From: a virus
Lineage: Duplodnaviria > Caudoviricetes
DNA: 62,583 nt
Strand: one strand, 5' to 3'
IMG/VR virus record: IMGVR_UViG_3300049015_000009
Span: 1 to 62,583 of that record
The notes under the pieces are model-generated. The model saw only the letters and a program-made list of their open reading frames with translations, was not told the origin of the DNA and did not search any database. A program made the translations under genes and the position numbers. Positions within the stretch are counted from its first letter, which is position 1. Each line of letters starts with the position of its first letter. Below, in pieces: positions 1 through 62,583 of this stretch.

Positions 1-189
1 GCCGCGGCCGCGAGTTTAGGGTCATGGGCTCAGCCCATGTAAGTACTGATACCGTACCCAGATCACATACTTCCCCAAACCCTTCGGTCTATTTTCCGTA
101 GGATTTTTTCCATAACCCTCTGCCTAATAATTAGGCAACCCTGTTTCCTGTACCATATTCTCCCGATAACCTAATAATCGGAGCTGAAT

Positions 190-939
190 ATGTCGAATAC
201 CCCTGTTGCTACCCAAGCTGCCCCAGTGAACGGTATCTATCCGCTCACCGTTGATCAGTTCCGAATGGCTCTCCCTGACAAGGTGAAGAAGTCTGTGAAC
301 CAGGATCTGATCGACCAGGTCAATGCCACGCTTTCTAACCCGGAGGAGTTTGAGAACTACCGGGACAACCTGATCAGCTACACATCGGTGATGGCTGATG
401 GCCGGTTCAAGCTGCCTGAATACCTGAACGCTGTTCGGTATGTGAGCCACAAGTTGCTTGGTGCCACGAACATCGAGGCATATACCAAGACCTTCCCGGA
501 TAAGTACGCACGGTTCGTGGCTACCGGGGTTGCGGCCAAGGACATTGCTTCCTACTGCACGGCCTACAACAAGTCCAAGCTGGTGAATCTCATCATGGCT
601 CAGACGTTGGTACCCATTCATGTGCTGAACATGGACCTGGTGCAGAAGGCTTTGAATGTTCAGGCTGAGTTGATGGTGTCAGCCCGAAGTGAGAAGGTGA
701 GGGTGGATGCAGCAAACTCCCTGCTGACTCATCTGAAGACCCCTGAAACCAAGAAGATCGAGCTCGACATTGGTATGAAGGAGGACAGCTCCATCAATGC
801 CCTTCGTCAGGCCACCATGGAGCTGGCAGCTGCTCAGCGGTTGGCTATCCAGGCCGGTGCTACGACAGCTCAGCAGGCCGCACATTCCAAGGTCATGGCT
901 GCGGATGTGGTTGACGTGGAAGCCAGGGAAGTCCCATGA
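190..939 (+). CDS. terS: Terminase small subunit (N4 gp69-like)
   Basis: 249 aa, GGAG SD, upstream of terL, resembles N4 gp69 family. Confidence 0.75.
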   Translation: MSNTPVATQAAPVNGIYPLTVDQFRMALPDKVKKSVNQDLIDQVNATLSNPEEFENYRDNLISYTSVMADGRFKLPEYLNAVRYVSHKLLGATNIEAYTKTFPDKYARFVATGVAAKDIASYCTAYNKSKLVNLIMAQTLVPIHVLNMDLVQKALNVQAELMVSARSEKVRVDAANSLLTHLKTPETKKIELDIGMKEDSSINALRQATMELAAAQRLAIQAGATTAQQAAHSKVMAADVVDVEAREVP

Positions 940-1331
940 GAGGAAAGACCCGGTGGTGTGATCGAACCCTTTCTACTGGGCCGTTCTACTGCCTGGTTTT
1001 GAACCAGGGGGACTTCGACAAGGAGCTGAGGCGGATGCGGCGCCCGTTCACCAGCAAGAAGTATGTGAACGAGGGTTGTCGGGCCATGGTTTCCTTCTTC
1101 ACCAGTAAGAAGGACAACCCTTGCTGCATCGTTGGACTGGATACCAGTGGGAATCTCAGCGGGATTGAGATCGCTGCAAGCCTGGTCCACGAGGCGGTAC
1201 ATATTTGGCAGTACCACTGCGAACTGGTTTGCGAGGTGAAACCGGGTGATGAGCAGGAGGCATATGCAATTGAACATATTGCCCGTGGTTTGATGGAATC
1301 CTATCTGCAACAAACCAAGTCAAATATCTGA
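936..1331 (+). CDS. Hypothetical protein with HExxH (HEAVH) motif
   Basis: ATGA overlap with terS; LVHEAVH followed by EQEAY. Confidence 0.7.
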   Translation: MRGKTRWCDRTLSTGPFYCLVLNQGDFDKELRRMRRPFTSKKYVNEGCRAMVSFFTSKKDNPCCIVGLDTSGNLSGIEIAASLVHEAVHIWQYHCELVCEVKPGDEQEAYAIEHIARGLMESYLQQTKSNI

Positions 1332-1369
1332 CAGGTAAACTCCCGGCATATTAAGTCGGGGGTATACCT

Positions 1370-2122
1370 ATGAGTAATGGGGACCAGGTAGATATTCAAT
1401 CGCTGCTCAGTGCAGCAGATGCCAAGCATGGATTTCCTCCTGGCTTGATGGCAGCGGTCCTTCAGCAGGAGGTGGGTAATCGCCCTGAGTTCCTCACTGA
1501 CCCGACGAAATATCACTACGAGAAGGGTGCTGATGGGAAGCGGATCGCCGGGCACACCGGCAAGGCTTCCTCTGCGTTCGGCCCCTTCGGCATCCTGGAG
1601 GACTCCACTGCCAAGGATCCTGGCTTCGGGGTTGCACCACTGAAGAGCAAGGACCTGAGTGAGCAGGTGCGCTTCGCTGCTGAGTACCTGGCAGCTCGAG
1701 CCAAGGCAGGTGGCAGTCTGGAGGCTGGGCTTGCTGGCTACGGTGAGGGGGACAAGTACTCCAAGCAGGTGCTGGGTCGCCTGGGTAAGGGAGGTGGTGG
1801 TCCACGCTTCGCTGCGACTCCTGCGGCTGCGCCTACGGAGGTCGCTGCTCGCCAAGAAGCAGTGAGCACGCCCGTTGATGTTGTTGTCGACGCAGCGCCT
1901 GGGTTCGTTCGAACCCCTGGGGGTGGGGGTGCATCTGGCCCCAATCCTTGGACTTCTTTTCTGGCTTCGCTACCGCAAGAGCGGGCTAAACCAGTCCAAG
2001 CAACCGACCTGAACTACGGGGGCTTGCCCCGCATGGCGCCGGCGCAGCTGGGTCCTCCGATGGTGGTCCCTGGCAAGTCCCACATCGCTGCCTTCAAGGG
2101 TTGGAAGGCGAAGCTCGCATGA
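1370..2122 (+). CDS. Lysozyme-fold/lytic transglycosylase-like protein with low-complexity tail
   Basis: AAVLQQE (putative catalytic Glu), SSAFGPFGI, LAGYGEG match SLT-like motifs. Confidence 0.65.
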   Translation: MSNGDQVDIQSLLSAADAKHGFPPGLMAAVLQQEVGNRPEFLTDPTKYHYEKGADGKRIAGHTGKASSAFGPFGILEDSTAKDPGFGVAPLKSKDLSEQVRFAAEYLAARAKAGGSLEAGLAGYGEGDKYSKQVLGRLGKGGGGPRFAATPAAAPTEVAARQEAVSTPVDVVVDAAPGFVRTPGGGGASGPNPWTSFLASLPQERAKPVQATDLNYGGLPRMAPAQLGPPMVVPGKSHIAAFKGWKAKLA

Positions 2123-3744
2123 GTGCTCGCGATGCGGTTGCCGAGGCCCTGGCTCCCTGGAAAGTTGAGGACTACCTCAATGCCACGGACTACGCAGACA
2201 ACCCTGACTACGTTCCCAGCCCTTTTGCGCTGGAGTTCGTGACCTTCATCAAGCTGGTGAACGGTGAGCAGGGTGAGGAGAACAAGACCCCACTCGTCCA
2301 CTACCGGATGCTGGACACGATCACCCTGGGCGGCACCAAGGTGATCAACCTGTGCCATCGAGGGATCGCCAAAACAACCCTGATGGGTGAGTACCTGTTC
2401 CTGTACCTGGCCACCTACGGTGACTTGCCTGGCTTCGGGAAGGTGGACCTGGCGCTGTATGTCTCGGACTCGATCGAGAACGGTGTCAAGAACATGCGGA
2501 AGAACCTGGAGTTCCGTTGGGAGAACTCCGACTTCCTGAGGAAGTATGTGCCGGAGGTCCACTTCACGGACATCCGCTGGGAGTTCAAGAACGCGGACGG
2601 CAAGGTCTTCATCGTCAAGGGCTACGGCGCCAAGACGGGTGTTCGTGGTGCCAAGGAAATGGGCAAGCGGCCTCAGATCGCTGTGCTCGATGACTTGATC
2701 TCGGACGAGGACGCACGATCGGCAACAGTGATCGCTGCGGTGGAGGACACGGTCTACAAGGCGGTGAACTACGCCCTGCATCCGAAGAAGAACATGATCA
2801 TCTGGAGCGGGACCCCCTTCAACTCGAAGGACCCGCTCTACAAGGCTGTCGAGTCCGGTGCCTGGGCAGTCAACGTGTTCCCGGTGTGTGAGCAGTTCCC
2901 GTGCTCGGCCGAAGAGTTCAGGGGCTCATGGCCTGATCGCTTCACCTATGAGTACGTCAAGGCGCAGTACGACACGGCGGTAAAGCTCGGGAAGATCGAG
3001 ACCTTCAACCAGGAGCTGATGCTCCGAATCATGTCGGATGAGGACCGTCTGGTTCAGGACGGTGACATCGGTTGGTACAAGATCGATGCGGTCTTGCGGA
3101 ACAGGGGCCGCTTCAACTTCTACATCACAACCGACTGGGCAGTGAGCGAGAAGCAGAAGTCGGACTACACCTTCATCAGTGTCTGGGCCTACAACAACGT
3201 GGGCGATTGGTTGTGGGTTGATGGCATCTGCAAGCGACAGCTCATGAACAAGAGCGTTGATGACCTGTTCCGCCTGGCCCAGCAGTACCGGCCCCAACAA
3301 GTGGGTGTGGAAATCACTGGCCAGCAGAAAGGGTTCATCAGCTGGATCCAGGATCAGATGCTCGAGCGGAACATCTACTTCACGCTGGCCAAGGAACGAG
3401 ACAGCAATGAGGTGGGTCTGAGGCCGAATACCAACAAGATGGTCCGCTTTAACGGGGTGGTTCCACTGTTCAAGGCTCGCAAGATCTTCTTCCCCATCGA
3501 GCGCAAGACCGAAGCCCCGATGGTGGAGATGATCGGTGAACTGCAACTGGCTGCGGTGAGTGGGTTCAAGAGCAAGCATGACGACGGCATCGATACGGTT
3601 TCTCAACTGGCTTCATTACAGCCGTGGAAACCAAGTGAAGAAGCTCCAATGGTGGAGTCGACGTCCGAATCAACTGGCGGTGGCATGTGGGATTTGGGAA
3701 TCCAAGAGTCCCCTTGTGATCGCATGGCTTCCTACATCGTCTAA
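2119..3744 (+). CDS. terL: Terminase large subunit (N4 gp68-like)
   Basis: CHRGIAKTT Walker A variant, VLDD Walker B, TTDWA and HDDGID nuclease motifs; ATG at 2119 overlaps upstream stop. Confidence 0.95.
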   Translation: MSARDAVAEALAPWKVEDYLNATDYADNPDYVPSPFALEFVTFIKLVNGEQGEENKTPLVHYRMLDTITLGGTKVINLCHRGIAKTTLMGEYLFLYLATYGDLPGFGKVDLALYVSDSIENGVKNMRKNLEFRWENSDFLRKYVPEVHFTDIRWEFKNADGKVFIVKGYGAKTGVRGAKEMGKRPQIAVLDDLISDEDARSATVIAAVEDTVYKAVNYALHPKKNMIIWSGTPFNSKDPLYKAVESGAWAVNVFPVCEQFPCSAEEFRGSWPDRFTYEYVKAQYDTAVKLGKIETFNQELMLRIMSDEDRLVQDGDIGWYKIDAVLRNRGRFNFYITTDWAVSEKQKSDYTFISVWAYNNVGDWLWVDGICKRQLMNKSVDDLFRLAQQYRPQQVGVEITGQQKGFISWIQDQMLERNIYFTLAKERDSNEVGLRPNTNKMVRFNGVVPLFKARKIFFPIERKTEAPMVEMIGELQLAAVSGFKSKHDDGIDTVSQLASLQPWKPSEEAPMVESTSESTGGGMWDLGIQESPCDRMASYIV

Positions 3745-3757
3745 ACAAGGAACAACT

Positions 3758-4504
3758 ATGAAACTTCAAGAGATTTTTGACCAGCTCTCCAATGGAGAGT
3801 TCCCACAGTTGAGCATTGGTGGTCAGCCTGCTGGCGTGATTAATGAGAACAATTACGCGAGGGTGCTCGGACATGTGAACCTGGCCCTGACTGCGCTCTA
3901 TACGCGATTCACGCTCAAGGAAGGGGAGCTAACCCTTCAGCTGCAGCCCGGTAAGACGAAGTACGAGCTGCACAGCTCATTCGCGGTGAACGTTCGACGC
4001 TCTCAAGAGGCAGTCAGGTACATCATCGATACGGCAGATGACCCGTTTGTCGACGACATCATCAAGGTTGAGCGGGTGCTCACGGACGGTGGTGTCGAAC
4101 TGGCCTTGAATGACGAGAAGAACAAGTATTCGGTCACTACCCCGAGTGCCCTGGTGCTGAAGGTTCCGGCCGTGATGGTCAGTGAGATCGAGGAACCCCC
4201 TGAGGATCTGATGACAGACACCCTCAAAGTGGTCTACCGAGCCAATCACCCGAAGCTGGTGATGGGCGTGGGCTACTTTGATCCTGCTCGGGTCGATGTT
4301 CAGCTGCCTGACACCCATCTGGAGCCCCTGCTTTACTACGTGGCAAGCCGGGTGAACAACCCTGTGGGCATGACCAACGAATTTCACGCTGGAAATAGCT
4401 ATTTCGCCAAGTACGAGGCTGCTTGTCAGGCCCTGGAAGGGAAGGGGATTCAGGTAGATCAGGGTAGTGGGAACACCCGAGCTACTCGAAATGGGTGGGT
4501 ATAA
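3758..4504 (+). CDS. Virion structural/adaptor protein (N4 gp67-like)
   Basis: AAGGA SD before ATG 3758; follows terL; C-terminal RNGWV like gp67 homologs. Confidence 0.75.
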   Translation: MKLQEIFDQLSNGEFPQLSIGGQPAGVINENNYARVLGHVNLALTALYTRFTLKEGELTLQLQPGKTKYELHSSFAVNVRRSQEAVRYIIDTADDPFVDDIIKVERVLTDGGVELALNDEKNKYSVTTPSALVLKVPAVMVSEIEEPPEDLMTDTLKVVYRANHPKLVMGVGYFDPARVDVQLPDTHLEPLLYYVASRVNNPVGMTNEFHAGNSYFAKYEAACQALEGKGIQVDQGSGNTRATRNGWV

Positions 4505-4519
4505 CCCCACCACAAAGAG

Positions 4520-4545
4520 AAAAGGCCCCAATCGGGGCCTTTTTT
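4520..4545. terminator. Bidirectional intrinsic terminator
   Basis: AAAAGGCCCC-AATC-GGGGCCTTTTTT between convergent genes. Confidence 0.85.
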
Positions 4546-4966
4546 ACGTCCCAGATGAGCCGAAACCCCCGGAACCACGCCCCGTGGCATCGAGATCGTC
4601 GACTTGAACCAATTTCACGTCCGTAGCGACTGGAACAAGCAGGAATTGAAGCAGTCGATCGCCCTTTTTCCAGGAATAGACCAAGCCATTCTTGGTTTTC
4701 AGGGCTGCTTTCCACTCCCCACGGTAATCAGAGTCGATAACACCTACCGTGTTGTTGAGTTCCAGGCCGAATTTGGCTCCTACGCTGGAGCGTGGCACCA
4801 GCAGAGCGACATAACCGGGAGGTACTGCCGCTGCAAAACCCAACCCAACCATTTTGCTGATACTCGCAGTCATATTGTCCTCCGGCATATAGATGTCGAA
4901 GGCTCCAGCCTGGTCGGAACCCTTTGTTGGCATAATGAAACCAGAATGCAGGGGTTTGATATTCAT
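4544..4966 (-). CDS. dut: Trimeric dUTPase
   Basis: AGAFDI, PRSS, GVIDSDYRGE, RLLQ, RGSGGFGSSG motifs. Confidence 0.95.
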   Translation of the reverse strand: MNIKPLHSGFIMPTKGSDQAGAFDIYMPEDNMTASISKMVGLGFAAAVPPGYVALLVPRSSVGAKFGLELNNTVGVIDSDYRGEWKAALKTKNGLVYSWKKGDRLLQFLLVPVATDVKLVQVDDLDATGRGSGGFGSSGT

Positions 4967-5023
4967 TTATTCATCCTTCTGTTGAGTTACTAAGGTTGCA
5001 GCTTCCAGAATGGTGGGCCACAT

Positions 5024-7222
5024 ATGAGCGAACAAAATACGACTGCAGTTGTAGAGGTCAAGCCCCTTACTGACTGGGCCAATCCTCCCAGTATCTTGCA
5101 GTTGAAGCAGGATTTGCAGCAAGCAAAGCCTGTCCATGATACCCAGCGCACCAAGGTTAAGGGGTATCTGGATAACCTGAACATCACAGGGTCGGCAAAG
5201 ATTGAAACCCCTGAGGGGAGTTCAAAAGTCCAACCCAAATTGATTCGAAAGCAGGCTGAGTGGCGTTATGCAGCGCTCAGCGAACCGTTCCTCAGCACGG
5301 CTGACCTGTTCCGAGCCAAGCCCAAGACCTGGGAAGACCGGAAGGCTGCACAGCAGAACCAGCTGCTGCTGAACCACCAGTTCAACACTGCGATCGACAA
5401 GGTTTCTTTCATCGATGAGTACGTCCGTACTGCCGTCGATGAGGGCACTGTCATCGTGAGGGTGGGCTGGGAATACAAGGATGAGAAGTACGAGGCAGAG
5501 GAGGGTGTCTTTGAGTTCCATCTGAACCCTGAGTTCGCTCCGCTGCACGAAGAGCTGGCCCAGATGAAGGAAAAGTCCCCGAGCCAGTACATGACTGATG
5601 TGCCTCAGGAGCTCAAGGACGCCCATGACGTCTCCGTTGAGAACGGTGCTCCTTATGAGCCGGTGAAGGTCGGAACCAAGAAGGTCACCAAGACACGGGT
5701 GCTCAAAAATCAGCCGACGGCCGAGATCTGCGACATCAACAACGTGGTTTTCGACCCGACTTGCGGTGGCAACGTCGAGAAGGCCAGGTTCGCTGTTGAA
5801 AGCGAGGAGTACTCACTGGCAGAGCTCGAGGAGGACGGCCGGTACAAGAACCTGGCTCAGATCAACATCGACGGTGAATCTGTCCTGGCTCAGCCTGACC
5901 ATGCACCTGCCGGTGATCAGGGCAATTTCAGGTTTTCCGACAAGCCACGCAAGCGTTTCGTCGTCAACACCTACTGGGGTCTCTGGGATATCGCTGGCGA
6001 CGGGGTCCTGGTGTCGATCGTTGCTGCCTGGGTTGGGGACCTGTGCATTCGCATGGAGATGAACCCCTTCCCAGACAAAGCCCATCCCTACGTGGTCGAG
6101 CAGTACCTGCCTGTACGCAAAGCGATCTACGGCGAACCTGACGGTGCGCTCCTGGTCGAGAACCAGAAGATCGTTGGTGCTGTCACCCGAGGAATGATCG
6201 ACATCATGGCCAAGTCTGCCAACGGGCAGACTGGTATGAGCAAGAACATGCTCGATGCGACGAACCGCCGCAAATTCGATAAGGGTCAGGACTACGAGTT
6301 CAACCCCAATGTGGACCCCAGGGTGGGTATCCACATGCACACCTACCCGGAGATCCCGCAATCAGCCCAGTACATGCTGAACTTGCAGAACTTCGAGGCT
6401 GAGTCGATGACCGGTGTGAAGTCCTTCAGTCAGGGTGTCTCTGGGGCCTCCCTGGGTGATGTTGCAGCTGCGGTTCGTGGTGCTCTGGATGCTGCTTCCA
6501 AGCGTGAGCTGGGCATCCTGCGTCGCCTGAGCAACGGCATCGTGAAGGTGGGTCGTAAGTTCACGGCCATGAATGCTGAGTTCCTCTCCGAGGAAGAAGT
6601 GGTTCGCCTCACCAACGAGGAGTTCGTCACCGTGCGCCGTGACGACCTGGCCGGCAAGTACGACCTTGAGCTGTCGATCTCCACGGCCGAGGAAGACAAC
6701 AACAAGGCTGAGCAACTGGCTTTCCTGCTGCAAACCACCGGCAACAACATGGACCCGGATATGCGCAACATGATCCTTTCGGATATTGCGCGTCTACGCA
6801 AGATGCCGGATATGGCCAAGAAGATTGAGGAATATCAACCGCAACCGGATCCGATGATGCAGGAGAAGATGAAACTCGAAATCGAGCTCCTCCGTGCGCA
6901 AATCAACAAGGAAAACGCACTGGCTGCCCAAGCTGGCTCAACTGCTCAGTTGAATGTCGCGAAGGTTGATACTGAGGGTGCAAAGGCTGCGAACCTCTCT
7001 TCGGATACTGACCAGAAGAATCTGGACTTCGTTGAGCAGGAGTCCGGTGTCAAACAAGAGCGTGCCAAGGAACTCCACGGTGCGCAATCTGAAGCTCAGG
7101 GCCGACTCAAACTGCTTGAGCGCAGTATTGACGTCGAAGAGAATGAAAAGGACCGTCGAGTTGATCTCTTGAAAGAATATGTGCGGGCCAAGGCAAAAGA
7201 ATCCAAACAGAAGGCTGCATAG
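5024..7222 (+). CDS. Portal protein (N4 gp59-like)
   Basis: 732 aa; LTDWANPP, PKLIRKQAEWRY characteristic of N4-like portals. Confidence 0.92.
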   Translation: MSEQNTTAVVEVKPLTDWANPPSILQLKQDLQQAKPVHDTQRTKVKGYLDNLNITGSAKIETPEGSSKVQPKLIRKQAEWRYAALSEPFLSTADLFRAKPKTWEDRKAAQQNQLLLNHQFNTAIDKVSFIDEYVRTAVDEGTVIVRVGWEYKDEKYEAEEGVFEFHLNPEFAPLHEELAQMKEKSPSQYMTDVPQELKDAHDVSVENGAPYEPVKVGTKKVTKTRVLKNQPTAEICDINNVVFDPTCGGNVEKARFAVESEEYSLAELEEDGRYKNLAQINIDGESVLAQPDHAPAGDQGNFRFSDKPRKRFVVNTYWGLWDIAGDGVLVSIVAAWVGDLCIRMEMNPFPDKAHPYVVEQYLPVRKAIYGEPDGALLVENQKIVGAVTRGMIDIMAKSANGQTGMSKNMLDATNRRKFDKGQDYEFNPNVDPRVGIHMHTYPEIPQSAQYMLNLQNFEAESMTGVKSFSQGVSGASLGDVAAAVRGALDAASKRELGILRRLSNGIVKVGRKFTAMNAEFLSEEEVVRLTNEEFVTVRRDDLAGKYDLELSISTAEEDNNKAEQLAFLLQTTGNNMDPDMRNMILSDIARLRKMPDMAKKIEEYQPQPDPMMQEKMKLEIELLRAQINKENALAAQAGSTAQLNVAKVDTEGAKAANLSSDTDQKNLDFVEQESGVKQERAKELHGAQSEAQGRLKLLERSIDVEENEKDRRVDLLKEYVRAKAKESKQKAA

Positions 7223-7294
7223 TTTGTTGTATATTCCGGGCCGTGGGTAATATCCCCGGCCCGAATACTAATTAACTCGGAGTGAATATCAACA

Positions 7295-7639
7295 ATGAGT
7301 AACGACACAGTCCAGGCCATCGAACAAAACATTCGTGACGCCAAAGAGATCATTGAACTCAATAAGGCGCTCGAGCGTCTGAGCCAGAACCCGGATTTCA
7401 AGAAAGTTATCAAGGTGGGCTACTTCGAGAAAGAAGCTATCCGCCTGGTGCATCTGAAGTCCGATCCGAACATGAAGACCGATGAGCGTCAGCAGTCGAT
7501 CCTGGCTTCGATTGATGCGATCGGTGGTTTGTCCGACTACTTCCGAACCGTTGCCTTCAACGCCAGCGTGGCTGCGAAGGCAATCGAGTCTGACGAGGCT
7601 GTCCGTGACGAGATCCTGGCCGAGGAGCTGGCGAAATGA
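7295..7639 (+). CDS. Conserved N4-like hypothetical protein (gp58 position)
   Basis: GGAG SD; between portal and gp57-like gene. Confidence 0.75.
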   Translation: MSNDTVQAIEQNIRDAKEIIELNKALERLSQNPDFKKVIKVGYFEKEAIRLVHLKSDPNMKTDERQQSILASIDAIGGLSDYFRTVAFNASVAAKAIESDEAVRDEILAEELAK

Positions 7640-8826
7640 GTGAGAAGACTGAAGAGCAAGTCGTAGAGCAGCCCAACTATCTGGAGATGTCCGACGAGGA
7701 CATCCTGAAGGCAGGTCCTCCGGTGATTGCACCAGTGGAAGAGGTTGTCGAAACCAAGGCAGAAGAGGCCAAGTCCACTTCCGAAGTGAAGGTGGTTGAG
7801 GAAGTTGTCGAGAAGAAGGTAGACGAGGTCGAAGCGGCCGGCGACAGCAAGGCCGCAAAGACCGAGGAAGTCGAGAAGGTCGAAGAGGTTAAGGAAGCTG
7901 GTGAGAAAACTCCCGCTGACGAGACCACTGAAACCACGGTGGAAACCAAGGAGAGGACGGAGCCCGAAAAGAAGGGTGAAGTTGACTACAAGGCTGAGTA
8001 CGAGCGCCTGACGGCACCGTTCAAAGCCAATGGCAAGGAAGTCAAGGTGGACAGCGTTGACGACGCTATCGCCCTCATGCAAATGGGTGCGAACTACACC
8101 AAGAAGATGTCTGCTCTGAAGCCGAATCTCAAACTACTCAAGACGCTTGAGAACCATGGTCTTCTGAGCGAGGAAAAGATTGGTTTCCTGGTCGATCTGA
8201 GTCGTAAAGACCCAGCAGCGATCACGAAGCTGGTGAAGGACAGTGGCCTTGATCCCATGGATCTCGACACTGGTAAGGCAGATGCGTACAAGCAGAAAAC
8301 TTACGCTGTTGACGACAACGAGATTGAGCTGGATACGGTTCTGGATGAGCTCCAAGGCTCTCCCACGTACACCCGGACTCTCGATGTGGTGAGCAATAAG
8401 TGGGACGCTGCAAGCAAGCAGGTGATTTCAAAGTCGCCTCAACTGTTGAAGGTAATCAATGACCACGTGGCCAGTGGCATTTATGACCTGATCAGCGCTG
8501 AGGTTGAACGCGAGCAAATGCTTGGTCGCTTGTCTGGTTTGTCGAATATCGAGGCTTACCGCAAGGTAGGTGACGCCATCGACGCACGAGGAGGTTTCGC
8601 TCACTTGGTCAAGGCTCCGGCCTCCAAGACGACTGCGAATGCTCCGAAGCCACCCGAGGTGATTGCCGCCAAGCCGAAGGCCGAGGAAGACGACAAACTC
8701 AACGAAAAAAGGCGAGCTGCAAGCTCCACCAAACCGGCTGCTCAAGTCGCACCCCCAGTGAACTACAACCCACTGCTGATGTCCGATGAAGAGTTTGCCA
8801 AGTTGCCCGCACCGAAGACTCGGTGA
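7636..8826 (+). CDS. N4 gp57-like protein (acidic, probable scaffold)
   Basis: Acidic low-complexity N-terminus; PFKANGK, MQMGANYTKKM; directly before MCP. Confidence 0.8.
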   Translation: MSEKTEEQVVEQPNYLEMSDEDILKAGPPVIAPVEEVVETKAEEAKSTSEVKVVEEVVEKKVDEVEAAGDSKAAKTEEVEKVEEVKEAGEKTPADETTETTVETKERTEPEKKGEVDYKAEYERLTAPFKANGKEVKVDSVDDAIALMQMGANYTKKMSALKPNLKLLKTLENHGLLSEEKIGFLVDLSRKDPAAITKLVKDSGLDPMDLDTGKADAYKQKTYAVDDNEIELDTVLDELQGSPTYTRTLDVVSNKWDAASKQVISKSPQLLKVINDHVASGIYDLISAEVEREQMLGRLSGLSNIEAYRKVGDAIDARGGFAHLVKAPASKTTANAPKPPEVIAAKPKAEEDDKLNEKRRAASSTKPAAQVAPPVNYNPLLMSDEEFAKLPAPKTR

Positions 8827-8849
8827 ACCCCATTTAGGAGGAATCAAAC

Positions 8850-10259
8850 ATGACTCGTCAATTCAATGCTCCCCCGACCACGCCTTCGGACGTCGGCCCC
8901 CAACTCGTCAATGAGTACTACCAAAAGAAGGCTCTCATCGAGCTGGTCAAGGAGACCTACTTCGGTGCTCTGGCCGACGTGACCTCGATGCCCAAGAACA
9001 TGGGCAAGAAGATCAAGCGTTACCTGTACCTGCCCCTGCTGGATGACGCCAACCTGAACGATCAGGGCATCGATGCTGCTGGCGCCACGATCGTGTCGAC
9101 TGGCTACACGGTGACGTATCCGGCCCTGGTGCTGGCTGTTGCCAATGCCTCGAAGGCCGCTGCTGTGACGGCGATTCAGGACAACAACTCCGGTCTCACC
9201 GCTGTTGCTGGTGCTGACGGTTCTGCTGGCGGTGCTCTGGCCACGCTGACGCTGAGTGGCCTGCAAGCCAACTACGTCAACGCCACCAAGAAGAACGCTG
9301 TCGAAGCGTTCAACCTGGGTGTGGTCTCGAAGCAGAACTCGGGCAACCTCTACGGCAGCTCGAAGGACATCGGTTCCATCAGCGGCAAGATGCCTGCGCT
9401 GGGTGAGAACGGTGGTCGCGTCAACCGTGTTGGCTTCAAGCGCAAGGAACTCGAAGGCACCTTCGAGAACTTCGGCTTCTTCGACGAGTACACCCAGGAA
9501 TCGGTGGACTTCGACTCGGACGCTGGCCTGATGGAGCACATCAACCGCGAGATGCTTCGTGGTGCCAATGAGATGACCGAAGACGCGCTGCAGATCGACC
9601 TGCTGACGTCCGCTGGCCTGATCAAGTACGCCGGCAATGCCACGTCGAACGTCACCGTTGGTGAAGACGACCTGGTCAGCTACGGTGACCTGATGCGCCT
9701 GGGCATCGACCTGGACAACAACCGCACTCCGAAGCGCACCACGGTGATCACGGGCACCCGCCTGGTGGACACCAAGACGCTGCCGGCTTGCCGTGTGATG
9801 TATATCGGCTCCGAGTTGATCCCCACCATCAAGGCGATGAAGGATCTACACAACGAGCCGGCGTTCATCCCTGTGGAGAAGTACTCCGCTGGCGGTACGG
9901 TCCTCACCGGTGAGATCGGCTCGGTGGATGCCTTCCGCCTGGTGGTTGTGCCGGAGATGATGAAGTGGTCCGGCGCTGGTGCTGATGCTTCGGCCTCGAG
10001 CAACAGCTACGAAACCAACGGTCGCTTCGACGTGTTCCCGATGCTGGTGGTCGGTGACGAGAGCTTCACCACGATCGGTTTCCAGACCGATGGCAAGACG
10101 GTGAAGTTCAAGATCATGCACAAGGCGCCGGGTGAGGCCACTGCTGATCGCAACGACCCCTACGGCAAGACTGGCTTCATGTCGATCCAGTGGTACTACG
10201 GCTTCATGGCCCTGCGTCCTGAGCGCATCGCCCTCCTGAAGACGGTCGCTCGCCTGTAA
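8850..10259 (+). CDS. Major capsid protein (N4 gp56-like) with ~80-aa insertion
   Basis: AGGAGG SD; [42 protein letters not shown]. Confidence 0.95.
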
Positions 10260-10270
10260 TCAGGTTGGTT

Positions 10271-10298
10271 TGGGGGGAGCAACACGCTCCCCCCATTT
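10271..10298 (+). terminator. Hairpin/terminator after MCP
   Basis: TGGGGGGAGC-AACAC-GCTCCCCCCA-TTT. Confidence 0.65.
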
Positions 10299-10334
10299 GA
10301 CATAACACCCCAAGCCAGAACAAGGAAGACACAC

Positions 10335-10922
10335 ATGTCCGAAGACCAAGACCTGACTCAAGCTGACATCGACAACCTGAAGATCCGTGCGGATCGTCTG
10401 GGTGTGAAGTACCACCCCTCGATCGGTGCTGACAAGCTCCGCGAGAAGATCGCTGAAGCCCTGTCCAGTGCCCCTGCACCCAGTGAACAGGCTGCTCCTC
10501 CGCCTCCCTCGCCAGCGCCTGCAAGCGATGCAGTTGAGCCTGAGGTCGAGACCCTTGGCATGAAGCGCAAGCGCCTCAAGGAGGAAGCCAGCAAGCTGAT
10601 CCGTATCAGCATCACCTGCATGAATCCGGCCAAGCGCGAATGGGACGGCGAGATCATCACTACGGGCAATGCCTTGGTGGGCACGATCCGCAACTACGTT
10701 CCGTTCAACGCTGAGAACGGCTGGCATGTGCCCTACATGCTGTACCTCCAGCTACGCGATCGTCAGTGCCAGGTCTTCCACACAGAGAAGACGAAGCATG
10801 GCGTCTCCCGCCGTGTCGGTAAGCTGATCCGCGAGTTCGCCATCGAGGTTCTGCCTCCGTTGACGGAAGAAGAGCTGAAAGACCTGGCTCAGCGTCAAGC
10901 ACTGGCTGGCTCGGTCGGCTGA
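10335..10922 (+). CDS. N4 gp55-like protein
   Basis: LKIRADRLGVKYHPSIG, CMNPAK, EFAIEVLPPLT; synteny. Confidence 0.8.
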   Translation: MSEDQDLTQADIDNLKIRADRLGVKYHPSIGADKLREKIAEALSSAPAPSEQAAPPPPSPAPASDAVEPEVETLGMKRKRLKEEASKLIRISITCMNPAKREWDGEIITTGNALVGTIRNYVPFNAENGWHVPYMLYLQLRDRQCQVFHTEKTKHGVSRRVGKLIREFAIEVLPPLTEEELKDLAQRQALAGSVG

Positions 10923-10938
10923 TCCAGCGAGGTAGACC

Positions 10939-11877
10939 ATGGCAGCAATCAACATTTCGGATCTCTCGACAGCAACTGTTGACGGTGCAGGGGTCTTCGA
11001 TGTCCTCATGCGTGCAAACAAGGCGCACCTGGAGACTGAATTCCTGCAAGGCCGGATCAAGGGTCCGGAGTACTCCACGGTCTACCTGGGTGCGCTTGAC
11101 CAGGCCATGCAGACTGCACTGTCCTTTGTGGTGCAGCGTCAGCGGATCGATCTCGAAGCTCAACTGCTGGCGGTGCAAATCTCGATCGCCGGCATCGAAC
11201 TTCAGAAGGTCAACGCTGAGCTGGCTATTCTGGAAGCCAGCCTGGCAAAAGTGCCTGTAGAGATCGCACACATCGAGGCACAGACCGCGAACCTGGCTTC
11301 AGAGAAGCTGAGCATCGAGGCACGCACAGCCTTGACCAACCAGCAGGAAACCAACCTGGCTGCAGAGGCCCTCAATGTGCCGAAGCAGGGTGCGTTGCTG
11401 GATGCGCAAAGTGCGGTGTCCACGCAGCAGCGCTTGAACCTGATCTCGGAAGAGCTGGGTATTGACGCGAAGACTGCACTGACGACCCAACAGGAAGCCA
11501 ATGCCGTCCTGGAAGGCACCGTCCTGGTGGCCCAGGAATGCAAGCTGCGTGCTGAGTTCGACCTGACCCAAGCTACTACGCTGAAGTCTGAAGCTGAGCT
11601 GGGTCTCCTGACGCAGAAGACTGCAACTGAGCGTGCCCAGATCACAGCCATGGGTGTCGACGACAACAGTGTCATCGGGAAGCAGAAGTTGCTGTATGCA
11701 GCCCAAACCACTGGCTTCACACGGGACGCTGAACAGAAGGCGGCCAAGCTGCTTGCGGATACGTGGAGCGTCCGTCGCACCACGGACGAGGGCACGGTGG
11801 CTGATGGGACCAACAAGCTCAGCGATACGTACGTGGGCCGCGCCATCGACAAGTTGTTGACTGGTGTCGGTGCCTAA
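10939..11877 (+). CDS. N4 gp54-like structural protein
   Basis: GAGVFDVLM; helical repeats; synteny. Confidence 0.75.
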
Positions 11878-11898
11878 GCCTGGACAGCTGGGCATCTT

Positions 11899-11928
11899 TG
11901 AGGGGAGCTTCGTGCTCCCCTCTTTTTT
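11899..11928 (+). terminator. Intrinsic terminator
   Basis: GAGGGGAGC-TTCGT-GCTCCCCTC followed by T-run. Confidence 0.8.
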
Positions 11929-11947
11929 GATTTGAGAGGGATTTGGT

Positions 11948-14176
11948 GTGGCCAAGACACGAACCACCGTAGGTACCCAGGTCATGCGGGCAATCGACGA
12001 TGACCGCTTGCCCAACGCCGTCAAGACGGGGATCTCCAAAGCACTGTTGAGCAGTGGAGAGATCGTCGACAACGTGCTGGAAGAGCTGGTTGGTAGCGTG
12101 GGTGTCCGCGCTGAGCGCATGTATGACTTCGCCAAGAAAGGTGGGTATACCCACGGCCTTCCCTCAGGCCAGTTCACCAATCCCGCTGCCGATGCCCAAG
12201 ACGCTATTACCACGGTATTGGAGACCATCGAAGGTGCGACGGTCACCCTCGATTACATGCACTGGGGTCCGCCCAACAACCTGCATGTGGGCTGGCTCGC
12301 GCTTGTCAATTCGCATGGGTACAACCCGGCAACGAACCAGCTGGGTAACCTGACTGCGACCAAGGGCACACCGGTGTACCTGGATGACATGGTTGTCGTG
12401 GTTCCAGACACCGTAGGGACCTTTCTGGAAACGTCGCTGCAGCAGTGGGGCATTGCTGCCCGAGCTGGTTTCACTCCTGAACGCACAAGCCTTACCGCTG
12501 CGACCAAGAAGATGGTCCAACCCTCGCCGGTGAAGCTCGAAGTGGGAGGGACATCCGAGTACATGCTCGTCAGTTATGTGTGGCTGGCTGGCGGTGTTGT
12601 GCAGCGAGGTACCTTCACCATTCCGTTCGCTGGCTTCAATGATGACTTGAGCTATTTCCAGGTCCGCTACACCGTGGGTGGCGTGTCCAAGTACTGGATA
12701 TACGAAGACGGCTCAGGCACCTATCCAGCACTCGACCTGGTCTATGACCGGGTTCCCGAACCTGCTGGAAGCTTCTTTCCCTTCGCCTACTTCCGGTACA
12801 ACAAGCATTCCGAAGTCGATGACAAGACCACGCCGGCGTACCAGACAACCAAGAAGTTGGTGAAGTACCTTGGTATCGACTACGACCAGGTTGGGGAAAC
12901 CATCAACTCCAACCCGGACATCGCTGATGTTGAGCAAGCCCTGCTTATGTTTGCAGTGCCAGCAAACACCGAGAACAAGCAGGAGCAGAGGTACCTGTGG
13001 GAGTTCTTCAACAACCTTTTCCTGTCTCAGGACACGGTGAATCAAGACAGGTCCTCGACAGTTGCGAAGCTGGCCACGAACATCGTTTCTCGCTTCACAA
13101 GTATCGCCACGGTAAGTCCCAGCATCGTGGTGCAGGACACGCGGTTCAAGATGACGTTGCGGAACAACGGCATCTACCGAAAGCGGGTAGCTGGCAGCAT
13201 CGGCCCGATTGGTTCCTATGCCAGTGGCTTCGATGTCGACAGCAATCCTCAGCCCGTGGTGGACAGCGTCACTGGCGTGGCCTCAACGATACCCAGCCTG
13301 ATCAAGACCCACTACTACCGTCGCCAGGTGAGTACCGGGTTCTACGACGAACTTCGTGTCGTTGGCATGGAGACCCGGTTCTATGTCCTTGATGGATGGT
13401 TCACGATCGGCGATGAGGATGACACGATTCTCCTGATCCCGCTGGACCATTCAATCACCGAAGGCTTCTCATTGCCCGACCGGGAAGAACTAATCGCCAG
13501 GTCGATGCATTTTGTGTTCAACAGCCTGGTGATTACCAAGATCAAGTGGTATCAAACAGGGCTGTTCAAAGCTGTGCTGATCATCATCGCAATCATCATC
13601 ACATTCCTCGATTGGGGATCTGATGGTGGCAGTGTCCTTGCTGCTGCTCTTGCAGCTGGGGAATATGCAGCTGCTGCGTTGATCATTCTTGAATACATCA
13701 TCACTCTGGTGATCTACCGGGTGATATTCAAATTGTTCGTAAAGCTGGTGGGGGTCAAGTTCGCCTTCATTGTGGCGATCGTCGCTGCGGTTCTGGGGAT
13801 CACTGACGCGTTTCAAAATGGATCCCTTCAAGGAGCTCCATTTGCTTCAGAACTACTGACCGCAGCCTCGGGGATCAGCGTAGCCATTGGGGATCAGTTG
13901 ACCGATGACTTACAAGATCTCTTGGGTGAGTTCACTGATTTTGGAAAGTGGCAAAAGGAACAAACCAAGCTGCTTGATACCGCAAAAGAGTTGCTTGATG
14001 GGAATCTCCACCTCAGCCCGTTCGTGATATTCGGGGAAACCCCGGATGCTTACTACAATCGAACAGTTCACAGCGGTAATATCGGAATCGTAGGTATCGA
14101 CGCAATTTCTGCTTTCGTCGACATCAAATTAAAACTTCCCGAGCTGGCTGATACCCTTGGGATAGAAGGAGAGTGA
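11948..14176 (+). CDS. N4 gp53-like virion protein with C-terminal transmembrane segments
   Basis: 742 aa, GTG start; KWYQTG followed by hydrophobic helices; no Cys seen. Confidence 0.75.
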   Translation: MAKTRTTVGTQVMRAIDDDRLPNAVKTGISKALLSSGEIVDNVLEELVGSVGVRAERMYDFAKKGGYTHGLPSGQFTNPAADAQDAITTVLETIEGATVTLDYMHWGPPNNLHVGWLALVNSHGYNPATNQLGNLTATKGTPVYLDDMVVVVPDTVGTFLETSLQQWGIAARAGFTPERTSLTAATKKMVQPSPVKLEVGGTSEYMLVSYVWLAGGVVQRGTFTIPFAGFNDDLSYFQVRYTVGGVSKYWIYEDGSGTYPALDLVYDRVPEPAGSFFPFAYFRYNKHSEVDDKTTPAYQTTKKLVKYLGIDYDQVGETINSNPDIADVEQALLMFAVPANTENKQEQRYLWEFFNNLFLSQDTVNQDRSSTVAKLATNIVSRFTSIATVSPSIVVQDTRFKMTLRNNGIYRKRVAGSIGPIGSYASGFDVDSNPQPVVDSVTGVASTIPSLIKTHYYRRQVSTGFYDELRVVGMETRFYVLDGWFTIGDEDDTILLIPLDHSITEGFSLPDREELIARSMHFVFNSLVITKIKWYQTGLFKAVLIIIAIIITFLDWGSDGGSVLAAALAAGEYAAAALIILEYIITLVIYRVIFKLFVKLVGVKFAFIVAIVAAVLGITDAFQNGSLQGAPFASELLTAASGISVAIGDQLTDDLQDLLGEFTDFGKWQKEQTKLLDTAKELLDGNLHLSPFVIFGETPDAYYNRTVHSGNIGIVGIDAISAFVDIKLKLPELADTLGIEGE

Positions 14177-14697
14177 GTATGAATGACTACCTGACGAGTA
14201 TGAGCGGTTGGAACGCTTCACCTGGGGTAGGTGTTTGGAACCCTCAAATCAACCCGTTGGTACCACCACCGTCGATACAGCAACAGTACGCACTGTCTCC
14301 GGCTGTGGACAACAGTGCTGCACTCACAAACCTGAGTCAGCCCCTACCTGGCCAAGTCGGTGATCCTGGTCTCTGGGAGCGCTTCAAGAGTTCGGGTGTA
14401 TTCGGCTCTTCGTCGATCGACCCGAAGACCGGTGCCCGGCTCACGGACCAGGGCTGGGGCATGCCTGCTCTTCAGGCTGGTTTGGGTCTGTTCAATGCCT
14501 GGATGGGCATGAAGCAGTACGGCCTGGCCAAGGACTCGTTCAACGAGAACAAGCGCCAGTTCGGCCTCAACTTTGACGCGCAGAAGCAGACCACGAACAG
14601 TGCCCTCGAGGACCGTCAGCGAGCTCGTGTGGCTTCCAACCCCAGTGCTTACCAGTCCGTGGGTGACTACATGGCACAGAACGGTATCCGAGGCTAA
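14173..14697 (+). CDS. N4 gp52-like ejection protein
   Basis: AAGGAG SD; QYGLAKDSFNENKRQFGLNF; synteny. Confidence 0.7.
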   Translation: MSMNDYLTSMSGWNASPGVGVWNPQINPLVPPPSIQQQYALSPAVDNSAALTNLSQPLPGQVGDPGLWERFKSSGVFGSSSIDPKTGARLTDQGWGMPALQAGLGLFNAWMGMKQYGLAKDSFNENKRQFGLNFDAQKQTTNSALEDRQRARVASNPSAYQSVGDYMAQNGIRG

Positions 14698-14739
14698 GCA
14701 GAACTGGCATGATCCGCCTTCCTACAAGGAGGGTGGATC

Positions 14740-15180
14740 ATGGTGAAGGTGTTCAGCGTGTTGGGTCTAATGGTTTTGGTGGGTACTGCGACTGCCAAAC
14801 CAGTGATTCCTGAGGCCAGCTACGACTACTTCGCGGGTCAGTGGCTGCAACCGTTCCGGTGTGCTGTGGCAGGGGTAATGACCCCAGAAGATGCCGCCCT
14901 AGCCCAGGAACTGGTGAGCAACAGGATGTCGGTCTACGAGTACGACTACGCCACCTTCCGTAGAGCAGTCGCCTTGCGTGAGAGGGCACCAGAGCAAGTG
15001 AGTACAAGCCGTTGTGTAGAGCTCTCGATGAACGCTGCATCAGCTCGAAGACTGATGGCGCAGAACCAAGCCGATATTGCAGCCAGTAATATGGCACTTC
15101 AACAGTTCGTCCAAGCGACAAGAGTTACTAACACCGTCTGCAACAAGGTTGGGGACCAGATACTCTGTACCACCAGGTAA
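14740..15180 (+). CDS. Exported protein with signal peptide (moron candidate)
   Basis: GGAGG SD; MVKVFSVLGLMVLVGTATA signal peptide; 4 Cys; own terminator. Confidence 0.75.
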   Translation: MVKVFSVLGLMVLVGTATAKPVIPEASYDYFAGQWLQPFRCAVAGVMTPEDAALAQELVSNRMSVYEYDYATFRRAVALRERAPEQVSTSRCVELSMNAASARRLMAQNQADIAASNMALQQFVQATRVTNTVCNKVGDQILCTTR

Positions 15181-15197
15181 TACTGGATTACAAATAG

Positions 15198-15227
15198 AAT
15201 GGGGCTTTTAGAGCCCCATTTTTATTT
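15198..15227 (+). terminator. Intrinsic terminator
   Basis: AATGGGGCT..AGCCCCATT followed by T-rich tail. Confidence 0.75.
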
Positions 15228-15238
15228 GGAGTGTTCAT

Positions 15239-16615
15239 ATGTCGAACCCAATTACCTGGCAGAACGTCCAAGGACGATCTCCCGCTGAGGCTCTGCAGCC
15301 TCTCCTGGCTTCACAAGGCTCCATCAATGGGGCCTTCGATGCTTTCCAGAACATCCTTGCCCAACGAGAAGCTGTAGACGCTGCAAACCGCCAGTCCCAG
15401 CAGGATGGCGCTCGACAAATGTTCCTGTCGGCGTTGCAAGCTGCCAAGACTCCTGAGGAGCTCGCCGCTCTCCGTGCTTCTGGTCAGCTGGATCAATTCC
15501 GTTCTGGCTTGGATGCGAACAACCGAACCAAGCTCCTGGATGCCGAGGACCAGCGCCTTGCGGGTATCCGCCAAGGCATCGTCACCAGCAACGACTTCAA
15601 CGCCTCACAGCGGGCACTGGCTGAGGCTCCGCTGGCTGATGCTTTGAAGACCCGCATCGCGCTGGGTGATACAGCCGGTGTCCGAGCTGAGCTCCCTGGT
15701 GCCAGCCTGGCCAACAAATCGGGCATCGCTGCAACGCTGGCTGCTGCTGAGCAAGCAGCTGTTCAGCGAGCACGTGAGGCTAAAACCTTTGACCGCACAA
15801 ATCGCCTCGGTGCCCTGAACCTCAGTGGTGCTGAGCGTGGTGAGGTCGACGCTGTCCGTGCCAACGAAGAAGCCACCAGCCTTCGAGCGCTGAACGACGA
15901 GGTGGCCAAGCGTGCTCAGCAACACCGTCAGGAAGGTGAATTCAAGCCTGACCTCAAGGCCGCGATCAAGGAGGCCATGCGTACCGGGAAACCAGTACAG
16001 GACTTCACTCCCAAGTCCGACACGGAAGCAGCTGACAAGGCTCTGGAAGACATCGCCAAGAGCGGGAAATTCAGTGCTCGGCTCCTGGAAGCCCAGCGAG
16101 CCAACATCCGTGGCGCTTTCGCTTCCAACGGGCTCAACGGCCTGGTCGGTACTGATGCGGCCAAGCGTGATGTCGCCAATGCAGAGAAGGAAGTTGCCTT
16201 CGATGAGTCGGACAAAAACAACTGGTACGCGCCAGGCAGCCCGAATGCACGCAGGAACTACGACGAACTCGCCAAAGACATCCCTTCCCTGATTGACAAA
16301 ACCACCGGTCTCGACGCTGAAGAAGACATCGGCCCTTTGCAGGATCTGATCACTGAGCTGGGTACCGTTGGTTTGGAAGTAGAGAAGGGTGTGTTTGTTT
16401 CCCCATCGGCCAATGATGTGCGCGCTGCCATCCGTGGTGCAGAAGGTGGTTGGTTTCGTGATGCCAAGCGTGCCGAGAATGTCAAAGACAAACTCCTGGA
16501 AATGACCAAGAAGTCGGTATTCAAACAAATGATCAAGGAAGGTGAGCAAAGTACTGAATATCGACGAAAACAGGCAGTTAAAAAGATTCTCGGGAGGGAG
16601 CCGGAATCTAAGTAA
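15239..16615 (+). CDS. N4 gp51-like ejection protein
   Basis: PITWQNV N-terminus; helical; no Cys seen; directly before vRNAP. Confidence 0.75.
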   Translation: MSNPITWQNVQGRSPAEALQPLLASQGSINGAFDAFQNILAQREAVDAANRQSQQDGARQMFLSALQAAKTPEELAALRASGQLDQFRSGLDANNRTKLLDAEDQRLAGIRQGIVTSNDFNASQRALAEAPLADALKTRIALGDTAGVRAELPGASLANKSGIAATLAAAEQAAVQRAREAKTFDRTNRLGALNLSGAERGEVDAVRANEEATSLRALNDEVAKRAQQHRQEGEFKPDLKAAIKEAMRTGKPVQDFTPKSDTEAADKALEDIAKSGKFSARLLEAQRANIRGAFASNGLNGLVGTDAAKRDVANAEKEVAFDESDKNNWYAPGSPNARRNYDELAKDIPSLIDKTTGLDAEEDIGPLQDLITELGTVGLEVEKGVFVSPSANDVRAAIRGAEGGWFRDAKRAENVKDKLLEMTKKSVFKQMIKEGEQSTEYRRKQAVKKILGREPESK

Positions 16616-16620
16616 TACCC

Positions 16621-16648
16621 AAGGGCCATATTTGGCCCTTATTTGTTT
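16621..16648 (+). terminator. Hairpin/attenuator before vRNAP
   Basis: AAGGGCCA-TATT-TGGCCCTT followed by ATTTGTTT. Confidence 0.5.
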
Positions 16649-19600
16649 ATAGAATCTGGCCATACTCTGAAAGCAGATGTGGCCACCAATCCCGACGATT
16701 ACTTCAGTACCCGATACTCACAATCCCTGCTTCCAGTTGAAAACCCCGGTACTTCAACGAAGTATGAGGCCCTGCAAAAGGCGAGTCGGGATAAGGTCAC
16801 GGCCTTGGACGCTGGTATTGCCAGGGCCAAGCAACGTGAGCTTGCCAATGCCAACAGCTTGGTAGGTCAACTGGGACTGAATCCCAACGGTGTTGCAGGC
16901 CAGGCAGTGAACTTGGGCGCCAGTGTTTACTCGGGTGCTGCACGGGTTGCTGGTGACCTAGCTGGTTTCGTTGCTGGTGACTATGAAGCCATGGTCCGAA
17001 TGGGCGTCCTCTCCGAGGACGAAATCCAGGCCGTAGGCCGTCATCGCCAAGGTATTGCCACCCCGGCAGACCTGGCGCTGATCAACACCAGGAAATCTGC
17101 TGATTCGTACACGGCTCTGGAGAACGCTGACCTGGCCGACAAGGCTCGAGCTCGCAGCGCTTCGATCGACAAGACCTTCGACCAGAGCAGTCTGGTTCAG
17201 GGTGATCGTCGTGCCCAGCTGTCTTCTGACCTGGGTGACGACTTCCAAGGTGCCTGGGACCAGGTCAAGACCGGTGCTAAGGCTGTCTGGGACGGCAAGC
17301 TAGGTTCAGGTTCTGGGGACCTGGTTTCTGGTTTTGCCAAGCTGGTCTACAACGCCGGCGAGGCAGCTGTCACCAACCCTGGTGCTGCTGCGGAATACAT
17401 CGCCGAGAACATCCCCCAGCTGGCCATCGGTGTGGCTGGCAAAGCGGGCAAGGCAGCTCTACTGGCTTCCAACGTAGGCTATGCCAGCGAGGAGTACCAG
17501 AAGGGCATCGCCAACTACCAGAAGGAAAACGGCGGTGCTTACCCCCCGCAAGCCGAGCGCATCAAGATGGCTGGCTATGCGGCCTCCCTGGCTCTGGCTG
17601 AGCAGTTGGGTGACGTCTCTCTGCTGAAGGGTGCCCAGGGTGCTGCCAAGGCCGTGGAAGACACGGCACGTATCGGCTTCAAGCAGTCCCTGAAGAATAC
17701 GGTCAAGGAAACCGCCAAGGGTTTCGGTACCGAAGCAGCCACCGAGGGCTACCAGACCTTCGCTGAAGGCCAGGCCAACCTCACGGACGTCTCAGCGCAG
17801 CAGATCTACGAGGGCGCTGTCATAGGCGGTATCGCTGGTGGTGGCTTGTCCGGTGGTGGACGTGCTCTTGGTGAGGTGCTCAAGGCAACCCCGGAACACC
17901 TTCAGGCCAGGGATGCAGAAGCAACCCTGGTCCAGAACCGTCGTGAGGCCCAGGAGGCTGCGATCGCCACAGGTGATGTCACGGCCTTGCTGGACAAGAA
18001 AAACACCGCCTACAGCCCATCCAACGCGATTGCGGCCCTGGCTGGACATGCTGCGCTCCCGGAAGCCACCACGGAAACCAGGGATGCCAACCTGGCCAAG
18101 GCCAGCGAGATCGTTGCTGGGCTGGAGAAGGAACGTGATGAGCTGAAGGCCAACTACGACGATCTCTCGCCTGAGGGCCTGGCCAAGAACAAGGAAGCAC
18201 TGGCAGCTGCTGAAGCAGCGGGCCAGGCTGAGCAAGCCGAGGTCCTGCGGGAGATGGTCAAGGACGCTGAGACCGCTGACCCCAAGGAGATCGAGCGCAC
18301 GAAGGTTGAGTTGGCCAAGCTCGACAAGCGGATCAGCCAAGCCAACGAAGCCCTGAGCAACTTCGCTGTGGACAGCCATGTCCTCGCCGGCGTCGACAAG
18401 ACCTCCGAGCCTGACACGGTCATCAACCTATCGATGGCTGCTCCTGAGCGCCTGAAGACCGAGGAAGCCCTGGCTCTTGCTGACGACACGACGAACAGCC
18501 TGAGCACGGAGCAACGCTCCTACCTGCGTGCTTTCTCTGCTGCACGGATCGCTGAGAACAAGGCCCGTGACATTGACCTGGTCTCCCAGGAAATCCTGAC
18601 CGGTAGCAAGGACAACGTCGGCCTGTCCCAGTACCGGGAACGTGTGGCCTCTGCGCTGCTGGCCGGGAACTTGAAGCTGGCCAAGCAACAGATCGACATG
18701 CTGGCCCGGTTCGATGTCGACCACAAGGCCAAGGCTGAGGTGGTCGCCCTGGCTTGGGAAGAAGGCAAGGGCACTAACACCGAGCGCACCAAGGACGGTC
18801 GTTGGGCCGTGTCTGCCGTGCGTCGCACCCGTGCCCAGCTGGCCAAAAGCGGCGACCTCGAGGTCAACACGCCAAAGCTAATCGACAGCATCCGCGCTGA
18901 ATCTCAAGCCATCTCAGCTGTTCTGGCTGAACTCCAAGCAGCGATCGCTGCGAAGTCAACGAAGACCCAACCTGTTCAAACCCAAGGAACTACAGATGTC
19001 TCGCTCGTATCGCAAGCACTCAACTCGCCCGAAGACCTCAGTGCAGGGTCGCAAGTACAAACTGTGGCAAGTACTGCTCAAGCAGCCCAAGTTGGAGCTG
19101 AAGGAGTACGTCAAGGAGACGCTGCAGGAAATGACCTCGGCTCACGGGCGTTCAATGACCTGACGGATCCGGATGAGCGTCTGAACCTCTACCGAGGTGA
19201 AGGTCCAGGGAACATCTCAGATGGTGCCTGGTGGTCCTTTGATCGGGCTGATGCGGAGAAGTACGCGATCTCTTCTAAGGGCAAGGTCATCACCTTAGTG
19301 ATGACTGCCAAGCAGATCGGTAGTCAGACTGCTCAAGGTCAACTCGGACCTAGGCACCGTGTATTTCCTAGTAAAGCTGATGTAGGGATCATCTCTACTG
19401 AGCAATCTTCAGTTGATATCCAGTCAGAGACTGTTAAGTCTACTACAGCTCCAGATCTCTCCAGTTCAACAGAGTCTTCGGAGAAGACCTCAGCAGATGA
19501 AGTACCTACAGTGACGGTTCTGGCTCAGCCAGAAGAGGGTAATCCCCTATCAACCGGCTTGAAGCAGGTTGGTGGCAAGTCCAGTGGGACAAAGAAGCCG

Positions 19601-22600
19601 TTGGCTGTGGTCAAGGACTTCCTGGTCTCCATGCTGGATCGCGCTGAGGAATACGCAGGCGTGAAGCTGTCGGATGCACAGAAGAACGCCCTGACATCCT
19701 TCAAGAACCACGCAACTGCATGGAGCAAGACCATTGCTGCGAACCTGCCGGCGATCGCAAACCCCAGGTTCAGGTACGAGGATGCCCTCCAGTACCTCCT
19801 GAGCAAGGACGCTGACGGCAACCCGACGCTCGATGAGAACGTCCTGACCGCCATCTCCTACGCCGCGTACAGCTGGGTGGCTGCTCATGGGTCTGAGCCT
19901 GCAGTGCAAACCAGGAAGGCTGTGAACAGTCTCCTGGGTCTTTCTGCCAAGGCTTGGGCTGGTCATGAGGCATACAGCCGTCTCGGGACCGTTGGTACCT
20001 ACGAACACATCCTGGTGGATGCGCTGGGTGGCGCTGTCATCGATGCGCTTGGTTTCAAGGCAACGGATGACATGTCCCAGGAGCTGCTGCCCAAGTTGCG
20101 TGCTTCGCTGGGTGCCCAGGCAATGAAGCTGCTGGAAGACCGCAAGCTGATCGCTCGCACCACCATCTACGGTGATGAGCTGGCATCCCTGCGTCGTCGG
20201 GACATCACGCCTGAAGATGTGATCTCCACGGACAAGGATGGAAAGACGTGGTTCAGGCCACACCATTTCATGGCGGTGGCTCGGGAGAACGGCGCACCAG
20301 TGGCTGGGGTGAAGAAGATCCTAGACGCCGTGAAGGGTACCCAGGGTGTCCTCGATCGCCTGTTCGACTCGTCAGAGAACTTGAAGCTGCCCGCGCTCGA
20401 GCCGGTGACAACGCTTCCGGACAACATCAAGGGTTCCCGGATGAAGTTGCCGAGCTGGCTGAAGAAGGTGCTGTTGGTCAACCAGTCACGTCCCCGCTTG
20501 GTGGACCAGGAAAAGATCGCCTTGATGGGCGAGTTCAGCCCTGAAGAAGTTCAGACCATGATCGGTGTGGTCGAGGAAGAGAACTTCAGTACCCACCTGG
20601 TCAACCGTCACGGTGTCACGGCGAAGAACCAAGCGCTGAAGCGTGAGTACGACCAGTTCATCGAATGGGTGGGTGAGTACCTGGCCACCTCTGAAAAGGG
20701 GCTGGCTACCCCTTTCTTCCTGCGGTTCATGCCCTGGAAGCAGCAACGGGTTGGCGTAGCCAACACCGTTGCAAATCCGCAGTCCAGCAAGATCGTCCGT
20801 CACATGGTGTATTCACCGAACTGGGTCACCAAGGTGGACTCCACTTCGGATGCCCTGATGGACAGTTTCTATCTCCGTGTGGCTGAAGGTCTGGGAATCA
20901 AGACTGAGCGCAAGAGCAACGAGGCCGCCATCGACGAGGTCAAGGCACTGCTCCAAGATCCCGTGTACCAGGCTGCTATCCAAGCACTTCGCAAGTCAGT
21001 GGTTCGCAAGCAATCCCTGACGGATGCTGAGCGTGCTGCTGTGGTCGCCGGCGTGGTCAAGGGCAAGGCCAAGATGCACTCCCTCGATGCGTTGGTCGGC
21101 ATGGCCATCCAACAGGAAGCTGCACAGGAAGCCAATGGCGGTGCGTACAGCTTCACCGTCAAGATGATGGGTGAAGTGGACGGTGTCGCCAACGGAACCA
21201 TGCTCAACCACATCCTCCTGGGTGCATCCGATACCTCGGACGCCTTGGTTGACATGCTTGAGGCGGGTGGCTTCTATACCGAGGAATCTGGGTATACCAA
21301 CTACAACCTGTGGCGGGAGACTCCTGGCCACCTGGACATCTACGAAAGCACGGCACGCAAGCTCTACACGAGCATGCAGGGGATGCTTAGGAATGCCGAT
21401 GACAAGTTGGCATCCCAGATCAACAGCCTGTGGGCCATCTCTGGTGAGATCTTCGATGAAGAGAACTCCAAGGTCACTTCGGACGGCCGCAACCTGATCA
21501 AGGAAGCCCTGAACCCGCTTGGCTTCGGATCTTCGATGCGCAACGTGATCGATGGAATGTCGACCACCTTCCTGGCTTCTGTATACGCAGGCTTCGAGAA
21601 GCTGTCGATCGCTGGTGCAAGCCAGCAAGAAGTCGATGCTTACGTCAAGCACTTGAACGTGCTGATGGGCGACAAGGGGATGAAGATCCCTACCGGCAGG
21701 GACATCGAGTACCACATGGAGAACTCGTTGCACCCTGCAGTGGAAGCAGGGCTCAAGGGGATTTTTGCCGACACTGTTGGTGCCAGCATCAAAGAAGTCA
21801 TCGAGGATTCCTTCGGTAGCTTCATCCAGCGCAGGGACGCACTCAACAGTGCAGCCCGCTACACCTACGGCCTGTATGACGCAATCTACCAGGGCATGCG
21901 TACTGCCTACATCGAGGAGCTGCTGGCCAAGAACGAGCTGCCCCTGAACGACAAGGGTGAGCGGATCGGTGATCTGTCCAAGAAGCAAGAGGCGGTGCTG
22001 GCCAAGCGGATGCGTCGCCTGGAGCCGGTCATTGAGACTCGCATGTCGAAGAAGTCCGGTGACGTCGGCTCTGGCCTGTTCATGGCCAAGTCTGGTCGAA
22101 GCCAGAACAACAATCCGGAGTACAAGAACAACAGCAAGTTTGGTACTCCCCTGGCCGATCCCAGGAAGTCGAAGTCTCGTGCGTTTCAAGCCATGAGCAC
22201 GCACCTGAGTGATCCTGGTGTTGCCATGGGTTCGGCTACTACGCACTCCACGGACTCGGACATTTCTCACAGCACGCAGGAAGAACGGGATGTCCTGAAC
22301 ATCCACGATGCTGTCGGTGATGGAGTCGCTGGCTTGCAGGAGTCTGCTCGCCTGATGAACAAGAACACCTGGGAAGCCATGCTGGGTTACTCCCCGCTGA
22401 TGGAGGCTCACGAGTCACTGGCACGAGTGGTGACTGGCCTGGCCAACATGGTTCGCAACGGTGAGCTGTCACCCCACTCCCTGAAGCTGCTGCAAGCGTT
22501 CGTGGAGAAGGAAGGCGACATCGATGCGATGCTGGAGTACACGCTCCGGTCTGCTGCTGATGCCGACACTGTTCGTCTGGGTTTCTTGGCTCAACTGGCT

Positions 22601-25600
22601 GTGGTGGACCAGTACGCTTTCCAGGGTGGTCAGTACGACGTCACGGCTGCTGATCGTGCGAAGGCAGAAGTCCAGCTCGAGAAGCTGACGCGAGAGCTCA
22701 CGAAGGATCAAAACGAATCTCTCGGGGTGATCGAGAAGGTGCTGGAGTTGACCCCTCAAGCACTCGACTCGATGAAGACAACCCCTGTCGTGAAGATCGA
22801 TGGTGACCTTCAAGGTGATTCTCGCGTTGACACGGCAAGTGAGGAAGCCAACGAAGCAGACAGCACTGACCTCACCACGGTTGACCCCAAGGTGGTGACT
22901 TCCCCGTTCGGTGCTATCGGTACCGCTGCTGTGGAGAGCGATCCCAAGCTGGTGGAGTTCCTGAGCCAGGACAAGTCTGCCAAGCAGGTGCTGCAGATGC
23001 TCAACGACCGGATCAAGGAGTCCACGGGTCGGGTGGGTGAGTTCAGTCAGCAGCTGATCCGCCTGCTCTACAAGACGGTGTCCCCGGACCTCATGGTTCG
23101 GGTGGTTTCGACTGAGATGGGTGAAGGTGACGTCCAGGCTATGCCGGCTACGCCGTCACACGCCTGGTACGTCTCCAAGGGTAATGAGGAGTCGGTCTAC
23201 GTGCTGTCGCCCGAGTTCAAGGACTCTGGCTTGACGGTTGAGATCCTGCTGCATGAGCTGACCCACGGTGCTCTGGCCAAGGTGGTTGCTGCTGAGCTCA
23301 AGGCTGAGACTGCCAGCAGCAAGTACACCAGCGAAGCCTTGGACCTGGTTCGTGAGCTGGATGAGTTGCGTGAGGTTGCTGCTGCCTATGCCAAGAAGGC
23401 TGGTATCACTGGCTTCGGTGCAGCCCTGAAAGATGTTCAAGAGTTCATCGCCTACGGCATGACGAACCCAGCGTTCCAACGTCAGGTGCTGAGCCAGATC
23501 AGTATGAAATCCCGTACCCAGGGCAACAGCCTGGTGCAGGGTATGAAGGCGTTCATCGAGCGTGTGGTTGGCATCCTGTTCAAAGGTTCGGCCAAGGACG
23601 CCCAGGCTCAAGCTGTGAACGGCCTGACGCTTCTGGTCAACAATGTCTCTGGCTTGTTCATGAAGGCTGCTGAGGGCAACCAGAACCAAGCCACGGGAGT
23701 TGACTTGAATCTGTCCATGGCCGCGAACACGGTGCTGAACGACTACAGCACGGTGAACATCCACAACGCTCTGAACCCCGGAGCCCTAACCCCGGAGTTC
23801 AGCGAGAAGCTCCAGGGTTTGCTGGTTGGCATCGTGCAGAAGCTGCATGGTCCCTTCGGTGTGCTGCGGGCTGATCTGGTCAAGCAGCAAGCACTGACGC
23901 CCCAGGATGTCTGGGCCAAGGCCCTGGCCACTGGTGAAGCACCTTTCGCATCTTCTGTTCTGGCTTCGCCCCTGGCGGTCAGTGAGCAGGAGTCCCATGC
24001 CATGGAGCAGGTGGAAGCTGTGGTGCGTGCTGTTCTGGATCACCCAGAGAACACGGCAACCTTCGCCTACAAGGAGCTGAGCAGGTTGTTCCTGGAAGTG
24101 CGTGAAGTTCTCAAGCCCAGCGACTTCAGCAACCCGGATGCCTACGACTTCATCTTCAAGGTTGAGTTGGCTGCTGCCGGTCGCTCGAACTACCTGTCTC
24201 GCTTCGCCGCTTACGCGCTCGCTCACCAGGAGTTCAGCTCCCTGATTGAGAAGGCTGTGTTGCCTACCAAGAGCATTCCCAACAAGACCGCAAAGACGTT
24301 CGGAGAACGGGTCCAGGTTGTCTTCGAAAAGATCCTGGCCTTCTTCCATGACCGTGCTACCCAGACCTACCGTGGTCAGCCTGTTGATGTTCAGGTTGAG
24401 AAGCTCGTGGGTCAGTTGGTGGACATCGAAGCCAAGCGCAAGATGGGTATCGCTCGTGACCTGGCTTCGGTGACTGCTGACAGCATCGATGCAAAGGCGT
24501 CCGTCCTGGCCAAGCAAGCACGGGACAAGGTTCTGGCTGTGCTGAAGTCCAGCAAGCTGCGGAACAACCCCTCTGCACCGGTGCGAGCTGCGGCCAAGAT
24601 CGGCGGTCTCTGGATGGAGAACAGGGCTGACCTGTTGATCGATGCTGTGCGCAATGTATGGGATTCCCAGACCAAGGAACAACACGGCCTGGGCCTTCAA
24701 ATGCTGACTGAGCTCAAGGGTCCGGGCAAGGTGCTGAACCTGCTGACCCTGGCTTCGACGAATGCTCAGCGCATCCGCAAGCAGATCATCAGCACCACGG
24801 CAAAGAACGTCCGTAGTTCCTTCGCTGATGGTGGTGCTGGTTTGACGCCGGCGATCAATACAGCCATCACGAAGGTGTTCCTTCGTACTGGTTTGCATGT
24901 GCTGGTTGGTCGCTTCAACATGGTTGAGATCGAACAGCTACTGTCCGATCCCAAAGCCCTGGAAAAGGCGATCGCTGACACCGAGGCACAGTTGACCGGT
25001 AGGTTCAAGGATCAGTTCATCCATCAAGCCAACGCACTGGGCTACTTCCGTGCCACCGGTGAGGTGAAGCATCCTCGCTTGATGATGAACGCACACAACA
25101 TTGCCAGGCTGTATGGCACGGCTTACGTGGGCAAGATCACTGAGGCAGATGCTGCGATCGCCGAGAAGCACATCGAGCAGTTGGTGGCTCTGTACGCCCT
25201 GGGCTATGCAGATCAAGGTTCACTGAAAAATGCGAGCGAAGTTATGCGCTCGGAGAACCAACGTTCTGACGGCCAAGGGCACGGTGTTGAATACATCCTG
25301 GCTCTGCAAAAGAAACTCGAGGCTGATGCCAGCAAGCGGATCTTCAAGAACCAGCAGGCTCTGATGATGCACGGCTACACCCCGGAGATCCTGAACCCCA
25401 ACATCCAGGTCAAGACTGCGACCAAGGCAGAGGGCGATGAGCTGGTTGCGATGGGCTACAAGGAGCTGGGCCGCGTCACTCTTGATGCTGCTGATCCGGA
25501 TACCGAAGCCAAGTTCTTGTATGCAGTGCAGGATGGTGGCCTCATGTCCTACCGTTCGGGCATCACCTCCCTGACGGGCAAGCGTGCCAAGGGCAGCACC

Positions 25601-27208
25601 AAGCACAGCGGCTACATGAACGTGAATACTGCTGATGGTCTGCGCAACGCTTCGATGCAGGCAGACATCAACCATCTCAAGTTCGCTGGCTTGGCTTCTG
25701 GTCCTCGTCCCAACCTGAGCAAGACCGCTGGTAGCCACATGGCACCGGTGGTGAATCCCCAGGGTGAAGTCGTGAACTGGCGCTACATGATGGTCGACAA
25801 GACCAAGGACACGACGTTGATGCGTGACAACAGCTTCGACAAGGTTCTGGGTACCCTAGCCAGCAGCATCTACGACAAGGAGACGTCTCTGGAGCTGAAC
25901 ACCAAGGCGTTCAAGGCGTTGAAGGAAATCGACCTTGCTGAGCGCAACCTGACCCCGGATGCCTTCGTGAAGATCGGCCCTCGCGTCGCTGACCCTGATA
26001 TGCAGGAGATCTGGCAGATGCTGCCTGAGGACACCCGTGAGGTGGCCCGGAACCTGTGGGGCAGGGATGGGATGTACGTCCGCAAGGATCAGTTGAGCAC
26101 GGTGTTCGGGTACCGCAAGTTCAGCCTGGCTGATGCCCTGCGCAAGGAACCCCATGAGCGTGCTCAGTTGGAGCGTGTCTATGCCACGGCTATAGAGAAC
26201 ATCTTCGCCGTCTACAAGCAGCTGAGCAGCCCTGGTACCTCCCGACAAGACGCAGAGGAGTACGCCAAGCGTGCTGCTGTCTACGTGGCTCGAGGTGAGC
26301 GTGTGTGGCAGGACATCGTCAAGGAAATCAAGGACATCGTGGTTGTGAAGTCCGTGGTCGTCTCTCTGGGCAACATCAGCTCCAACATCTCGTTGTTGCT
26401 GGCACAGGGTGTACCCCTCAAGGACGTGCTCCGTGGCCACCTGGTGGCTCTCCGTGGCGCCCGTGCTCACCAGCAGGACACCGAGGAGCTGAGCCGCTTG
26501 CAGGCCATCGTAGATACCGGCACCGCTGGTACTTTGCGTCTGGCTTCCATCGAAGATGAGATCCGCCGCCTGAAGGATGCCATCGCACGCAACCCGGTAC
26601 ACGAAATGATCGAGGCTGGTCTGATGCCCACGATCGTGGAGGACATCGCTGAAGAGGAGGATGTGTACTCCTACAAGAGCGCATTGATCCGTAAGACGGA
26701 AAAGATCACCAGCAAGTTGCCTTCTGGTGTGGTTACCGCAGCCAAGGGCATCTACATGTCCCGTGATTCCAATGTCTACCAAGGTCTGAGCCGCTTGGCT
26801 CAAGTCTCGGACTTTGCTGCACGGTATGCGCTGTATCAGCACATGGTGAACAGGGCAGAGAAGCCACTGAGCAAGGAAGACGCAGTCCACCAAGCCAGCG
26901 AAGCCTTCATCAACTACGACGTACCGATGCCCAAGTTCCTTCAGTTCACTGATGACATGGGTATCACGATGTTCAGCAAGTATGTGCTGCGCATTCAGCG
27001 TGTACTGGGTCGTATGGCTGAGGAACACCCAGCTCGAATCCTGATGCTGCTGACCGTTGACCAGTTCGTGAACCTTGGACCCATCGTTCTGGATAGCTCA
27101 TGGATACACAAGGCTGGCAACAACCCATTGAACTGGGGTGCTCTGCAGTTGCCCGGTGCTTTGGATGAGTTGGCTACGGTTCATGCAGCCATGGCTTTGG
27201 TGAAGTGA
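16643..27208 (+). CDS. Virion-encapsidated RNA polymerase (N4 gp50-like); start may be GTG 16679
   Basis: 3521 aa, no Cys seen; motif A EVDGVANG (~21173), motif B RNLIK..FG (21488-21529), motif C IHDA (22301); HELTH zincin motif. Confidence 0.95.
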   Translation: MFIESGHTLKADVATNPDDYFSTRYSQSLLPVENPGTSTKYEALQKASRDKVTALDAGIARAKQRELANANSLVGQLGLNPNGVAGQAVNLGASVYSGAARVAGDLAGFVAGDYEAMVRMGVLSEDEIQAVGRHRQGIATPADLALINTRKSADSYTALENADLADKARARSASIDKTFDQSSLVQGDRRAQLSSDLGDDFQGAWDQVKTGAKAVWDGKLGSGSGDLVSGFAKLVYNAGEAAVTNPGAAAEYIAENIPQLAIGVAGKAGKAALLASNVGYASEEYQKGIANYQKENGGAYPPQAERIKMAGYAASLALAEQLGDVSLLKGAQGAAKAVEDTARIGFKQSLKNTVKETAKGFGTEAATEGYQTFAEGQANLTDVSAQQIYEGAVIGGIAGGGLSGGGRALGEVLKATPEHLQARDAEATLVQNRREAQEAAIATGDVTALLDKKNTAYSPSNAIAALAGHAALPEATTETRDANLAKASEIVAGLEKERDELKANYDDLSPEGLAKNKEALAAAEAAGQAEQAEVLREMVKDAETADPKEIERTKVELAKLDKRISQANEALSNFAVDSHVLAGVDKTSEPDTVINLSMAAPERLKTEEALALADDTTNSLSTEQRSYLRAFSAARIAENKARDIDLVSQEILTGSKDNVGLSQYRERVASALLAGNLKLAKQQIDMLARFDVDHKAKAEVVALAWEEGKGTNTERTKDGRWAVSAVRRTRAQLAKSGDLEVNTPKLIDSIRAESQAISAVLAELQAAIAAKSTKTQPVQTQGTTDVSLVSQALNSPEDLSAGSQVQTVASTAQAAQVGAEGVRQGDAAGNDLGSRAFNDLTDPDERLNLYRGEGPGNISDGAWWSFDRADAEKYAISSKGKVITLVMTAKQIGSQTAQGQLGPRHRVFPSKADVGIISTEQSSVDIQSETVKSTTAPDLSSSTESSEKTSADEVPTVTVLAQPEEGNPLSTGLKQVGGKSSGTKKPLAVVKDFLVSMLDRAEEYAGVKLSDAQKNALTSFKNHATAWSKTIAANLPAIANPRFRYEDALQYLLSKDADGNPTLDENVLTAISYAAYSWVAAHGSEPAVQTRKAVNSLLGLSAKAWAGHEAYSRLGTVGTYEHILVDALGGAVIDALGFKATDDMSQELLPKLRASLGAQAMKLLEDRKLIARTTIYGDELASLRRRDITPEDVISTDKDGKTWFRPHHFMAVARENGAPVAGVKKILDAVKGTQGVLDRLFDSSENLKLPALEPVTTLPDNIKGSRMKLPSWLKKVLLVNQSRPRLVDQEKIALMGEFSPEEVQTMIGVVEEENFSTHLVNRHGVTAKNQALKREYDQFIEWVGEYLATSEKGLATPFFLRFMPWKQQRVGVANTVANPQSSKIVRHMVYSPNWVTKVDSTSDALMDSFYLRVAEGLGIKTERKSNEAAIDEVKALLQDPVYQAAIQALRKSVVRKQSLTDAERAAVVAGVVKGKAKMHSLDALVGMAIQQEAAQEANGGAYSFTVKMMGEVDGVANGTMLNHILLGASDTSDALVDMLEAGGFYTEESGYTNYNLWRETPGHLDIYESTARKLYTSMQGMLRNADDKLASQINSLWAISGEIFDEENSKVTSDGRNLIKEALNPLGFGSSMRNVIDGMSTTFLASVYAGFEKLSIAGASQQEVDAYVKHLNVLMGDKGMKIPTGRDIEYHMENSLHPAVEAGLKGIFADTVGASIKEVIEDSFGSFIQRRDALNSAARYTYGLYDAIYQGMRTAYIEELLAKNELPLNDKGERIGDLSKKQEAVLAKRMRRLEPVIETRMSKKSGDVGSGLFMAKSGRSQNNNPEYKNNSKFGTPLADPRKSKSRAFQAMSTHLSDPGVAMGSATTHSTDSDISHSTQEERDVLNIHDAVGDGVAGLQESARLMNKNTWEAMLGYSPLMEAHESLARVVTGLANMVRNGELSPHSLKLLQAFVEKEGDIDAMLEYTLRSAADADTVRLGFLAQLAVVDQYAFQGGQYDVTAADRAKAEVQLEKLTRELTKDQNESLGVIEKVLELTPQALDSMKTTPVVKIDGDLQGDSRVDTASEEANEADSTDLTTVDPKVVTSPFGAIGTAAVESDPKLVEFLSQDKSAKQVLQMLNDRIKESTGRVGEFSQQLIRLLYKTVSPDLMVRVVSTEMGEGDVQAMPATPSHAWYVSKGNEESVYVLSPEFKDSGLTVEILLHELTHGALAKVVAAELKAETASSKYTSEALDLVRELDELREVAAAYAKKAGITGFGAALKDVQEFIAYGMTNPAFQRQVLSQISMKSRTQGNSLVQGMKAFIERVVGILFKGSAKDAQAQAVNGLTLLVNNVSGLFMKAAEGNQNQATGVDLNLSMAANTVLNDYSTVNIHNALNPGALTPEFSEKLQGLLVGIVQKLHGPFGVLRADLVKQQALTPQDVWAKALATGEAPFASSVLASPLAVSEQESHAMEQVEAVVRAVLDHPENTATFAYKELSRLFLEVREVLKPSDFSNPDAYDFIFKVELAAAGRSNYLSRFAAYALAHQEFSSLIEKAVLPTKSIPNKTAKTFGERVQVVFEKILAFFHDRATQTYRGQPVDVQVEKLVGQLVDIEAKRKMGIARDLASVTADSIDAKASVLAKQARDKVLAVLKSSKLRNNPSAPVRAAAKIGGLWMENRADLLIDAVRNVWDSQTKEQHGLGLQMLTELKGPGKVLNLLTLASTNAQRIRKQIISTTAKNVRSSFADGGAGLTPAINTAITKVFLRTGLHVLVGRFNMVEIEQLLSDPKALEKAIADTEAQLTGRFKDQFIHQANALGYFRATGEVKHPRLMMNAHNIARLYGTAYVGKITEADAAIAEKHIEQLVALYALGYADQGSLKNASEVMRSENQRSDGQGHGVEYILALQKKLEADASKRIFKNQQALMMHGYTPEILNPNIQVKTATKAEGDELVAMGYKELGRVTLDAADPDTEAKFLYAVQDGGLMSYRSGITSLTGKRAKGSTKHSGYMNVNTADGLRNASMQADINHLKFAGLASGPRPNLSKTAGSHMAPVVNPQGEVVNWRYMMVDKTKDTTLMRDNSFDKVLGTLASSIYDKETSLELNTKAFKALKEIDLAERNLTPDAFVKIGPRVADPDMQEIWQMLPEDTREVARNLWGRDGMYVRKDQLSTVFGYRKFSLADALRKEPHERAQLERVYATAIENIFAVYKQLSSPGTSRQDAEEYAKRAAVYVARGERVWQDIVKEIKDIVVVKSVVVSLGNISSNISLLLAQGVPLKDVLRGHLVALRGARAHQQDTEELSRLQAIVDTGTAGTLRLASIEDEIRRLKDAIARNPVHEMIEAGLMPTIVEDIAEEEDVYSYKSALIRKTEKITSKLPSGVVTAAKGIYMSRDSNVYQGLSRLAQVSDFAARYALYQHMVNRAEKPLSKEDAVHQASEAFINYDVPMPKFLQFTDDMGITMFSKYVLRIQRVLGRMAEEHPARILMLLTVDQFVNLGPIVLDSSWIHKAGNNPLNWGALQLPGALDELATVHAAMALVK
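18996..19163 (+). CDS. Candidate nested out-of-frame 55-aa basic protein inside vRNAP gene
   Basis: AAGGAAC SD then ATG; codons in this frame look phage-typical while the vRNAP frame is A-ending-rich. Confidence 0.45.
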   Translation: MSRSYRKHSTRPKTSVQGRKYKLWQVLLKQPKLELKEYVKETLQEMTSAHGRSMT

Positions 27209-27400
27209 AGTTGGTGTCGGCCCTCACCCGTCCCCATGAGGGCACATGGTTACAAGGACTGGCAACCGGGATTGTCCGATCGGGTGATCGACACCAACAT
27301 GGGGGCACACCACCACCTTGCTGACTAGGCAATGTGTTTGGTTGTCAACCGTGATGCACCCACATGTTGGCCCGGATCTACTCTCCGGTGTCGTTTGCGG
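27209..27400. ncRNA. Candidate structured RNA between convergent genes
   Basis: Several 6-10 bp helices, some mutually exclusive or crossing; no family recognised. Confidence 0.35.
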
Positions 27401-27406
27401 TAGGTG

Positions 27407-27580
27407 TCAGGACTCCACGAGTCCCCTGATCATGCGTGCAACAAACACGATCACACCTGAGATACAGACCAGTGCTCCCATGAGCGACAGGCCAAGGGCA
27501 ACAAGGCCCACGATGCCTGTGCCAATGCAGAGCACCAGGATGGCGGCCAAGATGTAGCCGATCCAGCTCAGTGCTCTCAT
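27407..27580 (-). CDS. Small membrane protein (57 aa)
   Basis: MRALSWIGYILAAILVLCIG...; GAGG SD; read manually, below ORF-track cutoff. Confidence 0.65.
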   Translation of the reverse strand: MRALSWIGYILAAILVLCIGTGIVGLVALGLSLMGALVCISGVIVFVARMIRGLVES

Positions 27581-27591
27581 GCCTCGGTGCT

Positions 27592-27912
27592 TCAGCCGAA
27601 GAGACTGGTGGTTGGTACCTTGGCTTCGGCTGCAGGCGTCTCAGCGACTTCTTCGGCCGGGGGAGGTTCCACCGGCGTCTCGGTCTTCACGACGCTCAGG
27701 ACAGGCTTGTTCACCTCAGCCTCATCGGACGAATCCGTGAAGCCAGGGATCTCAGCCGAGTCTTCAATGACGATATCAGCCGACACGCCAGTGTCCTTGC
27801 GACCAGCTGTGAAGCTGATGTCGACCTTCTTGCCAACCAGGCTGATGCCCTTCTTGGTGACGAACTGCTTCAGCGCTTCGACGATCTCGACTTGCTTCAG
27901 ATTGATGTTCAT
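27592..27912 (-). CDS. Conserved N4-like hypothetical protein ending TSLFG
   Basis: FTAGRK motif; acidic tail; AAGGAAG SD before MNINLKQ. Confidence 0.75.
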   Translation of the reverse strand: MNINLKQVEIVEALKQFVTKKGISLVGKKVDISFTAGRKDTGVSADIVIEDSAEIPGFTDSSDEAEVNKPVLSVVKTETPVEPPPAEEVAETPAAEAKVPTTSLFG

Positions 27913-27932
27913 GTGATGGTTCTTCCTTTGGT

Positions 27933-28517
27933 TCAATGCGCTGCCACGACGGCCAGCATTTGTTGGAAGGCATTGCTGGCAACACCAGCGTGGATCGCAG
28001 CTACAGCGTCGGCCATGTGTTCGGCCTTGGCTTCGCTGACGAGTTCCTGCCCATGTTCTTTGTAGGTTGGCCAGCCAGCGTCAGGGTGCTTGGACATTGC
28101 CCACTGGATCATTTCCGTCTTGGTGGCAGTCTTCTTGCCAAACCCAGCCAGCTTGACTTCAGTGGGGGTCACCTCGAAGAAGGGCGTGCCCCTTGCTCTC
28201 AATGCCCCCAGGACGCCCACACAGATCCCGTATGAAGCCATGGCACGGGCAGATTGACTGCCTACCGGGACTTCAACGAAAACTGCATGGGCGCCCTCAG
28301 CAGCTGCCAAGGCACCCCTGTAGAGCTGGAAAGCGGATTCCAGGTCCGCGCTGTTCTGCCGCACCTGCTTGCCGGTAGGCAAGCTCGGGTTGGTAAGTGC
28401 CAGTCGCTTTATCTGGATGGTTCCGGTTTCCAGCTCGTAGGTGCCAATGGCGATCCCCCAGTTACGAAGTGAGGGATCTTGGCCAACAACCTGGATCGTT
28501 CTAGCCCTTTGCATCAC
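27933..28517 (-). CDS. RuvC-like Holliday junction resolvase (N4 gp46-like)
   Basis: VGQDPSLRNWG, FVEVPVGSQS, EHMADA. Confidence 0.85.
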   Translation of the reverse strand: MMQRARTIQVVGQDPSLRNWGIAIGTYELETGTIQIKRLALTNPSLPTGKQVRQNSADLESAFQLYRGALAAAEGAHAVFVEVPVGSQSARAMASYGICVGVLGALRARGTPFFEVTPTEVKLAGFGKKTATKTEMIQWAMSKHPDAGWPTYKEHGQELVSEAKAEHMADAVAAIHAGVASNAFQQMLAVVAAH

Positions 28518-28821
28518 CAGGGGCCTCGTCTTCCATCTCGGCGACGAAAGGCAGGGTTCCCAGCTGCATCAGGGCCATCTCCAGGCCAAACTTGAAGCCA
28601 GCCAAGGTGTCGCCCGTAAGGACGATCTCGGTAGCTTCTGACCCCTCTCCGATCTCGAAGGCAGTGCCTTCGGGAACTTCGAGGAGTTGTTTGACCTGGC
28701 CAACGCGCTGGGTATGCCAGGCGGTGGTGATGGCTACGAAGTGATCCAGGTCGTCGACTTGCACGACGCCGGCGAGTTCCATTGCGGTGGGAGTAGGGGG
28801 AGTGGTTTGATCTTGGCTCAT
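28501..28821 (-). CDS. Hypothetical protein
   Basis: 106 aa, coupled to neighbours. Confidence 0.7.
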   Translation of the reverse strand: MSQDQTTPPTPTAMELAGVVQVDDLDHFVAITTAWHTQRVGQVKQLLEVPEGTAFEIGEGSEATEIVLTGDTLAGFKFGLEMALMQLGTLPFVAEMEDEAPGDAKG

Positions 28822-28976
28822 GTGGGTTGCGCTGGTGTCTCAGTGGGACCGCCCTGGATGAAGTTGTAGAACTTCGCTGCCGCAGCAACTATTCCCTCAG
28901 TGGATTGGGGGTTGTTGCGGATGGCAAAGTCCAGACACATCGAGCGGTAGTGCTGCTGGTGCTCAGTTTCGGTCAT
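28818..28976 (-). CDS. Small hypothetical protein (52 aa)
   Basis: MTETEHQQHYRSMCLDFA...; GGAGG SD; ATGA overlaps at both ends. Confidence 0.65.
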   Translation of the reverse strand: MTETEHQQHYRSMCLDFAIRNNPQSTEGIVAAAAKFYNFIQGGPTETPAQPT

Positions 28977-29407
28977 TCGACCTCCGCATAGCCAGCCTCG
29001 AAGACTGCCTTCGGGCTCCAGCTGATGTAGCCGGCGTAGTCCGGATGGTTGGAAGCTCCCCCGTCGATGTACTCGACAAGGAAGCCTTCATCTTCACCGT
29101 TCTCGTCAGCCGGCAGTGTCCCGCTTCTGAGGATGTTGTACTCACCGCGAGTCATCGGCCTGGCAAAGACTTGCTTGTGGCAGGCGTACAGCTTGGCTCC
29201 ATGGAAGCCAGCGATACGTGAGTTCAACGTCTCCAGGTACCCAGCCATCCACTCGCTCTGCGTCACCAGGAGTTCCTGTTCCTGCTCGGGCAGGGTGGCG
29301 AAGAGCGGTAGCGTGCCGAAGTCCATGAGGGCTTGGTACTTGACCTTGAGTTCGTCACGCTCGGTGACAACACGGAGTTGATGTGGTTGGAGTTGGGCTT
29401 GAGTCAT
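28973..29407 (-). CDS. Two-domain protein: crAss001_48-like helical domain plus GYISWSPK domain
   Basis: PHQLRVVTERDEL..LNSRI, then PMTRGEYN..DEGFLVEY..SWSPKAVFE; TGATG coupling. Confidence 0.7.
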   Translation of the reverse strand: MTQAQLQPHQLRVVTERDELKVKYQALMDFGTLPLFATLPEQEQELLVTQSEWMAGYLETLNSRIAGFHGAKLYACHKQVFARPMTRGEYNILRSGTLPADENGEDEGFLVEYIDGGASNHPDYAGYISWSPKAVFEAGYAEVE

Positions 29408-29766
29408 CAGATGTCCACCTGTGCTTGAGGAAAGATGCGGTTCTGGGACTCCTTCAGGGCGTAACCCATCAGAGGCCACAATTCGTTCTTGGCGTTCTCG
29501 TAAGCAACTTGCTTACCGATCGATTCCCTGTCATTCGCCGGTGAGACGGCAACAGAGGGTCGACCGGTGACGGCATAGCCACTCTTGGTCGTCAGCACAG
29601 CCCAACGCAGTACTTGACCGCCTTGGGAGACATGCTTGACATACTCAACATCAACGATGTTGGCTTCGAGTTCTTCAGGCTTCACACGTGGGGCGTTGAG
29701 GCCCAGGGTGCGAATCTGCTGTTCGATGCCCGCATCGGAGCTGTCGGGGGATTGAACGTGCATCAT
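29407..29766 (-). CDS. N4 gp49/Sf6 gp66 family protein
   Basis: APRV, GYAVTG.S..VSPAN, IG..VA..NA...LWPLMGY. Confidence 0.8.
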   Translation of the reverse strand: MMHVQSPDSSDAGIEQQIRTLGLNAPRVKPEELEANIVDVEYVKHVSQGGQVLRWAVLTTKSGYAVTGRPSVAVSPANDRESIGKQVAYENAKNELWPLMGYALKESQNRIFPQAQVDI

Positions 29767-29948
29767 TTCTTCACCGCCTGTGTCTGATCCTTGGTAGCCA
29801 CCGTAGCGGCAGCAAGGGCCTTCTCCAGTTCAGTGATCCTGTCCCTCAAGCCGGCGTTGTTCGCCTCGCTTTGAGCCACAGCGTTCAGGGCTTGGTTTCG
29901 TTGGTTTTGAAGCGTGTCGATGTATGCGGTTGCTTGGACTTGATTCAT
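29763..29948 (-). CDS. Small coiled-coil protein
   Basis: 61 aa heptad-like; ATGA overlap. Confidence 0.6.
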   Translation of the reverse strand: MNQVQATAYIDTLQNQRNQALNAVAQSEANNAGLRDRITELEKALAAATVATKDQTQAVKK

Positions 29949-30096
29949 GTATTTCGTATGGAGTTGAGGTGTCGATTGATCGTTGATTCAGTCGTTTTTC
30001 ATCAGTCCATCGAATGGGCGCTCACCCCTGGGGATAAGCACCCAGGGGGAGCAAGGAGGTCTCCCGACCTCCTGGGCTGGTCAACTTCTCAGTCGA

Positions 30097-30831
30097 TCAA
30101 CCAAAGAGGCTCGTAGCCGGCTTCTTGGTGCCAGCGCCGCCAGCCTTGGGGGCACCTGCAGTACCGCCTGCAGCAGCACCCTTGGCCTTGTTGCGAACCT
30201 GGCCCTTCCACTTGGCCACCCAAATGGCGTGGAAAGCTGCCTCGTCAGCCTTGGCGCGCAGCTCGGCCACGGTCTTCAGGGTCTCAGCGTGGAAGAACTT
30301 GTCGATCTCGTTCTCGTCACGCGTCTCACCCGTCGGGTCGTACTTGCCCGTGGCTTCGTTCTTGGTGGTCTTGTCGACCGTCTGCTTCAGCAGACCGATG
30401 ACGATCTCCTTGCCGATCAGGTCCGTCAGCACATCGACCTTCGTCGGGACTTCGGCCTTGGCCTCGTAGGAGTAGACGCTGACGACCTTCTTCTCCGGCT
30501 CGAGATCGCCGATCTCCTGGCCGGTGGTCAGCAGGCACAGGCTGTTGGCTGCGGTGAAGCCAGGCAACTCATGCTTCTCGCCGTCCTTCTCGTAGTAGTG
30601 CTTCTGGCCCTTGTCCTTGCCGCTGGTCATCCAGAAGGTCTGACGGATCTCACGGCCGTTCTCAGCCTTGGCAGAGAACACCAGGCCGGCTGCACCACCC
30701 TTGGATTCCGTCAGGTAGGCCATCGAGACGACTGCCTTGTAGGAATCGGAGTCGATAGCACCGCCACCACCGACGCTGTCCTTGGCGGTGGAAATGTTTT
30801 CGTCGGACTTCAGGTTCTTGAGAATGCTCAT
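30097..30831 (-). CDS. ssb: Single-stranded DNA-binding protein (N4 gp45-like)
   Basis: LPGF, TGETRDENEIDKFF, C-terminal SLFG; synteny. Confidence 0.88.
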   Translation of the reverse strand: MSILKNLKSDENISTAKDSVGGGGAIDSDSYKAVVSMAYLTESKGGAAGLVFSAKAENGREIRQTFWMTSGKDKGQKHYYEKDGEKHELPGFTAANSLCLLTTGQEIGDLEPEKKVVSVYSYEAKAEVPTKVDVLTDLIGKEIVIGLLKQTVDKTTKNEATGKYDPTGETRDENEIDKFFHAETLKTVAELRAKADEAAFHAIWVAKWKGQVRNKAKGAAAGGTAGAPKAGGAGTKKPATSLFG

Positions 30832-30864
30832 TTGTGTGTTTCCTTTTCTTGGTTTCGGGTTGGT

Positions 30865-31599
30865 TTATTGGTAGTAGTCCTTGAGGCGATCAAGAACCAG
30901 CTGCAGGTTGTTGTCGATGAAGGTTTCCTTCGTGTCAAACATCCCCAGCGGTCCACGCAGACGTTCACCAACCGTGTCACGGGTCAGCTTGGTCTGGTAG
31001 ACGTACTTGAAGCCCAGGGCTTCTTCCTCCGGTGTGATCGTCAGAAGATCACTGCCGTAGTCCTTCAGTGCCTTGAGAGGCACCTTCTTGCTGCCGATGA
31101 CCTGGCTGAAGTACGACTCGATGCCGTTGTTCTTCAGCGATCCCTTCACAGGGACCGTGGTCTCGATGGCCATCTCAGCTTCGTTCAGCTTGTCAGCGGT
31201 GTGTGCAAGGAAGACCACGTTCTTCGTGCTCTTGGCCACCCGTTGCTGCATCAAATCCTTGAAGTACTGACTGAAGTCACCCCATGCCTTCATGGTGTTG
31301 GCAGCGTTGATCACGTACAGGCTCTCGTACATCTCGAGCAGGTAGGTCAATGTGTCCACGATGATGGTGTGGATCTCCGGCATGTTCTCGGCAGCATCGA
31401 ATGCTTCGATAACCTGAAGAGGATCAGTGATGGTGTACTGCTTGAACTTGGCTCGGAAGGGGAGCTTCTTGCCAGCTTCGCAGTTCAGATACATCACACC
31501 CTCAGGGTCACGGAGACCCATGAGGGATGCGGATTTGCCGGTGGCTGACTTGCCGACCACCAGCACCAGGTTGTCGTTGACAGTTGTGGGTGTACTCAT
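30865..31599 (-). CDS. AAA/Sak4-like ATPase (N4 gp44-like)
   Basis: GKSATGKS Walker A, YLNCEAGK, IIVDT. Confidence 0.88.
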   Translation of the reverse strand: MSTPTTVNDNLVLVVGKSATGKSASLMGLRDPEGVMYLNCEAGKKLPFRAKFKQYTITDPLQVIEAFDAAENMPEIHTIIVDTLTYLLEMYESLYVINAANTMKAWGDFSQYFKDLMQQRVAKSTKNVVFLAHTADKLNEAEMAIETTVPVKGSLKNNGIESYFSQVIGSKKVPLKALKDYGSDLLTITPEEEALGFKYVYQTKLTRDTVGERLRGPLGMFDTKETFIDNNLQLVLDRLKDYYQ

Positions 31600-31883
31600 G
31601 TGGTTAGTTTTCCTTCTGCTTTGTCGAGTGCTGCGGTCTTTTTCTTGAGGTTCTCTTCACGCTTGTCCAGATCAATCCGGATGCGTTTAAGTTCCAGTCG
31701 CCCATGGGCAATCGCTGCTTCTTTGGTCGGATGGATGTGCTCCAACCGGTACGCTCTTCCGCTCTTGGTCTTGTCAGCCCGGTGCTCGTTGAGCCAGTGG
31801 TACGGCTCAACAAAGGTCACTTCCACTGGCTTGAAGCTGGGCTGCAGCACCCATCCCGTGTATGGGTAGGTACGTGTAGTCAT
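31596..31883 (-). CDS. Hypothetical protein
   Basis: GGAG SD, 95 aa. Confidence 0.7.
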   Translation of the reverse strand: MTTRTYPYTGWVLQPSFKPVEVTFVEPYHWLNEHRADKTKSGRAYRLEHIHPTKEAAIAHGRLELKRIRIDLDKREENLKKKTAALDKAEGKLTT

Positions 31884-31897
31884 CTGGTTTCTCCAAT

Positions 31898-31931
31898 GAA
31901 AAAAGCCCCGAGCTGTGAAGCCCAGGGCCTT
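31898..31931 (-). terminator. Intrinsic terminator after primase
   Basis: Minus strand GCCCTGGGC-TTCACA-GCTCGGGGC-TTTTTT. Confidence 0.7.
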
Positions 31932-31949
31932 TCGTGGTTTGTCGAAGAA

Positions 31950-31964
31950 GCGTCCGGAGGACGC
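31950..31964 (-). promoter_or_regulatory. GGA-triloop DNA hairpin (vRNAP-promoter-like)
   Basis: + strand GCGTCC-GGA-GGACGC; lies just upstream of a terminator. Confidence 0.45.
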
Positions 31965-31975
31965 CTGTGGTCAGC

Positions 31976-34117
31976 TCATCGCTTGGCCAGGTTCTTGGCG
32001 ATCGTGATCATCACCGTGCTCATGATCTCGGCCTCGTCCAGCTTGTCGGGGATCTTGCTGTTGAGCTCCATCACCTTCACCCGGATGGCTTCAAACTCGA
32101 AGCCAGCATCCAGCAGGATCATTCCGTAGCGGAGGATCATGTTGTTCCGGTTGCCGTCACCAATGTTGTTGATCACCCAGCGCTCGAGGTTGTCCATCGC
32201 CTGCTGTGAGTCCAGCAGCTGCTTGCGCTCTTCGTTCTTGCTGGTCTTCGGAATGAAGGGCAAGACGTCCAACACTTCGCCTTCGTTGTACTCATAGTGA
32301 CCCGGATGGGTCAGCCACTTGCGTTCACGTTGGCCAGCACTGCGATCCACCTCGAAGGGAAGCCAGTCGAAGATATTCGTCATGAACTCTTTGTAGTCCT
32401 TGCCGTCCATCTTCAGCTCGTAGTTCGTGGGCATGATGACCCTGAACCGGTTCTCTTCATCGGTGTTGCGCTTGGTGGTGTAGACCAAGAACTTGTAGTT
32501 CTTCAGCAGCAGCTTGACCGTACTCAAGGCCACACCGCCATCCACGTCGATGACCACCAGGTTGAAGCCAGGGATGCAGTTCTCCCCGTTGCGGTAGCCC
32601 TCGTTGAGGTGATGAGCAACCCAGTGCATACCCGGTGCTTGAGTCAGCTTGTAGAGCTGGTCAAACGGGGCGCGTTCGTTCTGGTAGCCCGTGGTGATGT
32701 CGTTGCTGTAGGACACGATCATCTTCTCAAGGTCGGTCACTTGCAGGGCTTCGCCCCTCAGGAACTCGATGCCGTCCGAGAACGACTTCTTGATGATGAT
32801 GTTGTTCTTGTATCCCCAGGCAATCGCCATGTTGAGCATCTCGGTCCTGGCTCCGGTACCACCCTTGTAGAAGGGGAGGTCCTCGGCCAGGTCAGCATGC
32901 GTCACATCCTCACCCACCATCGCCACATACTTGGCCAGCTTCATGAAGGCCCGGTCCTGTGCCAGCATGAGCTGGAAGGCTTCTCCTGAGTCCTCAGCCA
33001 ACTTGATGGCGTTGTAGACGTGGTTCTCGGTGACCTCGGGGCAGTCATCGATGAAGGCGTAGGCCCCCGCCAACTTGAGCACCTTGAAGTAGCGCTCACC
33101 CATCTCACGGATCTGCAGCTCCTTCTGGTCGGTCAGCTTCTGTGCCCTGGTTTCGCAGTGCAGTTGATACTCGTTCAAGAGGATGCAGGTCTCCTTCTTG
33201 ATGACCAGCTTCTTGTTGGCGTTGATGATGTCCGCCAGTGCCTCGAATCGGTTGGCCAGCTCAGCCACCTTCTGGGTGTTGTTCTGGCTCGTCCGATCCA
33301 GGTACATCTGCTCTGCAGTCCGGTTGGGCATCCGTGCTGCGTTGCGGACGTATCCGAAGAAGCAACGACGTGCATAACCAGTGCCCAGCATCTCACGGAG
33401 CTCATCCTCGGTCTTGGCACCGTCGAAGACACGTCCAGGCACACCGAACATCAGCATGTTGGCTGGGGTCTGACCCACGATCTCCTCACTACGGATGCTG
33501 TCCGTCGTATTCTTGATCAGCTTGGACTTGACCAGGCCCTTGTCGTACAGCTCGATGAAAGTCTCAAACGCTTCCTTGTTGGGGATCAGGTTGCTGCCCA
33601 CCTCATCCATGATGAGATTGAGCGAGCCTGCGTTCGACATCAGGAGCTGGTGACGCAGCTGCTTGATCGCCGGTGAGGTTGCAGAGTCGAAGCTGAACAG
33701 GGGAGCACCCAGTCGCTCAAACTCCTTGGTCACACGGGCCAGCTCATCGTCTGGATCAGTGCTCTTGCGGATGGCACGCTTGTTGGCGAGCTTGGGCAAG
33801 TTCTGTTCAGCCAGGATCGTGTACGTCTCTTCCAGGAACCGATGGCGGAACAGGCCCAGCACATCACCCTCGATGAGGTTCATGGACTGTGTCTTGCCAT
33901 AGCCCGATGGAGCCAGGTTCAACACATACATGTTGACCGGAATCTCTCCACGGTCAGGGGTGAGGATGCTGCACCTCATCTGGCTTGCGGCCAGGCTGAA
34001 GTAGAAGCCGACCATCAGGCGGAAGAACAGGGAGTCGTCTCGTTGCGTATGGTCTCGGAGTACCTGAACCAGTTCTTCACTGGTGGCGTGATACTCCATC
34101 TCGTCGAATGGTTTCAT
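31976..34117 (-). CDS. DNA primase (N4 gp43-like)
   Basis: APSGYGKT P-loop, VIDVDGG primase motif, GNRNN C-terminal domain. Confidence 0.88.
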   Translation of the reverse strand: MKPFDEMEYHATSEELVQVLRDHTQRDDSLFFRLMVGFYFSLAASQMRCSILTPDRGEIPVNMYVLNLAPSGYGKTQSMNLIEGDVLGLFRHRFLEETYTILAEQNLPKLANKRAIRKSTDPDDELARVTKEFERLGAPLFSFDSATSPAIKQLRHQLLMSNAGSLNLIMDEVGSNLIPNKEAFETFIELYDKGLVKSKLIKNTTDSIRSEEIVGQTPANMLMFGVPGRVFDGAKTEDELREMLGTGYARRCFFGYVRNAARMPNRTAEQMYLDRTSQNNTQKVAELANRFEALADIINANKKLVIKKETCILLNEYQLHCETRAQKLTDQKELQIREMGERYFKVLKLAGAYAFIDDCPEVTENHVYNAIKLAEDSGEAFQLMLAQDRAFMKLAKYVAMVGEDVTHADLAEDLPFYKGGTGARTEMLNMAIAWGYKNNIIIKKSFSDGIEFLRGEALQVTDLEKMIVSYSNDITTGYQNERAPFDQLYKLTQAPGMHWVAHHLNEGYRNGENCIPGFNLVVIDVDGGVALSTVKLLLKNYKFLVYTTKRNTDEENRFRVIMPTNYELKMDGKDYKEFMTNIFDWLPFEVDRSAGQRERKWLTHPGHYEYNEGEVLDVLPFIPKTSKNEERKQLLDSQQAMDNLERWVINNIGDGNRNNMILRYGMILLDAGFEFEAIRVKVMELNSKIPDKLDEAEIMSTVMITIAKNLAKR

Positions 34118-34149
34118 TGGGTCCTTTCTCTTGGGTTGATGGTCTGGGT

Positions 34150-35136
34150 TCAGCCCATCACCAAGTCGCCGGAGGCGACAAGTCGATCCTTCTGAGTGCA
34201 GACACCGAAGGCAGGGCAGTACTTGCAGGCAGTCACTTCACCTGGCTTCTCCTTGATGAGTCCCACGCTTCCGTCTTCCACGAAACGCATACGTGCTTCC
34301 AGCATCGAGTCGAAGTTCTTGGTGCTGCGCAGGGTCTTGGCCGGGTTCTTGTAGTACTTGAACACCGGCTCACTGCGCCACAGTTCCTCGTCGTCACACT
34401 CAGGAATGTCCTTCTCATCTGCGTCCCAGTAGGTCTCGATGAGCTGGAGCTTCTTCTTGATGAACTGCTCAGTCTCTTGGAGAGAGAGCAGGGGATGTGA
34501 CTGACGATGGAAGCGACGTGGTGGGTACTGGGGATCGCTTCGCTGCATCCCGGCCTTCCAGTCAGTGAAAATAAAGTGGATGTCCATCTCGTCCTGGGTG
34601 ATCTTCTTGGGATCAAGCCAGCGGTAGATGGATCCCTGCTGGGAGTACTTCCCTGCGTTGACCTGGTTCTTGTAGGTCCACACCGAGGTGCTCTTGAAGT
34701 CCTGCACCTTGCCTTCACCGATGAAGTCGAACTTGCCGGTGATCGTCCACTTTCCTAGCTTGCGCTTGAGGCGCTGCTCAAGGTAGATGGGGATGATGTC
34801 GTCGGTGAGGTCTTCTGGTGCTGGGTTGATGCGGATACGGTCGATGACCCTGGCTGGGTAGCCCAGAGCTTCCATCGCAGCCTTGTGGTTGTGCATCCAG
34901 GCACGTTCGATGCCATCGTGGATGGCTGTACCCATCCGACTGTTCATCATGTCTGCCAGGTTGGGCAGACCATCACCTGGAGGCAACCGTGCAGGCAGGA
35001 TGACCTGACGCAGTGGCTTCAGCAGGGATGTAGCGCTGATCTCTGTGGGGTCGCTGCTGTGGTCGTAATGGTCCGTGGCCAGGAAGACAGCGAGTGCCAG
35101 TGGCACATCACCGACGTTGGCATATTGAGCTGTCAT
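34150..35136 (-). CDS. PD-(D/E)XK nuclease (N4 gp42-like)
   Basis: ISATSLLKP, GTAIH, GKFD..DFK, C-terminal CxxC..C. Confidence 0.85.
   Translation of the reverse strand: MTAQYANVGDVPLALAVFLATDHYDHSSDPTEISATSLLKPLRQVILPARLPPGDGLPNLADMMNSRMGTAIHDGIERAWMHNHKAAMEALGYPARVIDRIRINPAPEDLTDDIIPIYLEQRLKRKLGKWTITGKFDFIGEGKVQDFKSTSVWTYKNQVNAGKYSQQGSIYRWLDPKKITQDEMDIHFIFTDWKAGMQRSDPQYPPRRFHRQSHPLLSLQETEQFIKKKLQLIETYWDADEKDIPECDDEELWRSEPVFKYYKNPAKTLRSTKNFDSMLEARMRFVEDGSVGLIKEKPGEVTACKYCPAFGVCTQKDRLVASGDLVMG
34165..34179 (-). promoter_or_regulatory. GGA-triloop DNA hairpin upstream of primase
   Basis: + strand GTCGCC-GGA-GGCGAC. Confidence 0.5.
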
Positions 35137-35145
35137 TGATTTCCT

Positions 35146-35397
35146 TTAGGAGGTTGATACACCTGCCAACCGCTCAGCAGCACGCTTCAACTGGTCGTTG
35201 AAGTACCTGCGAATGAGGTAGGACCTGGCCACCGATACCACGGTGAACAACATGCCCATGGCGAAGTTCTGAGACAGGCTTGGCCTGGGTAGTCCCACCA
35301 TCGGCAAGATGATCAGGTTGAAGGCGAAGTTGATGCCGAAGCCGATGGCCACGTTGAACCACGCCTCGATGAATGACTGGAGGCGTGTTTGCGTCAC
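35146..35397 (-). CDS. Small two-TM phage membrane protein
   Basis: QTRLQSFIEA..N...GF, SVARSYLIRRYFN. Confidence 0.75.
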   Translation of the reverse strand: MTQTRLQSFIEAWFNVAIGFGINFAFNLIILPMVGLPRPSLSQNFAMGMLFTVVSVARSYLIRRYFNDQLKRAAERLAGVSTS

Positions 35398-35900
35398 AGT
35401 TGCTTCTCCTTGCGACGCAGGATCAAGTCCAGCCGAGCCAGGGCGTTCCAGGCTTCATGCGCTGCGTGCTCTTCTTCGCTGTCGGGGTCGAACTCGACAC
35501 CCGTCTTCTCAGTGAGCCAGTGACGCAGCTTGGCGTCGTCGTAGCGAGCTTCACCGTTGGGAACCACCATCCAGCCGTTCTCGGTGTACTTGACGGCACC
35601 AAAGGTTCCGATGCGCGAGACAGCCAGGAGTGCCCGTGCAAAGCCACCGAGGACCAGGGCAGGGCGTACCTTGCCTGCATCCAGCTTGGCACCTGGTGCG
35701 TTGGCGGAGAGACCGTTGGGATCTTGTTCCTTGAGCTTGAATCCACCAGGAGGCACGACTGCCATGGGGCCATTGGGTATCAAGTTCGGCATCGACATTA
35801 CCCCGACTCTTGTGTGTATCGGCTGCGGCGGGGTTCGGCCCACGACCATGTCGAGTTCGTGTTGAGAGAGGTGCTTGTTGGTGTCTTCGGTGATCTTCAT
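35394..35900 (-). CDS. dATP/dGTP diphosphohydrolase-like (DUF5664-type) protein
   Basis: GAKLDAGK, FGAVKY..NGW, RH..DPDS..HAAH..WNAL; start uncertain. Confidence 0.8.
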   Translation of the reverse strand: MKITEDTNKHLSQHELDMVVGRTPPQPIHTRVGVMSMPNLIPNGPMAVVPPGGFKLKEQDPNGLSANAPGAKLDAGKVRPALVLGGFARALLAVSRIGTFGAVKYTENGWMVVPNGEARYDDAKLRHWLTEKTGVEFDPDSEEEHAAHEAWNALARLDLILRRKEKQL

Positions 35901-36226
35901 GTGTTTGGTTTCTCTTGGTTCAGTTGAAGCCACCGTGTGAGTGCATCTCGTGCTTCACGGATGTCTCTGGGGGCGGTGATTCGGTATGTGCCTGTCATCA
36001 AGAGCTTGCTGATGGCATGCTGCAGACAACCTGATGGGTCGTAGATCTGGAACAGGTGGTTGACCCCGAAGGCATCCACTTCTGTCATGTCTCCAACGGA
36101 TTTGTAGCTATTCGGGTGTTTGGTCGAGTGTTCCAGCTCACCATCTTTGTTGAGACAGATCCCGCAGAAATCTGAGCCGGTTTCTACAGGGTGTGAGCAC
36201 CCTATTGATTTGCAGTAAGGGGTCAT
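35897..36226 (-). CDS. Hypothetical protein (LQHAISKLL family) with N-terminal Cys cluster
   Basis: CxxxxC..CxxC, then DPSGCLQHAISKLL..DIREA. Confidence 0.6.
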   Translation of the reverse strand: MTPYCKSIGCSHPVETGSDFCGICLNKDGELEHSTKHPNSYKSVGDMTEVDAFGVNHLFQIYDPSGCLQHAISKLLMTGTYRITAPRDIREARDALTRWLQLNQEKPNT

Positions 36227-36281
36227 GGGGCCTTGCTTGATTGCGAACTCCCGAAGGAGTTCGCGGGTAGTACTTAGAGGG

Positions 36282-38225
36282 TCAGAGGATTTCGCATACG
36301 CCTGCGCTACACGCGAGTTCACGGGTACTCACACTGGTGTCATCACGCTCAAGCGCAGCGAGTTGGTCCCAGTCGAACGTGGGCATCTTGGCCAGCAGAG
36401 CTTCGTAATCCTCTTTGCTGCACTCCGTGTATGGAGCTTGCTTGTAGGAGTGGTCGCTGTGAGGCAAGAAGCTCACACCGGCCAGCTCATCGAAGTGCTT
36501 GTAGACCCAGGCACCGACCTCCAGCCATTCGTGATCTCGCACGTAAATCGTGTTGGACACGTTGTGCTCGCTCCAATGACGTTGGAACATCAGGTAGTGC
36601 TCGAGCTGCTCAATGGCAGTCCGGTCGTTTCGGAAGACCGCTTGATCAGGTGCCTTGACCGGGAAGCTAAACACCGTGGTGCTGTGTTCCTTGCCGAAGG
36701 CAGGCTCAGCCGGGAATCCCTGTTGCAGCATCAGCTGGGTCAGGGGATCCTTGTTGTCACCACGTACCGTGCGGATGTAGTAGTGGGCATAGCGCTCATG
36801 CTTGCCAGAGGCAGAGTCCACCAGCTGGCTGACGGTGCCGGAAGGCTTCACCGTGGTACCAGCAGCACAGGGATTGATGCCCAGCTTCTTGGCCCACTCA
36901 GCGTTGACATTGATGCACTGTTGCTTGAGCTGCTTGAGCCAGCTGATGGAGAGCTCACTGACTTGGCTCAGGACCGGATGGTCCATGATCCCTGTCATCG
37001 AGACACCCAACAGACGCTCTTCTTCTTGGTTCTTCTTCCAGCCTTCACGCACGTAGCGGAAGTTGGTCAGCATCGACTGGTAAGTACCTGTGATGGTAGC
37101 CACACGGACCTTGTCCATCAGGTCGATCAGAGAGTCTTCTGCACGAATCACAACCTCGGTGAGGTTGCACAGACCCATGGAGCGGAGAGCGATCTCTGCA
37201 CAGGGATTGGTACCCACGATCTGGCTTGCATCACGACGACCGTTCTCGGCACCCTTCTTCTGGGCAGCAACACGGTTGTAGATGCCACGCTCACCGCTCT
37301 TAGATTCGATGAGGGCCAGCCACTCCTTCATGAAGATCTCGGACTGGGGACGCTCCGTGTAGACCGCTGAGTTGTTGGCCAGAGCACGGTGACCGTACTG
37401 CTCCCACCACATGCCCGACTTGGCCACACGCATGCGGTCATCGGACAGGTTGGAAAGGCTGATCAGTGCTGAGCGACGCACACCACCGACTACGACGATG
37501 TCTGCGATCTTGCAGACCAGGTCATGGCACTCGATGGAGGTCAGTCGACGACCGACAGCATTCTTGAAGGTGGTGACAGCGAAGTTGAAGAGATCAACCA
37601 AGGGCTGGGGACCAGACGCTCGGCCACCGAAGATCTTGAGCTTGGCGCCAGCAGGGCGGATCTTGCTGACATCCCAGCTGGGGATCTTGCCGCTGTAGAG
37701 GTACTGGAGCAGCTCCTTCAGGGCACCAGCCCAGCCACCCTTTGAATCACGGACCACGATGGTGTGATCCACGGGCACCAGCTCTTCAGCGATGTGAACC
37801 TGCACCTGGTTCTGAGCATCCAGCTTGACGCCAGCGCCGACCACGGGGAGCTTGGCGATGAACTGACGCTCAACGCTGAAGCCAACACCGGTGCCACACA
37901 TCAGGATGTAGAGGATCTCGTCGAAGGCTCGGACATGGTCGACTGCCACGAAGCTGCAGTTGAAGCCAGCCATCGGATCTCGTTCCAGTGCAGGGCCAGC
38001 CGTCATCAGGGCACGCATGCTGGGCATGGTTCCCAGGCTCACGATCGAGTCGTAGATCTCCTGCTTGGGGTAATGGGGGAACTTGCTGTCGAAGTAGTCG
38101 ACATACCGCTGAACGGTCTCATCCCAGGATTCACGACGGCCTTTGGCCTGGTTCCACTTGGCATATCGGCTCTTGTGGACGTATTCCTGCAGGGGTGTTG
38201 GAAGGTGATTGGTGGGTTGCTGCAT
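36282..38225 (-). CDS. nrdJ: Class II (B12-dependent) ribonucleotide reductase
   Basis: FNCSF, TNPCAEI, LCNLTE, TVKPSGT, C-terminal CSAGVC; no beta-subunit gene nearby; start MQQPT inferred. Confidence 0.9.
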   Translation of the reverse strand: MQQPTNHLPTPLQEYVHKSRYAKWNQAKGRRESWDETVQRYVDYFDSKFPHYPKQEIYDSIVSLGTMPSMRALMTAGPALERDPMAGFNCSFVAVDHVRAFDEILYILMCGTGVGFSVERQFIAKLPVVGAGVKLDAQNQVQVHIAEELVPVDHTIVVRDSKGGWAGALKELLQYLYSGKIPSWDVSKIRPAGAKLKIFGGRASGPQPLVDLFNFAVTTFKNAVGRRLTSIECHDLVCKIADIVVVGGVRRSALISLSNLSDDRMRVAKSGMWWEQYGHRALANNSAVYTERPQSEIFMKEWLALIESKSGERGIYNRVAAQKKGAENGRRDASQIVGTNPCAEIALRSMGLCNLTEVVIRAEDSLIDLMDKVRVATITGTYQSMLTNFRYVREGWKKNQEEERLLGVSMTGIMDHPVLSQVSELSISWLKQLKQQCINVNAEWAKKLGINPCAAGTTVKPSGTVSQLVDSASGKHERYAHYYIRTVRGDNKDPLTQLMLQQGFPAEPAFGKEHSTTVFSFPVKAPDQAVFRNDRTAIEQLEHYLMFQRHWSEHNVSNTIYVRDHEWLEVGAWVYKHFDELAGVSFLPHSDHSYKQAPYTECSKEDYEALLAKMPTFDWDQLAALERDDTSVSTRELACSAGVCEIL

Positions 38226-38305
38226 TGGAGGTTGGGGCTTTCTGTTCCTGGTTTGAGACTCCAGGTACCGGTAGGAATACCCAGTACCCGGTATTTGTCG
38301 AGAGA

Positions 38306-38318
38306 ATGCCGGAGGCAT
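38306..38318 (-). promoter_or_regulatory. GGA-triloop DNA hairpin upstream of nrdJ
   Basis: + strand ATGCC-GGA-GGCAT, intergenic if start is 38225. Confidence 0.5.
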
Positions 38319-38378
38319 CTCCCTAAACTCAATATCTACTGAGGGGCGCGGAGTTTACTCAGATACTGAGTTTCAGTA

Positions 38379-39014
38379 TTACTTTTGAGTAAGCGCCTGC
38401 CAAGATGTCGGAAATAGTGGGCTGATGATCTCGTCCCACTGAGCAGCGAGCTGTTGGATCTCTGCCTGGGCATGGGAATCTGCACGAAGGCCACGTGCTC
38501 GTGCAAATGCAGCCAAGGAACCGGTGACGTAGTAACTGGTCAGCATGGACTGCGGAAGCGTCATCCGAGCCTGCTCTGGAGCAACACCACAAGCGATCAT
38601 GTTTTCATAGACAGCGATCGCATTCTTGATGTACTCGCTGTAGATACTGGAAAACATTCCGCTGTCAGGGTGAGTATCCCCGCTACCTTGCTTCATGCTC
38701 CCACCAGGACGGCTACGCCATTCCTCAGGGAAGTGAAACTCAGGGGTGTCGTCGACATACCTCCGACTCACCTCGTTGTAAGTGAAGCCCACGACGTGCT
38801 TGAACCGCTGTCGAGCCACGAAAATCGGCACGGTTTCCCGCAATGTGATCTGCGGATGGGTAAACGGGGTGAAGTGATTATGTTTGGCAAGGTAAGCGAT
38901 CAACCGTTCGTCCTGGCTATCCAGGCCAAAACTCTCCTTGTTGAAACTCACGCGGGCACTGTTCACAACAGTAAGGTCGCTACCCATGTGGTTTACATAT
39001 TCAGCCTTGATCAT
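38379..39014 (-). CDS. thyX: Flavin-dependent thymidylate synthase
   Basis: VNSARVSF, HFTPF, RQRFKH..NEVSRRY, EQARM, HAQAEI. Confidence 0.95.
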   Translation of the reverse strand: MIKAEYVNHMGSDLTVVNSARVSFNKESFGLDSQDERLIAYLAKHNHFTPFTHPQITLRETVPIFVARQRFKHVVGFTYNEVSRRYVDDTPEFHFPEEWRSRPGGSMKQGSGDTHPDSGMFSSIYSEYIKNAIAVYENMIACGVAPEQARMTLPQSMLTSYYVTGSLAAFARARGLRADSHAQAEIQQLAAQWDEIISPLFPTSWQALTQK

Positions 39015-39080
39015 TTGTACTTTCTAGGGTTGGTGGTGGAATAGTTTTAAACTGTGGGGATATTCAGAAGGAATCCCCAC

Positions 39081-40826
39081 ATGAGCTGTGTAGGTAATAC
39101 TTGCGGGGTTGGTGGTTGGGGTGGACCCCTCCCAGGTGACCCAGGTAATAACTCCATCCTGACGGCAACGCCGGCGTTTGGGGGTATCGACGTCGCCTGG
39201 ACGTATCCAACGACGAATCCGTGGGCGGTTGCTTACACCAAGGTGTACCGAGGGCTGACGTCGAATTTCAACTCAGCCCTTCTGTTGAAGGAAACCTCGC
39301 ATACCTTCTGGTATGACAAGATCGAAACCACTACCAGGTATTACTACTGGATCAGGATGGTTTCGGTGAATGGCACCGAAGGTGAGCTCATCGGTCCTGC
39401 TACTGCGGTTGCCAAGCCAACCATCGCAGGAATGATTGAGTTCCTGACTGGGCAGATTGATGCTGGTCTCCTGGCTACTGCGCTCAAGGAGAAGATCGAT
39501 TACATCGATGTCTTAGCCAACGGCTTGGCAGCTGAGGTCACCGACCGTGAGAACGGGGAAACCACATTCGCTGAGGCCATTGCTGATGTGCAGGCGGGCA
39601 TCGCCGAAGCACACACGTTCATCTTCAATGAGACGGAAACCAGGACCACTGAGTACGGTGCCCTGGTGGATCAGATCACCGGTGTCGCTGCGACAGCTGG
39701 TGACGCCCTGATCGCTGCTACTGAGACGATCACCGGCTACATCGATACCCAGCACGGCATCGCCATGGCTGCGATTGACGCTGTGGTTGGCACTATCGGT
39801 GGAGACATCGCCTCAGTAATTGAGGCGATGAGTGTCCAGATCAGCACACTGGAGGACAGTGTTGACGATCCCATCACAGGTATCGCTGCCACCAACACCC
39901 GGATCAACGCGCTCTATACCGTCAAGCTGACGGTGAATGATTTGGTTGGTGGCTTCGGCCTGGCCAACGATGGCCATGTTGTTGAGGCTGGTTTTGATGT
40001 CGACACCTTCTGGGTGGGAAGAACTCAAGCCAATAAACGCAAGCCGTTCATCATTGCTGACGGCGTGGTGTATCTCGACGAGGCAGTTATCAATTCGCTG
40101 CAGTTCAGCAAACTGAAAAACGAATCCGGTAGTTTTGTAGTCAGCTCAGGGAAACTGAATAGTACTTATGTGGATCCAGCCAGTGAATGGCTGAACAGCA
40201 ATCAGCAATGGGCTGATGTGACCGGCACTGGTAAGCCAGCTGATGGAGCTACGGTTGGTGCCCCCGCTGGTACCTATGTGGGGAGCAATCTAGCTCAGGA
40301 CCTGGAAACGCTGGCAGGGGCTCAAGCCAAAGCGAATGCTGCAGCAGAAGCGGCTGTGAACGCTGCAGCTATTGCGGCCCAGACCAAGGCTGATCTCGCA
40401 GAAACAACGGCAAAGGCATATGCAGATGGCATCGTTACTGCCGAAGAAGAACGTGCAATTCTTGATGCTACTAACAAGGCAAACGCAGCAAGGATTGCTG
40501 CTGAGGCAGCAGCTGCATTGGATGCAACTGCCAAGGCAAATGTGGCTGCAACTACAGCTAACTGGTCTGGAGTTTCTGGCAAGCCATCGTTTGGTGCCTT
40601 CGCTACGTTGAATCAGATCACCAGCGTTGATGTCAGCACGTACATCGCGGCAGCTGCGATTGACTACACACGGATCGGTGTTCTGCAAGCAGCCAACCTG
40701 TCCATCGTTGCCCTGTCGGACACGATCAATGGTGGTGTGAACTCAGGCGCTCACATCGAGGCAACCAACAACCGCATGAGTGGATATGCCAGCTCAGGCG
40801 CTGAACGCTGGAGGCTGAGCGCCTGA
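39081..40826 (+). CDS. Tail fiber/host-specificity protein
   Basis: FN3-like N-terminus, VGGFGL..FDVDTFWV..PF (J-like), Ala-rich stalk; AAGGA SD. Confidence 0.75.
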   Translation: MSCVGNTCGVGGWGGPLPGDPGNNSILTATPAFGGIDVAWTYPTTNPWAVAYTKVYRGLTSNFNSALLLKETSHTFWYDKIETTTRYYYWIRMVSVNGTEGELIGPATAVAKPTIAGMIEFLTGQIDAGLLATALKEKIDYIDVLANGLAAEVTDRENGETTFAEAIADVQAGIAEAHTFIFNETETRTTEYGALVDQITGVAATAGDALIAATETITGYIDTQHGIAMAAIDAVVGTIGGDIASVIEAMSVQISTLEDSVDDPITGIAATNTRINALYTVKLTVNDLVGGFGLANDGHVVEAGFDVDTFWVGRTQANKRKPFIIADGVVYLDEAVINSLQFSKLKNESGSFVVSSGKLNSTYVDPASEWLNSNQQWADVTGTGKPADGATVGAPAGTYVGSNLAQDLETLAGAQAKANAAAEAAVNAAAIAAQTKADLAETTAKAYADGIVTAEEERAILDATNKANAARIAAEAAAALDATAKANVAATTANWSGVSGKPSFGAFATLNQITSVDVSTYIAAAAIDYTRIGVLQAANLSIVALSDTINGGVNSGAHIEATNNRMSGYASSGAERWRLSA

Positions 40827-40827
40827 T

Positions 40828-41865
40828 ATGCCAATCCAGACCTTCTATCCAGACGGTGTGACGACGATGTTCAACTCCGAGAACGTCGCTGGCGGTGTGT
40901 GCTTGGGTGCGGTTCGCATCGTGCCTGGCACTAGCTACTCAAAGTCGTGGCCCTGGCTTGCTGGCGCCACGATGCGAATTGCTGACGTTTACGGTGCTCC
41001 GCTGCCAACTTCGGGAGTGGGCTCCGTCTCGCTGAGCAATAGCCCGTACCCATCCGTCTCCCTCGGATCTCTGCCTTACGAGCGCACTGTCTTGCTGTGG
41101 GTCACCGGATCTCCCGGCATCGTCAACATGCCAGGCATGCAGGCGGTTTCGAGTTCGGGCACCGTGGCTTTGCATCCCTCGGCACGCGGCATGAACTACC
41201 TGGGGAAGGCGACCTACGACAGCCTGACGCCGATCTTTTATGACTCGGGCACGGGACAGCGCACTCTTGCAAGCTGGAACTTCAGCGCACCGTCATTCTT
41301 CACGTCAGACATGCAGCCCGTTGTCGTGATTGACATGAGTGCTGGGTTCTTCACGATCGGTGCGATGGGAATGAGTTGGGACGGAAGCCGCTGGCGCGGT
41401 TCCATTTCCGCATTCACGAGCCTGCCGACCAAGGACAACTTCGTTTCGTTGACCGCCCAGACCCCAGACCTCTACCTGTTCGCTCGGCCGTCAGCGCCCG
41501 CAGTCGGTACGGCAGCTTGCGCGGTCTACGACGACGGCAACGTTTTGGCGTTCGATCTGCTGGCTGGTCCGCTGCTCGCAAGCAAGGCAGTCCTCAGCTA
41601 CAGCAGCGGGACCTTCAGCTTGGCAGCACCGTCCGTCACAAAGCTGGGGATCTTCGGCGACCCGGCCAACTGGGCAACCGAGCGCATCGAGGGCTTTCCA
41701 CAGACCACACAGGACTGCGGTTACTGGCGATTCACTGGTGGCAACCTGGTTAGGTCCAGGGGCCTATGGGAGACCTACAACGACGGTGATTACGCCGCTT
41801 CCAGCACCTACGACATCTACACCACTGCCACCAACGTCGAGTGCTTCGACTTGGCGACTTACTGA
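40828..41865 (+). CDS. Putative tail tip/receptor-binding protein
   Basis: 345 aa, beta-rich S/T/G composition; follows fiber gene. Confidence 0.55.
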   Translation: MPIQTFYPDGVTTMFNSENVAGGVCLGAVRIVPGTSYSKSWPWLAGATMRIADVYGAPLPTSGVGSVSLSNSPYPSVSLGSLPYERTVLLWVTGSPGIVNMPGMQAVSSSGTVALHPSARGMNYLGKATYDSLTPIFYDSGTGQRTLASWNFSAPSFFTSDMQPVVVIDMSAGFFTIGAMGMSWDGSRWRGSISAFTSLPTKDNFVSLTAQTPDLYLFARPSAPAVGTAACAVYDDGNVLAFDLLAGPLLASKAVLSYSSGTFSLAAPSVTKLGIFGDPANWATERIEGFPQTTQDCGYWRFTGGNLVRSRGLWETYNDGDYAASSTYDIYTTATNVECFDLATY

Positions 41866-41874
41866 AAGAACTCT

Positions 41875-42531
41875 ATGTCCATCATTGCGAATATCACATC
41901 CCCCTTCGGTGCAACTCTTGGCCACCATGAGATTGCCCGTATCGAGGGCAAGCTCACGGATGCCTTCCTGTCGCTGATCGTTCACTCCTGGCCAACCATG
42001 GAGGACTGTGCTTCTCATGGGGGCAACGGTGCCACTTACGTGTGGCCGGTATCTATTCCCGTGGAGAACGTGCTCGGAGGTACTGGAACCTTGCTTCAAC
42101 GTTGTGAGGATGCCGTGATCGCCTTCGACGACCCAGCCAATCCCTTCCAGGGTGGTGCATCGGCTCCCAGCATTACTGACGTGGCTTCAGCGAAGCTGGT
42201 CCGCTGGGCGAATATCAAGCAAACCAGGACGATGAAGGATGAGGCACCCATCGAATATGGGGACTTCTCCATTGATGCTGACCGCCAAAGTCGTCAGGAC
42301 ATCATGGGCGCCATCATGGCCATGCAACTCAGCTCCCAGACTTCCCGGCTGTGGCGCTGTTCTGACAACACCATGCGGGAACTCGAGCTGGTTGATTTGA
42401 TCAATATCGGTACCGCTATTGCGGATCGTCGCCAGGAACTTATCGAGATTTCTGATGGGCTAAACCAGGAACTACTGGGTGCAGATACTCTTGAGGAGGT
42501 GCTTGCCGTAGTTTGGCCAGAGATTCAATAA
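41875..42531 (+). CDS. Tail fiber assembly-like protein (DUF4376-type C-terminus)
   Basis: WANIKQTR..IDAD..S..WRCSDN..EVLAVVW. Confidence 0.65.
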   Translation: MSIIANITSPFGATLGHHEIARIEGKLTDAFLSLIVHSWPTMEDCASHGGNGATYVWPVSIPVENVLGGTGTLLQRCEDAVIAFDDPANPFQGGASAPSITDVASAKLVRWANIKQTRTMKDEAPIEYGDFSIDADRQSRQDIMGAIMAMQLSSQTSRLWRCSDNTMRELELVDLINIGTAIADRRQELIEISDGLNQELLGADTLEEVLAVVWPEIQ

Positions 42532-42532
42532 C

Positions 42533-42580
42533 CGGGGTTTAAATACCCGTGCATATAATCCCGCCGAACTCTGGAGTATC
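42533..42580 (+). promoter_or_regulatory. Putative sigma70 promoter
   Basis: Perfect TATAAT in AT-rich intergenic gap, then GGAG SD. Confidence 0.45.
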
Positions 42581-42583
42581 AAT

Positions 42584-43192
42584 ATGACAACTACCGTCGA
42601 GTGTTTGTTCGTTTCCCCTACTGGTGAACCGATGGTGGACTCTATTGTTGAGTTCCAGCCAGTGAAGAGCGGTTTTGACGAGGATCTCGAAGGGATCGTC
42701 ATGCCGAACCTGGTCAGCATGGTCACGGACGCAGAGGGTAAGTGCGCGGTGGAGCTCTGGCCTGGTCCGTTTACCTACGTGGTTTCGTGCTTTGACCGGA
42801 ACTCTGATGCTGGCCTCTCCTACAAGATCCTGGTACCGGTCGTTGCTGAAGGAACAGTGGTTCGTCTGCAGGACATCGTGGTGCAAGGTTCCTTGCCACA
42901 GGCGCCTTACGACCAGGCTGCACTCCTGAGTATCAACAACGCCAAGGCAGATGCCCTGGCTGCTGCTCAATCTGCAGCCCAGTCTGCAGTTTCCGCCCAG
43001 GTAAGCCTGAGCAGCGCTGGACTTTCTGCTGTCACCTATGACGGCAACAACCGGGTTACTGGTTTCGTGCTCGCTGATGTCACCTACGTTGTCAGTGGCT
43101 GGGGTACTTCATCCGTCTCCATCGTGGGTGATAACGACACCAACCGAACCATGACGTTGGATGGTTCGGGTCGCATCAGCTCGGTCTCGTAA
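42584..43192 (+). CDS. Putative tail/fiber-associated protein
   Basis: TDAEG..VELWP N-terminus, AAQSA repeats. Confidence 0.6.
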   Translation: MTTTVECLFVSPTGEPMVDSIVEFQPVKSGFDEDLEGIVMPNLVSMVTDAEGKCAVELWPGPFTYVVSCFDRNSDAGLSYKILVPVVAEGTVVRLQDIVVQGSLPQAPYDQAALLSINNAKADALAAAQSAAQSAVSAQVSLSSAGLSAVTYDGNNRVTGFVLADVTYVVSGWGTSSVSIVGDNDTNRTMTLDGSGRISSVS

Positions 43193-43213
43193 ACCAATAC
43201 ATAAGGAGCCAAT

Positions 43214-43624
43214 ATGTCAAATACCCTCTACCCCAAGTTCAAGAAGCGCTGCGCTACTACTGGCGGCAACCTCGTTGCCGGCACTGTGAAGGCTGTACTG
43301 ATTGATCTTGCCCAGTACACCTACTCGGCAAACCACGAGTTCCTCAGTGATATTGCGGCTGGTGCCCGTGTTGGTACCCATGTGGCGCTGACCAACAAGA
43401 CGGTCAGCGACCTCGGTGTCTTCGACGCAGACAACGCCAGCTTCACCGGTTTGAGCGGTGCCCCGACATTGGAGGCAGTAATTCTCTACGTCGACACCGG
43501 TGTTGAGGCTACGTCTCCGCTGGTCCTGATCTATGACACAGCGACTGGTCTGCCTATTGGCGCCGGTGCTGCGAGTGGCACGATCACCTGGGACAACGGC
43601 AGCAACAAGATCTTCGCCCTGTAA
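43214..43624 (+). CDS. Phage structural protein
   Basis: TAAGGAG SD; GVFDAD, GLP..G.ITWDNG.NKIF. Confidence 0.7.
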   Translation: MSNTLYPKFKKRCATTGGNLVAGTVKAVLIDLAQYTYSANHEFLSDIAAGARVGTHVALTNKTVSDLGVFDADNASFTGLSGAPTLEAVILYVDTGVEATSPLVLIYDTATGLPIGAGAASGTITWDNGSNKIFAL

Positions 43625-44778
43625 TGGCAACGCCGCGTCCAGACTCGTACTCGGCAGCCAGCGGTAGTGTTGTCTACGGTGGTCGTACTGCATCCGGTGG
43701 AGGCGGTGGCGGGGGAAGTGGCTCAACGCCAACCTGGATGGCGGCAGCGACGCTAAACCAGTGGATGACGCTGCCCAACAGTACTGTCACTGAGCCGAAC
43801 TCCAACTCGTTCTCCGGGATGATCCTGGATGACACCAACGGCAACGTTTGGTTTGCCGCTACCGGTGGGCACTCCAATGGACCTAACAACGCAGTATCCA
43901 AGTACAACTGGATGGCAGATAGCCCTTCTGGTTGGATGAAAGTGCATGCAGCAACGGTCAATCCGACGCCGCTGAACGATCCGTACTATTCGGATGGGCG
44001 TCCCGCTGCACGTCACGTGTATGAGTCCGGTTTCTACGACCCTGACACAAACCACCTGATCTTGGTGGGTTGTTACTCGCCTGGCACGGGCTCATCGGCC
44101 TATAACCCTATCGATGGCTTCAATATCACTACTGGTGAATGGGAGCCACAGGGCACCTACATTGGCCGAGACGGTGTAGCCGGTATCACTGGTGAAAGCT
44201 ACAACGGGGGCGTCATTCGCAATCCCATCACAGGCAATGTTTTCTGGGCAGCGGCAGGTGCTGGCCGCATGTGGAAGCCAGGCCAAGCAACGCTGACGAA
44301 TAAGGGCACGAGCATTGCGTTTGTGCGCTTCCCACATGCCTGGGACACGGTGCGAAACGGCTTCTTCGGGTTGATGTGGGGCGATGGCCAAGATTCTGGA
44401 ACCGGAATCACCACGGCCTTTACAACGACCCCGGACACAACGCCGGTGAAACGAACCATCACGCTGGCTGCATCAGCAGGTCTTACCTCGCTTTTGAATG
44501 GTGCACCTGACTATGCGGCGATGGATCATGACGCCACTAGAGACAAGTATCTGTTTGTCCAAGGTAATCAGAACGGCGGTGGTGGAACTCCGTTGTTCTA
44601 CGAAATTACCCCGAGCAATATCAGTGACGCTTGGGAGGTCAGCGTACCGACGTTCGCTGGCTCCGCTGGAACCGTCGAGTCTTCTGGTGCCGTAGGCAAG
44701 CTGAAGTACATCAAGCGTGGAAATGTTGGTGGCTTTCTGTTCTACAGCAACGCCCTTTATTTCCTGCGCACGGTATGA
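43624..44778 (+). CDS. Kelch/beta-propeller-like protein
   Basis: GGH, YSDGRPAARHVY, repeated D/N-P-x-T/G blades; Gly linker. Confidence 0.6.
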   Translation: MATPRPDSYSAASGSVVYGGRTASGGGGGGGSGSTPTWMAAATLNQWMTLPNSTVTEPNSNSFSGMILDDTNGNVWFAATGGHSNGPNNAVSKYNWMADSPSGWMKVHAATVNPTPLNDPYYSDGRPAARHVYESGFYDPDTNHLILVGCYSPGTGSSAYNPIDGFNITTGEWEPQGTYIGRDGVAGITGESYNGGVIRNPITGNVFWAAAGAGRMWKPGQATLTNKGTSIAFVRFPHAWDTVRNGFFGLMWGDGQDSGTGITTAFTTTPDTTPVKRTITLAASAGLTSLLNGAPDYAAMDHDATRDKYLFVQGNQNGGGGTPLFYEITPSNISDAWEVSVPTFAGSAGTVESSGAVGKLKYIKRGNVGGFLFYSNALYFLRTV

Positions 44779-44794
44779 CCATTAGGAGAATCAA

Positions 44795-46588
44795 ATGACA
44801 GTCAAACTGACATCCGCGACGCTGTCCCATGCAGCCGCGCTGAAAAACTCCTACCCGTTCTCGATGGTGATGTTCCTTGGTGGGAGCATCAGCGGCGACA
44901 CCTATCCGATGTCGCAAGAGGGCAGTGGGGGCAATTTCAACTTCAAGCTCGACGGCAACAGCAGCGGCGAGACGATCAACGACTATTCGGTTGCGCAGGG
45001 TGCGGCACCAGCTTCTAAGAGCGCAGCACCACACATCAGCGCCTCGGCAATGCAGATTGCCGTGATGGTTTTCACCAGCGCGAGCAGCCGCACCGTTTAT
45101 TTCGGTAGTGCGACTGGCGTTACGACGACGACCACGCAGACCGCCCCAGCCCATGCGACCCACAACATCGTCAAGGTCAGCTCATCGAGCAACACCCTTG
45201 ATGTGGCTGAAGTCCACGGCTATGGCGTGGCGCTGACTTCGGCCGATGTCACCAGCATCATGGGTGGCACGCTGCCCGAGACCATCACCGGCTGGATCGA
45301 CGGTTGGTCCCTGAAGGACTACTCGGCCGGTGGCAGCTACACCTCGCTCGGTGGCACCCGCACGCTGTCTGTTGCGAGCGGAACCACGGCTGCTGGCACG
45401 TTGACGCACCCGCTCGCGCGCACCACACCTGACACGACTGCTCCGGTCCTGTCTTCGCCGGTGGGTACCCAGACGGGCTCGACCACTGCGACGGTTGGTG
45501 CCACTACGGACGAGGTCGGCACGCTTTACGCCGTCATCACGACGACCAACACGCAGCCGACCATTGCCCAGATCAAGGCTGGCCAGAACGCCAGCGGTGC
45601 AGCTGCAGCCTACGCGGCAAACCAGAACGTCACGGTAGTTGGTGCGAAGACCTTCGCTGCTACTGGCTTGACGCCGAGTACCGCTTACTACTCCCACCTC
45701 ATCGAGACGGACGCAGCAGGCAACGACTCCAACATCGTCACCAGCTCCAGCTTCACGACTGCTGCAGGTGCGGATGTGACCGTGCCTACGCAGACAGGCT
45801 CGCTCACGGTTGGTACGGTAACTGCCACCAGCATCCAGATCACGTGGCCGGCAGGTGCAGACAACGTGGCTGTGACCAGCTACGAGACATCACTGGACGG
45901 CACGTCCTGGACTGATCGTGGCAACGTCCTGACCTATACGTTCTCTGGCTTGAATGCCAGCACCAGCTACACACCGCGCGTGCGAGCCAAGGATGCTGCT
46001 GGCAACGTCAGTACACCAGCACTGCAGGTCACCCAGTCAACCTCAGCAGCTACGGACAGCACACCGCCCACACTGACGGGCTCGATCACTCCTTCGTCGA
46101 TCACGTTGACCACGTACTCGCTGGCTTGGCCTGCTGGTGCTGACAACGTTGCTGTGACAGGCTATGAGGTCTCGCTGGACGGTGGAACCACCTATACCGA
46201 CAACGGCAACAGCACCTCGAGGAACGTCACTGGTCGGACTGCCAGTACCACGGATCAAGTCCGTGTCCGTGCCTATGACTCGAGCGGCAATCGCTCTACT
46301 CCTGCGCTGAGCGTTGCAGTCACGCTGGCTTCTCCTTCAACCGGCACGATCACCACACCGCCGCTGAAGAACAAGGCTGGTGTGGTGTTGGCCAACCTCA
46401 CGGGGTTGACGGTGAACGTCTACCACCCGACGACTGGTGCTCTGGTGGTGCAGCTCACCAATGTGACAACGAACGGTTCAGGTATCGCCACGTTGTCCTC
46501 GGGTTCGATCGTGGCAGGGCAGACCTACGCGGTTGAAGTGGTCCACGCCATTTACGGTCGTCGCCTGCCCACTGGAGTAGCTGCATGA
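44795..46588 (+). CDS. Lectin-like plus multiple FN3 domain protein
   Basis: Repeated D.T.PT..G..W....DNVAVT.YE.S.DG..RVRA.D..GN.S. Confidence 0.75.
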   Translation: MTVKLTSATLSHAAALKNSYPFSMVMFLGGSISGDTYPMSQEGSGGNFNFKLDGNSSGETINDYSVAQGAAPASKSAAPHISASAMQIAVMVFTSASSRTVYFGSATGVTTTTTQTAPAHATHNIVKVSSSSNTLDVAEVHGYGVALTSADVTSIMGGTLPETITGWIDGWSLKDYSAGGSYTSLGGTRTLSVASGTTAAGTLTHPLARTTPDTTAPVLSSPVGTQTGSTTATVGATTDEVGTLYAVITTTNTQPTIAQIKAGQNASGAAAAYAANQNVTVVGAKTFAATGLTPSTAYYSHLIETDAAGNDSNIVTSSSFTTAAGADVTVPTQTGSLTVGTVTATSIQITWPAGADNVAVTSYETSLDGTSWTDRGNVLTYTFSGLNASTSYTPRVRAKDAAGNVSTPALQVTQSTSAATDSTPPTLTGSITPSSITLTTYSLAWPAGADNVAVTGYEVSLDGGTTYTDNGNSTSRNVTGRTASTTDQVRVRAYDSSGNRSTPALSVAVTLASPSTGTITTPPLKNKAGVVLANLTGLTVNVYHPTTGALVVQLTNVTTNGSGIATLSSGSIVAGQTYAVEVVHAIYGRRLPTGVAA

Positions 46589-49221
46589 GCTTGCCGAACA
46601 TCACCCTCACAAGTGCGACTACGGGAACGTTGCCGTTCACGATCGGCCACGCCTTCAAGCAGGGTGATGTTCCGGCCGGGCAGAGTGTTGTCTGCGCCGG
46701 TGCCGGTAGCTTCCAGGCTATCTCCAGGAACGTATGGCCCGATGGTTCGCTCAAGATAGCCATCCTGTCCGGCACGGCAAGCATCACGGCTGACACACCG
46801 CTGAGCTTGCCCCTCTCGCTGGGCGCTGCAAATGCTGGTGCTGCACTGACGCTGACCGCTCTCAAGGCGACAGGTGTGACTGCAGCGATCGATGCTGGAG
46901 CGTTCGGCAGTGCCACCTGGGCTGGTACAGACTGGGACACGCCATTCCAGACCTGGGTGAGTGGCCCGGTCATGTCGTCGTGGGTCTACCGCAAGCCAGT
47001 AGGCAGCGATGCCCACCTGGTGGCCTGGCTTGAGGTCAAGCTCTATGCGAGTGGTGCTGTCGAGGTGCTGCCGTGGATCGAGAACGGCTACGTCAACGTG
47101 GCAGGCCCGACGAACAAGTCTGCGACCTACACCTTCACACTGGCTGGTACACAGCGATTCAGCGCTGACATCAACCTCCTGCACCATCAGCGCACGGTTC
47201 TGATCAGCGGCACGTATCTCAGCCACTGGGTTGGTGCTGATCCTCAGATCACCCCGTTGCATGACACGACGTACATGCAGACGACTGAGCTGGTGCCGAC
47301 CTACAGCGCAACCCCGGCCTCTACGCTGCCCGACGATCGCTACTCGATTGCAGGCTTTGCTCCCCTTCAACAGGGCGACTTCAAGTATGGAGCGGGGACC
47401 AGTGGCTACGGTGGTGTAGATGACATGACCGACACCGGTTATGGCCGTCCCATCGGCCTCATGCCTGAGTGGGAAGTTCTGCATCTGACATGCCGGACCA
47501 AGAACACCTACAACCTGGTCATCCGCAACGGGTATAGCGTCGGTCGCTACGGTATTCACTACCGTGATGAGGTCACGAATCGACCGCTGCGCTTCAGCGA
47601 CTACCCAACAATGACCATCCGTGATGGCCAGGGTTTCAATCACGCTGGTTCAAGCACAACGAACACTCGGACGCCGGTCATCAGCGGTAGCAACCCACCC
47701 ACGTGGGATACGGCTCACAGCCCTTCGGTTGGTCTGCTGGCTTACCTGCTGACAGGTCGCTGGTACTTCGTCGAGGAAGCCCAATTTGCTGCCACGGCAA
47801 ACTACCTGGGCGATGGCTCCGGCAACGAGCTGCGCGAAGGGAGCAAGGGCATCGTTAAGCCGTGCGTCGGCGCCTGGCAGATGCGGGATGCAGCGTGGAT
47901 GTGGCGTGCACTTGTCCAGGCCATGGTCGTCACGCCGGACAGCGACACGGCGTTGAAGACCGAGTTCAAGAACTCGATCCAGGCCAACATCGACCACTTC
48001 CACGGCCGGTATGTGGCTCAGGCCAACAACCCGTTCGGCATCATCGAGAACGGCTCGGGCTACCCGTACTACTGCAACGTCCCCATCTGGCAGCAGGACT
48101 TTGTCACGGCGTCGTTCGGCTACTCGCTGGCCCAGAACTTCGCGCTGGATGCTGGCTACAGCACGAAGCTGAATGCGTTCTTCCAGTGGACCGCGAAGTC
48201 GATTACCGGACGGCTCGCCACCTTCGCTGAGAACGGCTGGCCCTACGTCAATGCTGCGGTCTACCTACTGAACATCAGCAGCACGGGTGCTCCCAACTGG
48301 GCGAACGGCTCTGGTCCTTGGCACGCTGACTGGGCAACGGTCTATGCCAATCAGTCGTTCGTCACCAGCAGCTTCGGCTACGACGTCTCTTGGTTTGGCA
48401 CATCGGATGGCACGCTCCACGGCGAAATCATGCCTGGTGCAAACAGCCAGTGGGGCAACGCGATGACCGCACTTGCCTACGCAGTCCGGCACGACGTGGC
48501 AGGGGCAGCAACAGGCTTGGCCCGTATCCAAGCAGCGTCCAACTATTCAGCGCTCTCAACCCAGTTCAACACTCTTCCGGTGTGGTCAGTTGCTCCGGCC
48601 TCCGCATCATCCTCAAACATTCAGGAGCCAGGCATGGGCAAATCAATTCTTATCGACACCACAGACGACAACGACTCTGGCTGGACTATCGGTGATACGG
48701 GTCTGGGCATCCTGGGCTCAGTCATTCGAGCCACCACAGGTACTGGAACGCATGGCCCCGGTGTTGCGTACAACGACTGGACTGACAGCAGCGACGACGA
48801 CAAGGAGTTCTGGGTTCAGTTGGTCACGCCGCCCAGTGCTGGTGTGTTCATGCTGTACGACGACGGCACATTCACACTGACTGACGCTCCTGACGGCACC
48901 TACACCTTTGTCTATCGACTGAAGATCGATGGTGTCGACCAAGGCACTTCGACTGCCACGATCACCATTGGTAGCGGTGCCATCACTTTCAGTGTTAGCC
49001 CCACAGGGATTGCAAGTTCAGCAGTACTCGGTTCACCAACCCTGAGCTTCCAGATCTCCGGTGTATTCGTCCTGTCGCCTGCTGGTATTGCAAGCACGAC
49101 GGTTATGGGCGTACCTACGCTGGCTTTTGACGGCGCCACGATTGAGCTGCCACCCCAAGTCACAACGACTGGCCGTGTTGCGTTGACCGCAACCGGGCAG
49201 CTTGTGGTTCTCTTGCCGTGA
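46585..49221 (+). CDS. Large glycan-binding/lyase-like virion protein with Ig-like C-terminus
   Basis: PFTIGHAFKQGDVP, WPDGSLK, AH.P....AYLLTG; C-terminal DDGTFT..TFVYRL. Confidence 0.55.
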   Translation: MSLPNITLTSATTGTLPFTIGHAFKQGDVPAGQSVVCAGAGSFQAISRNVWPDGSLKIAILSGTASITADTPLSLPLSLGAANAGAALTLTALKATGVTAAIDAGAFGSATWAGTDWDTPFQTWVSGPVMSSWVYRKPVGSDAHLVAWLEVKLYASGAVEVLPWIENGYVNVAGPTNKSATYTFTLAGTQRFSADINLLHHQRTVLISGTYLSHWVGADPQITPLHDTTYMQTTELVPTYSATPASTLPDDRYSIAGFAPLQQGDFKYGAGTSGYGGVDDMTDTGYGRPIGLMPEWEVLHLTCRTKNTYNLVIRNGYSVGRYGIHYRDEVTNRPLRFSDYPTMTIRDGQGFNHAGSSTTNTRTPVISGSNPPTWDTAHSPSVGLLAYLLTGRWYFVEEAQFAATANYLGDGSGNELREGSKGIVKPCVGAWQMRDAAWMWRALVQAMVVTPDSDTALKTEFKNSIQANIDHFHGRYVAQANNPFGIIENGSGYPYYCNVPIWQQDFVTASFGYSLAQNFALDAGYSTKLNAFFQWTAKSITGRLATFAENGWPYVNAAVYLLNISSTGAPNWANGSGPWHADWATVYANQSFVTSSFGYDVSWFGTSDGTLHGEIMPGANSQWGNAMTALAYAVRHDVAGAATGLARIQAASNYSALSTQFNTLPVWSVAPASASSSNIQEPGMGKSILIDTTDDNDSGWTIGDTGLGILGSVIRATTGTGTHGPGVAYNDWTDSSDDDKEFWVQLVTPPSAGVFMLYDDGTFTLTDAPDGTYTFVYRLKIDGVDQGTSTATITIGSGAITFSVSPTGIASSAVLGSPTLSFQISGVFVLSPAGIASTTVMGVPTLAFDGATIELPPQVTTTGRVALTATGQLVVLLP

Positions 49222-49232
49222 TCGGAGATCCT

Positions 49233-49511
49233 ATGAAGGCAGTACAAGAATCCATCGAAGCTTCTGTAGCAGCAGCTGCAAGCAAAGCCACTGGGGCTGG
49301 CTCAGCAGTCTCCATCGTCGGCTGGCTCACATCCTCGAACTTCGGGATGTGGGCCGGCATCGTGATCGGTGTTGCTGGTTTGATCGTCAACGCCTACTTC
49401 AAGCACAGGAGCGACAAGCGAGCTTCTGTGGCTCATGCCGCCTACATGCGAAAGATGGAATCCCCCATCAATCATGCGGTGCTGCCGGAGCCTATGGAGG
49501 CTGACGAATGA
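49233..49511 (+). CDS. Holin
   Basis: Hydrophobic segments then VNAYFK; directly before endolysin. Confidence 0.75.
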   Translation: MKAVQESIEASVAAAASKATGAGSAVSIVGWLTSSNFGMWAGIVIGVAGLIVNAYFKHRSDKRASVAHAAYMRKMESPINHAVLPEPMEADE

Positions 49512-50014
49512 GCAAGCTCCGCATCGCCGTTGCTGCGCTCTCCCTCAGTGCTGCCGGGCTTATCAGCCTGGTGGCATCCGAGGGCTACACAGGCAAGGCG
49601 GTCATCCCCACGAAGGGTGACCGTCCTACTGTTGGCTTCGGGAGTACCTATCAGCCTGACGGCAAGCCCGTGAAGCTGGGTGACACCGTCACCCCTGTTC
49701 GTGCTCTGGTCCTGGTTCAAGCCCATCTCAGCAAGGAGGAAGACACCTTCCGTAAGTCCCTTGCTGGAGCAAGTCTTAGCCAGGCCGAGTACGACATCTA
49801 CATGGATTTCGTCTACCAGTACGGCTCAGCCAACTGGGAGACCTCAACGATCCGCAAGAACATCCTTGCGGGTCGCTACAGCGAAGCCTGTGATGCCTTG
49901 CTCATGTGGAAGAAGGCTGCTGGCTACGACTGTTCTACCCCTGGCAACACACGTTGCCCTGGGGTGTGGACACGTCAACTCGAGCGCCACAAGGCGTGCA
50001 AGGCAGCTCAATGA
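49508..50014 (+). CDS. SAR-type endolysin (GH24 lysozyme)
   Basis: Ala/Gly/Ser-rich N-terminal anchor, EGY..D.PTVGFGST, CPGVWTR. Confidence 0.9.
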   Translation: MSKLRIAVAALSLSAAGLISLVASEGYTGKAVIPTKGDRPTVGFGSTYQPDGKPVKLGDTVTPVRALVLVQAHLSKEEDTFRKSLAGASLSQAEYDIYMDFVYQYGSANWETSTIRKNILAGRYSEACDALLMWKKAAGYDCSTPGNTRCPGVWTRQLERHKACKAAQ

Positions 50015-50352
50015 CCTGGCTGCGTGTTGGGATCGTCCTGGCCCTCCTCAGCTCTTTGCTGACGGGGGCTTTTCTCATGGGTCGGCTGACCGTCACTGCA
50101 GAACGTGATGCAGCTGACCTAGCCAAGAAGGCAGGCGAGGAGGCGGCGCTGCAAGCGACGGCTCGAGCCATTGCAAAGATCGAGGTGAAAAGTGAAAAGC
50201 ACATCCAACCGCTCCTCACCGAGGTTCGGACGAATACTGTCTATGTTGAGTGCAAGCATTCTCCTGACAGCCTGCGCAACCTCAACGCCCTCATCACAGG
50301 GGACGAAGACGCTGGCGTTGATAGCTTGTCCCAAACCCAGCCCACTCCGTGA
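50011..50352 (+). CDS. i-spanin (Rz-like)
   Basis: N-terminal TM then helical region; after endolysin. Confidence 0.75.
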   Translation: MTWLRVGIVLALLSSLLTGAFLMGRLTVTAERDAADLAKKAGEEAALQATARAIAKIEVKSEKHIQPLLTEVRTNTVYVECKHSPDSLRNLNALITGDEDAGVDSLSQTQPTP

Positions 50353-50449
50353 CGGCTCCTTTGGAGCGACTACCGAGAAGCTGGCTTGGTATGCAGTGCA
50401 GTACCGCAAGTGCAGGGCTGCTGTCCTAAGTGAAGAAGAAACCAAGTGA
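50192..50449 (+). CDS. o-spanin (Rz1-like lipoprotein)
   Basis: Overlaps Rz in another frame; LLTAC lipobox; CPKP. Confidence 0.75.
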   Translation: MKSTSNRSSPRFGRILSMLSASILLTACATSTPSSQGTKTLALIACPKPSPLRDGSFGATTEKLAWYAVQYRKCRAAVLSEEETK

Positions 50450-50462
50450 ACAAAGGAATTCA

Positions 50463-51320
50463 ATGACCACCAAAACGACACCGTCCAAGAACAAGATCAA
50501 GACGAATCACCCCTGGGGGAACCTGCTTGGTACCGGTCCACGGATCGTCACCCTCGACATCGAGACTGCACCGATCCTGGCTTACGTCTGGGGACTGTTC
50601 AAGCAGTTCGTTGGCTTGGACCAAATCGTCGCTGACTGGTCGATCCTGTCAGTGACCTGGAAGTGGTTGGACGAGGACAAGTGCCACTACGTGGACACCT
50701 ATGAGAACGGTCGAGCCAAGGACATCAGGGATGACAGCAAGCTGCTCCAGAAGCTCTGGCTTGTGCTCGATGAGGCTGACATCGTGGTGACCCAGAACGG
50801 CATCCAGTTCGACATCAAGAAGATCAATGCCCGGTTCATCCAGGCAGGTATGTTGCCCCCGAGTCCCTACAGGCAGGTGGACACCAAGGTTGAGGCTGTG
50901 AAGATCGCCCGATTCACCAGCAACAAGCTGGCTTGGCTGGCCAAGATCCTGAACGGAAGCCAGAAAGACAAGCATGCTGAATTCCCTGGCTTCGAGCTGT
51001 GGGCTGAGTGCCTGAAGCGCAATCCCAGGGCCTGGGCTGCGATGAAGAAGTACAACCCGATCGACGTCATCGAGACTGAGGGTGCTTACCTCAAGATGCG
51101 TCCTTGGATCATTGGCCATCCCAACGTGGCCAACTTCATGCCTGGCCAGACTAACCCAGCGTGCCCGAAGTGTGGGTCGGAGAACGTGCAGCACCGAGGC
51201 ACTGCACGAACTCAGACCGGTACGTATCGCCGCATGCACTGCGGTGGTTGTGGTGGTTGGAGCCGTAGCAGGTACACCACCAACACGATGGCAGAGCGTC
51301 GTGCGTTGCTGAGCAACTGA
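50463..51320 (+). CDS. DnaQ/RNase H-like exonuclease with C-terminal Zn ribbon
   Basis: LDIET, QNG..FD, YN..DV; CPKCG..CGGCG. Confidence 0.85.
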   Translation: MTTKTTPSKNKIKTNHPWGNLLGTGPRIVTLDIETAPILAYVWGLFKQFVGLDQIVADWSILSVTWKWLDEDKCHYVDTYENGRAKDIRDDSKLLQKLWLVLDEADIVVTQNGIQFDIKKINARFIQAGMLPPSPYRQVDTKVEAVKIARFTSNKLAWLAKILNGSQKDKHAEFPGFELWAECLKRNPRAWAAMKKYNPIDVIETEGAYLKMRPWIIGHPNVANFMPGQTNPACPKCGSENVQHRGTARTQTGTYRRMHCGGCGGWSRSRYTTNTMAERRALLSN

Positions 51321-51518
51321 GGATCAGACGCGTCCGAAACTCACTCGGACGTTGAGCTCGTATTTCTCAACGTCCTTGAGGAAGACTGCTTCGGTGCAAC
51401 TCATGACGGCATCAGCTGCAGCTGCTCAATGGGGATGTCATGGACGTTGATGTTCTTGACGCCTTGCCTCTTCAGCAACAGGCAGTAGGCGTAGAGACTC
51501 GGCAAATGGGTGCGCATC

Positions 51519-51713
51519 TCATGCTTCCAGGAAAGGGTGGTAGTACTCAGCGAGTTCCATGATGTGACGGTCCTCTGCCCGACGGGCACGGACCTTGTCC
51601 ATTGCTCTCTTGATAGAGCGCTTGGCTTTCACATGGAAATGCTGAGGGGCAGGAACTTCATCGAACGGAGGAAGCCACAGGTAGTTGAGTTTTGTTGGAT
51701 TGGTTTGGATCAT
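51519..51713 (-). CDS. Small hypothetical protein
   Basis: ORF in minus-strand small-gene cluster. Confidence 0.4.
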   Translation of the reverse strand: MIQTNPTKLNYLWLPPFDEVPAPQHFHVKAKRSIKRAMDKVRARRAEDRHIMELAEYYHPFLEA

Positions 51714-51834
51714 GGTGGTTGTCAGTACAGGAGCTGACCATCGCAATGAACGCCACGATGGCCAGGCCAGTTGATTTGTTGTTGTCGCTGAAGGCCGCGT
51801 ACAGCCACACGAGGAAACATAGGAATGAGGTCAT
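51658..51834 (-). CDS. Small hydrophobic protein
   Basis: MTSFLCFLVWLYAAF...; ATGA coupling to upstream gene. Confidence 0.4.
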   Translation of the reverse strand: MTSFLCFLVWLYAAFSDNNKSTGLAIVAFIAMVSSCTDNHHDPNQSNKTQLPVASSVR

Positions 51835-52040
51835 CGCTGTTTGTCCCGCATTGCCAAGTAGGCACGGGCAAGACCTTCGTAGTTCTCGATCACAAAGGCG
51901 TACTCAGGTTTCTCCAAGCCAGTGGCTTCACGTGCAAGGGGGTTGCACATGTTGAGTACCCCACTCGCTCGGACTGCTTCATAGAGCATGAAGTCAGCAA
52001 TCTGGTCGTTGGTGAACTTGGTTTCGGTGACGGCAGTCAT
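51831..52040 (-). CDS. Hypothetical protein
   Basis: YEAVRASGVLNM motif; coupled. Confidence 0.7.
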   Translation of the reverse strand: MTAVTETKFTNDQIADFMLYEAVRASGVLNMCNPLAREATGLEKPEYAFVIENYEGLARAYLAMRDKQR

Positions 52041-52609
52041 GCCAGCACCACAGCAGTGTTTGCCTGTGCTGCTGCCTTCGGCATTTTCTTCATACCCTTG
52101 GGCCAGCCTGCCTTGACGAAGTCAGTGACCACGTTGGCAACGACTGGTAGCGATCGCAGCGCAGCACCTTCGTCAGCGGGGAGGTACGACTCGAATTCGG
52201 GTAGTGCTTCAGCCAGCTGCTTGCGGGTGTTGCAGCTTGCAGCGACAGCCTTGAGCTTGGACTTCAGATCGTCGTGCGTCTTGGCAGCAGCCTTGGCTTC
52301 ATCACCGAGTGTTTTGACAGCAGCGATGCCTGCCTCAGTCATCTTGACACCGTATGACGGGCTTGGGATGTAGAGGCTGCTGAAGGAGAAGCCGTGAAGC
52401 CTCTCGTTGAATCCCATGTAGGCACTGTGAACCCACGGGCGGGTAGCAGTCGACTTCCACAGCTTGCGAATCTCTGCAGGTGCCTGAGCAAGGATGTCGT
52501 CAATGACAATGGCATGCGCCTTGTCAGTGAGCTTGCCAAAATCAGCGCTCGGGACATCAGCCATTGCGGCGGAGACGAAAGCATCACGGAGGTAGTTGGT
52601 CAGTTTCAT
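52037..52609 (-). CDS. Nmad5-like (nucleotide modification associated) protein
   Basis: MKLTNYLRDAFV..MADVP, T.KQL.EALPEFESYLP, LPVVAN. Confidence 0.7.
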   Translation of the reverse strand: MKLTNYLRDAFVSAAMADVPSADFGKLTDKAHAIVIDDILAQAPAEIRKLWKSTATRPWVHSAYMGFNERLHGFSFSSLYIPSPSYGVKMTEAGIAAVKTLGDEAKAAAKTHDDLKSKLKAVAASCNTRKQLAEALPEFESYLPADEGAALRSLPVVANVVTDFVKAGWPKGMKKMPKAAAQANTAVVLA

Positions 52610-52628
52610 GGTGTATTGCTTGGTTTGG

Positions 52629-52919
52629 TTAGATGTTCCCGAGGGACATCTCCCCTCGAATCTTGTCGAGGGTGATGGTTGAGACGTTGTGCTTCATTAC
52701 GACGTAGCCAACGGTGTGTTTGCGGAGATCAGCAGCGATCTCACGTACCCGGTCGTCAATAACCAGGTAGGGCCTCTTTGGTTTTGGCTTCTTGGCAGCT
52801 CTTACTGCCTTGTCAGCCTCTAGACCACGGTAGTAGTCAGCTTCCAGGACCTTGTTGTGAACTGTTGGTCGGGAAGTCGTGACACTCTGCTTGCTGCCTG
52901 TTCCAAAGAGCTTGGTCAT
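52629..52919 (-). CDS. Hypothetical protein, possible C-terminal HTH
   Basis: 96 aa, basic. Confidence 0.6.
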   Translation of the reverse strand: MTKLFGTGSKQSVTTSRPTVHNKVLEADYYRGLEADKAVRAAKKPKPKRPYLVIDDRVREIAADLRKHTVGYVVMKHNVSTITLDKIRGEMSLGNI

Positions 52920-52928
52920 GGCAGTGCA

Positions 52929-53414
52929 TCAATTGTCAAACCAGAAGACGATGCGCTGGTCCTCGTCAGGCACCTCAGAATTGAGGTTGCCGATGATCTC
53001 GGGGAGTCGAGTCATGAAGTGATCAGCACCTTCGTTGAACTTAGCCAGCTCTGGTTGGATCAAGCTGTGAGCTCGAGCCATACGGATCTCTTCCATCTTG
53101 GCTTTGAGTTCCGCACGGGTGACGTAGCTATGGGTATGACCATCGCCATCCCAGTCACTGCATAACTGCCGTACTTCCCTGGATGCGTCATCTGGCATGC
53201 CCTTCTCATCGAAGGACCACGGCCAACTCGTGCGGTTGTGGGCCAGCAGACCGAACATCCAGTAATCGCGTCCACGGCCAGGGAAGTCATCCATGTCGTA
53301 TCGCACTGGCTCATTTGGATCGGTGTCTTCCTCAGCGGCAAAGGTCTCGGCCTGGTCACAGATCCACTTGCCGCCTTTTCTGGTCTCGGAGTACCAGTGA
53401 ATGTCTGAACCCAT
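52929..53414 (-). CDS. Conserved phage hypothetical protein
   Basis: MGSDIH, RDY..FGLLA, HTHSYVT, RIVFWFDN. Confidence 0.8.
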   Translation of the reverse strand: MGSDIHWYSETRKGGKWICDQAETFAAEEDTDPNEPVRYDMDDFPGRGRDYWMFGLLAHNRTSWPWSFDEKGMPDDASREVRQLCSDWDGDGHTHSYVTRAELKAKMEEIRMARAHSLIQPELAKFNEGADHFMTRLPEIIGNLNSEVPDEDQRIVFWFDN

Positions 53415-53434
53415 TGGGTTACCTCAGTTTGGTT

Positions 53435-53593
53435 TCAGGCTGCTTGGCAGTCCTCACCGAAAGCCAGATAGAACAGAAGGTTCAACTGAGCCAGGTACAT
53501 GGCATCAGGGCTCTCGGTCTTGTTGAATTGATCTCGGTAGTGCTTGTACCAACCGAGGGAAGTGCAGGGCGATGCCCTGGATTGACGCTTCAT
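53435..53593 (-). CDS. Small hypothetical protein
   Basis: 52-aa ORF filling the gap. Confidence 0.4.
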   Translation of the reverse strand: MKRQSRASPCTSLGWYKHYRDQFNKTESPDAMYLAQLNLLFYLAFGEDCQAA

Positions 53594-53614
53594 GTTGGTT
53601 CCAGAAACAAAACA

Positions 53615-53638
53615 GCCCTCCGAAGAGAGCTGTTTGTT
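53615..53638 (-). terminator. Terminator-like hairpin with UUCG loop
   Basis: Minus strand CAGCTCTC-TTCG-GAGGGCTG followed by T-rich tail starting just left of these coordinates. Confidence 0.55.
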
Positions 53639-53651
53639 CAGTGCCGATCGA

Positions 53652-54968
53652 TCAGGCCGTGGCGGCTTGCTTGACCAGCTTGGTGGGTACAGACCACTGA
53701 CGACCCTTGACGGCAGTCGGGTTGCGCAGGATGTCGCTCTGCTTGATGCCGTGGGCACCAGCGAAGATGCGAGCGTCTTCACGTGTATCGAAGAACTGGA
53801 ACTGCGGAGTCACCGGGATGGGGCTCTTGGTCGGACGGTTGGACACCGGGACCTGGGGCAGCGTCAGCACCGGGGGTGCAACGGGAGCTGCTCCCGGAGC
53901 CTTCGGTTGCAGGTAGGCCAGATCAGCTTCCGTGAACGGGACACCGATCTCCTTCCAGTACACGACACCCGTGCCACCTACCAGCTTGCGGTTGACCGAC
54001 TCCGACTGGATGAACAGATCGAAGTTCTTGTGGTCACCCGGATGCAGGCGAGCGTTGCGATCGCTCGGCAGGCCGATCATCTTCCGGGCTTGCGCACCGG
54101 CGAAGATCTTGCCCGAGGCACGATCACGCACCAGAACTTGCTTGGTGTGGGAGACCTTGGACTCGGTCTTGGTCAGCTGGTAGAACGCAGCACCCTTCAG
54201 ATACTCCATCCGGTGCTCCAAGATGAACGGACGGATCTCGATGCCGTGTTGGTCGTGCGGCACCACGTACAAGCTGACGTCCTTGGAGATGTCCTTCAGA
54301 GCCGTGATGTCGACCTTGGAGGCATCGGTGTAGAAGCTCGAGGACGACTTGGCACCAGCACTGCGAGCAGTGAAGTAGGTGTTCATGGCCTGGGTATTGA
54401 CCCGGGTCGATGCTTCCATGCCAGCTTCGGTGGTGTCCCAGAACTGGATGTTGCCCTCATGGATGCCAAGTGCCTTGATCGTGCTAACAGCACCCGTCTT
54501 CGGCAGACGGAACACGAAGGTCCAGCGACCGGTAGCGTTGACCTTGGCGATCAGTTGCTTCAGTGAGGCCTCCGTGTAGACCGAGCTGTGGGCTTCCTCA
54601 CCATCCGTGGTCACCATGACCAGCATGGACACGTTCGGATCGTTAGCATCCGGCAGGCTGCTGAGCAGCTCGATCATGTTGCCGATGCCGTCGTACAGCG
54701 GGGTGCCGCCTTGCGTCGACCAATCGGTGATCGGCTTCAGCACGTGGGGGTTGGACACCTGCACTTGGCGGGTGCAGCCGTAGCCTTGACCGCGCAGCGG
54801 TGCATAGCCAACGCCCAAGCCAACAACCGATACAACGGTGTCGAGCATTTCACGGGAAGCTGCGTCCTTGACCGCAGTGATGTTGGCGTTGTAGTCCTTG
54901 ATCGCTGCGAATCGCAGACTGTTCATCGAACCGGAGTGATCGTTGACAAAGCCGATGTAGTTCTTCAT
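53652..54968 (-). CDS. von Willebrand factor A domain protein
   Basis: DHSGSM MIDAS, TPLYD, TTDGEE. Confidence 0.85.
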   Translation of the reverse strand: MKNYIGFVNDHSGSMNSLRFAAIKDYNANITAVKDAASREMLDTVVSVVGLGVGYAPLRGQGYGCTRQVQVSNPHVLKPITDWSTQGGTPLYDGIGNMIELLSSLPDANDPNVSMLVMVTTDGEEAHSSVYTEASLKQLIAKVNATGRWTFVFRLPKTGAVSTIKALGIHEGNIQFWDTTEAGMEASTRVNTQAMNTYFTARSAGAKSSSSFYTDASKVDITALKDISKDVSLYVVPHDQHGIEIRPFILEHRMEYLKGAAFYQLTKTESKVSHTKQVLVRDRASGKIFAGAQARKMIGLPSDRNARLHPGDHKNFDLFIQSESVNRKLVGGTGVVYWKEIGVPFTEADLAYLQPKAPGAAPVAPPVLTLPQVPVSNRPTKSPIPVTPQFQFFDTREDARIFAGAHGIKQSDILRNPTAVKGRQWSVPTKLVKQAATA

Positions 54969-54994
54969 GTTTTCAGTTTGGTTTAGTAGGGACG

Positions 54995-55018
54995 AAAAAA
55001 AGCCACCCGTAGGTGGCT
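54995..55018 (-). terminator. Intrinsic terminator after DNA polymerase
   Basis: Minus strand GCCACC-TACG-GGTGGC-TTTTTTT. Confidence 0.85.
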
Positions 55019-55036
55019 GTGTTGACTGCAGGTGGC

Positions 55037-57712
55037 CTAGGCTGTCTCTAAGACTTTCCCTTTGGCAGCATTGCAGATGTTGGTGATGGTTTCTCGATCA
55101 GCTCCGTTGGGCAGCGTGATCCCGTTGGCCCAACTGGGCCAGAAAATATCCAAAGCAGCACCGAGCTTCACAGTTGGGTGTTGGATCTCAGGCAGTTCCT
55201 GCCATTGCATGCTCTTGATGAGCTCACGGTTGGCCCACTCCACGACTTCAACGTCATCCCTCATGAGGATGTAGATGGCATCGTGGATCAGCCCCACTGG
55301 CTTGATGTCCAGGCGGTACTTGCTGGCTCGGACCTTGTTGAAGAAGTCCACAGCAGCACGGTTGTTGAGCTGACCGTAGGACTGGCCCATGGCATTGCCA
55401 GCGGTGCGCCCTTCAGCTGCTGCCTCGTAAGGCATCTTGGCTCCCCAGACCACTTGACCAAGCAATGGGGTACGGACACGGAGGCCGAAGGCCACAGTGA
55501 CGTACCCATCCTTGGTGGCTTGCTTGAGCCGATCCTGGATGTACTGGTCAGACACCACGTAGAGCTCGTGGTACGCAGCCTCGATACGCTGTGCTGTCTC
55601 CTTGTCCCAGCCTTCGTTGACCATGAGCGTGTGATACGTGCCCTGGTAGGTCAGTGCGAAGGTCGGGGTCTTGGAGTCCTGTCTACGGTGATGGTTCGGA
55701 TGCTTCTTGTCCTTGAGAGCGTTGACGCTCTTGGGGTCATCGATGTCGATATCAGGCATCTCATCACGGTAGTAGTACACAGCACGAAGGCAGTGACCAT
55801 CGAACCCTTGCTCGTATACCTTGAGCTTGTTGGGATCCTTGGTGGTCAGAGCAGAGATGTAGTCCTCAAGCGAGTTGAAGTCAGCACCCCCGAAGAGCCA
55901 CCCAGCAGGGCCAGCGAAGCACTCCTTGATGAGCTTGCCGACCTTCTTCTTGAGTTCACTGCCAGTTGTGCCAGCAGGTAGGTTCTGAAGGTTGGGATCA
56001 CTGCTCGATAAACGGCCGGAGACCGTCCCACCTAAGTTGAAGCTGCCATGCAGCCACCAGAATCCGTCAGCTTTCCTGATGGATTCCTCGAAGGCGGGGA
56101 TGAAGGTGTTGAGTACCTTGGTGACCACCCCATAGTCGATCAACGAAGCCAGTAGAGCCTTGTACTCAGGCACTGTGGTGTGGTTGATCAGCTTCTCGAT
56201 GGTTTCACCACCGGTGGCAGGCAACTTGGTATCCGTGAGGTCCAGGACTGGTAGCCCCATCAACTCATAGAGCAACCGCCTCAGCTGCGGCCCTGAATTT
56301 GGATTGAAGTTCTCGTCATCGAAGGCCGAGAGCTGCTTGGGGAAGATCTTCCCTGGGTTCTTGGCTTTAGCTTTCCTGGCTTCAAAGTCTTTCTCCCATG
56401 AGGTCTCACGCAGGAGCAGGTTCAGGGTGTTGATCACATCGGACTTCAAGATGACGTCCAAGTTCTCTTCCCTGATCATCTCCAGCTTTGCTCTGGCTTC
56501 CTTGACCTTGTCAGGGATCAGCGGCATGCCAGTCAGCTCAGTCTGGATGATGAGCTTGAGGCTGGGCAGGAACAGATCGTTGTAGAGCTCCTCCTGCTGA
56601 TCAGCCACCATGATCGGTGTGTACTTGTCCCGCACGTAGGCCGTGGAGAGGCCGTCAACCAGGTTGTACTGAAGCAGCTTGTCCAGCGGTACTTTGCGGA
56701 TGTCGTTGATCTCCTCGACGGCCCAGTTCCCTGCGAACTCATGAGCTAGTGCCTTCAGACCCAGGACGTTCCCAGCCGTGGAGTTGGTGGCCAGGTAGGC
56801 AATGACTTTGGTATCACCGAAGTGACGGCACATGATCTCCAGACCATCCAGCAGACCTTCTGTGTCCAGGTCATGTTTCATCCACAGGGTGTAGATGATG
56901 ACCTTCACGTCGTAGTCAGCCTTGTGCCAGTGGATGCGGCCTTGGTAGGTCTCAAAGAAGCGCTTCAACAGATCTCGGGTTGGTCCGTGAGGTGCGTAGG
57001 TCCCATGGCATCCCGCCGCCATCTCCTCATGGGAAATGAAGCTCGAGTAGTCACAGGGGAATGCCAGCCCGTTGTGCTTGTCCCAGCAGAAGCTGATGGT
57101 TCCGATGCCTGCCTCGTTAAAACGCAGCGAGAAGGCTTCGATGTCAGCGGTGAGCTCTGGGTATTGGTGCAGCCCTTCCAACGCCTTGGCGATGTCATCC
57201 TGGCCTTCCGGGTAGTAGGCTGAGTGGATGATGGACTGGCCCAGGGGCACATACGTCCCTTGCACAGCCGAAACCAGAGTCCGAAGGCTCATATCGAGCT
57301 TGGCTTGGAGCTCTGGGTTGTAGATCAGTGCTCCGTGGTTCAAGCCCAGGATCACGGTCATGTGCTCGAAGCCCTTGATCTTGCAGGGCAGGGGATAGCC
57401 GAAGTGAGGGTCAGCCTTGGTGACGCCGGCGAGCACCTTGAAGTAGTTGGCATCTGCCACGTACAGGTACTTCGCCTCCAGGGCATGCAGCTCAGGGAGC
57501 AACTTCTCAAGGTATTCCTTGATGAAGGCTGTGGGTGCCTTGCCCTTGTCGTTGTACTCCAGGGTGAATGCGATGACATCGCTGGCACTGACTCCTGCTT
57601 GGGTCAGTGGGAACAGGTAGTTGCTTCGGATGACATCCTTGTTGAATGCCGTGTTCTTCACCAGCAGTGCTACGGGAAAGGTTTCCGAATCTTCAAAGAT
57701 GATGTGTCGCAT
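55037..57712 (-). CDS. Family A DNA polymerase with 3'-5' exonuclease (N4 gp39-like)
   Basis: DIE exo I, TVSGRLSS..PNLQN, DFNSLE, RQDSK..TF...Y, IHDA. Confidence 0.95.
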   Translation of the reverse strand: MRHIIFEDSETFPVALLVKNTAFNKDVIRSNYLFPLTQAGVSASDVIAFTLEYNDKGKAPTAFIKEYLEKLLPELHALEAKYLYVADANYFKVLAGVTKADPHFGYPLPCKIKGFEHMTVILGLNHGALIYNPELQAKLDMSLRTLVSAVQGTYVPLGQSIIHSAYYPEGQDDIAKALEGLHQYPELTADIEAFSLRFNEAGIGTISFCWDKHNGLAFPCDYSSFISHEEMAAGCHGTYAPHGPTRDLLKRFFETYQGRIHWHKADYDVKVIIYTLWMKHDLDTEGLLDGLEIMCRHFGDTKVIAYLATNSTAGNVLGLKALAHEFAGNWAVEEINDIRKVPLDKLLQYNLVDGLSTAYVRDKYTPIMVADQQEELYNDLFLPSLKLIIQTELTGMPLIPDKVKEARAKLEMIREENLDVILKSDVINTLNLLLRETSWEKDFEARKAKAKNPGKIFPKQLSAFDDENFNPNSGPQLRRLLYELMGLPVLDLTDTKLPATGGETIEKLINHTTVPEYKALLASLIDYGVVTKVLNTFIPAFEESIRKADGFWWLHGSFNLGGTVSGRLSSSDPNLQNLPAGTTGSELKKKVGKLIKECFAGPAGWLFGGADFNSLEDYISALTTKDPNKLKVYEQGFDGHCLRAVYYYRDEMPDIDIDDPKSVNALKDKKHPNHHRRQDSKTPTFALTYQGTYHTLMVNEGWDKETAQRIEAAYHELYVVSDQYIQDRLKQATKDGYVTVAFGLRVRTPLLGQVVWGAKMPYEAAAEGRTAGNAMGQSYGQLNNRAAVDFFNKVRASKYRLDIKPVGLIHDAIYILMRDDVEVVEWANRELIKSMQWQELPEIQHPTVKLGAALDIFWPSWANGITLPNGADRETITNICNAAKGKVLETA

Positions 57713-57723
57713 TGGTTTGCATG

Positions 57724-58278
57724 TCAGATCAGCAAGTTGGTGACCAGCCTCTGCTTCATGAGGTTGATCGATTCAGTGTTGTCAGACACCAGCTTCTCAA
57801 CCCGTTCCTTGCTCAGCGTGGTCGTTTGGCAAGGGCAGGTAGCTTTGAGCTTCTGCAGTGGCTGATGAATGGCCTCAGGTAGCACCCTGAAGTAATCAGT
57901 CAGATCACTGGAAGAGTTCAGTACCTTGTTCATGAAGCCAAGCACGTAGGGCAGCTCATGGTAATTGAGCTTGTCCAGGTCACTGAGGTACTCCTCCATG
58001 TCGGCACGGAGTGCCGGCAGGAGGCGGTTCTTCTTCACCGGTGGCGGTGAGGCATCAGCGTTGTACGTGTTGCCCTTGTAGGTGAAGTGCTTGTGAGTGA
58101 AACCACCCATGAGGGTGTTGCGCACGATGAGCGTGTCCAGGCGGGACTTGAACTGACGCTCAACTGGTTGATACAGGTAGGCGTAGAGCGCGTCTTTGAT
58201 GAGTTGCTTGGTGCGTGGATCGTGTTCGAGTTTGTTGCTGTCCATGTGAAGCTCAATGTGATTGGGTTGGATAGCCAA
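57724..58278 (-). CDS. Conserved N4-like hypothetical protein (gp38 position)
   Basis: Between helicase and DNAP; start uncertain. Confidence 0.7.
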   Translation of the reverse strand: MAIQPNHIELHMDSNKLEHDPRTKQLIKDALYAYLYQPVERQFKSRLDTLIVRNTLMGGFTHKHFTYKGNTYNADASPPPVKKNRLLPALRADMEEYLSDLDKLNYHELPYVLGFMNKVLNSSSDLTDYFRVLPEAIHQPLQKLKATCPCQTTTLSKERVEKLVSDNTESINLMKQRLVTNLLI

Positions 58279-58295
58279 CCACAGAGAGGATTGGC

Positions 58296-59597
58296 TTAGG
58301 ATTTGGCAGTGAGATCGCCAGTCAGGTAGACATGGTGGCGAGCTCGAGAAGCACCCACATACAACATGCGAGCTACCTGCTCACCGTCGTGGCACTTGTC
58401 GATGTCATCAAGGTCGATGAACACCTTGTCATAGGTGGAGCCCTGCGCCTTGTTGATCGTGCTGGCATACGCACCACGGAGATCGAACCAACGGTCTTCC
58501 ATCTCCTGCACGACATCGAGCTGATCGTTGTCACGTGCGTACTTGATGGCGGCCTTTTTCTCAGCCAGGCTCTTGGGTACGAAGGAACGCAGCACACCAT
58601 TGACGGTGATGAAGTTGCCGGCCACACCGTGGTGTTCCGTGTCGTTCTCGATCAGTGCGATCTGCACAAGCTCATCGGTCTTGAGACCTTGCTTGCCCAG
58701 CTGCACGAAGGAGTTGTTGACTGCGTAGTCACCCACCTGAAAGTGCGGATCACCCTTGGCCAGGTTGCGCACGTACTGGTTGTAGGCAATGACGCACTTG
58801 TTGGTCCAGCCTAAGATCTTGGAGTCGGAATACCGCCAGTCACTGCGGGTGAACTCTTCCTCGATCGCAGCGTTGAAGGCAGCACGATCCAGACGTTGGA
58901 TGTGGAAGCCATCTGGCTTGAAGGGGGTCCAGTCACCCGAGGTGACGGTGTTCCGCAGCTGCTCAGCCCATGCAGTGATGGGGTGAATCTCTGCGAATCC
59001 ACCTTCCTTCTTGGGTTGACGGACAACCTCGGTTAGAGCTGCACCGGTGAAGCCGGCCTCGAAAACTGGGGTACCCCGTGACTTGACGGGTGTCAGCTGT
59101 GCTGGGTCACCGACGAAGACGATCTTGCAGTCCTTAGTTCGTTTGAACACCAGAGCCAACAGCGGGCTGTCGATATAGCTGGCTTCGTCGATGAAGACCA
59201 CCAGGCGCTCAGGGAGTGTGAAGTTGCTCCGTGGTACCAGCTCCGTGGTGTTGGTCTTGTAGTTCGTGGAGACCCGCAGACCCAGGAATGAGTGGATGGT
59301 GCCTACTTCCAAGCCAGTGATCATGGCCAGGTTCTCAGCAGCCTTGTTGGTGGTTGCCGTGAGCTTGATCTCGTAGGGCCTGGCGCTGGGGTTGATCAGC
59401 TTCAGGGTCCGCATGATGGCCGGGAGGCGATCGATGGCTGTACGAACCAGGGTGGATTTGCCACAGCCTGAGAAACCACGCAGGACGAAGACCTGTTCCG
59501 TGGGGTCCAGGAGGAAGGCGTTGAAGGCGTCGAGTGCCTTCTGCTGATCGCTGGTGAGGGTGAAATTGTCGAAGTCGAGTTCTGCGGTTGATGTCAT
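58296..59597 (-). CDS. Dda/RecD-like SF1B helicase (N4 gp37-like)
   Basis: [41 protein letters not shown]. Confidence 0.93.
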   Translation of the reverse strand: MTSTAELDFDNFTLTSDQQKALDAFNAFLLDPTEQVFVLRGFSGCGKSTLVRTAIDRLPAIMRTLKLINPSARPYEIKLTATTNKAAENLAMITGLEVGTIHSFLGLRVSTNYKTNTTELVPRSNFTLPERLVVFIDEASYIDSPLLALVFKRTKDCKIVFVGDPAQLTPVKSRGTPVFEAGFTGAALTEVVRQPKKEGGFAEIHPITAWAEQLRNTVTSGDWTPFKPDGFHIQRLDRAAFNAAIEEEFTRSDWRYSDSKILGWTNKCVIAYNQYVRNLAKGDPHFQVGDYAVNNSFVQLGKQGLKTDELVQIALIENDTEHHGVAGNFITVNGVLRSFVPKSLAEKKAAIKYARDNDQLDVVQEMEDRWFDLRGAYASTINKAQGSTYDKVFIDLDDIDKCHDGEQVARMLYVGASRARHHVYLTGDLTAKS

Positions 59598-59917
59598 GGA
59601 GTTGGTTGTTGTTGGGCTTTGGCCGCCTCTTTTTGAGCTTCTCGGATGTCATCCACAGAAACATTCATCAGGGCGGCGATCTTGTGGCGCTCATATTCTT
59701 GAGGGGTGATGATTACCGTGGAGATTGAGTCCTTCTTCAGTTCACCAATCCGGTAATCGTTGTAGTAATTCGGTGCAGACTCAGCTTGATTGAGCGCTGC
59801 GAGAATGGTTTGGCCATCCTTAATTGGCACAACGAAGGAGCCAGAGATCTCAATTTGAAGGAAGTTCTCTTTGGGTTTTTCAGCCCTGATCTTCTTTGTT
59901 GCTTCTTCGAGGTTCAT
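59594..59917 (-). CDS. Hypothetical protein
   Basis: 107 aa, coupled on both sides. Confidence 0.7.
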   Translation of the reverse strand: MNLEEATKKIRAEKPKENFLQIEISGSFVVPIKDGQTILAALNQAESAPNYYNDYRIGELKKDSISTVIITPQEYERHKIAALMNVSVDDIREAQKEAAKAQQQPTP

Positions 59918-61029
59918 TGCTTGATCTCGTAGTGAATGACCTTGCCCCGAGGAGGAGTAAAGCCAGTGTTGTTGTGGATGAGATAGAGCGTGTCGCCCTG
60001 GAACTCATTGCCGTAGAAGTTGAACTCCCCGTCACTGAATACCATCAGCAGCTGTGGCTTGTGTTCCTTGGCCCACTCCATGACTGGAGAGATGCAGGTA
60101 CCACCTCGGCCAGTGAACTTGATTCCCATCAGTTCACGGACGCTCTTCACGGTATCCGTGGACTTGATCTCCGTGTCGAACTGGATCAACGTGATCCGTG
60201 ATGGCTTCATCATCTTGAAGATGCCAGCTACCTCAGACACGAATACCTTGAAGTCGTGGTCAGAAACCGAGCCAGAGATATCCACTGCGATGCATAGATC
60301 CATCAGGCTTTCACCCCATAGGGTGGGCATATGGTGCTCAGGGAAGAACCGGCGATTGGGCTTGCGGAATGAGTAGTCCGACTTGTCAAAGGAGCGCATG
60401 TACTTTTGCAGGATGCGATTCCACGGCAGTACTGGATTCAACAAGCCATCGAGGTAGACCTGGATATCACCAGGAATGGTGCCCGGCTTGTCACCGCTCA
60501 TCTTGGATTGGACTGATGCACGGACAAGAATGTCCTCAACCTCACGACGAATCGAATCCGAGATTTCCGGTGTTTCACCGTAAACCAGGTCATCCATCGA
60601 GGGTGAAGGTGGGTCTTCAGGCAACAACTTGTAGACCTCTTCAGTAGACATACCCGCGTACTTGGCATCGAGTAACCAGGTCTTGCCAATCTCGAAACCA
60701 CGCTCATGGAGCTGTTGGTTGATGACGTAGTCACCGGCGACATTCCACTTCCGTGGGTCACGGGCTTGCACACGCTCCATGTGCAGATATGCGACGTGCA
60801 TCGATTCATGCACCAGCAGAGATACCTGGAGTGCCAGGCTGAGGGACATGAAGAAAGCCGGATTGAATCGAATCTCACGGCCATTGGTGCAGGCAGTGGG
60901 GATAGTTTCATCCCAGACGTGCTTCATACTGAAACACACGGTCATGAAGAACGCACTGTCAGGCCGAGCCATCAGTTGGATCTTGGCTTTACTGAGAGCG
61001 TGATGATGGTCTTTAGTGACAGGGGTCAT
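59914..61029 (-). CDS. Metallopeptidase-like plus vWA protein (N4 gp25-like)
   Basis: TACTNG, HESMH, WNVAGDYVIN, DISGS, GRGGT, SDG. Confidence 0.9.
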   Translation of the reverse strand: MTPVTKDHHHALSKAKIQLMARPDSAFFMTVCFSMKHVWDETIPTACTNGREIRFNPAFFMSLSLALQVSLLVHESMHVAYLHMERVQARDPRKWNVAGDYVINQQLHERGFEIGKTWLLDAKYAGMSTEEVYKLLPEDPPSPSMDDLVYGETPEISDSIRREVEDILVRASVQSKMSGDKPGTIPGDIQVYLDGLLNPVLPWNRILQKYMRSFDKSDYSFRKPNRRFFPEHHMPTLWGESLMDLCIAVDISGSVSDHDFKVFVSEVAGIFKMMKPSRITLIQFDTEIKSTDTVKSVRELMGIKFTGRGGTCISPVMEWAKEHKPQLLMVFSDGEFNFYGNEFQGDTLYLIHNNTGFTPPRGKVIHYEIKQ

Positions 61030-61062
61030 TTGTTTCTCTTGATTGGTTCAGTAATTCAGTAG

Positions 61063-61077
61063 GACGCCGGAGGCGTC
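61063..61077 (-). promoter_or_regulatory. GGA-triloop DNA hairpin upstream of the gp25-helicase-DNAP operon
   Basis: + strand GACGCC-GGA-GGCGTC, between int terminator and ATG 61029. Confidence 0.55.
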
Positions 61078-61107
61078 TAAACTCAGCTGTATTACCCGCG
61101 AGGCAAT

Positions 61108-61132
61108 AAAAAAGCCACCTCTAGGGTGGCTT
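61108..61132 (-). terminator. Intrinsic terminator after integrase
   Basis: Minus strand GCCACC-CTAGA-GGTGGC-TTTTTT. Confidence 0.8.
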
Positions 61133-61151
61133 GTTGTTGACTGTCTGAGGA

Positions 61152-62225
61152 CTAACCCAGGATCTTCTCAATGCAAGGCCAGCCAGCGTATTTATCACCT
61201 GACTGTCTGATGTGTGTATATCTCTTCAACGAACTCCAGGACTTATGCCCTGATACCTGTGCTACCTGGGGAATATTCCATCCCATCTCAAATAGCCTGC
61301 TGATGCCGTCATGACGTAGGTCATGGAAGTGCAAGTCGTCAATCTCCAGGAAGTCGCATGCTTTCCTGAATGAGGTACTGATTGACTCTGCGTTGTAGGG
61401 CCAGATGATTCCATTGGTTTCAGGTTGTAGCTCTATGAGCTTGAGGGCTTCCGGTGTCAATGTCGTGCGGACATCATTGCCGATCTTCTCGCCTGGATTT
61501 TTCATATCCCGCACCGTTATTTCCAGGTGCTTTGTGTCCAAGTCTGAACCAGTGATTCGGGTAATCTCTTCCTGTCGTCTGGTGCTGAAGATGGCAAAGG
61601 GAATGATTCGCGTCATGGGGATTGAGTAAGGTCTGCGCTTCTCCATGGCCGCGTAGTACTCCATGAGCTTGTTGAGTTCATTCAGGGTAGGACGTCGGTC
61701 TCGTTCCTTGGACTTGGAGATAAGGCCCAGCTTCTTCATGACCACCTTGGCATCCAGCATTGCCTGTGGGTCAAGGGGATGGCCCCAGGCAGCTCGGGCC
61801 ACCACGAAGACCGAGGAGAGGTGAGCCACGTAGTTGCCTCTGGTTTGGGGTGTGGCGTCGATCTCATCCCTGACCCAGTCCACCAGCTCCTTGCTGCCGA
61901 TGGTGCTACAGCGTGTAGCACCGAGCTTGGAAGCCGAGATGGTCCTCAAGACCTGGGTCTTGGTCTTCCCGTGCTCCTTGAGCTTCTCGGTGTTGTACTG
62001 GGTGATCACCTCGGAGAGCAGGGGATCCTTCACATCTGGCTTCGGGTCCAGGGCACCTGGCTTGGACAGCTCAGCGAGCCGGTTACGTCTCCAGTTTTTC
62101 GCTGCCTGCTCCCGGTCGAAGGTCTCAGCTTCGCTGTGGATGACCTTGCCGCCCTTCTTGATGCGGATCTGGGCCGTGTACCCAACGGAGCCATCTTTGC
62201 GCTTGCGTGGGACAATGCCTGCCAT
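61152..62225 (-). CDS. int: Tyrosine integrase, dusA-associated type
   Basis: RKRKDGSVGYTAQIR N-terminus; RRQEEI, HFHDLRH, SGH, RY catalytic residues. Confidence 0.93.
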   Translation of the reverse strand: MAGIVPRKRKDGSVGYTAQIRIKKGGKVIHSEAETFDREQAAKNWRRNRLAELSKPGALDPKPDVKDPLLSEVITQYNTEKLKEHGKTKTQVLRTISASKLGATRCSTIGSKELVDWVRDEIDATPQTRGNYVAHLSSVFVVARAAWGHPLDPQAMLDAKVVMKKLGLISKSKERDRRPTLNELNKLMEYYAAMEKRRPYSIPMTRIIPFAIFSTRRQEEITRITGSDLDTKHLEITVRDMKNPGEKIGNDVRTTLTPEALKLIELQPETNGIIWPYNAESISTSFRKACDFLEIDDLHFHDLRHDGISRLFEMGWNIPQVAQVSGHKSWSSLKRYTHIRQSGDKYAGWPCIEKILG

Positions 62226-62231
62226 GGTTCG

Positions 62232-62477
62232 GTGCTACAGGGAGTTGGTGTAGCACTCAATGTAGCACCGGGACTCCGAAAAGACCGGGAAAAGCCAGGA
62301 AAGGTCGGGAACGTGACACTGAGAGAGAGCCCCGTTTTCATAGAGGGAACGGTCCTTCATGGGAGATGGAAGCTGAGCGTTGCCCCGATGATGGATTGGA
62401 CGGATCGACCGGAGAATCCTTTATAAAACAGCTACTTAGTTCCACACCCTGTGAAGGATGTAGAACTTTCGTAGCAC
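62232..62477. other. attP-like site: dusA core flanked by TGTAGCAC arm-type repeats
   Basis: Arms at 62232-39 (inverted), 62249-56, 62261-68, 62459-66 (TGTAGAAC), 62470-77 (CGTAGCAC); core ~62376-62407. Confidence 0.75.
62313..62426 (+). pseudogene. dusA: Phage-borne dusA 5' fragment (37 aa)
   Basis: LSVAPMMDWTDR is the DusA N-terminal motif; stop 5 codons later. Confidence 0.8.
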
Positions 62478-62505
62478 CCAGCCCCAGTTCTCGTACATCG
62501 AAAAG

Positions 62506-62583
62506 TCAGGCGGCCGGCTTGGCGAGCGCGACGCGCTCCCAGTCCTGATCGCCCTTGACCATCTGGCGCAAGCCTTGGGCGAG
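62506..62583 (-). CDS. 3' end of an unidentified high-GC gene (partial)
   Basis: ..LAQGLRQMVKGDQDWERVALAKPAA* runs off the window edge. Confidence 0.45.
   Translation of the reverse strand, partial: LAQGLRQMVKGDQDWERVALAKPAA

Follow-up and report, generated by a model that had tools for sequence, protein, structure and literature searches.

Template-strand C-GGA-G hairpins ahead of replication operons in an uncultured N4-like phage resemble the hairpin promoters mapped in LUZ7

Introduction

The closest described systems are the hairpin promoters of phages N4 and LUZ7. As set out in PMC4496689, the promoter of the N4 virion RNA polymerase (vRNAP) is a template-strand hairpin whose loop reads 5'-G(-10) R(-11) A(-12) and is closed by a C(-9):G(-13) pair; C-GNA-G triloops are needed for extrusion, and the early promoters require extrusion driven by supercoiling. 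The middle promoters of N4, according to PMC9163698 and PMC4496689, are served by RNAPII with gp2 and are described as sequence motifs that lack a hairpin and start at a T.

In LUZ7, hairpin promoters were mapped by ONT-cappable-seq and primer extension (Putzeys et al. 2022, PMC9163698). The main text of that report describes them as GC-rich template-strand hairpins with a stem of at least 6 bp and a loop of 3-4 nt, while its section 3.2.1 places the start at a G lying 13-14 nt (early) or ~15 nt (middle) from the hairpin and ascribes the hairpin promoters outside the early region to RNAPII with Drc. With its four middle promoters it is the single known experimental study behind non-early hairpin promoters in N4-like phages.

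Here we analyse a window of 62,583 nt, the whole of IMG/VR record IMGVR_UViG_3300049015_000009, which derives from a soil, integrase-bearing relative of these phages. An initial annotation had listed four hairpins with a GGA loop in its replication arm and proposed that vRNAP may use them to transcribe middle genes directly or to prime replication there.

Results

Hairpin set and its frequency

The window encodes a vRNAP and is a fragment without the early region: it is 85% complete by CheckV, an ORF is truncated at the window's right end, and a contig of run X4 continues for 88 nt beyond it. All four hairpins were found on the + strand where the initial annotation had placed them (Table 1), with stems of 6, 6, 5 and 6 bp (31950, 34165, 38306 and 61063) and the loop GGA within a CC-GGA-GG core in every case. 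The + strand, which carries all four, is the template for the minus-strand genes, and their single polarity matches the minus-strand operons, as had been claimed. The statement that all sit at or near gene boundaries stands for 31950, 38306 and 61063, which occupy non-coding gaps; 34165 is close to a boundary but lies within coding sequence.

A genome-wide count against shuffled sequence, proposed as a check in the initial annotation, gave opposite answers for the bare heptamer and for its stem-paired form. CCGGAGG by itself is at chance level, with nine matches (six on the + strand and three on the minus strand) against an expectation of 10.45 +/- 2.79, and nine or more were reached by 75 of 100 shuffles. 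Stem-paired copies, in contrast, are far above chance and thus non-random. Perfect stems of at least 5 bp flank four of the six + strand heptamers, whereas CC-GGA-GG hairpins with such stems averaged 0.166 (maximum 2) in 1000 dinucleotide-preserving shuffles of the window, none of which reached four. For C-GGA-G hairpins with stems of at least 5 bp, nine were observed against 0.68, a count again reached in 0/1000 shuffles. Among 108 perfect hairpins with 3-nt loops, GGA was the commonest loop (8, compared with 2 for TCC). Folded as single-stranded DNA, the template strands of the four hairpins gave -4.8 to -6.7 kcal/mol (z -1.7 to -4.2).

A fifth hairpin of the same polarity, at 58002, was missed in the initial list; it folds with -8.3 kcal/mol (z -3.96).

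Table 1. Coordinates of the hairpins and neighbouring features in the window
Feature	Position	Strand	Context or match
Hairpin GCGTCC-GGA-GGACGC	31950..31964	+	11 nt past primase stop codon, template strand
Hairpin GTCGCC-GGA-GGCGAC	34165..34179	+	In last exonuclease ORF codons; primase ATG 47 nt downstream
Hairpin ATGCC-GGA-GGCAT	38306..38318	+	ThyX-RNR gap; followed by TCTCTCGACAAA on RNA-sense strand
Hairpin CGGCAC-GGA-GTGCCG (additional)	58002..58016	+	C-GGA-G, 6 bp; in gp38-like ORF between helicase and DNA polymerase
Hairpin GACGCC-GGA-GGCGTC	61063..61077	+	Between integrase terminator and DUF2201/VWA gene, 33 nt before ATG
Box TTCTTCGACAAA	31938..31949	-	Directly after 31950 hairpin on RNA-sense strand
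Intrinsic-terminator-like stem + T-run	31903..31923	-	Between 31950 hairpin and next gene (31596-31883)
Terminator-like stem + T-run	61112..61132	-	After integrase gene, upstream of 61063 hairpin
Virion RNA polymerase gene, 3521 aa	16643..27208	+	phrog_2206, 1798 bits
DNA primase gene	31976..34117	-	phrog_2135, 1046 bits
Exonuclease gene	34150..35136	-	phrog_2139, 441 bits
Ribonucleotide reductase (RNR) ORF	36282..38318	-	phrog_367, 588 bits, match from ORF residue 31
DUF2201 metallopeptidase/VWA-like gene (N4 gp25-like)	59914..61029	-	Pfam PF13203, PF09967; phrog_1314
Tyrosine integrase gene	61152..62225	-	phrog_1; PF00589

Comparison with N4 and LUZ7

As a method control, the same scan was run on N4 1-14000, where it returned exactly three hairpins (90-102, 557-573 and 4546-4562), upstream of gp1, gp2 and RNAP1; the N4 early promoters read by vRNAP are named P1-P3. 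No C-GGA-G hairpin was found in N4 14001-63000, which bears out, for N4 1-63000, the earlier assertion that N4 hairpins are confined to the early region.

Like the N4 promoters, all four window hairpins lie on the template strand with a stem of 5-7 bp and a loop of 3 nt, and all four present C-GGA-G where N4 has a G-R-A loop closed by C:G. The N4 heptamer is GC-GGA-GC, however, and the window's is CC-GGA-GG: position -8 is C in 4/4 hairpins, not the G contacted by R904 in N4. Similarly, N4 transcription starts 11 nt from the loop centre, at a template C, and comparison of the sequences finds this C only at 34165 (1/4), as the initial annotation had correctly noted. In N4 the hairpins precede early genes and fall within the first 5 kb, whereas the window's four precede middle-type replication genes, the same kind of gene that the middle promoters of N4 precede.

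Scanning LUZ7 yielded C-GGA-G or 4-nt-loop hairpins at 8238, 9521, 18106 and 35252, which were matched to the mapped promoters by the main-text description in PMC9163698 rather than by promoter coordinates. They lie in places comparable to those in the window: behind RNAP2, within the gp38-like gene and where the primase operon begins. In both phages the hairpin is GC-rich, lies on the template strand, has a loop of 3-4 nt and sits outside the early region, ahead of middle genes; stems measure ~6 bp, and a G is located 13-15 nt from the hairpin centre, the window's start being predicted from sequence. Three of the window's four hairpins have the 6-bp stem of the LUZ7 type and 38306 has 5 bp, with loops of 3 nt throughout, and all four, plus 58002, lie upstream of middle genes in the polarity of their transcription. 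The two phages differ in host and clade.

Counterparts in related contigs

The hairpins at 31950, 38306 and 61063 recur at the corresponding positions of related N4-like contigs, with stems that differ and are still paired and with loops of 3 or 4 nt; the window's vRNAP is only 25-41% identical to those of four of these relatives (G001-G004). A hairpin directly follows the primase in 7 of the 17 related loci listed, and also in G001 and G002. No hairpin follows it in the other 10 of the 17 listed, and L016, L036 and L038, the closest primase relatives (75% identity), show none there. The ten elements found after the primase or before Sak4 comprise nine distinct stems, all of them fully paired, and a C:G closing pair is present in nine of the ten.

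A common box with the consensus T-T-C-T-n-C-G-A follows the hairpin in 16 elements, in all of which a G lies 13-14.5 nt from the loop centre. Within the window, a G in RNA sense lies 13-14 nt from the loop centre at all four hairpins, and the box itself accompanies two of them, 61063 and 34165 being without it. No TTCTnCGA box was seen after the scanned LUZ7 hairpins.

Individual sites

The 31950 hairpin is the copy with the best support. The G of its box TTCTTCGACAAA, 14 nt from the loop centre, is a candidate start site on the evidence of the sequence. A terminator lies within ~25 nt, so that a transcript from 31950 would mostly measure ~45-50 nt unless the polymerase reads through; the initial annotation's caveat that this copy precedes a terminator and would yield only a short RNA was well placed. 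The same order of hairpin and terminator recurs in L025, L031, L039, L001 and G004, and in LUZ7 at 8238/8273.

At 38306, the corresponding ThyX-RNR gap of G004 also contains a CC-GGA-GG hairpin (53698-53712), which has a different stem and comes after upstream sequence common to both genomes. The true start of RNR is likely the ATG at 38225. RNR might instead be served by a sigma-70-like site (38403-38375) that was also observed upstream of 38306.

The 61063 hairpin has a clean terminator before it and the VWA-helicase-DNA polymerase operon after it, and the search for a sigma-70-like site there gave none. The integrase-VWA junction is shared by a single relative, L051, whose gap carries a hairpin with a 5-bp stem and a 4-nt loop; G001 has one ahead of its ATPase-VWA genes. 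A GC-rich hairpin inside the gene corresponding to the gp38-like ORF of 58002 is also present in G003 and LUZ7.

The codons across the 34165 hairpin specify V-A-S-G-D, the conserved exonuclease C-terminus, and relatives keep the peptide ASGDL but not the hairpin. The TTGGTGATGG that follows the hairpin is similar to the early-type TGG starts of N4, G002, G003 and L051, with an N4-like TTGG start and a template C at +1. This copy may be a promoter or a by-product of coding; for 34165 alone, not for the whole set, we would call the by-product reading about evenly balanced.

Discussion

The comparisons above suggest that the hairpins most probably signal the start of transcription to an RNA polymerase of the phage itself. 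From them we infer promoter activity, a start site and the identity of the polymerase: on balance, we favour reading 31950, 38306 and 61063 as DNA-hairpin promoters of the class mapped in LUZ7, heading middle operons, with 58002 as a probable and 34165 as a possible further member. The + strand, when single-stranded or extruded as a cruciform, would fold into a GC-rich stem capped by the stable C-GGA-G triloop; a T7-like RNA polymerase encoded by the phage would bind this hairpin and start RNA synthesis leftwards, ~13-14 nt from the loop centre, and the RNA would cover the minus-strand middle operons (Sak4/SSB, RNR-exonuclease-primase and VWA-helicase-DNA polymerase). By analogy with LUZ7, the middle-stage enzyme would be RNAPII with a cofactor that binds single-stranded DNA. 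RNAPII (RNAP1, RNAP2) was not found within the window, a fragment, and its genes and that of the cofactor would lie in the ~10 kb missing from it. RNAP2 is present in all eight relatives examined, including L051 with its shared integrase-VWA junction.

The proposal of the initial annotation, that the injected vRNAP itself reads the hairpins beyond the early region and transcribes replication genes or makes primers, appears unlikely, although several features agree with it. The loop G(-10) G(-11) A(-12) and the C(-9):G(-13) pair fit the N4 vRNAP requirements given in PMC4496689, 34165 has its N4-like start, and the CC-GGA-GG core recurs in early-region hairpins of G002 (40328, 42006), those of L051 also having GGA loops. 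These features are set against the C at -8 in every hairpin and the template C at +1 in only one. Furthermore, in the nearest relatives the early-region hairpins have a TGG start motif downstream, unlike two of the window's four hairpins; these two have the TTCTnCGA box, and in boxed copies the G lies 3 nt further out than in the early-type TGG starts of G002, G003, G004 and L051. G003 has GTA in the loops of its four early hairpins but GGA in that of its middle hairpin. With RNAPII in 8/8 relatives there is no gap for vRNAP to fill, and the LUZ7 precedent is ascribed to RNAPII with Drc; direct transcription by vRNAP would thus not be needed to explain the hairpins. The promoter-contacting segments of the window's vRNAP are not alignable with N4 and so offer no argument on specificity either way.

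It is quite improbable that the hairpins act at the RNA level, with a UCC loop, as 3'-end stabilisers, processing sites or phage-polymerase terminators at gene ends. Many copies do lie 2-15 nt past a stop codon, sharing with intrinsic terminators a GC-rich stem close behind it, and several are then followed by an intrinsic terminator, like a compound 3' end. Yet the hairpins themselves have no T-run in their 3' flanks, the terminator scan called none of the four, and the terminators near two of them (31923-31903 and 61132-61112) are separate structures. The purine-rich loop (GGA, GAA, GGAG, CGGA, GAGA) is kept on the template DNA strand, where extrusion in N4 needs C-GNA-G according to PMC4496689. 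In G003 (38066), G004 (54607) and LUZ7 (35252), moreover, the hairpin heads an operon in a divergent gap; there is no upstream gene on that strand, hence no upstream transcript to end, and these copies cannot be terminators. The element of G004 stays with the Sak4 gene, rather than with the primase end, after insertion of an ORF between them, and no such hairpin was seen at the tails of the window's two minus arms.

A role as replication signals, in which single-strand hairpins would load primase or indicate origins within the replication arm, is very unlikely. The hairpins adjoin primase, helicase and polymerase genes, and single-stranded DNA hairpins act as priming signals in other systems, but their place just before start codons with ribosome-binding sites, their single transcription-matched polarity and the LUZ7 start data fit promoters. 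That the set arose by chance or as a coding by-product, with codon pairs (Ala GCC/Gly GGC, Pro CCC/Gly GGG) around Ser TCC making the core, is scarcely credible: V-A-S-G-D at 34165, the DNA polymerase motif P-P-S-G-W at G001 65429 and G004 4838 and the chance frequency of the heptamer alone speak for it, but three of the four hairpins lie in non-coding gaps, 0/1000 shuffles reach four, and the counterparts in relatives occupy matching non-coding positions with different stems.

The hairpins are real, but the phenomenon is not new: promoters of the favoured LUZ7 class have already been mapped by experiment in that phage. The present analysis supports this class by comparison among distant, uncultured relatives from soil, in which ahead of the Sak4/SSB genes stand a start box particular to the clade and a hairpin-then-terminator leader that recurs. 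For annotation, template-strand C-GGA-G hairpins are usable as promoter markers in the family, with the proviso that intragenic copies can be by-products of Ala/Pro-Ser-Gly codons.

More speculatively, and with only a slim chance of being correct, the integrase-bearing lineage might use one C-GGA-G code that is read by vRNAP after infection and by RNAPII after prophage induction, when there is no injected vRNAP, the hairpin-then-terminator arrangement before Sak4/SSB serving as an attenuator that times the late switch. SSB switches on late transcription in N4. If this were true, the dispersed hairpins would allow the replication genes of a temperate N4-like phage to be switched on even though the virion enzyme is absent. 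In temperate N4-like phages after induction, with no injected polymerase, these sites and the missing early region are where the start of transcription could be probed.

Genomic context of the window

The window phage is N4-like. The window covers an entire IMG/VR virus record (62,583 bp; classed as linear, with a CheckV completeness estimate of 85%), and the sequencing runs containing its DNA are labeled as soil or rhizosphere metagenomes, with no RNA run among those listed. When the gene encoding its virion RNA polymerase (vRNAP, which is injected with the DNA) was compared by megablast with named phages, no match was obtained. The tail-fibre and lysis genes form an opposite-strand block embedded between both replication arms, the same arrangement as in ORF52-59 of LUZ7, a Pseudomonas phage with experimentally mapped hairpin promoters. 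This block ends with a separate gene resembling a DNA polymerase exonuclease subunit, which has a homologue in the related locus L051. Among the small minus-strand ORFs, a 190-aa protein carries a nucleotide modification associated domain 5 (Nmad5), which hints at DNA base modification.

Features of the window discussed in the text
Feature	Coordinates	Strand	Remarks
Large terminase, portal, major head protein, vRNAP	190-27208	+	gene block
vRNAP	within 190-27208	+	3521 aa; phrog_2206, 1798 bits
RuvC-like resolvase, SSB, Sak4-like protein, primase, exonuclease, ribonucleotide reductase (RNR), ThyX	27407-39014	minus	first minus arm
Tail-fibre and lysis genes	39054-51320	+	block
DNA polymerase exonuclease subunit-like gene	50430-51320		phrog_403
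Small ORFs, DNA polymerase, Dda-like helicase, DUF2201/VWA gene, tyrosine integrase	51401-62360	minus	second minus arm
Nmad5 protein	52037-52609	minus	PF18757, 42 bits
CC-GGA-GG hairpins	31950, 34165, 38306, 61063	+	
Fifth hairpin	58002-58016	+	inside gene between helicase and DNA polymerase
Late-gene C-GGA-G hairpins	6581-6595, 17005-17021	minus	template strand
Late-gene C-GGA-G hairpins	19474-19488, 24297-24309	+	
Sigma-70-like site	38403-38375		upstream of the 38306 hairpin
Sequence common to window and G004	38325-38385		53715-53770 in G004

To search for RNAPII, the phage polymerase composed of RNAP1 and RNAP2, we used an N4 RNAP2 query in place of PF00940, which had no match in the window and none in control genomes either and was hence uninformative. 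The RNAP2 query had no match in the window and matched all seven related N4-like records searched (G001-G007). Furthermore, a minus-strand ORF is cut by the right end of the window, a 151-nt contig from another run extends 88 nt past this end, and L051 encodes both RNAPII subunits upstream of its integrase. Hence, the absence of the early region and of RNAPII most likely reflects nothing more than the incompleteness of the fragment, and gene content provides no basis for vRNAP having to serve the middle genes. Among the contigs of four DNA runs compared with 56000-62583, the near-identical one ends where the window ends, and no joint between the right and left window ends was seen.

Stemmed GGA hairpins are enriched in the window

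The four hairpins claimed in the initial annotation are present exactly as described, and all of them lie on the template strand of the surrounding genes. One more hairpin, a fifth, has this polarity too and had been overlooked. Motif frequency separates the bare core from the hairpins: CCGGAGG occurs at chance level (9 found vs 10.45 expected), but its stemmed form is in clear excess. Perfect stems of 5-6 bp flank 4 of the 6 + strand copies, against a mean of 0.166 such hairpins in 1000 dinucleotide-preserving shuffles, none of which reached 4. The broader class of C-GGA-G hairpins with stems of at least 5 bp numbers 9, compared to 0.68 expected, and again no shuffle of 1000 attained the observed count. 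This excess includes four hairpins in late genes (portal, vRNAP), two of them sense and two antisense to the local gene.

Similarly built hairpins occupy equivalent positions in relatives

Our comparison set comprised four related records taken whole (G001-G004) and 24 primase loci, and elements constructed in the same way reappear there at equivalent positions. In the window, G001, G002 (the same as L033), G004, L022, L025, L031, L034, L037 and L039, a hairpin immediately follows the primase stop codon or immediately precedes the Sak4-like gene. Counted over 17 of the 24 primase loci (leaving out L019, L020, L023, L024, L026, L030 and L032), it is present in 7 and absent from 10, including the three loci with the highest primase identity. 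Between them, the ten hairpins show nine different stems, each fully paired, with RNA-sense loops TCC (the complement of GGA), TTC, CTCC, TCCG or TCTC and a C:G closing pair in nine cases; pairs were counted by script, since a MAFFT alignment placed the 3- and 4-nt loops out of register and was dropped.

In the window as in G004, the gap between ThyX and RNR harbors a CC-GGA-GG hairpin, with differing stems and a common upstream sequence. Likewise, the gap between integrase and VWA gene contains a hairpin in the window and in L051, and in G001 a hairpin precedes the ATPase-VWA genes. A box, T-T-C-T-n-C-G-A, directly follows the stem in 16 elements, and in all 16 a G falls at a distance of 13-14.5 nt from the loop center. 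Among the window copies, 31950 and 38306 carry this box; 61063 and 34165 do not.

The hairpins as putative promoters of middle operons

These hairpins are most likely promoters that would allow a phage RNA polymerase to transcribe the middle operons behind them. The idea that they are instead 3'-end signals draws on the many copies located 2-15 nt from a stop codon, but T-runs are absent after the hairpins, and operon-heading copies occupy divergent gaps in G003 (38066), G004 (54607) and LUZ7 (35252), where there is no upstream transcript for a hairpin to end. Furthermore, in G004, where an ORF intervenes between primase and Sak4, the element has remained with Sak4, and the tail of neither minus arm of the window carries such a hairpin.

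A precedent for putative promoters of this kind is found in LUZ7, whose start sites were mapped by Putzeys et al. 2022 (PMC9163698). The nine early promoters described in that paper mostly have a stem of at least 4 bp and a 3-nt loop, and they start at a G located 13-14 nt from the hairpin center. Its four middle promoters combine a GC-rich stem of at least 6 bp with a loop of 3-4 nt and start at a G about 15 bp downstream; the authors ascribe them to RNAPII recruited by the ssDNA-binding cofactor Drc (PMC9163698; see also PMC7145618). Our scan of LUZ7 recovers the tandem hairpin pair described there upstream of Drc (33 nt apart, loops GTA). Further GC-rich hairpins, either of the C-GGA-G form or with a 4-nt loop, were found at 8238 (9 nt past RNAP2), 9521, 18106 (inside a gp38-like gene) and 35252 (at the head of the primase operon).

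In the early regions of the relatives, the hairpins are built on short or TGGCC-type stems, behind which a TGG start motif lies at 10-13 nt from the loop, as seen in G002 (40328-42803), G003 (four GTA-loop hairpins), G004 (18007, 18558) and L051 (315, 812). The hairpins of middle genes combine stems of about 6 bp with the TTCTnCGA box, and their G lies about 3 nt farther out than the early TGG start. We infer that these groups would correspond to separate enzymes that differ in their preferred starts, as is the case in LUZ7. The earlier proposal that vRNAP transcribes middle genes or primes replication from these sites is not needed to explain the hairpins and is a less likely reading that may still hold.

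Comparison with N4

A control scan of N4 1-14000, requiring a perfect stem, a G-N-A loop and a closing C:G pair, returned only three hairpins, all on the template strand and upstream of gp1, gp2 and RNAP1, which are the sites of the known early promoters P1-P3. No C-GGA-G hairpin was found in N4 14001-63000, so that the confinement of N4 hairpins to the early region is borne out over the 63 kb scanned. As outlined in PMC4496689, N4 vRNAP needs A/G at -11, G at -10, G at -8 and C at +1, and hairpin extrusion needs a closing C:G pair with a 5' G and a 3' A in the loop. All four window hairpins share the loop and closing-pair features of this promoter, but have C, not G, at -8, and only 34165 has a template C at +1, as originally stated. 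The N4 vRNAP residue numbers were confirmed (K114, R119, W129, K267/268, K849/850, D901, R904); in alignments with N4 and LUZ7 made to seek changes at these promoter-contacting residues, the stretches holding them fail to align between clade members, so that the vRNAP sequence gives no indication of polymerase specificity.

Individual hairpins of the window

The 34165 hairpin is coding sequence: GTC GCC TCC GGC GAC encodes V-A-S-G-D at the conserved exonuclease C-terminus. Relatives retain this peptide but not the hairpin, which was found in none of 15 compared at the exonuclease-primase junction. The putative start at 34165 is of the early type (TTGGTGATGG). Perfect hairpins of the CC-GGA-GG type likewise arise from codons for P-P-S-G-W within DNA polymerase genes (G001 65429-65443, G004 4838-4850), a warning that Ala/Pro-Ser-Gly codon runs can mimic the promoter core.

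The sigma-70-like site upstream of 38306 is the sole such match in that minus arm. It overlaps the sequence common to the window and G004, which immediately precedes the ThyX-RNR hairpin and contains both an AATACT hexamer resembling a -10 element and an inverted repeat (ACTGA...TCAGT). Neither minus arm shows a significant depletion of sigma-70-like sites (1 vs 3.9 +/- 2.2 and 2 vs 4.1 +/- 2.1).

At 61063, the integrase stop codon is followed by a clean terminator, the hairpin and, 33 nt on, the VWA start, and no sigma-70-like site was found at this junction; such an arrangement would be expected of a restart promoter.

The terminator previously noted close behind the 31950 hairpin is confirmed about 25 nt after it, meaning that most transcripts begun there would be short. 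A stop codon, a promoter-like hairpin and an intrinsic terminator within 8-25 nt also occur in this order in L025, L031, L039, L001, G004 (53698, 13063) and LUZ7 (8238-8292, after RNAP2), as they do in the window (31903-31964), often preceding Sak4/SSB genes. This order has the appearance of a purpose-built leader, perhaps an attenuator preceding SSB genes, or it may give rise to a short RNA of about 45-50 nt.

An integrase in an N4-like phage

The tyrosine integrase of the window (61152-62225; region considered, 61152-62583) sits between an unseen ATPase gene and the VWA gene of an N4-like phage; uncultured N4-like genomes with integrase genes feature among those described in PMC10654107. A search of viral contigs yielded 80 relatives of this integrase, of which L051 alone is N4-like by its neighboring genes, the rest being ordinary temperate phages. 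L051 shares the window's gene order (integrase-VWA-helicase-polymerase), and upstream of its integrase lie an ATPase gene, a split RNAP2, RNAP1 and early-type hairpins. Within L051 1-11100, RNAP2 is in two pieces, 2376-3098 and 4241-4765, with a 279-aa ORF between them, and RNAP2 likewise appears as two matches in G005. Three opposite-strand ORFs (8434-9787) immediately before the L051 integrase are possibly a lysogeny control module. In the window, GTGCTAC occurs 11 times against 5.4 expected, with 7 copies within 61259-62477, including 4 upstream of the integrase in 62232-62477; these copies may be arm-type or regulator sites.

Taken together, the window hairpins most likely represent a new example of the LUZ7-type signal, a kind already known, in a distant, integrase-bearing soil relative.
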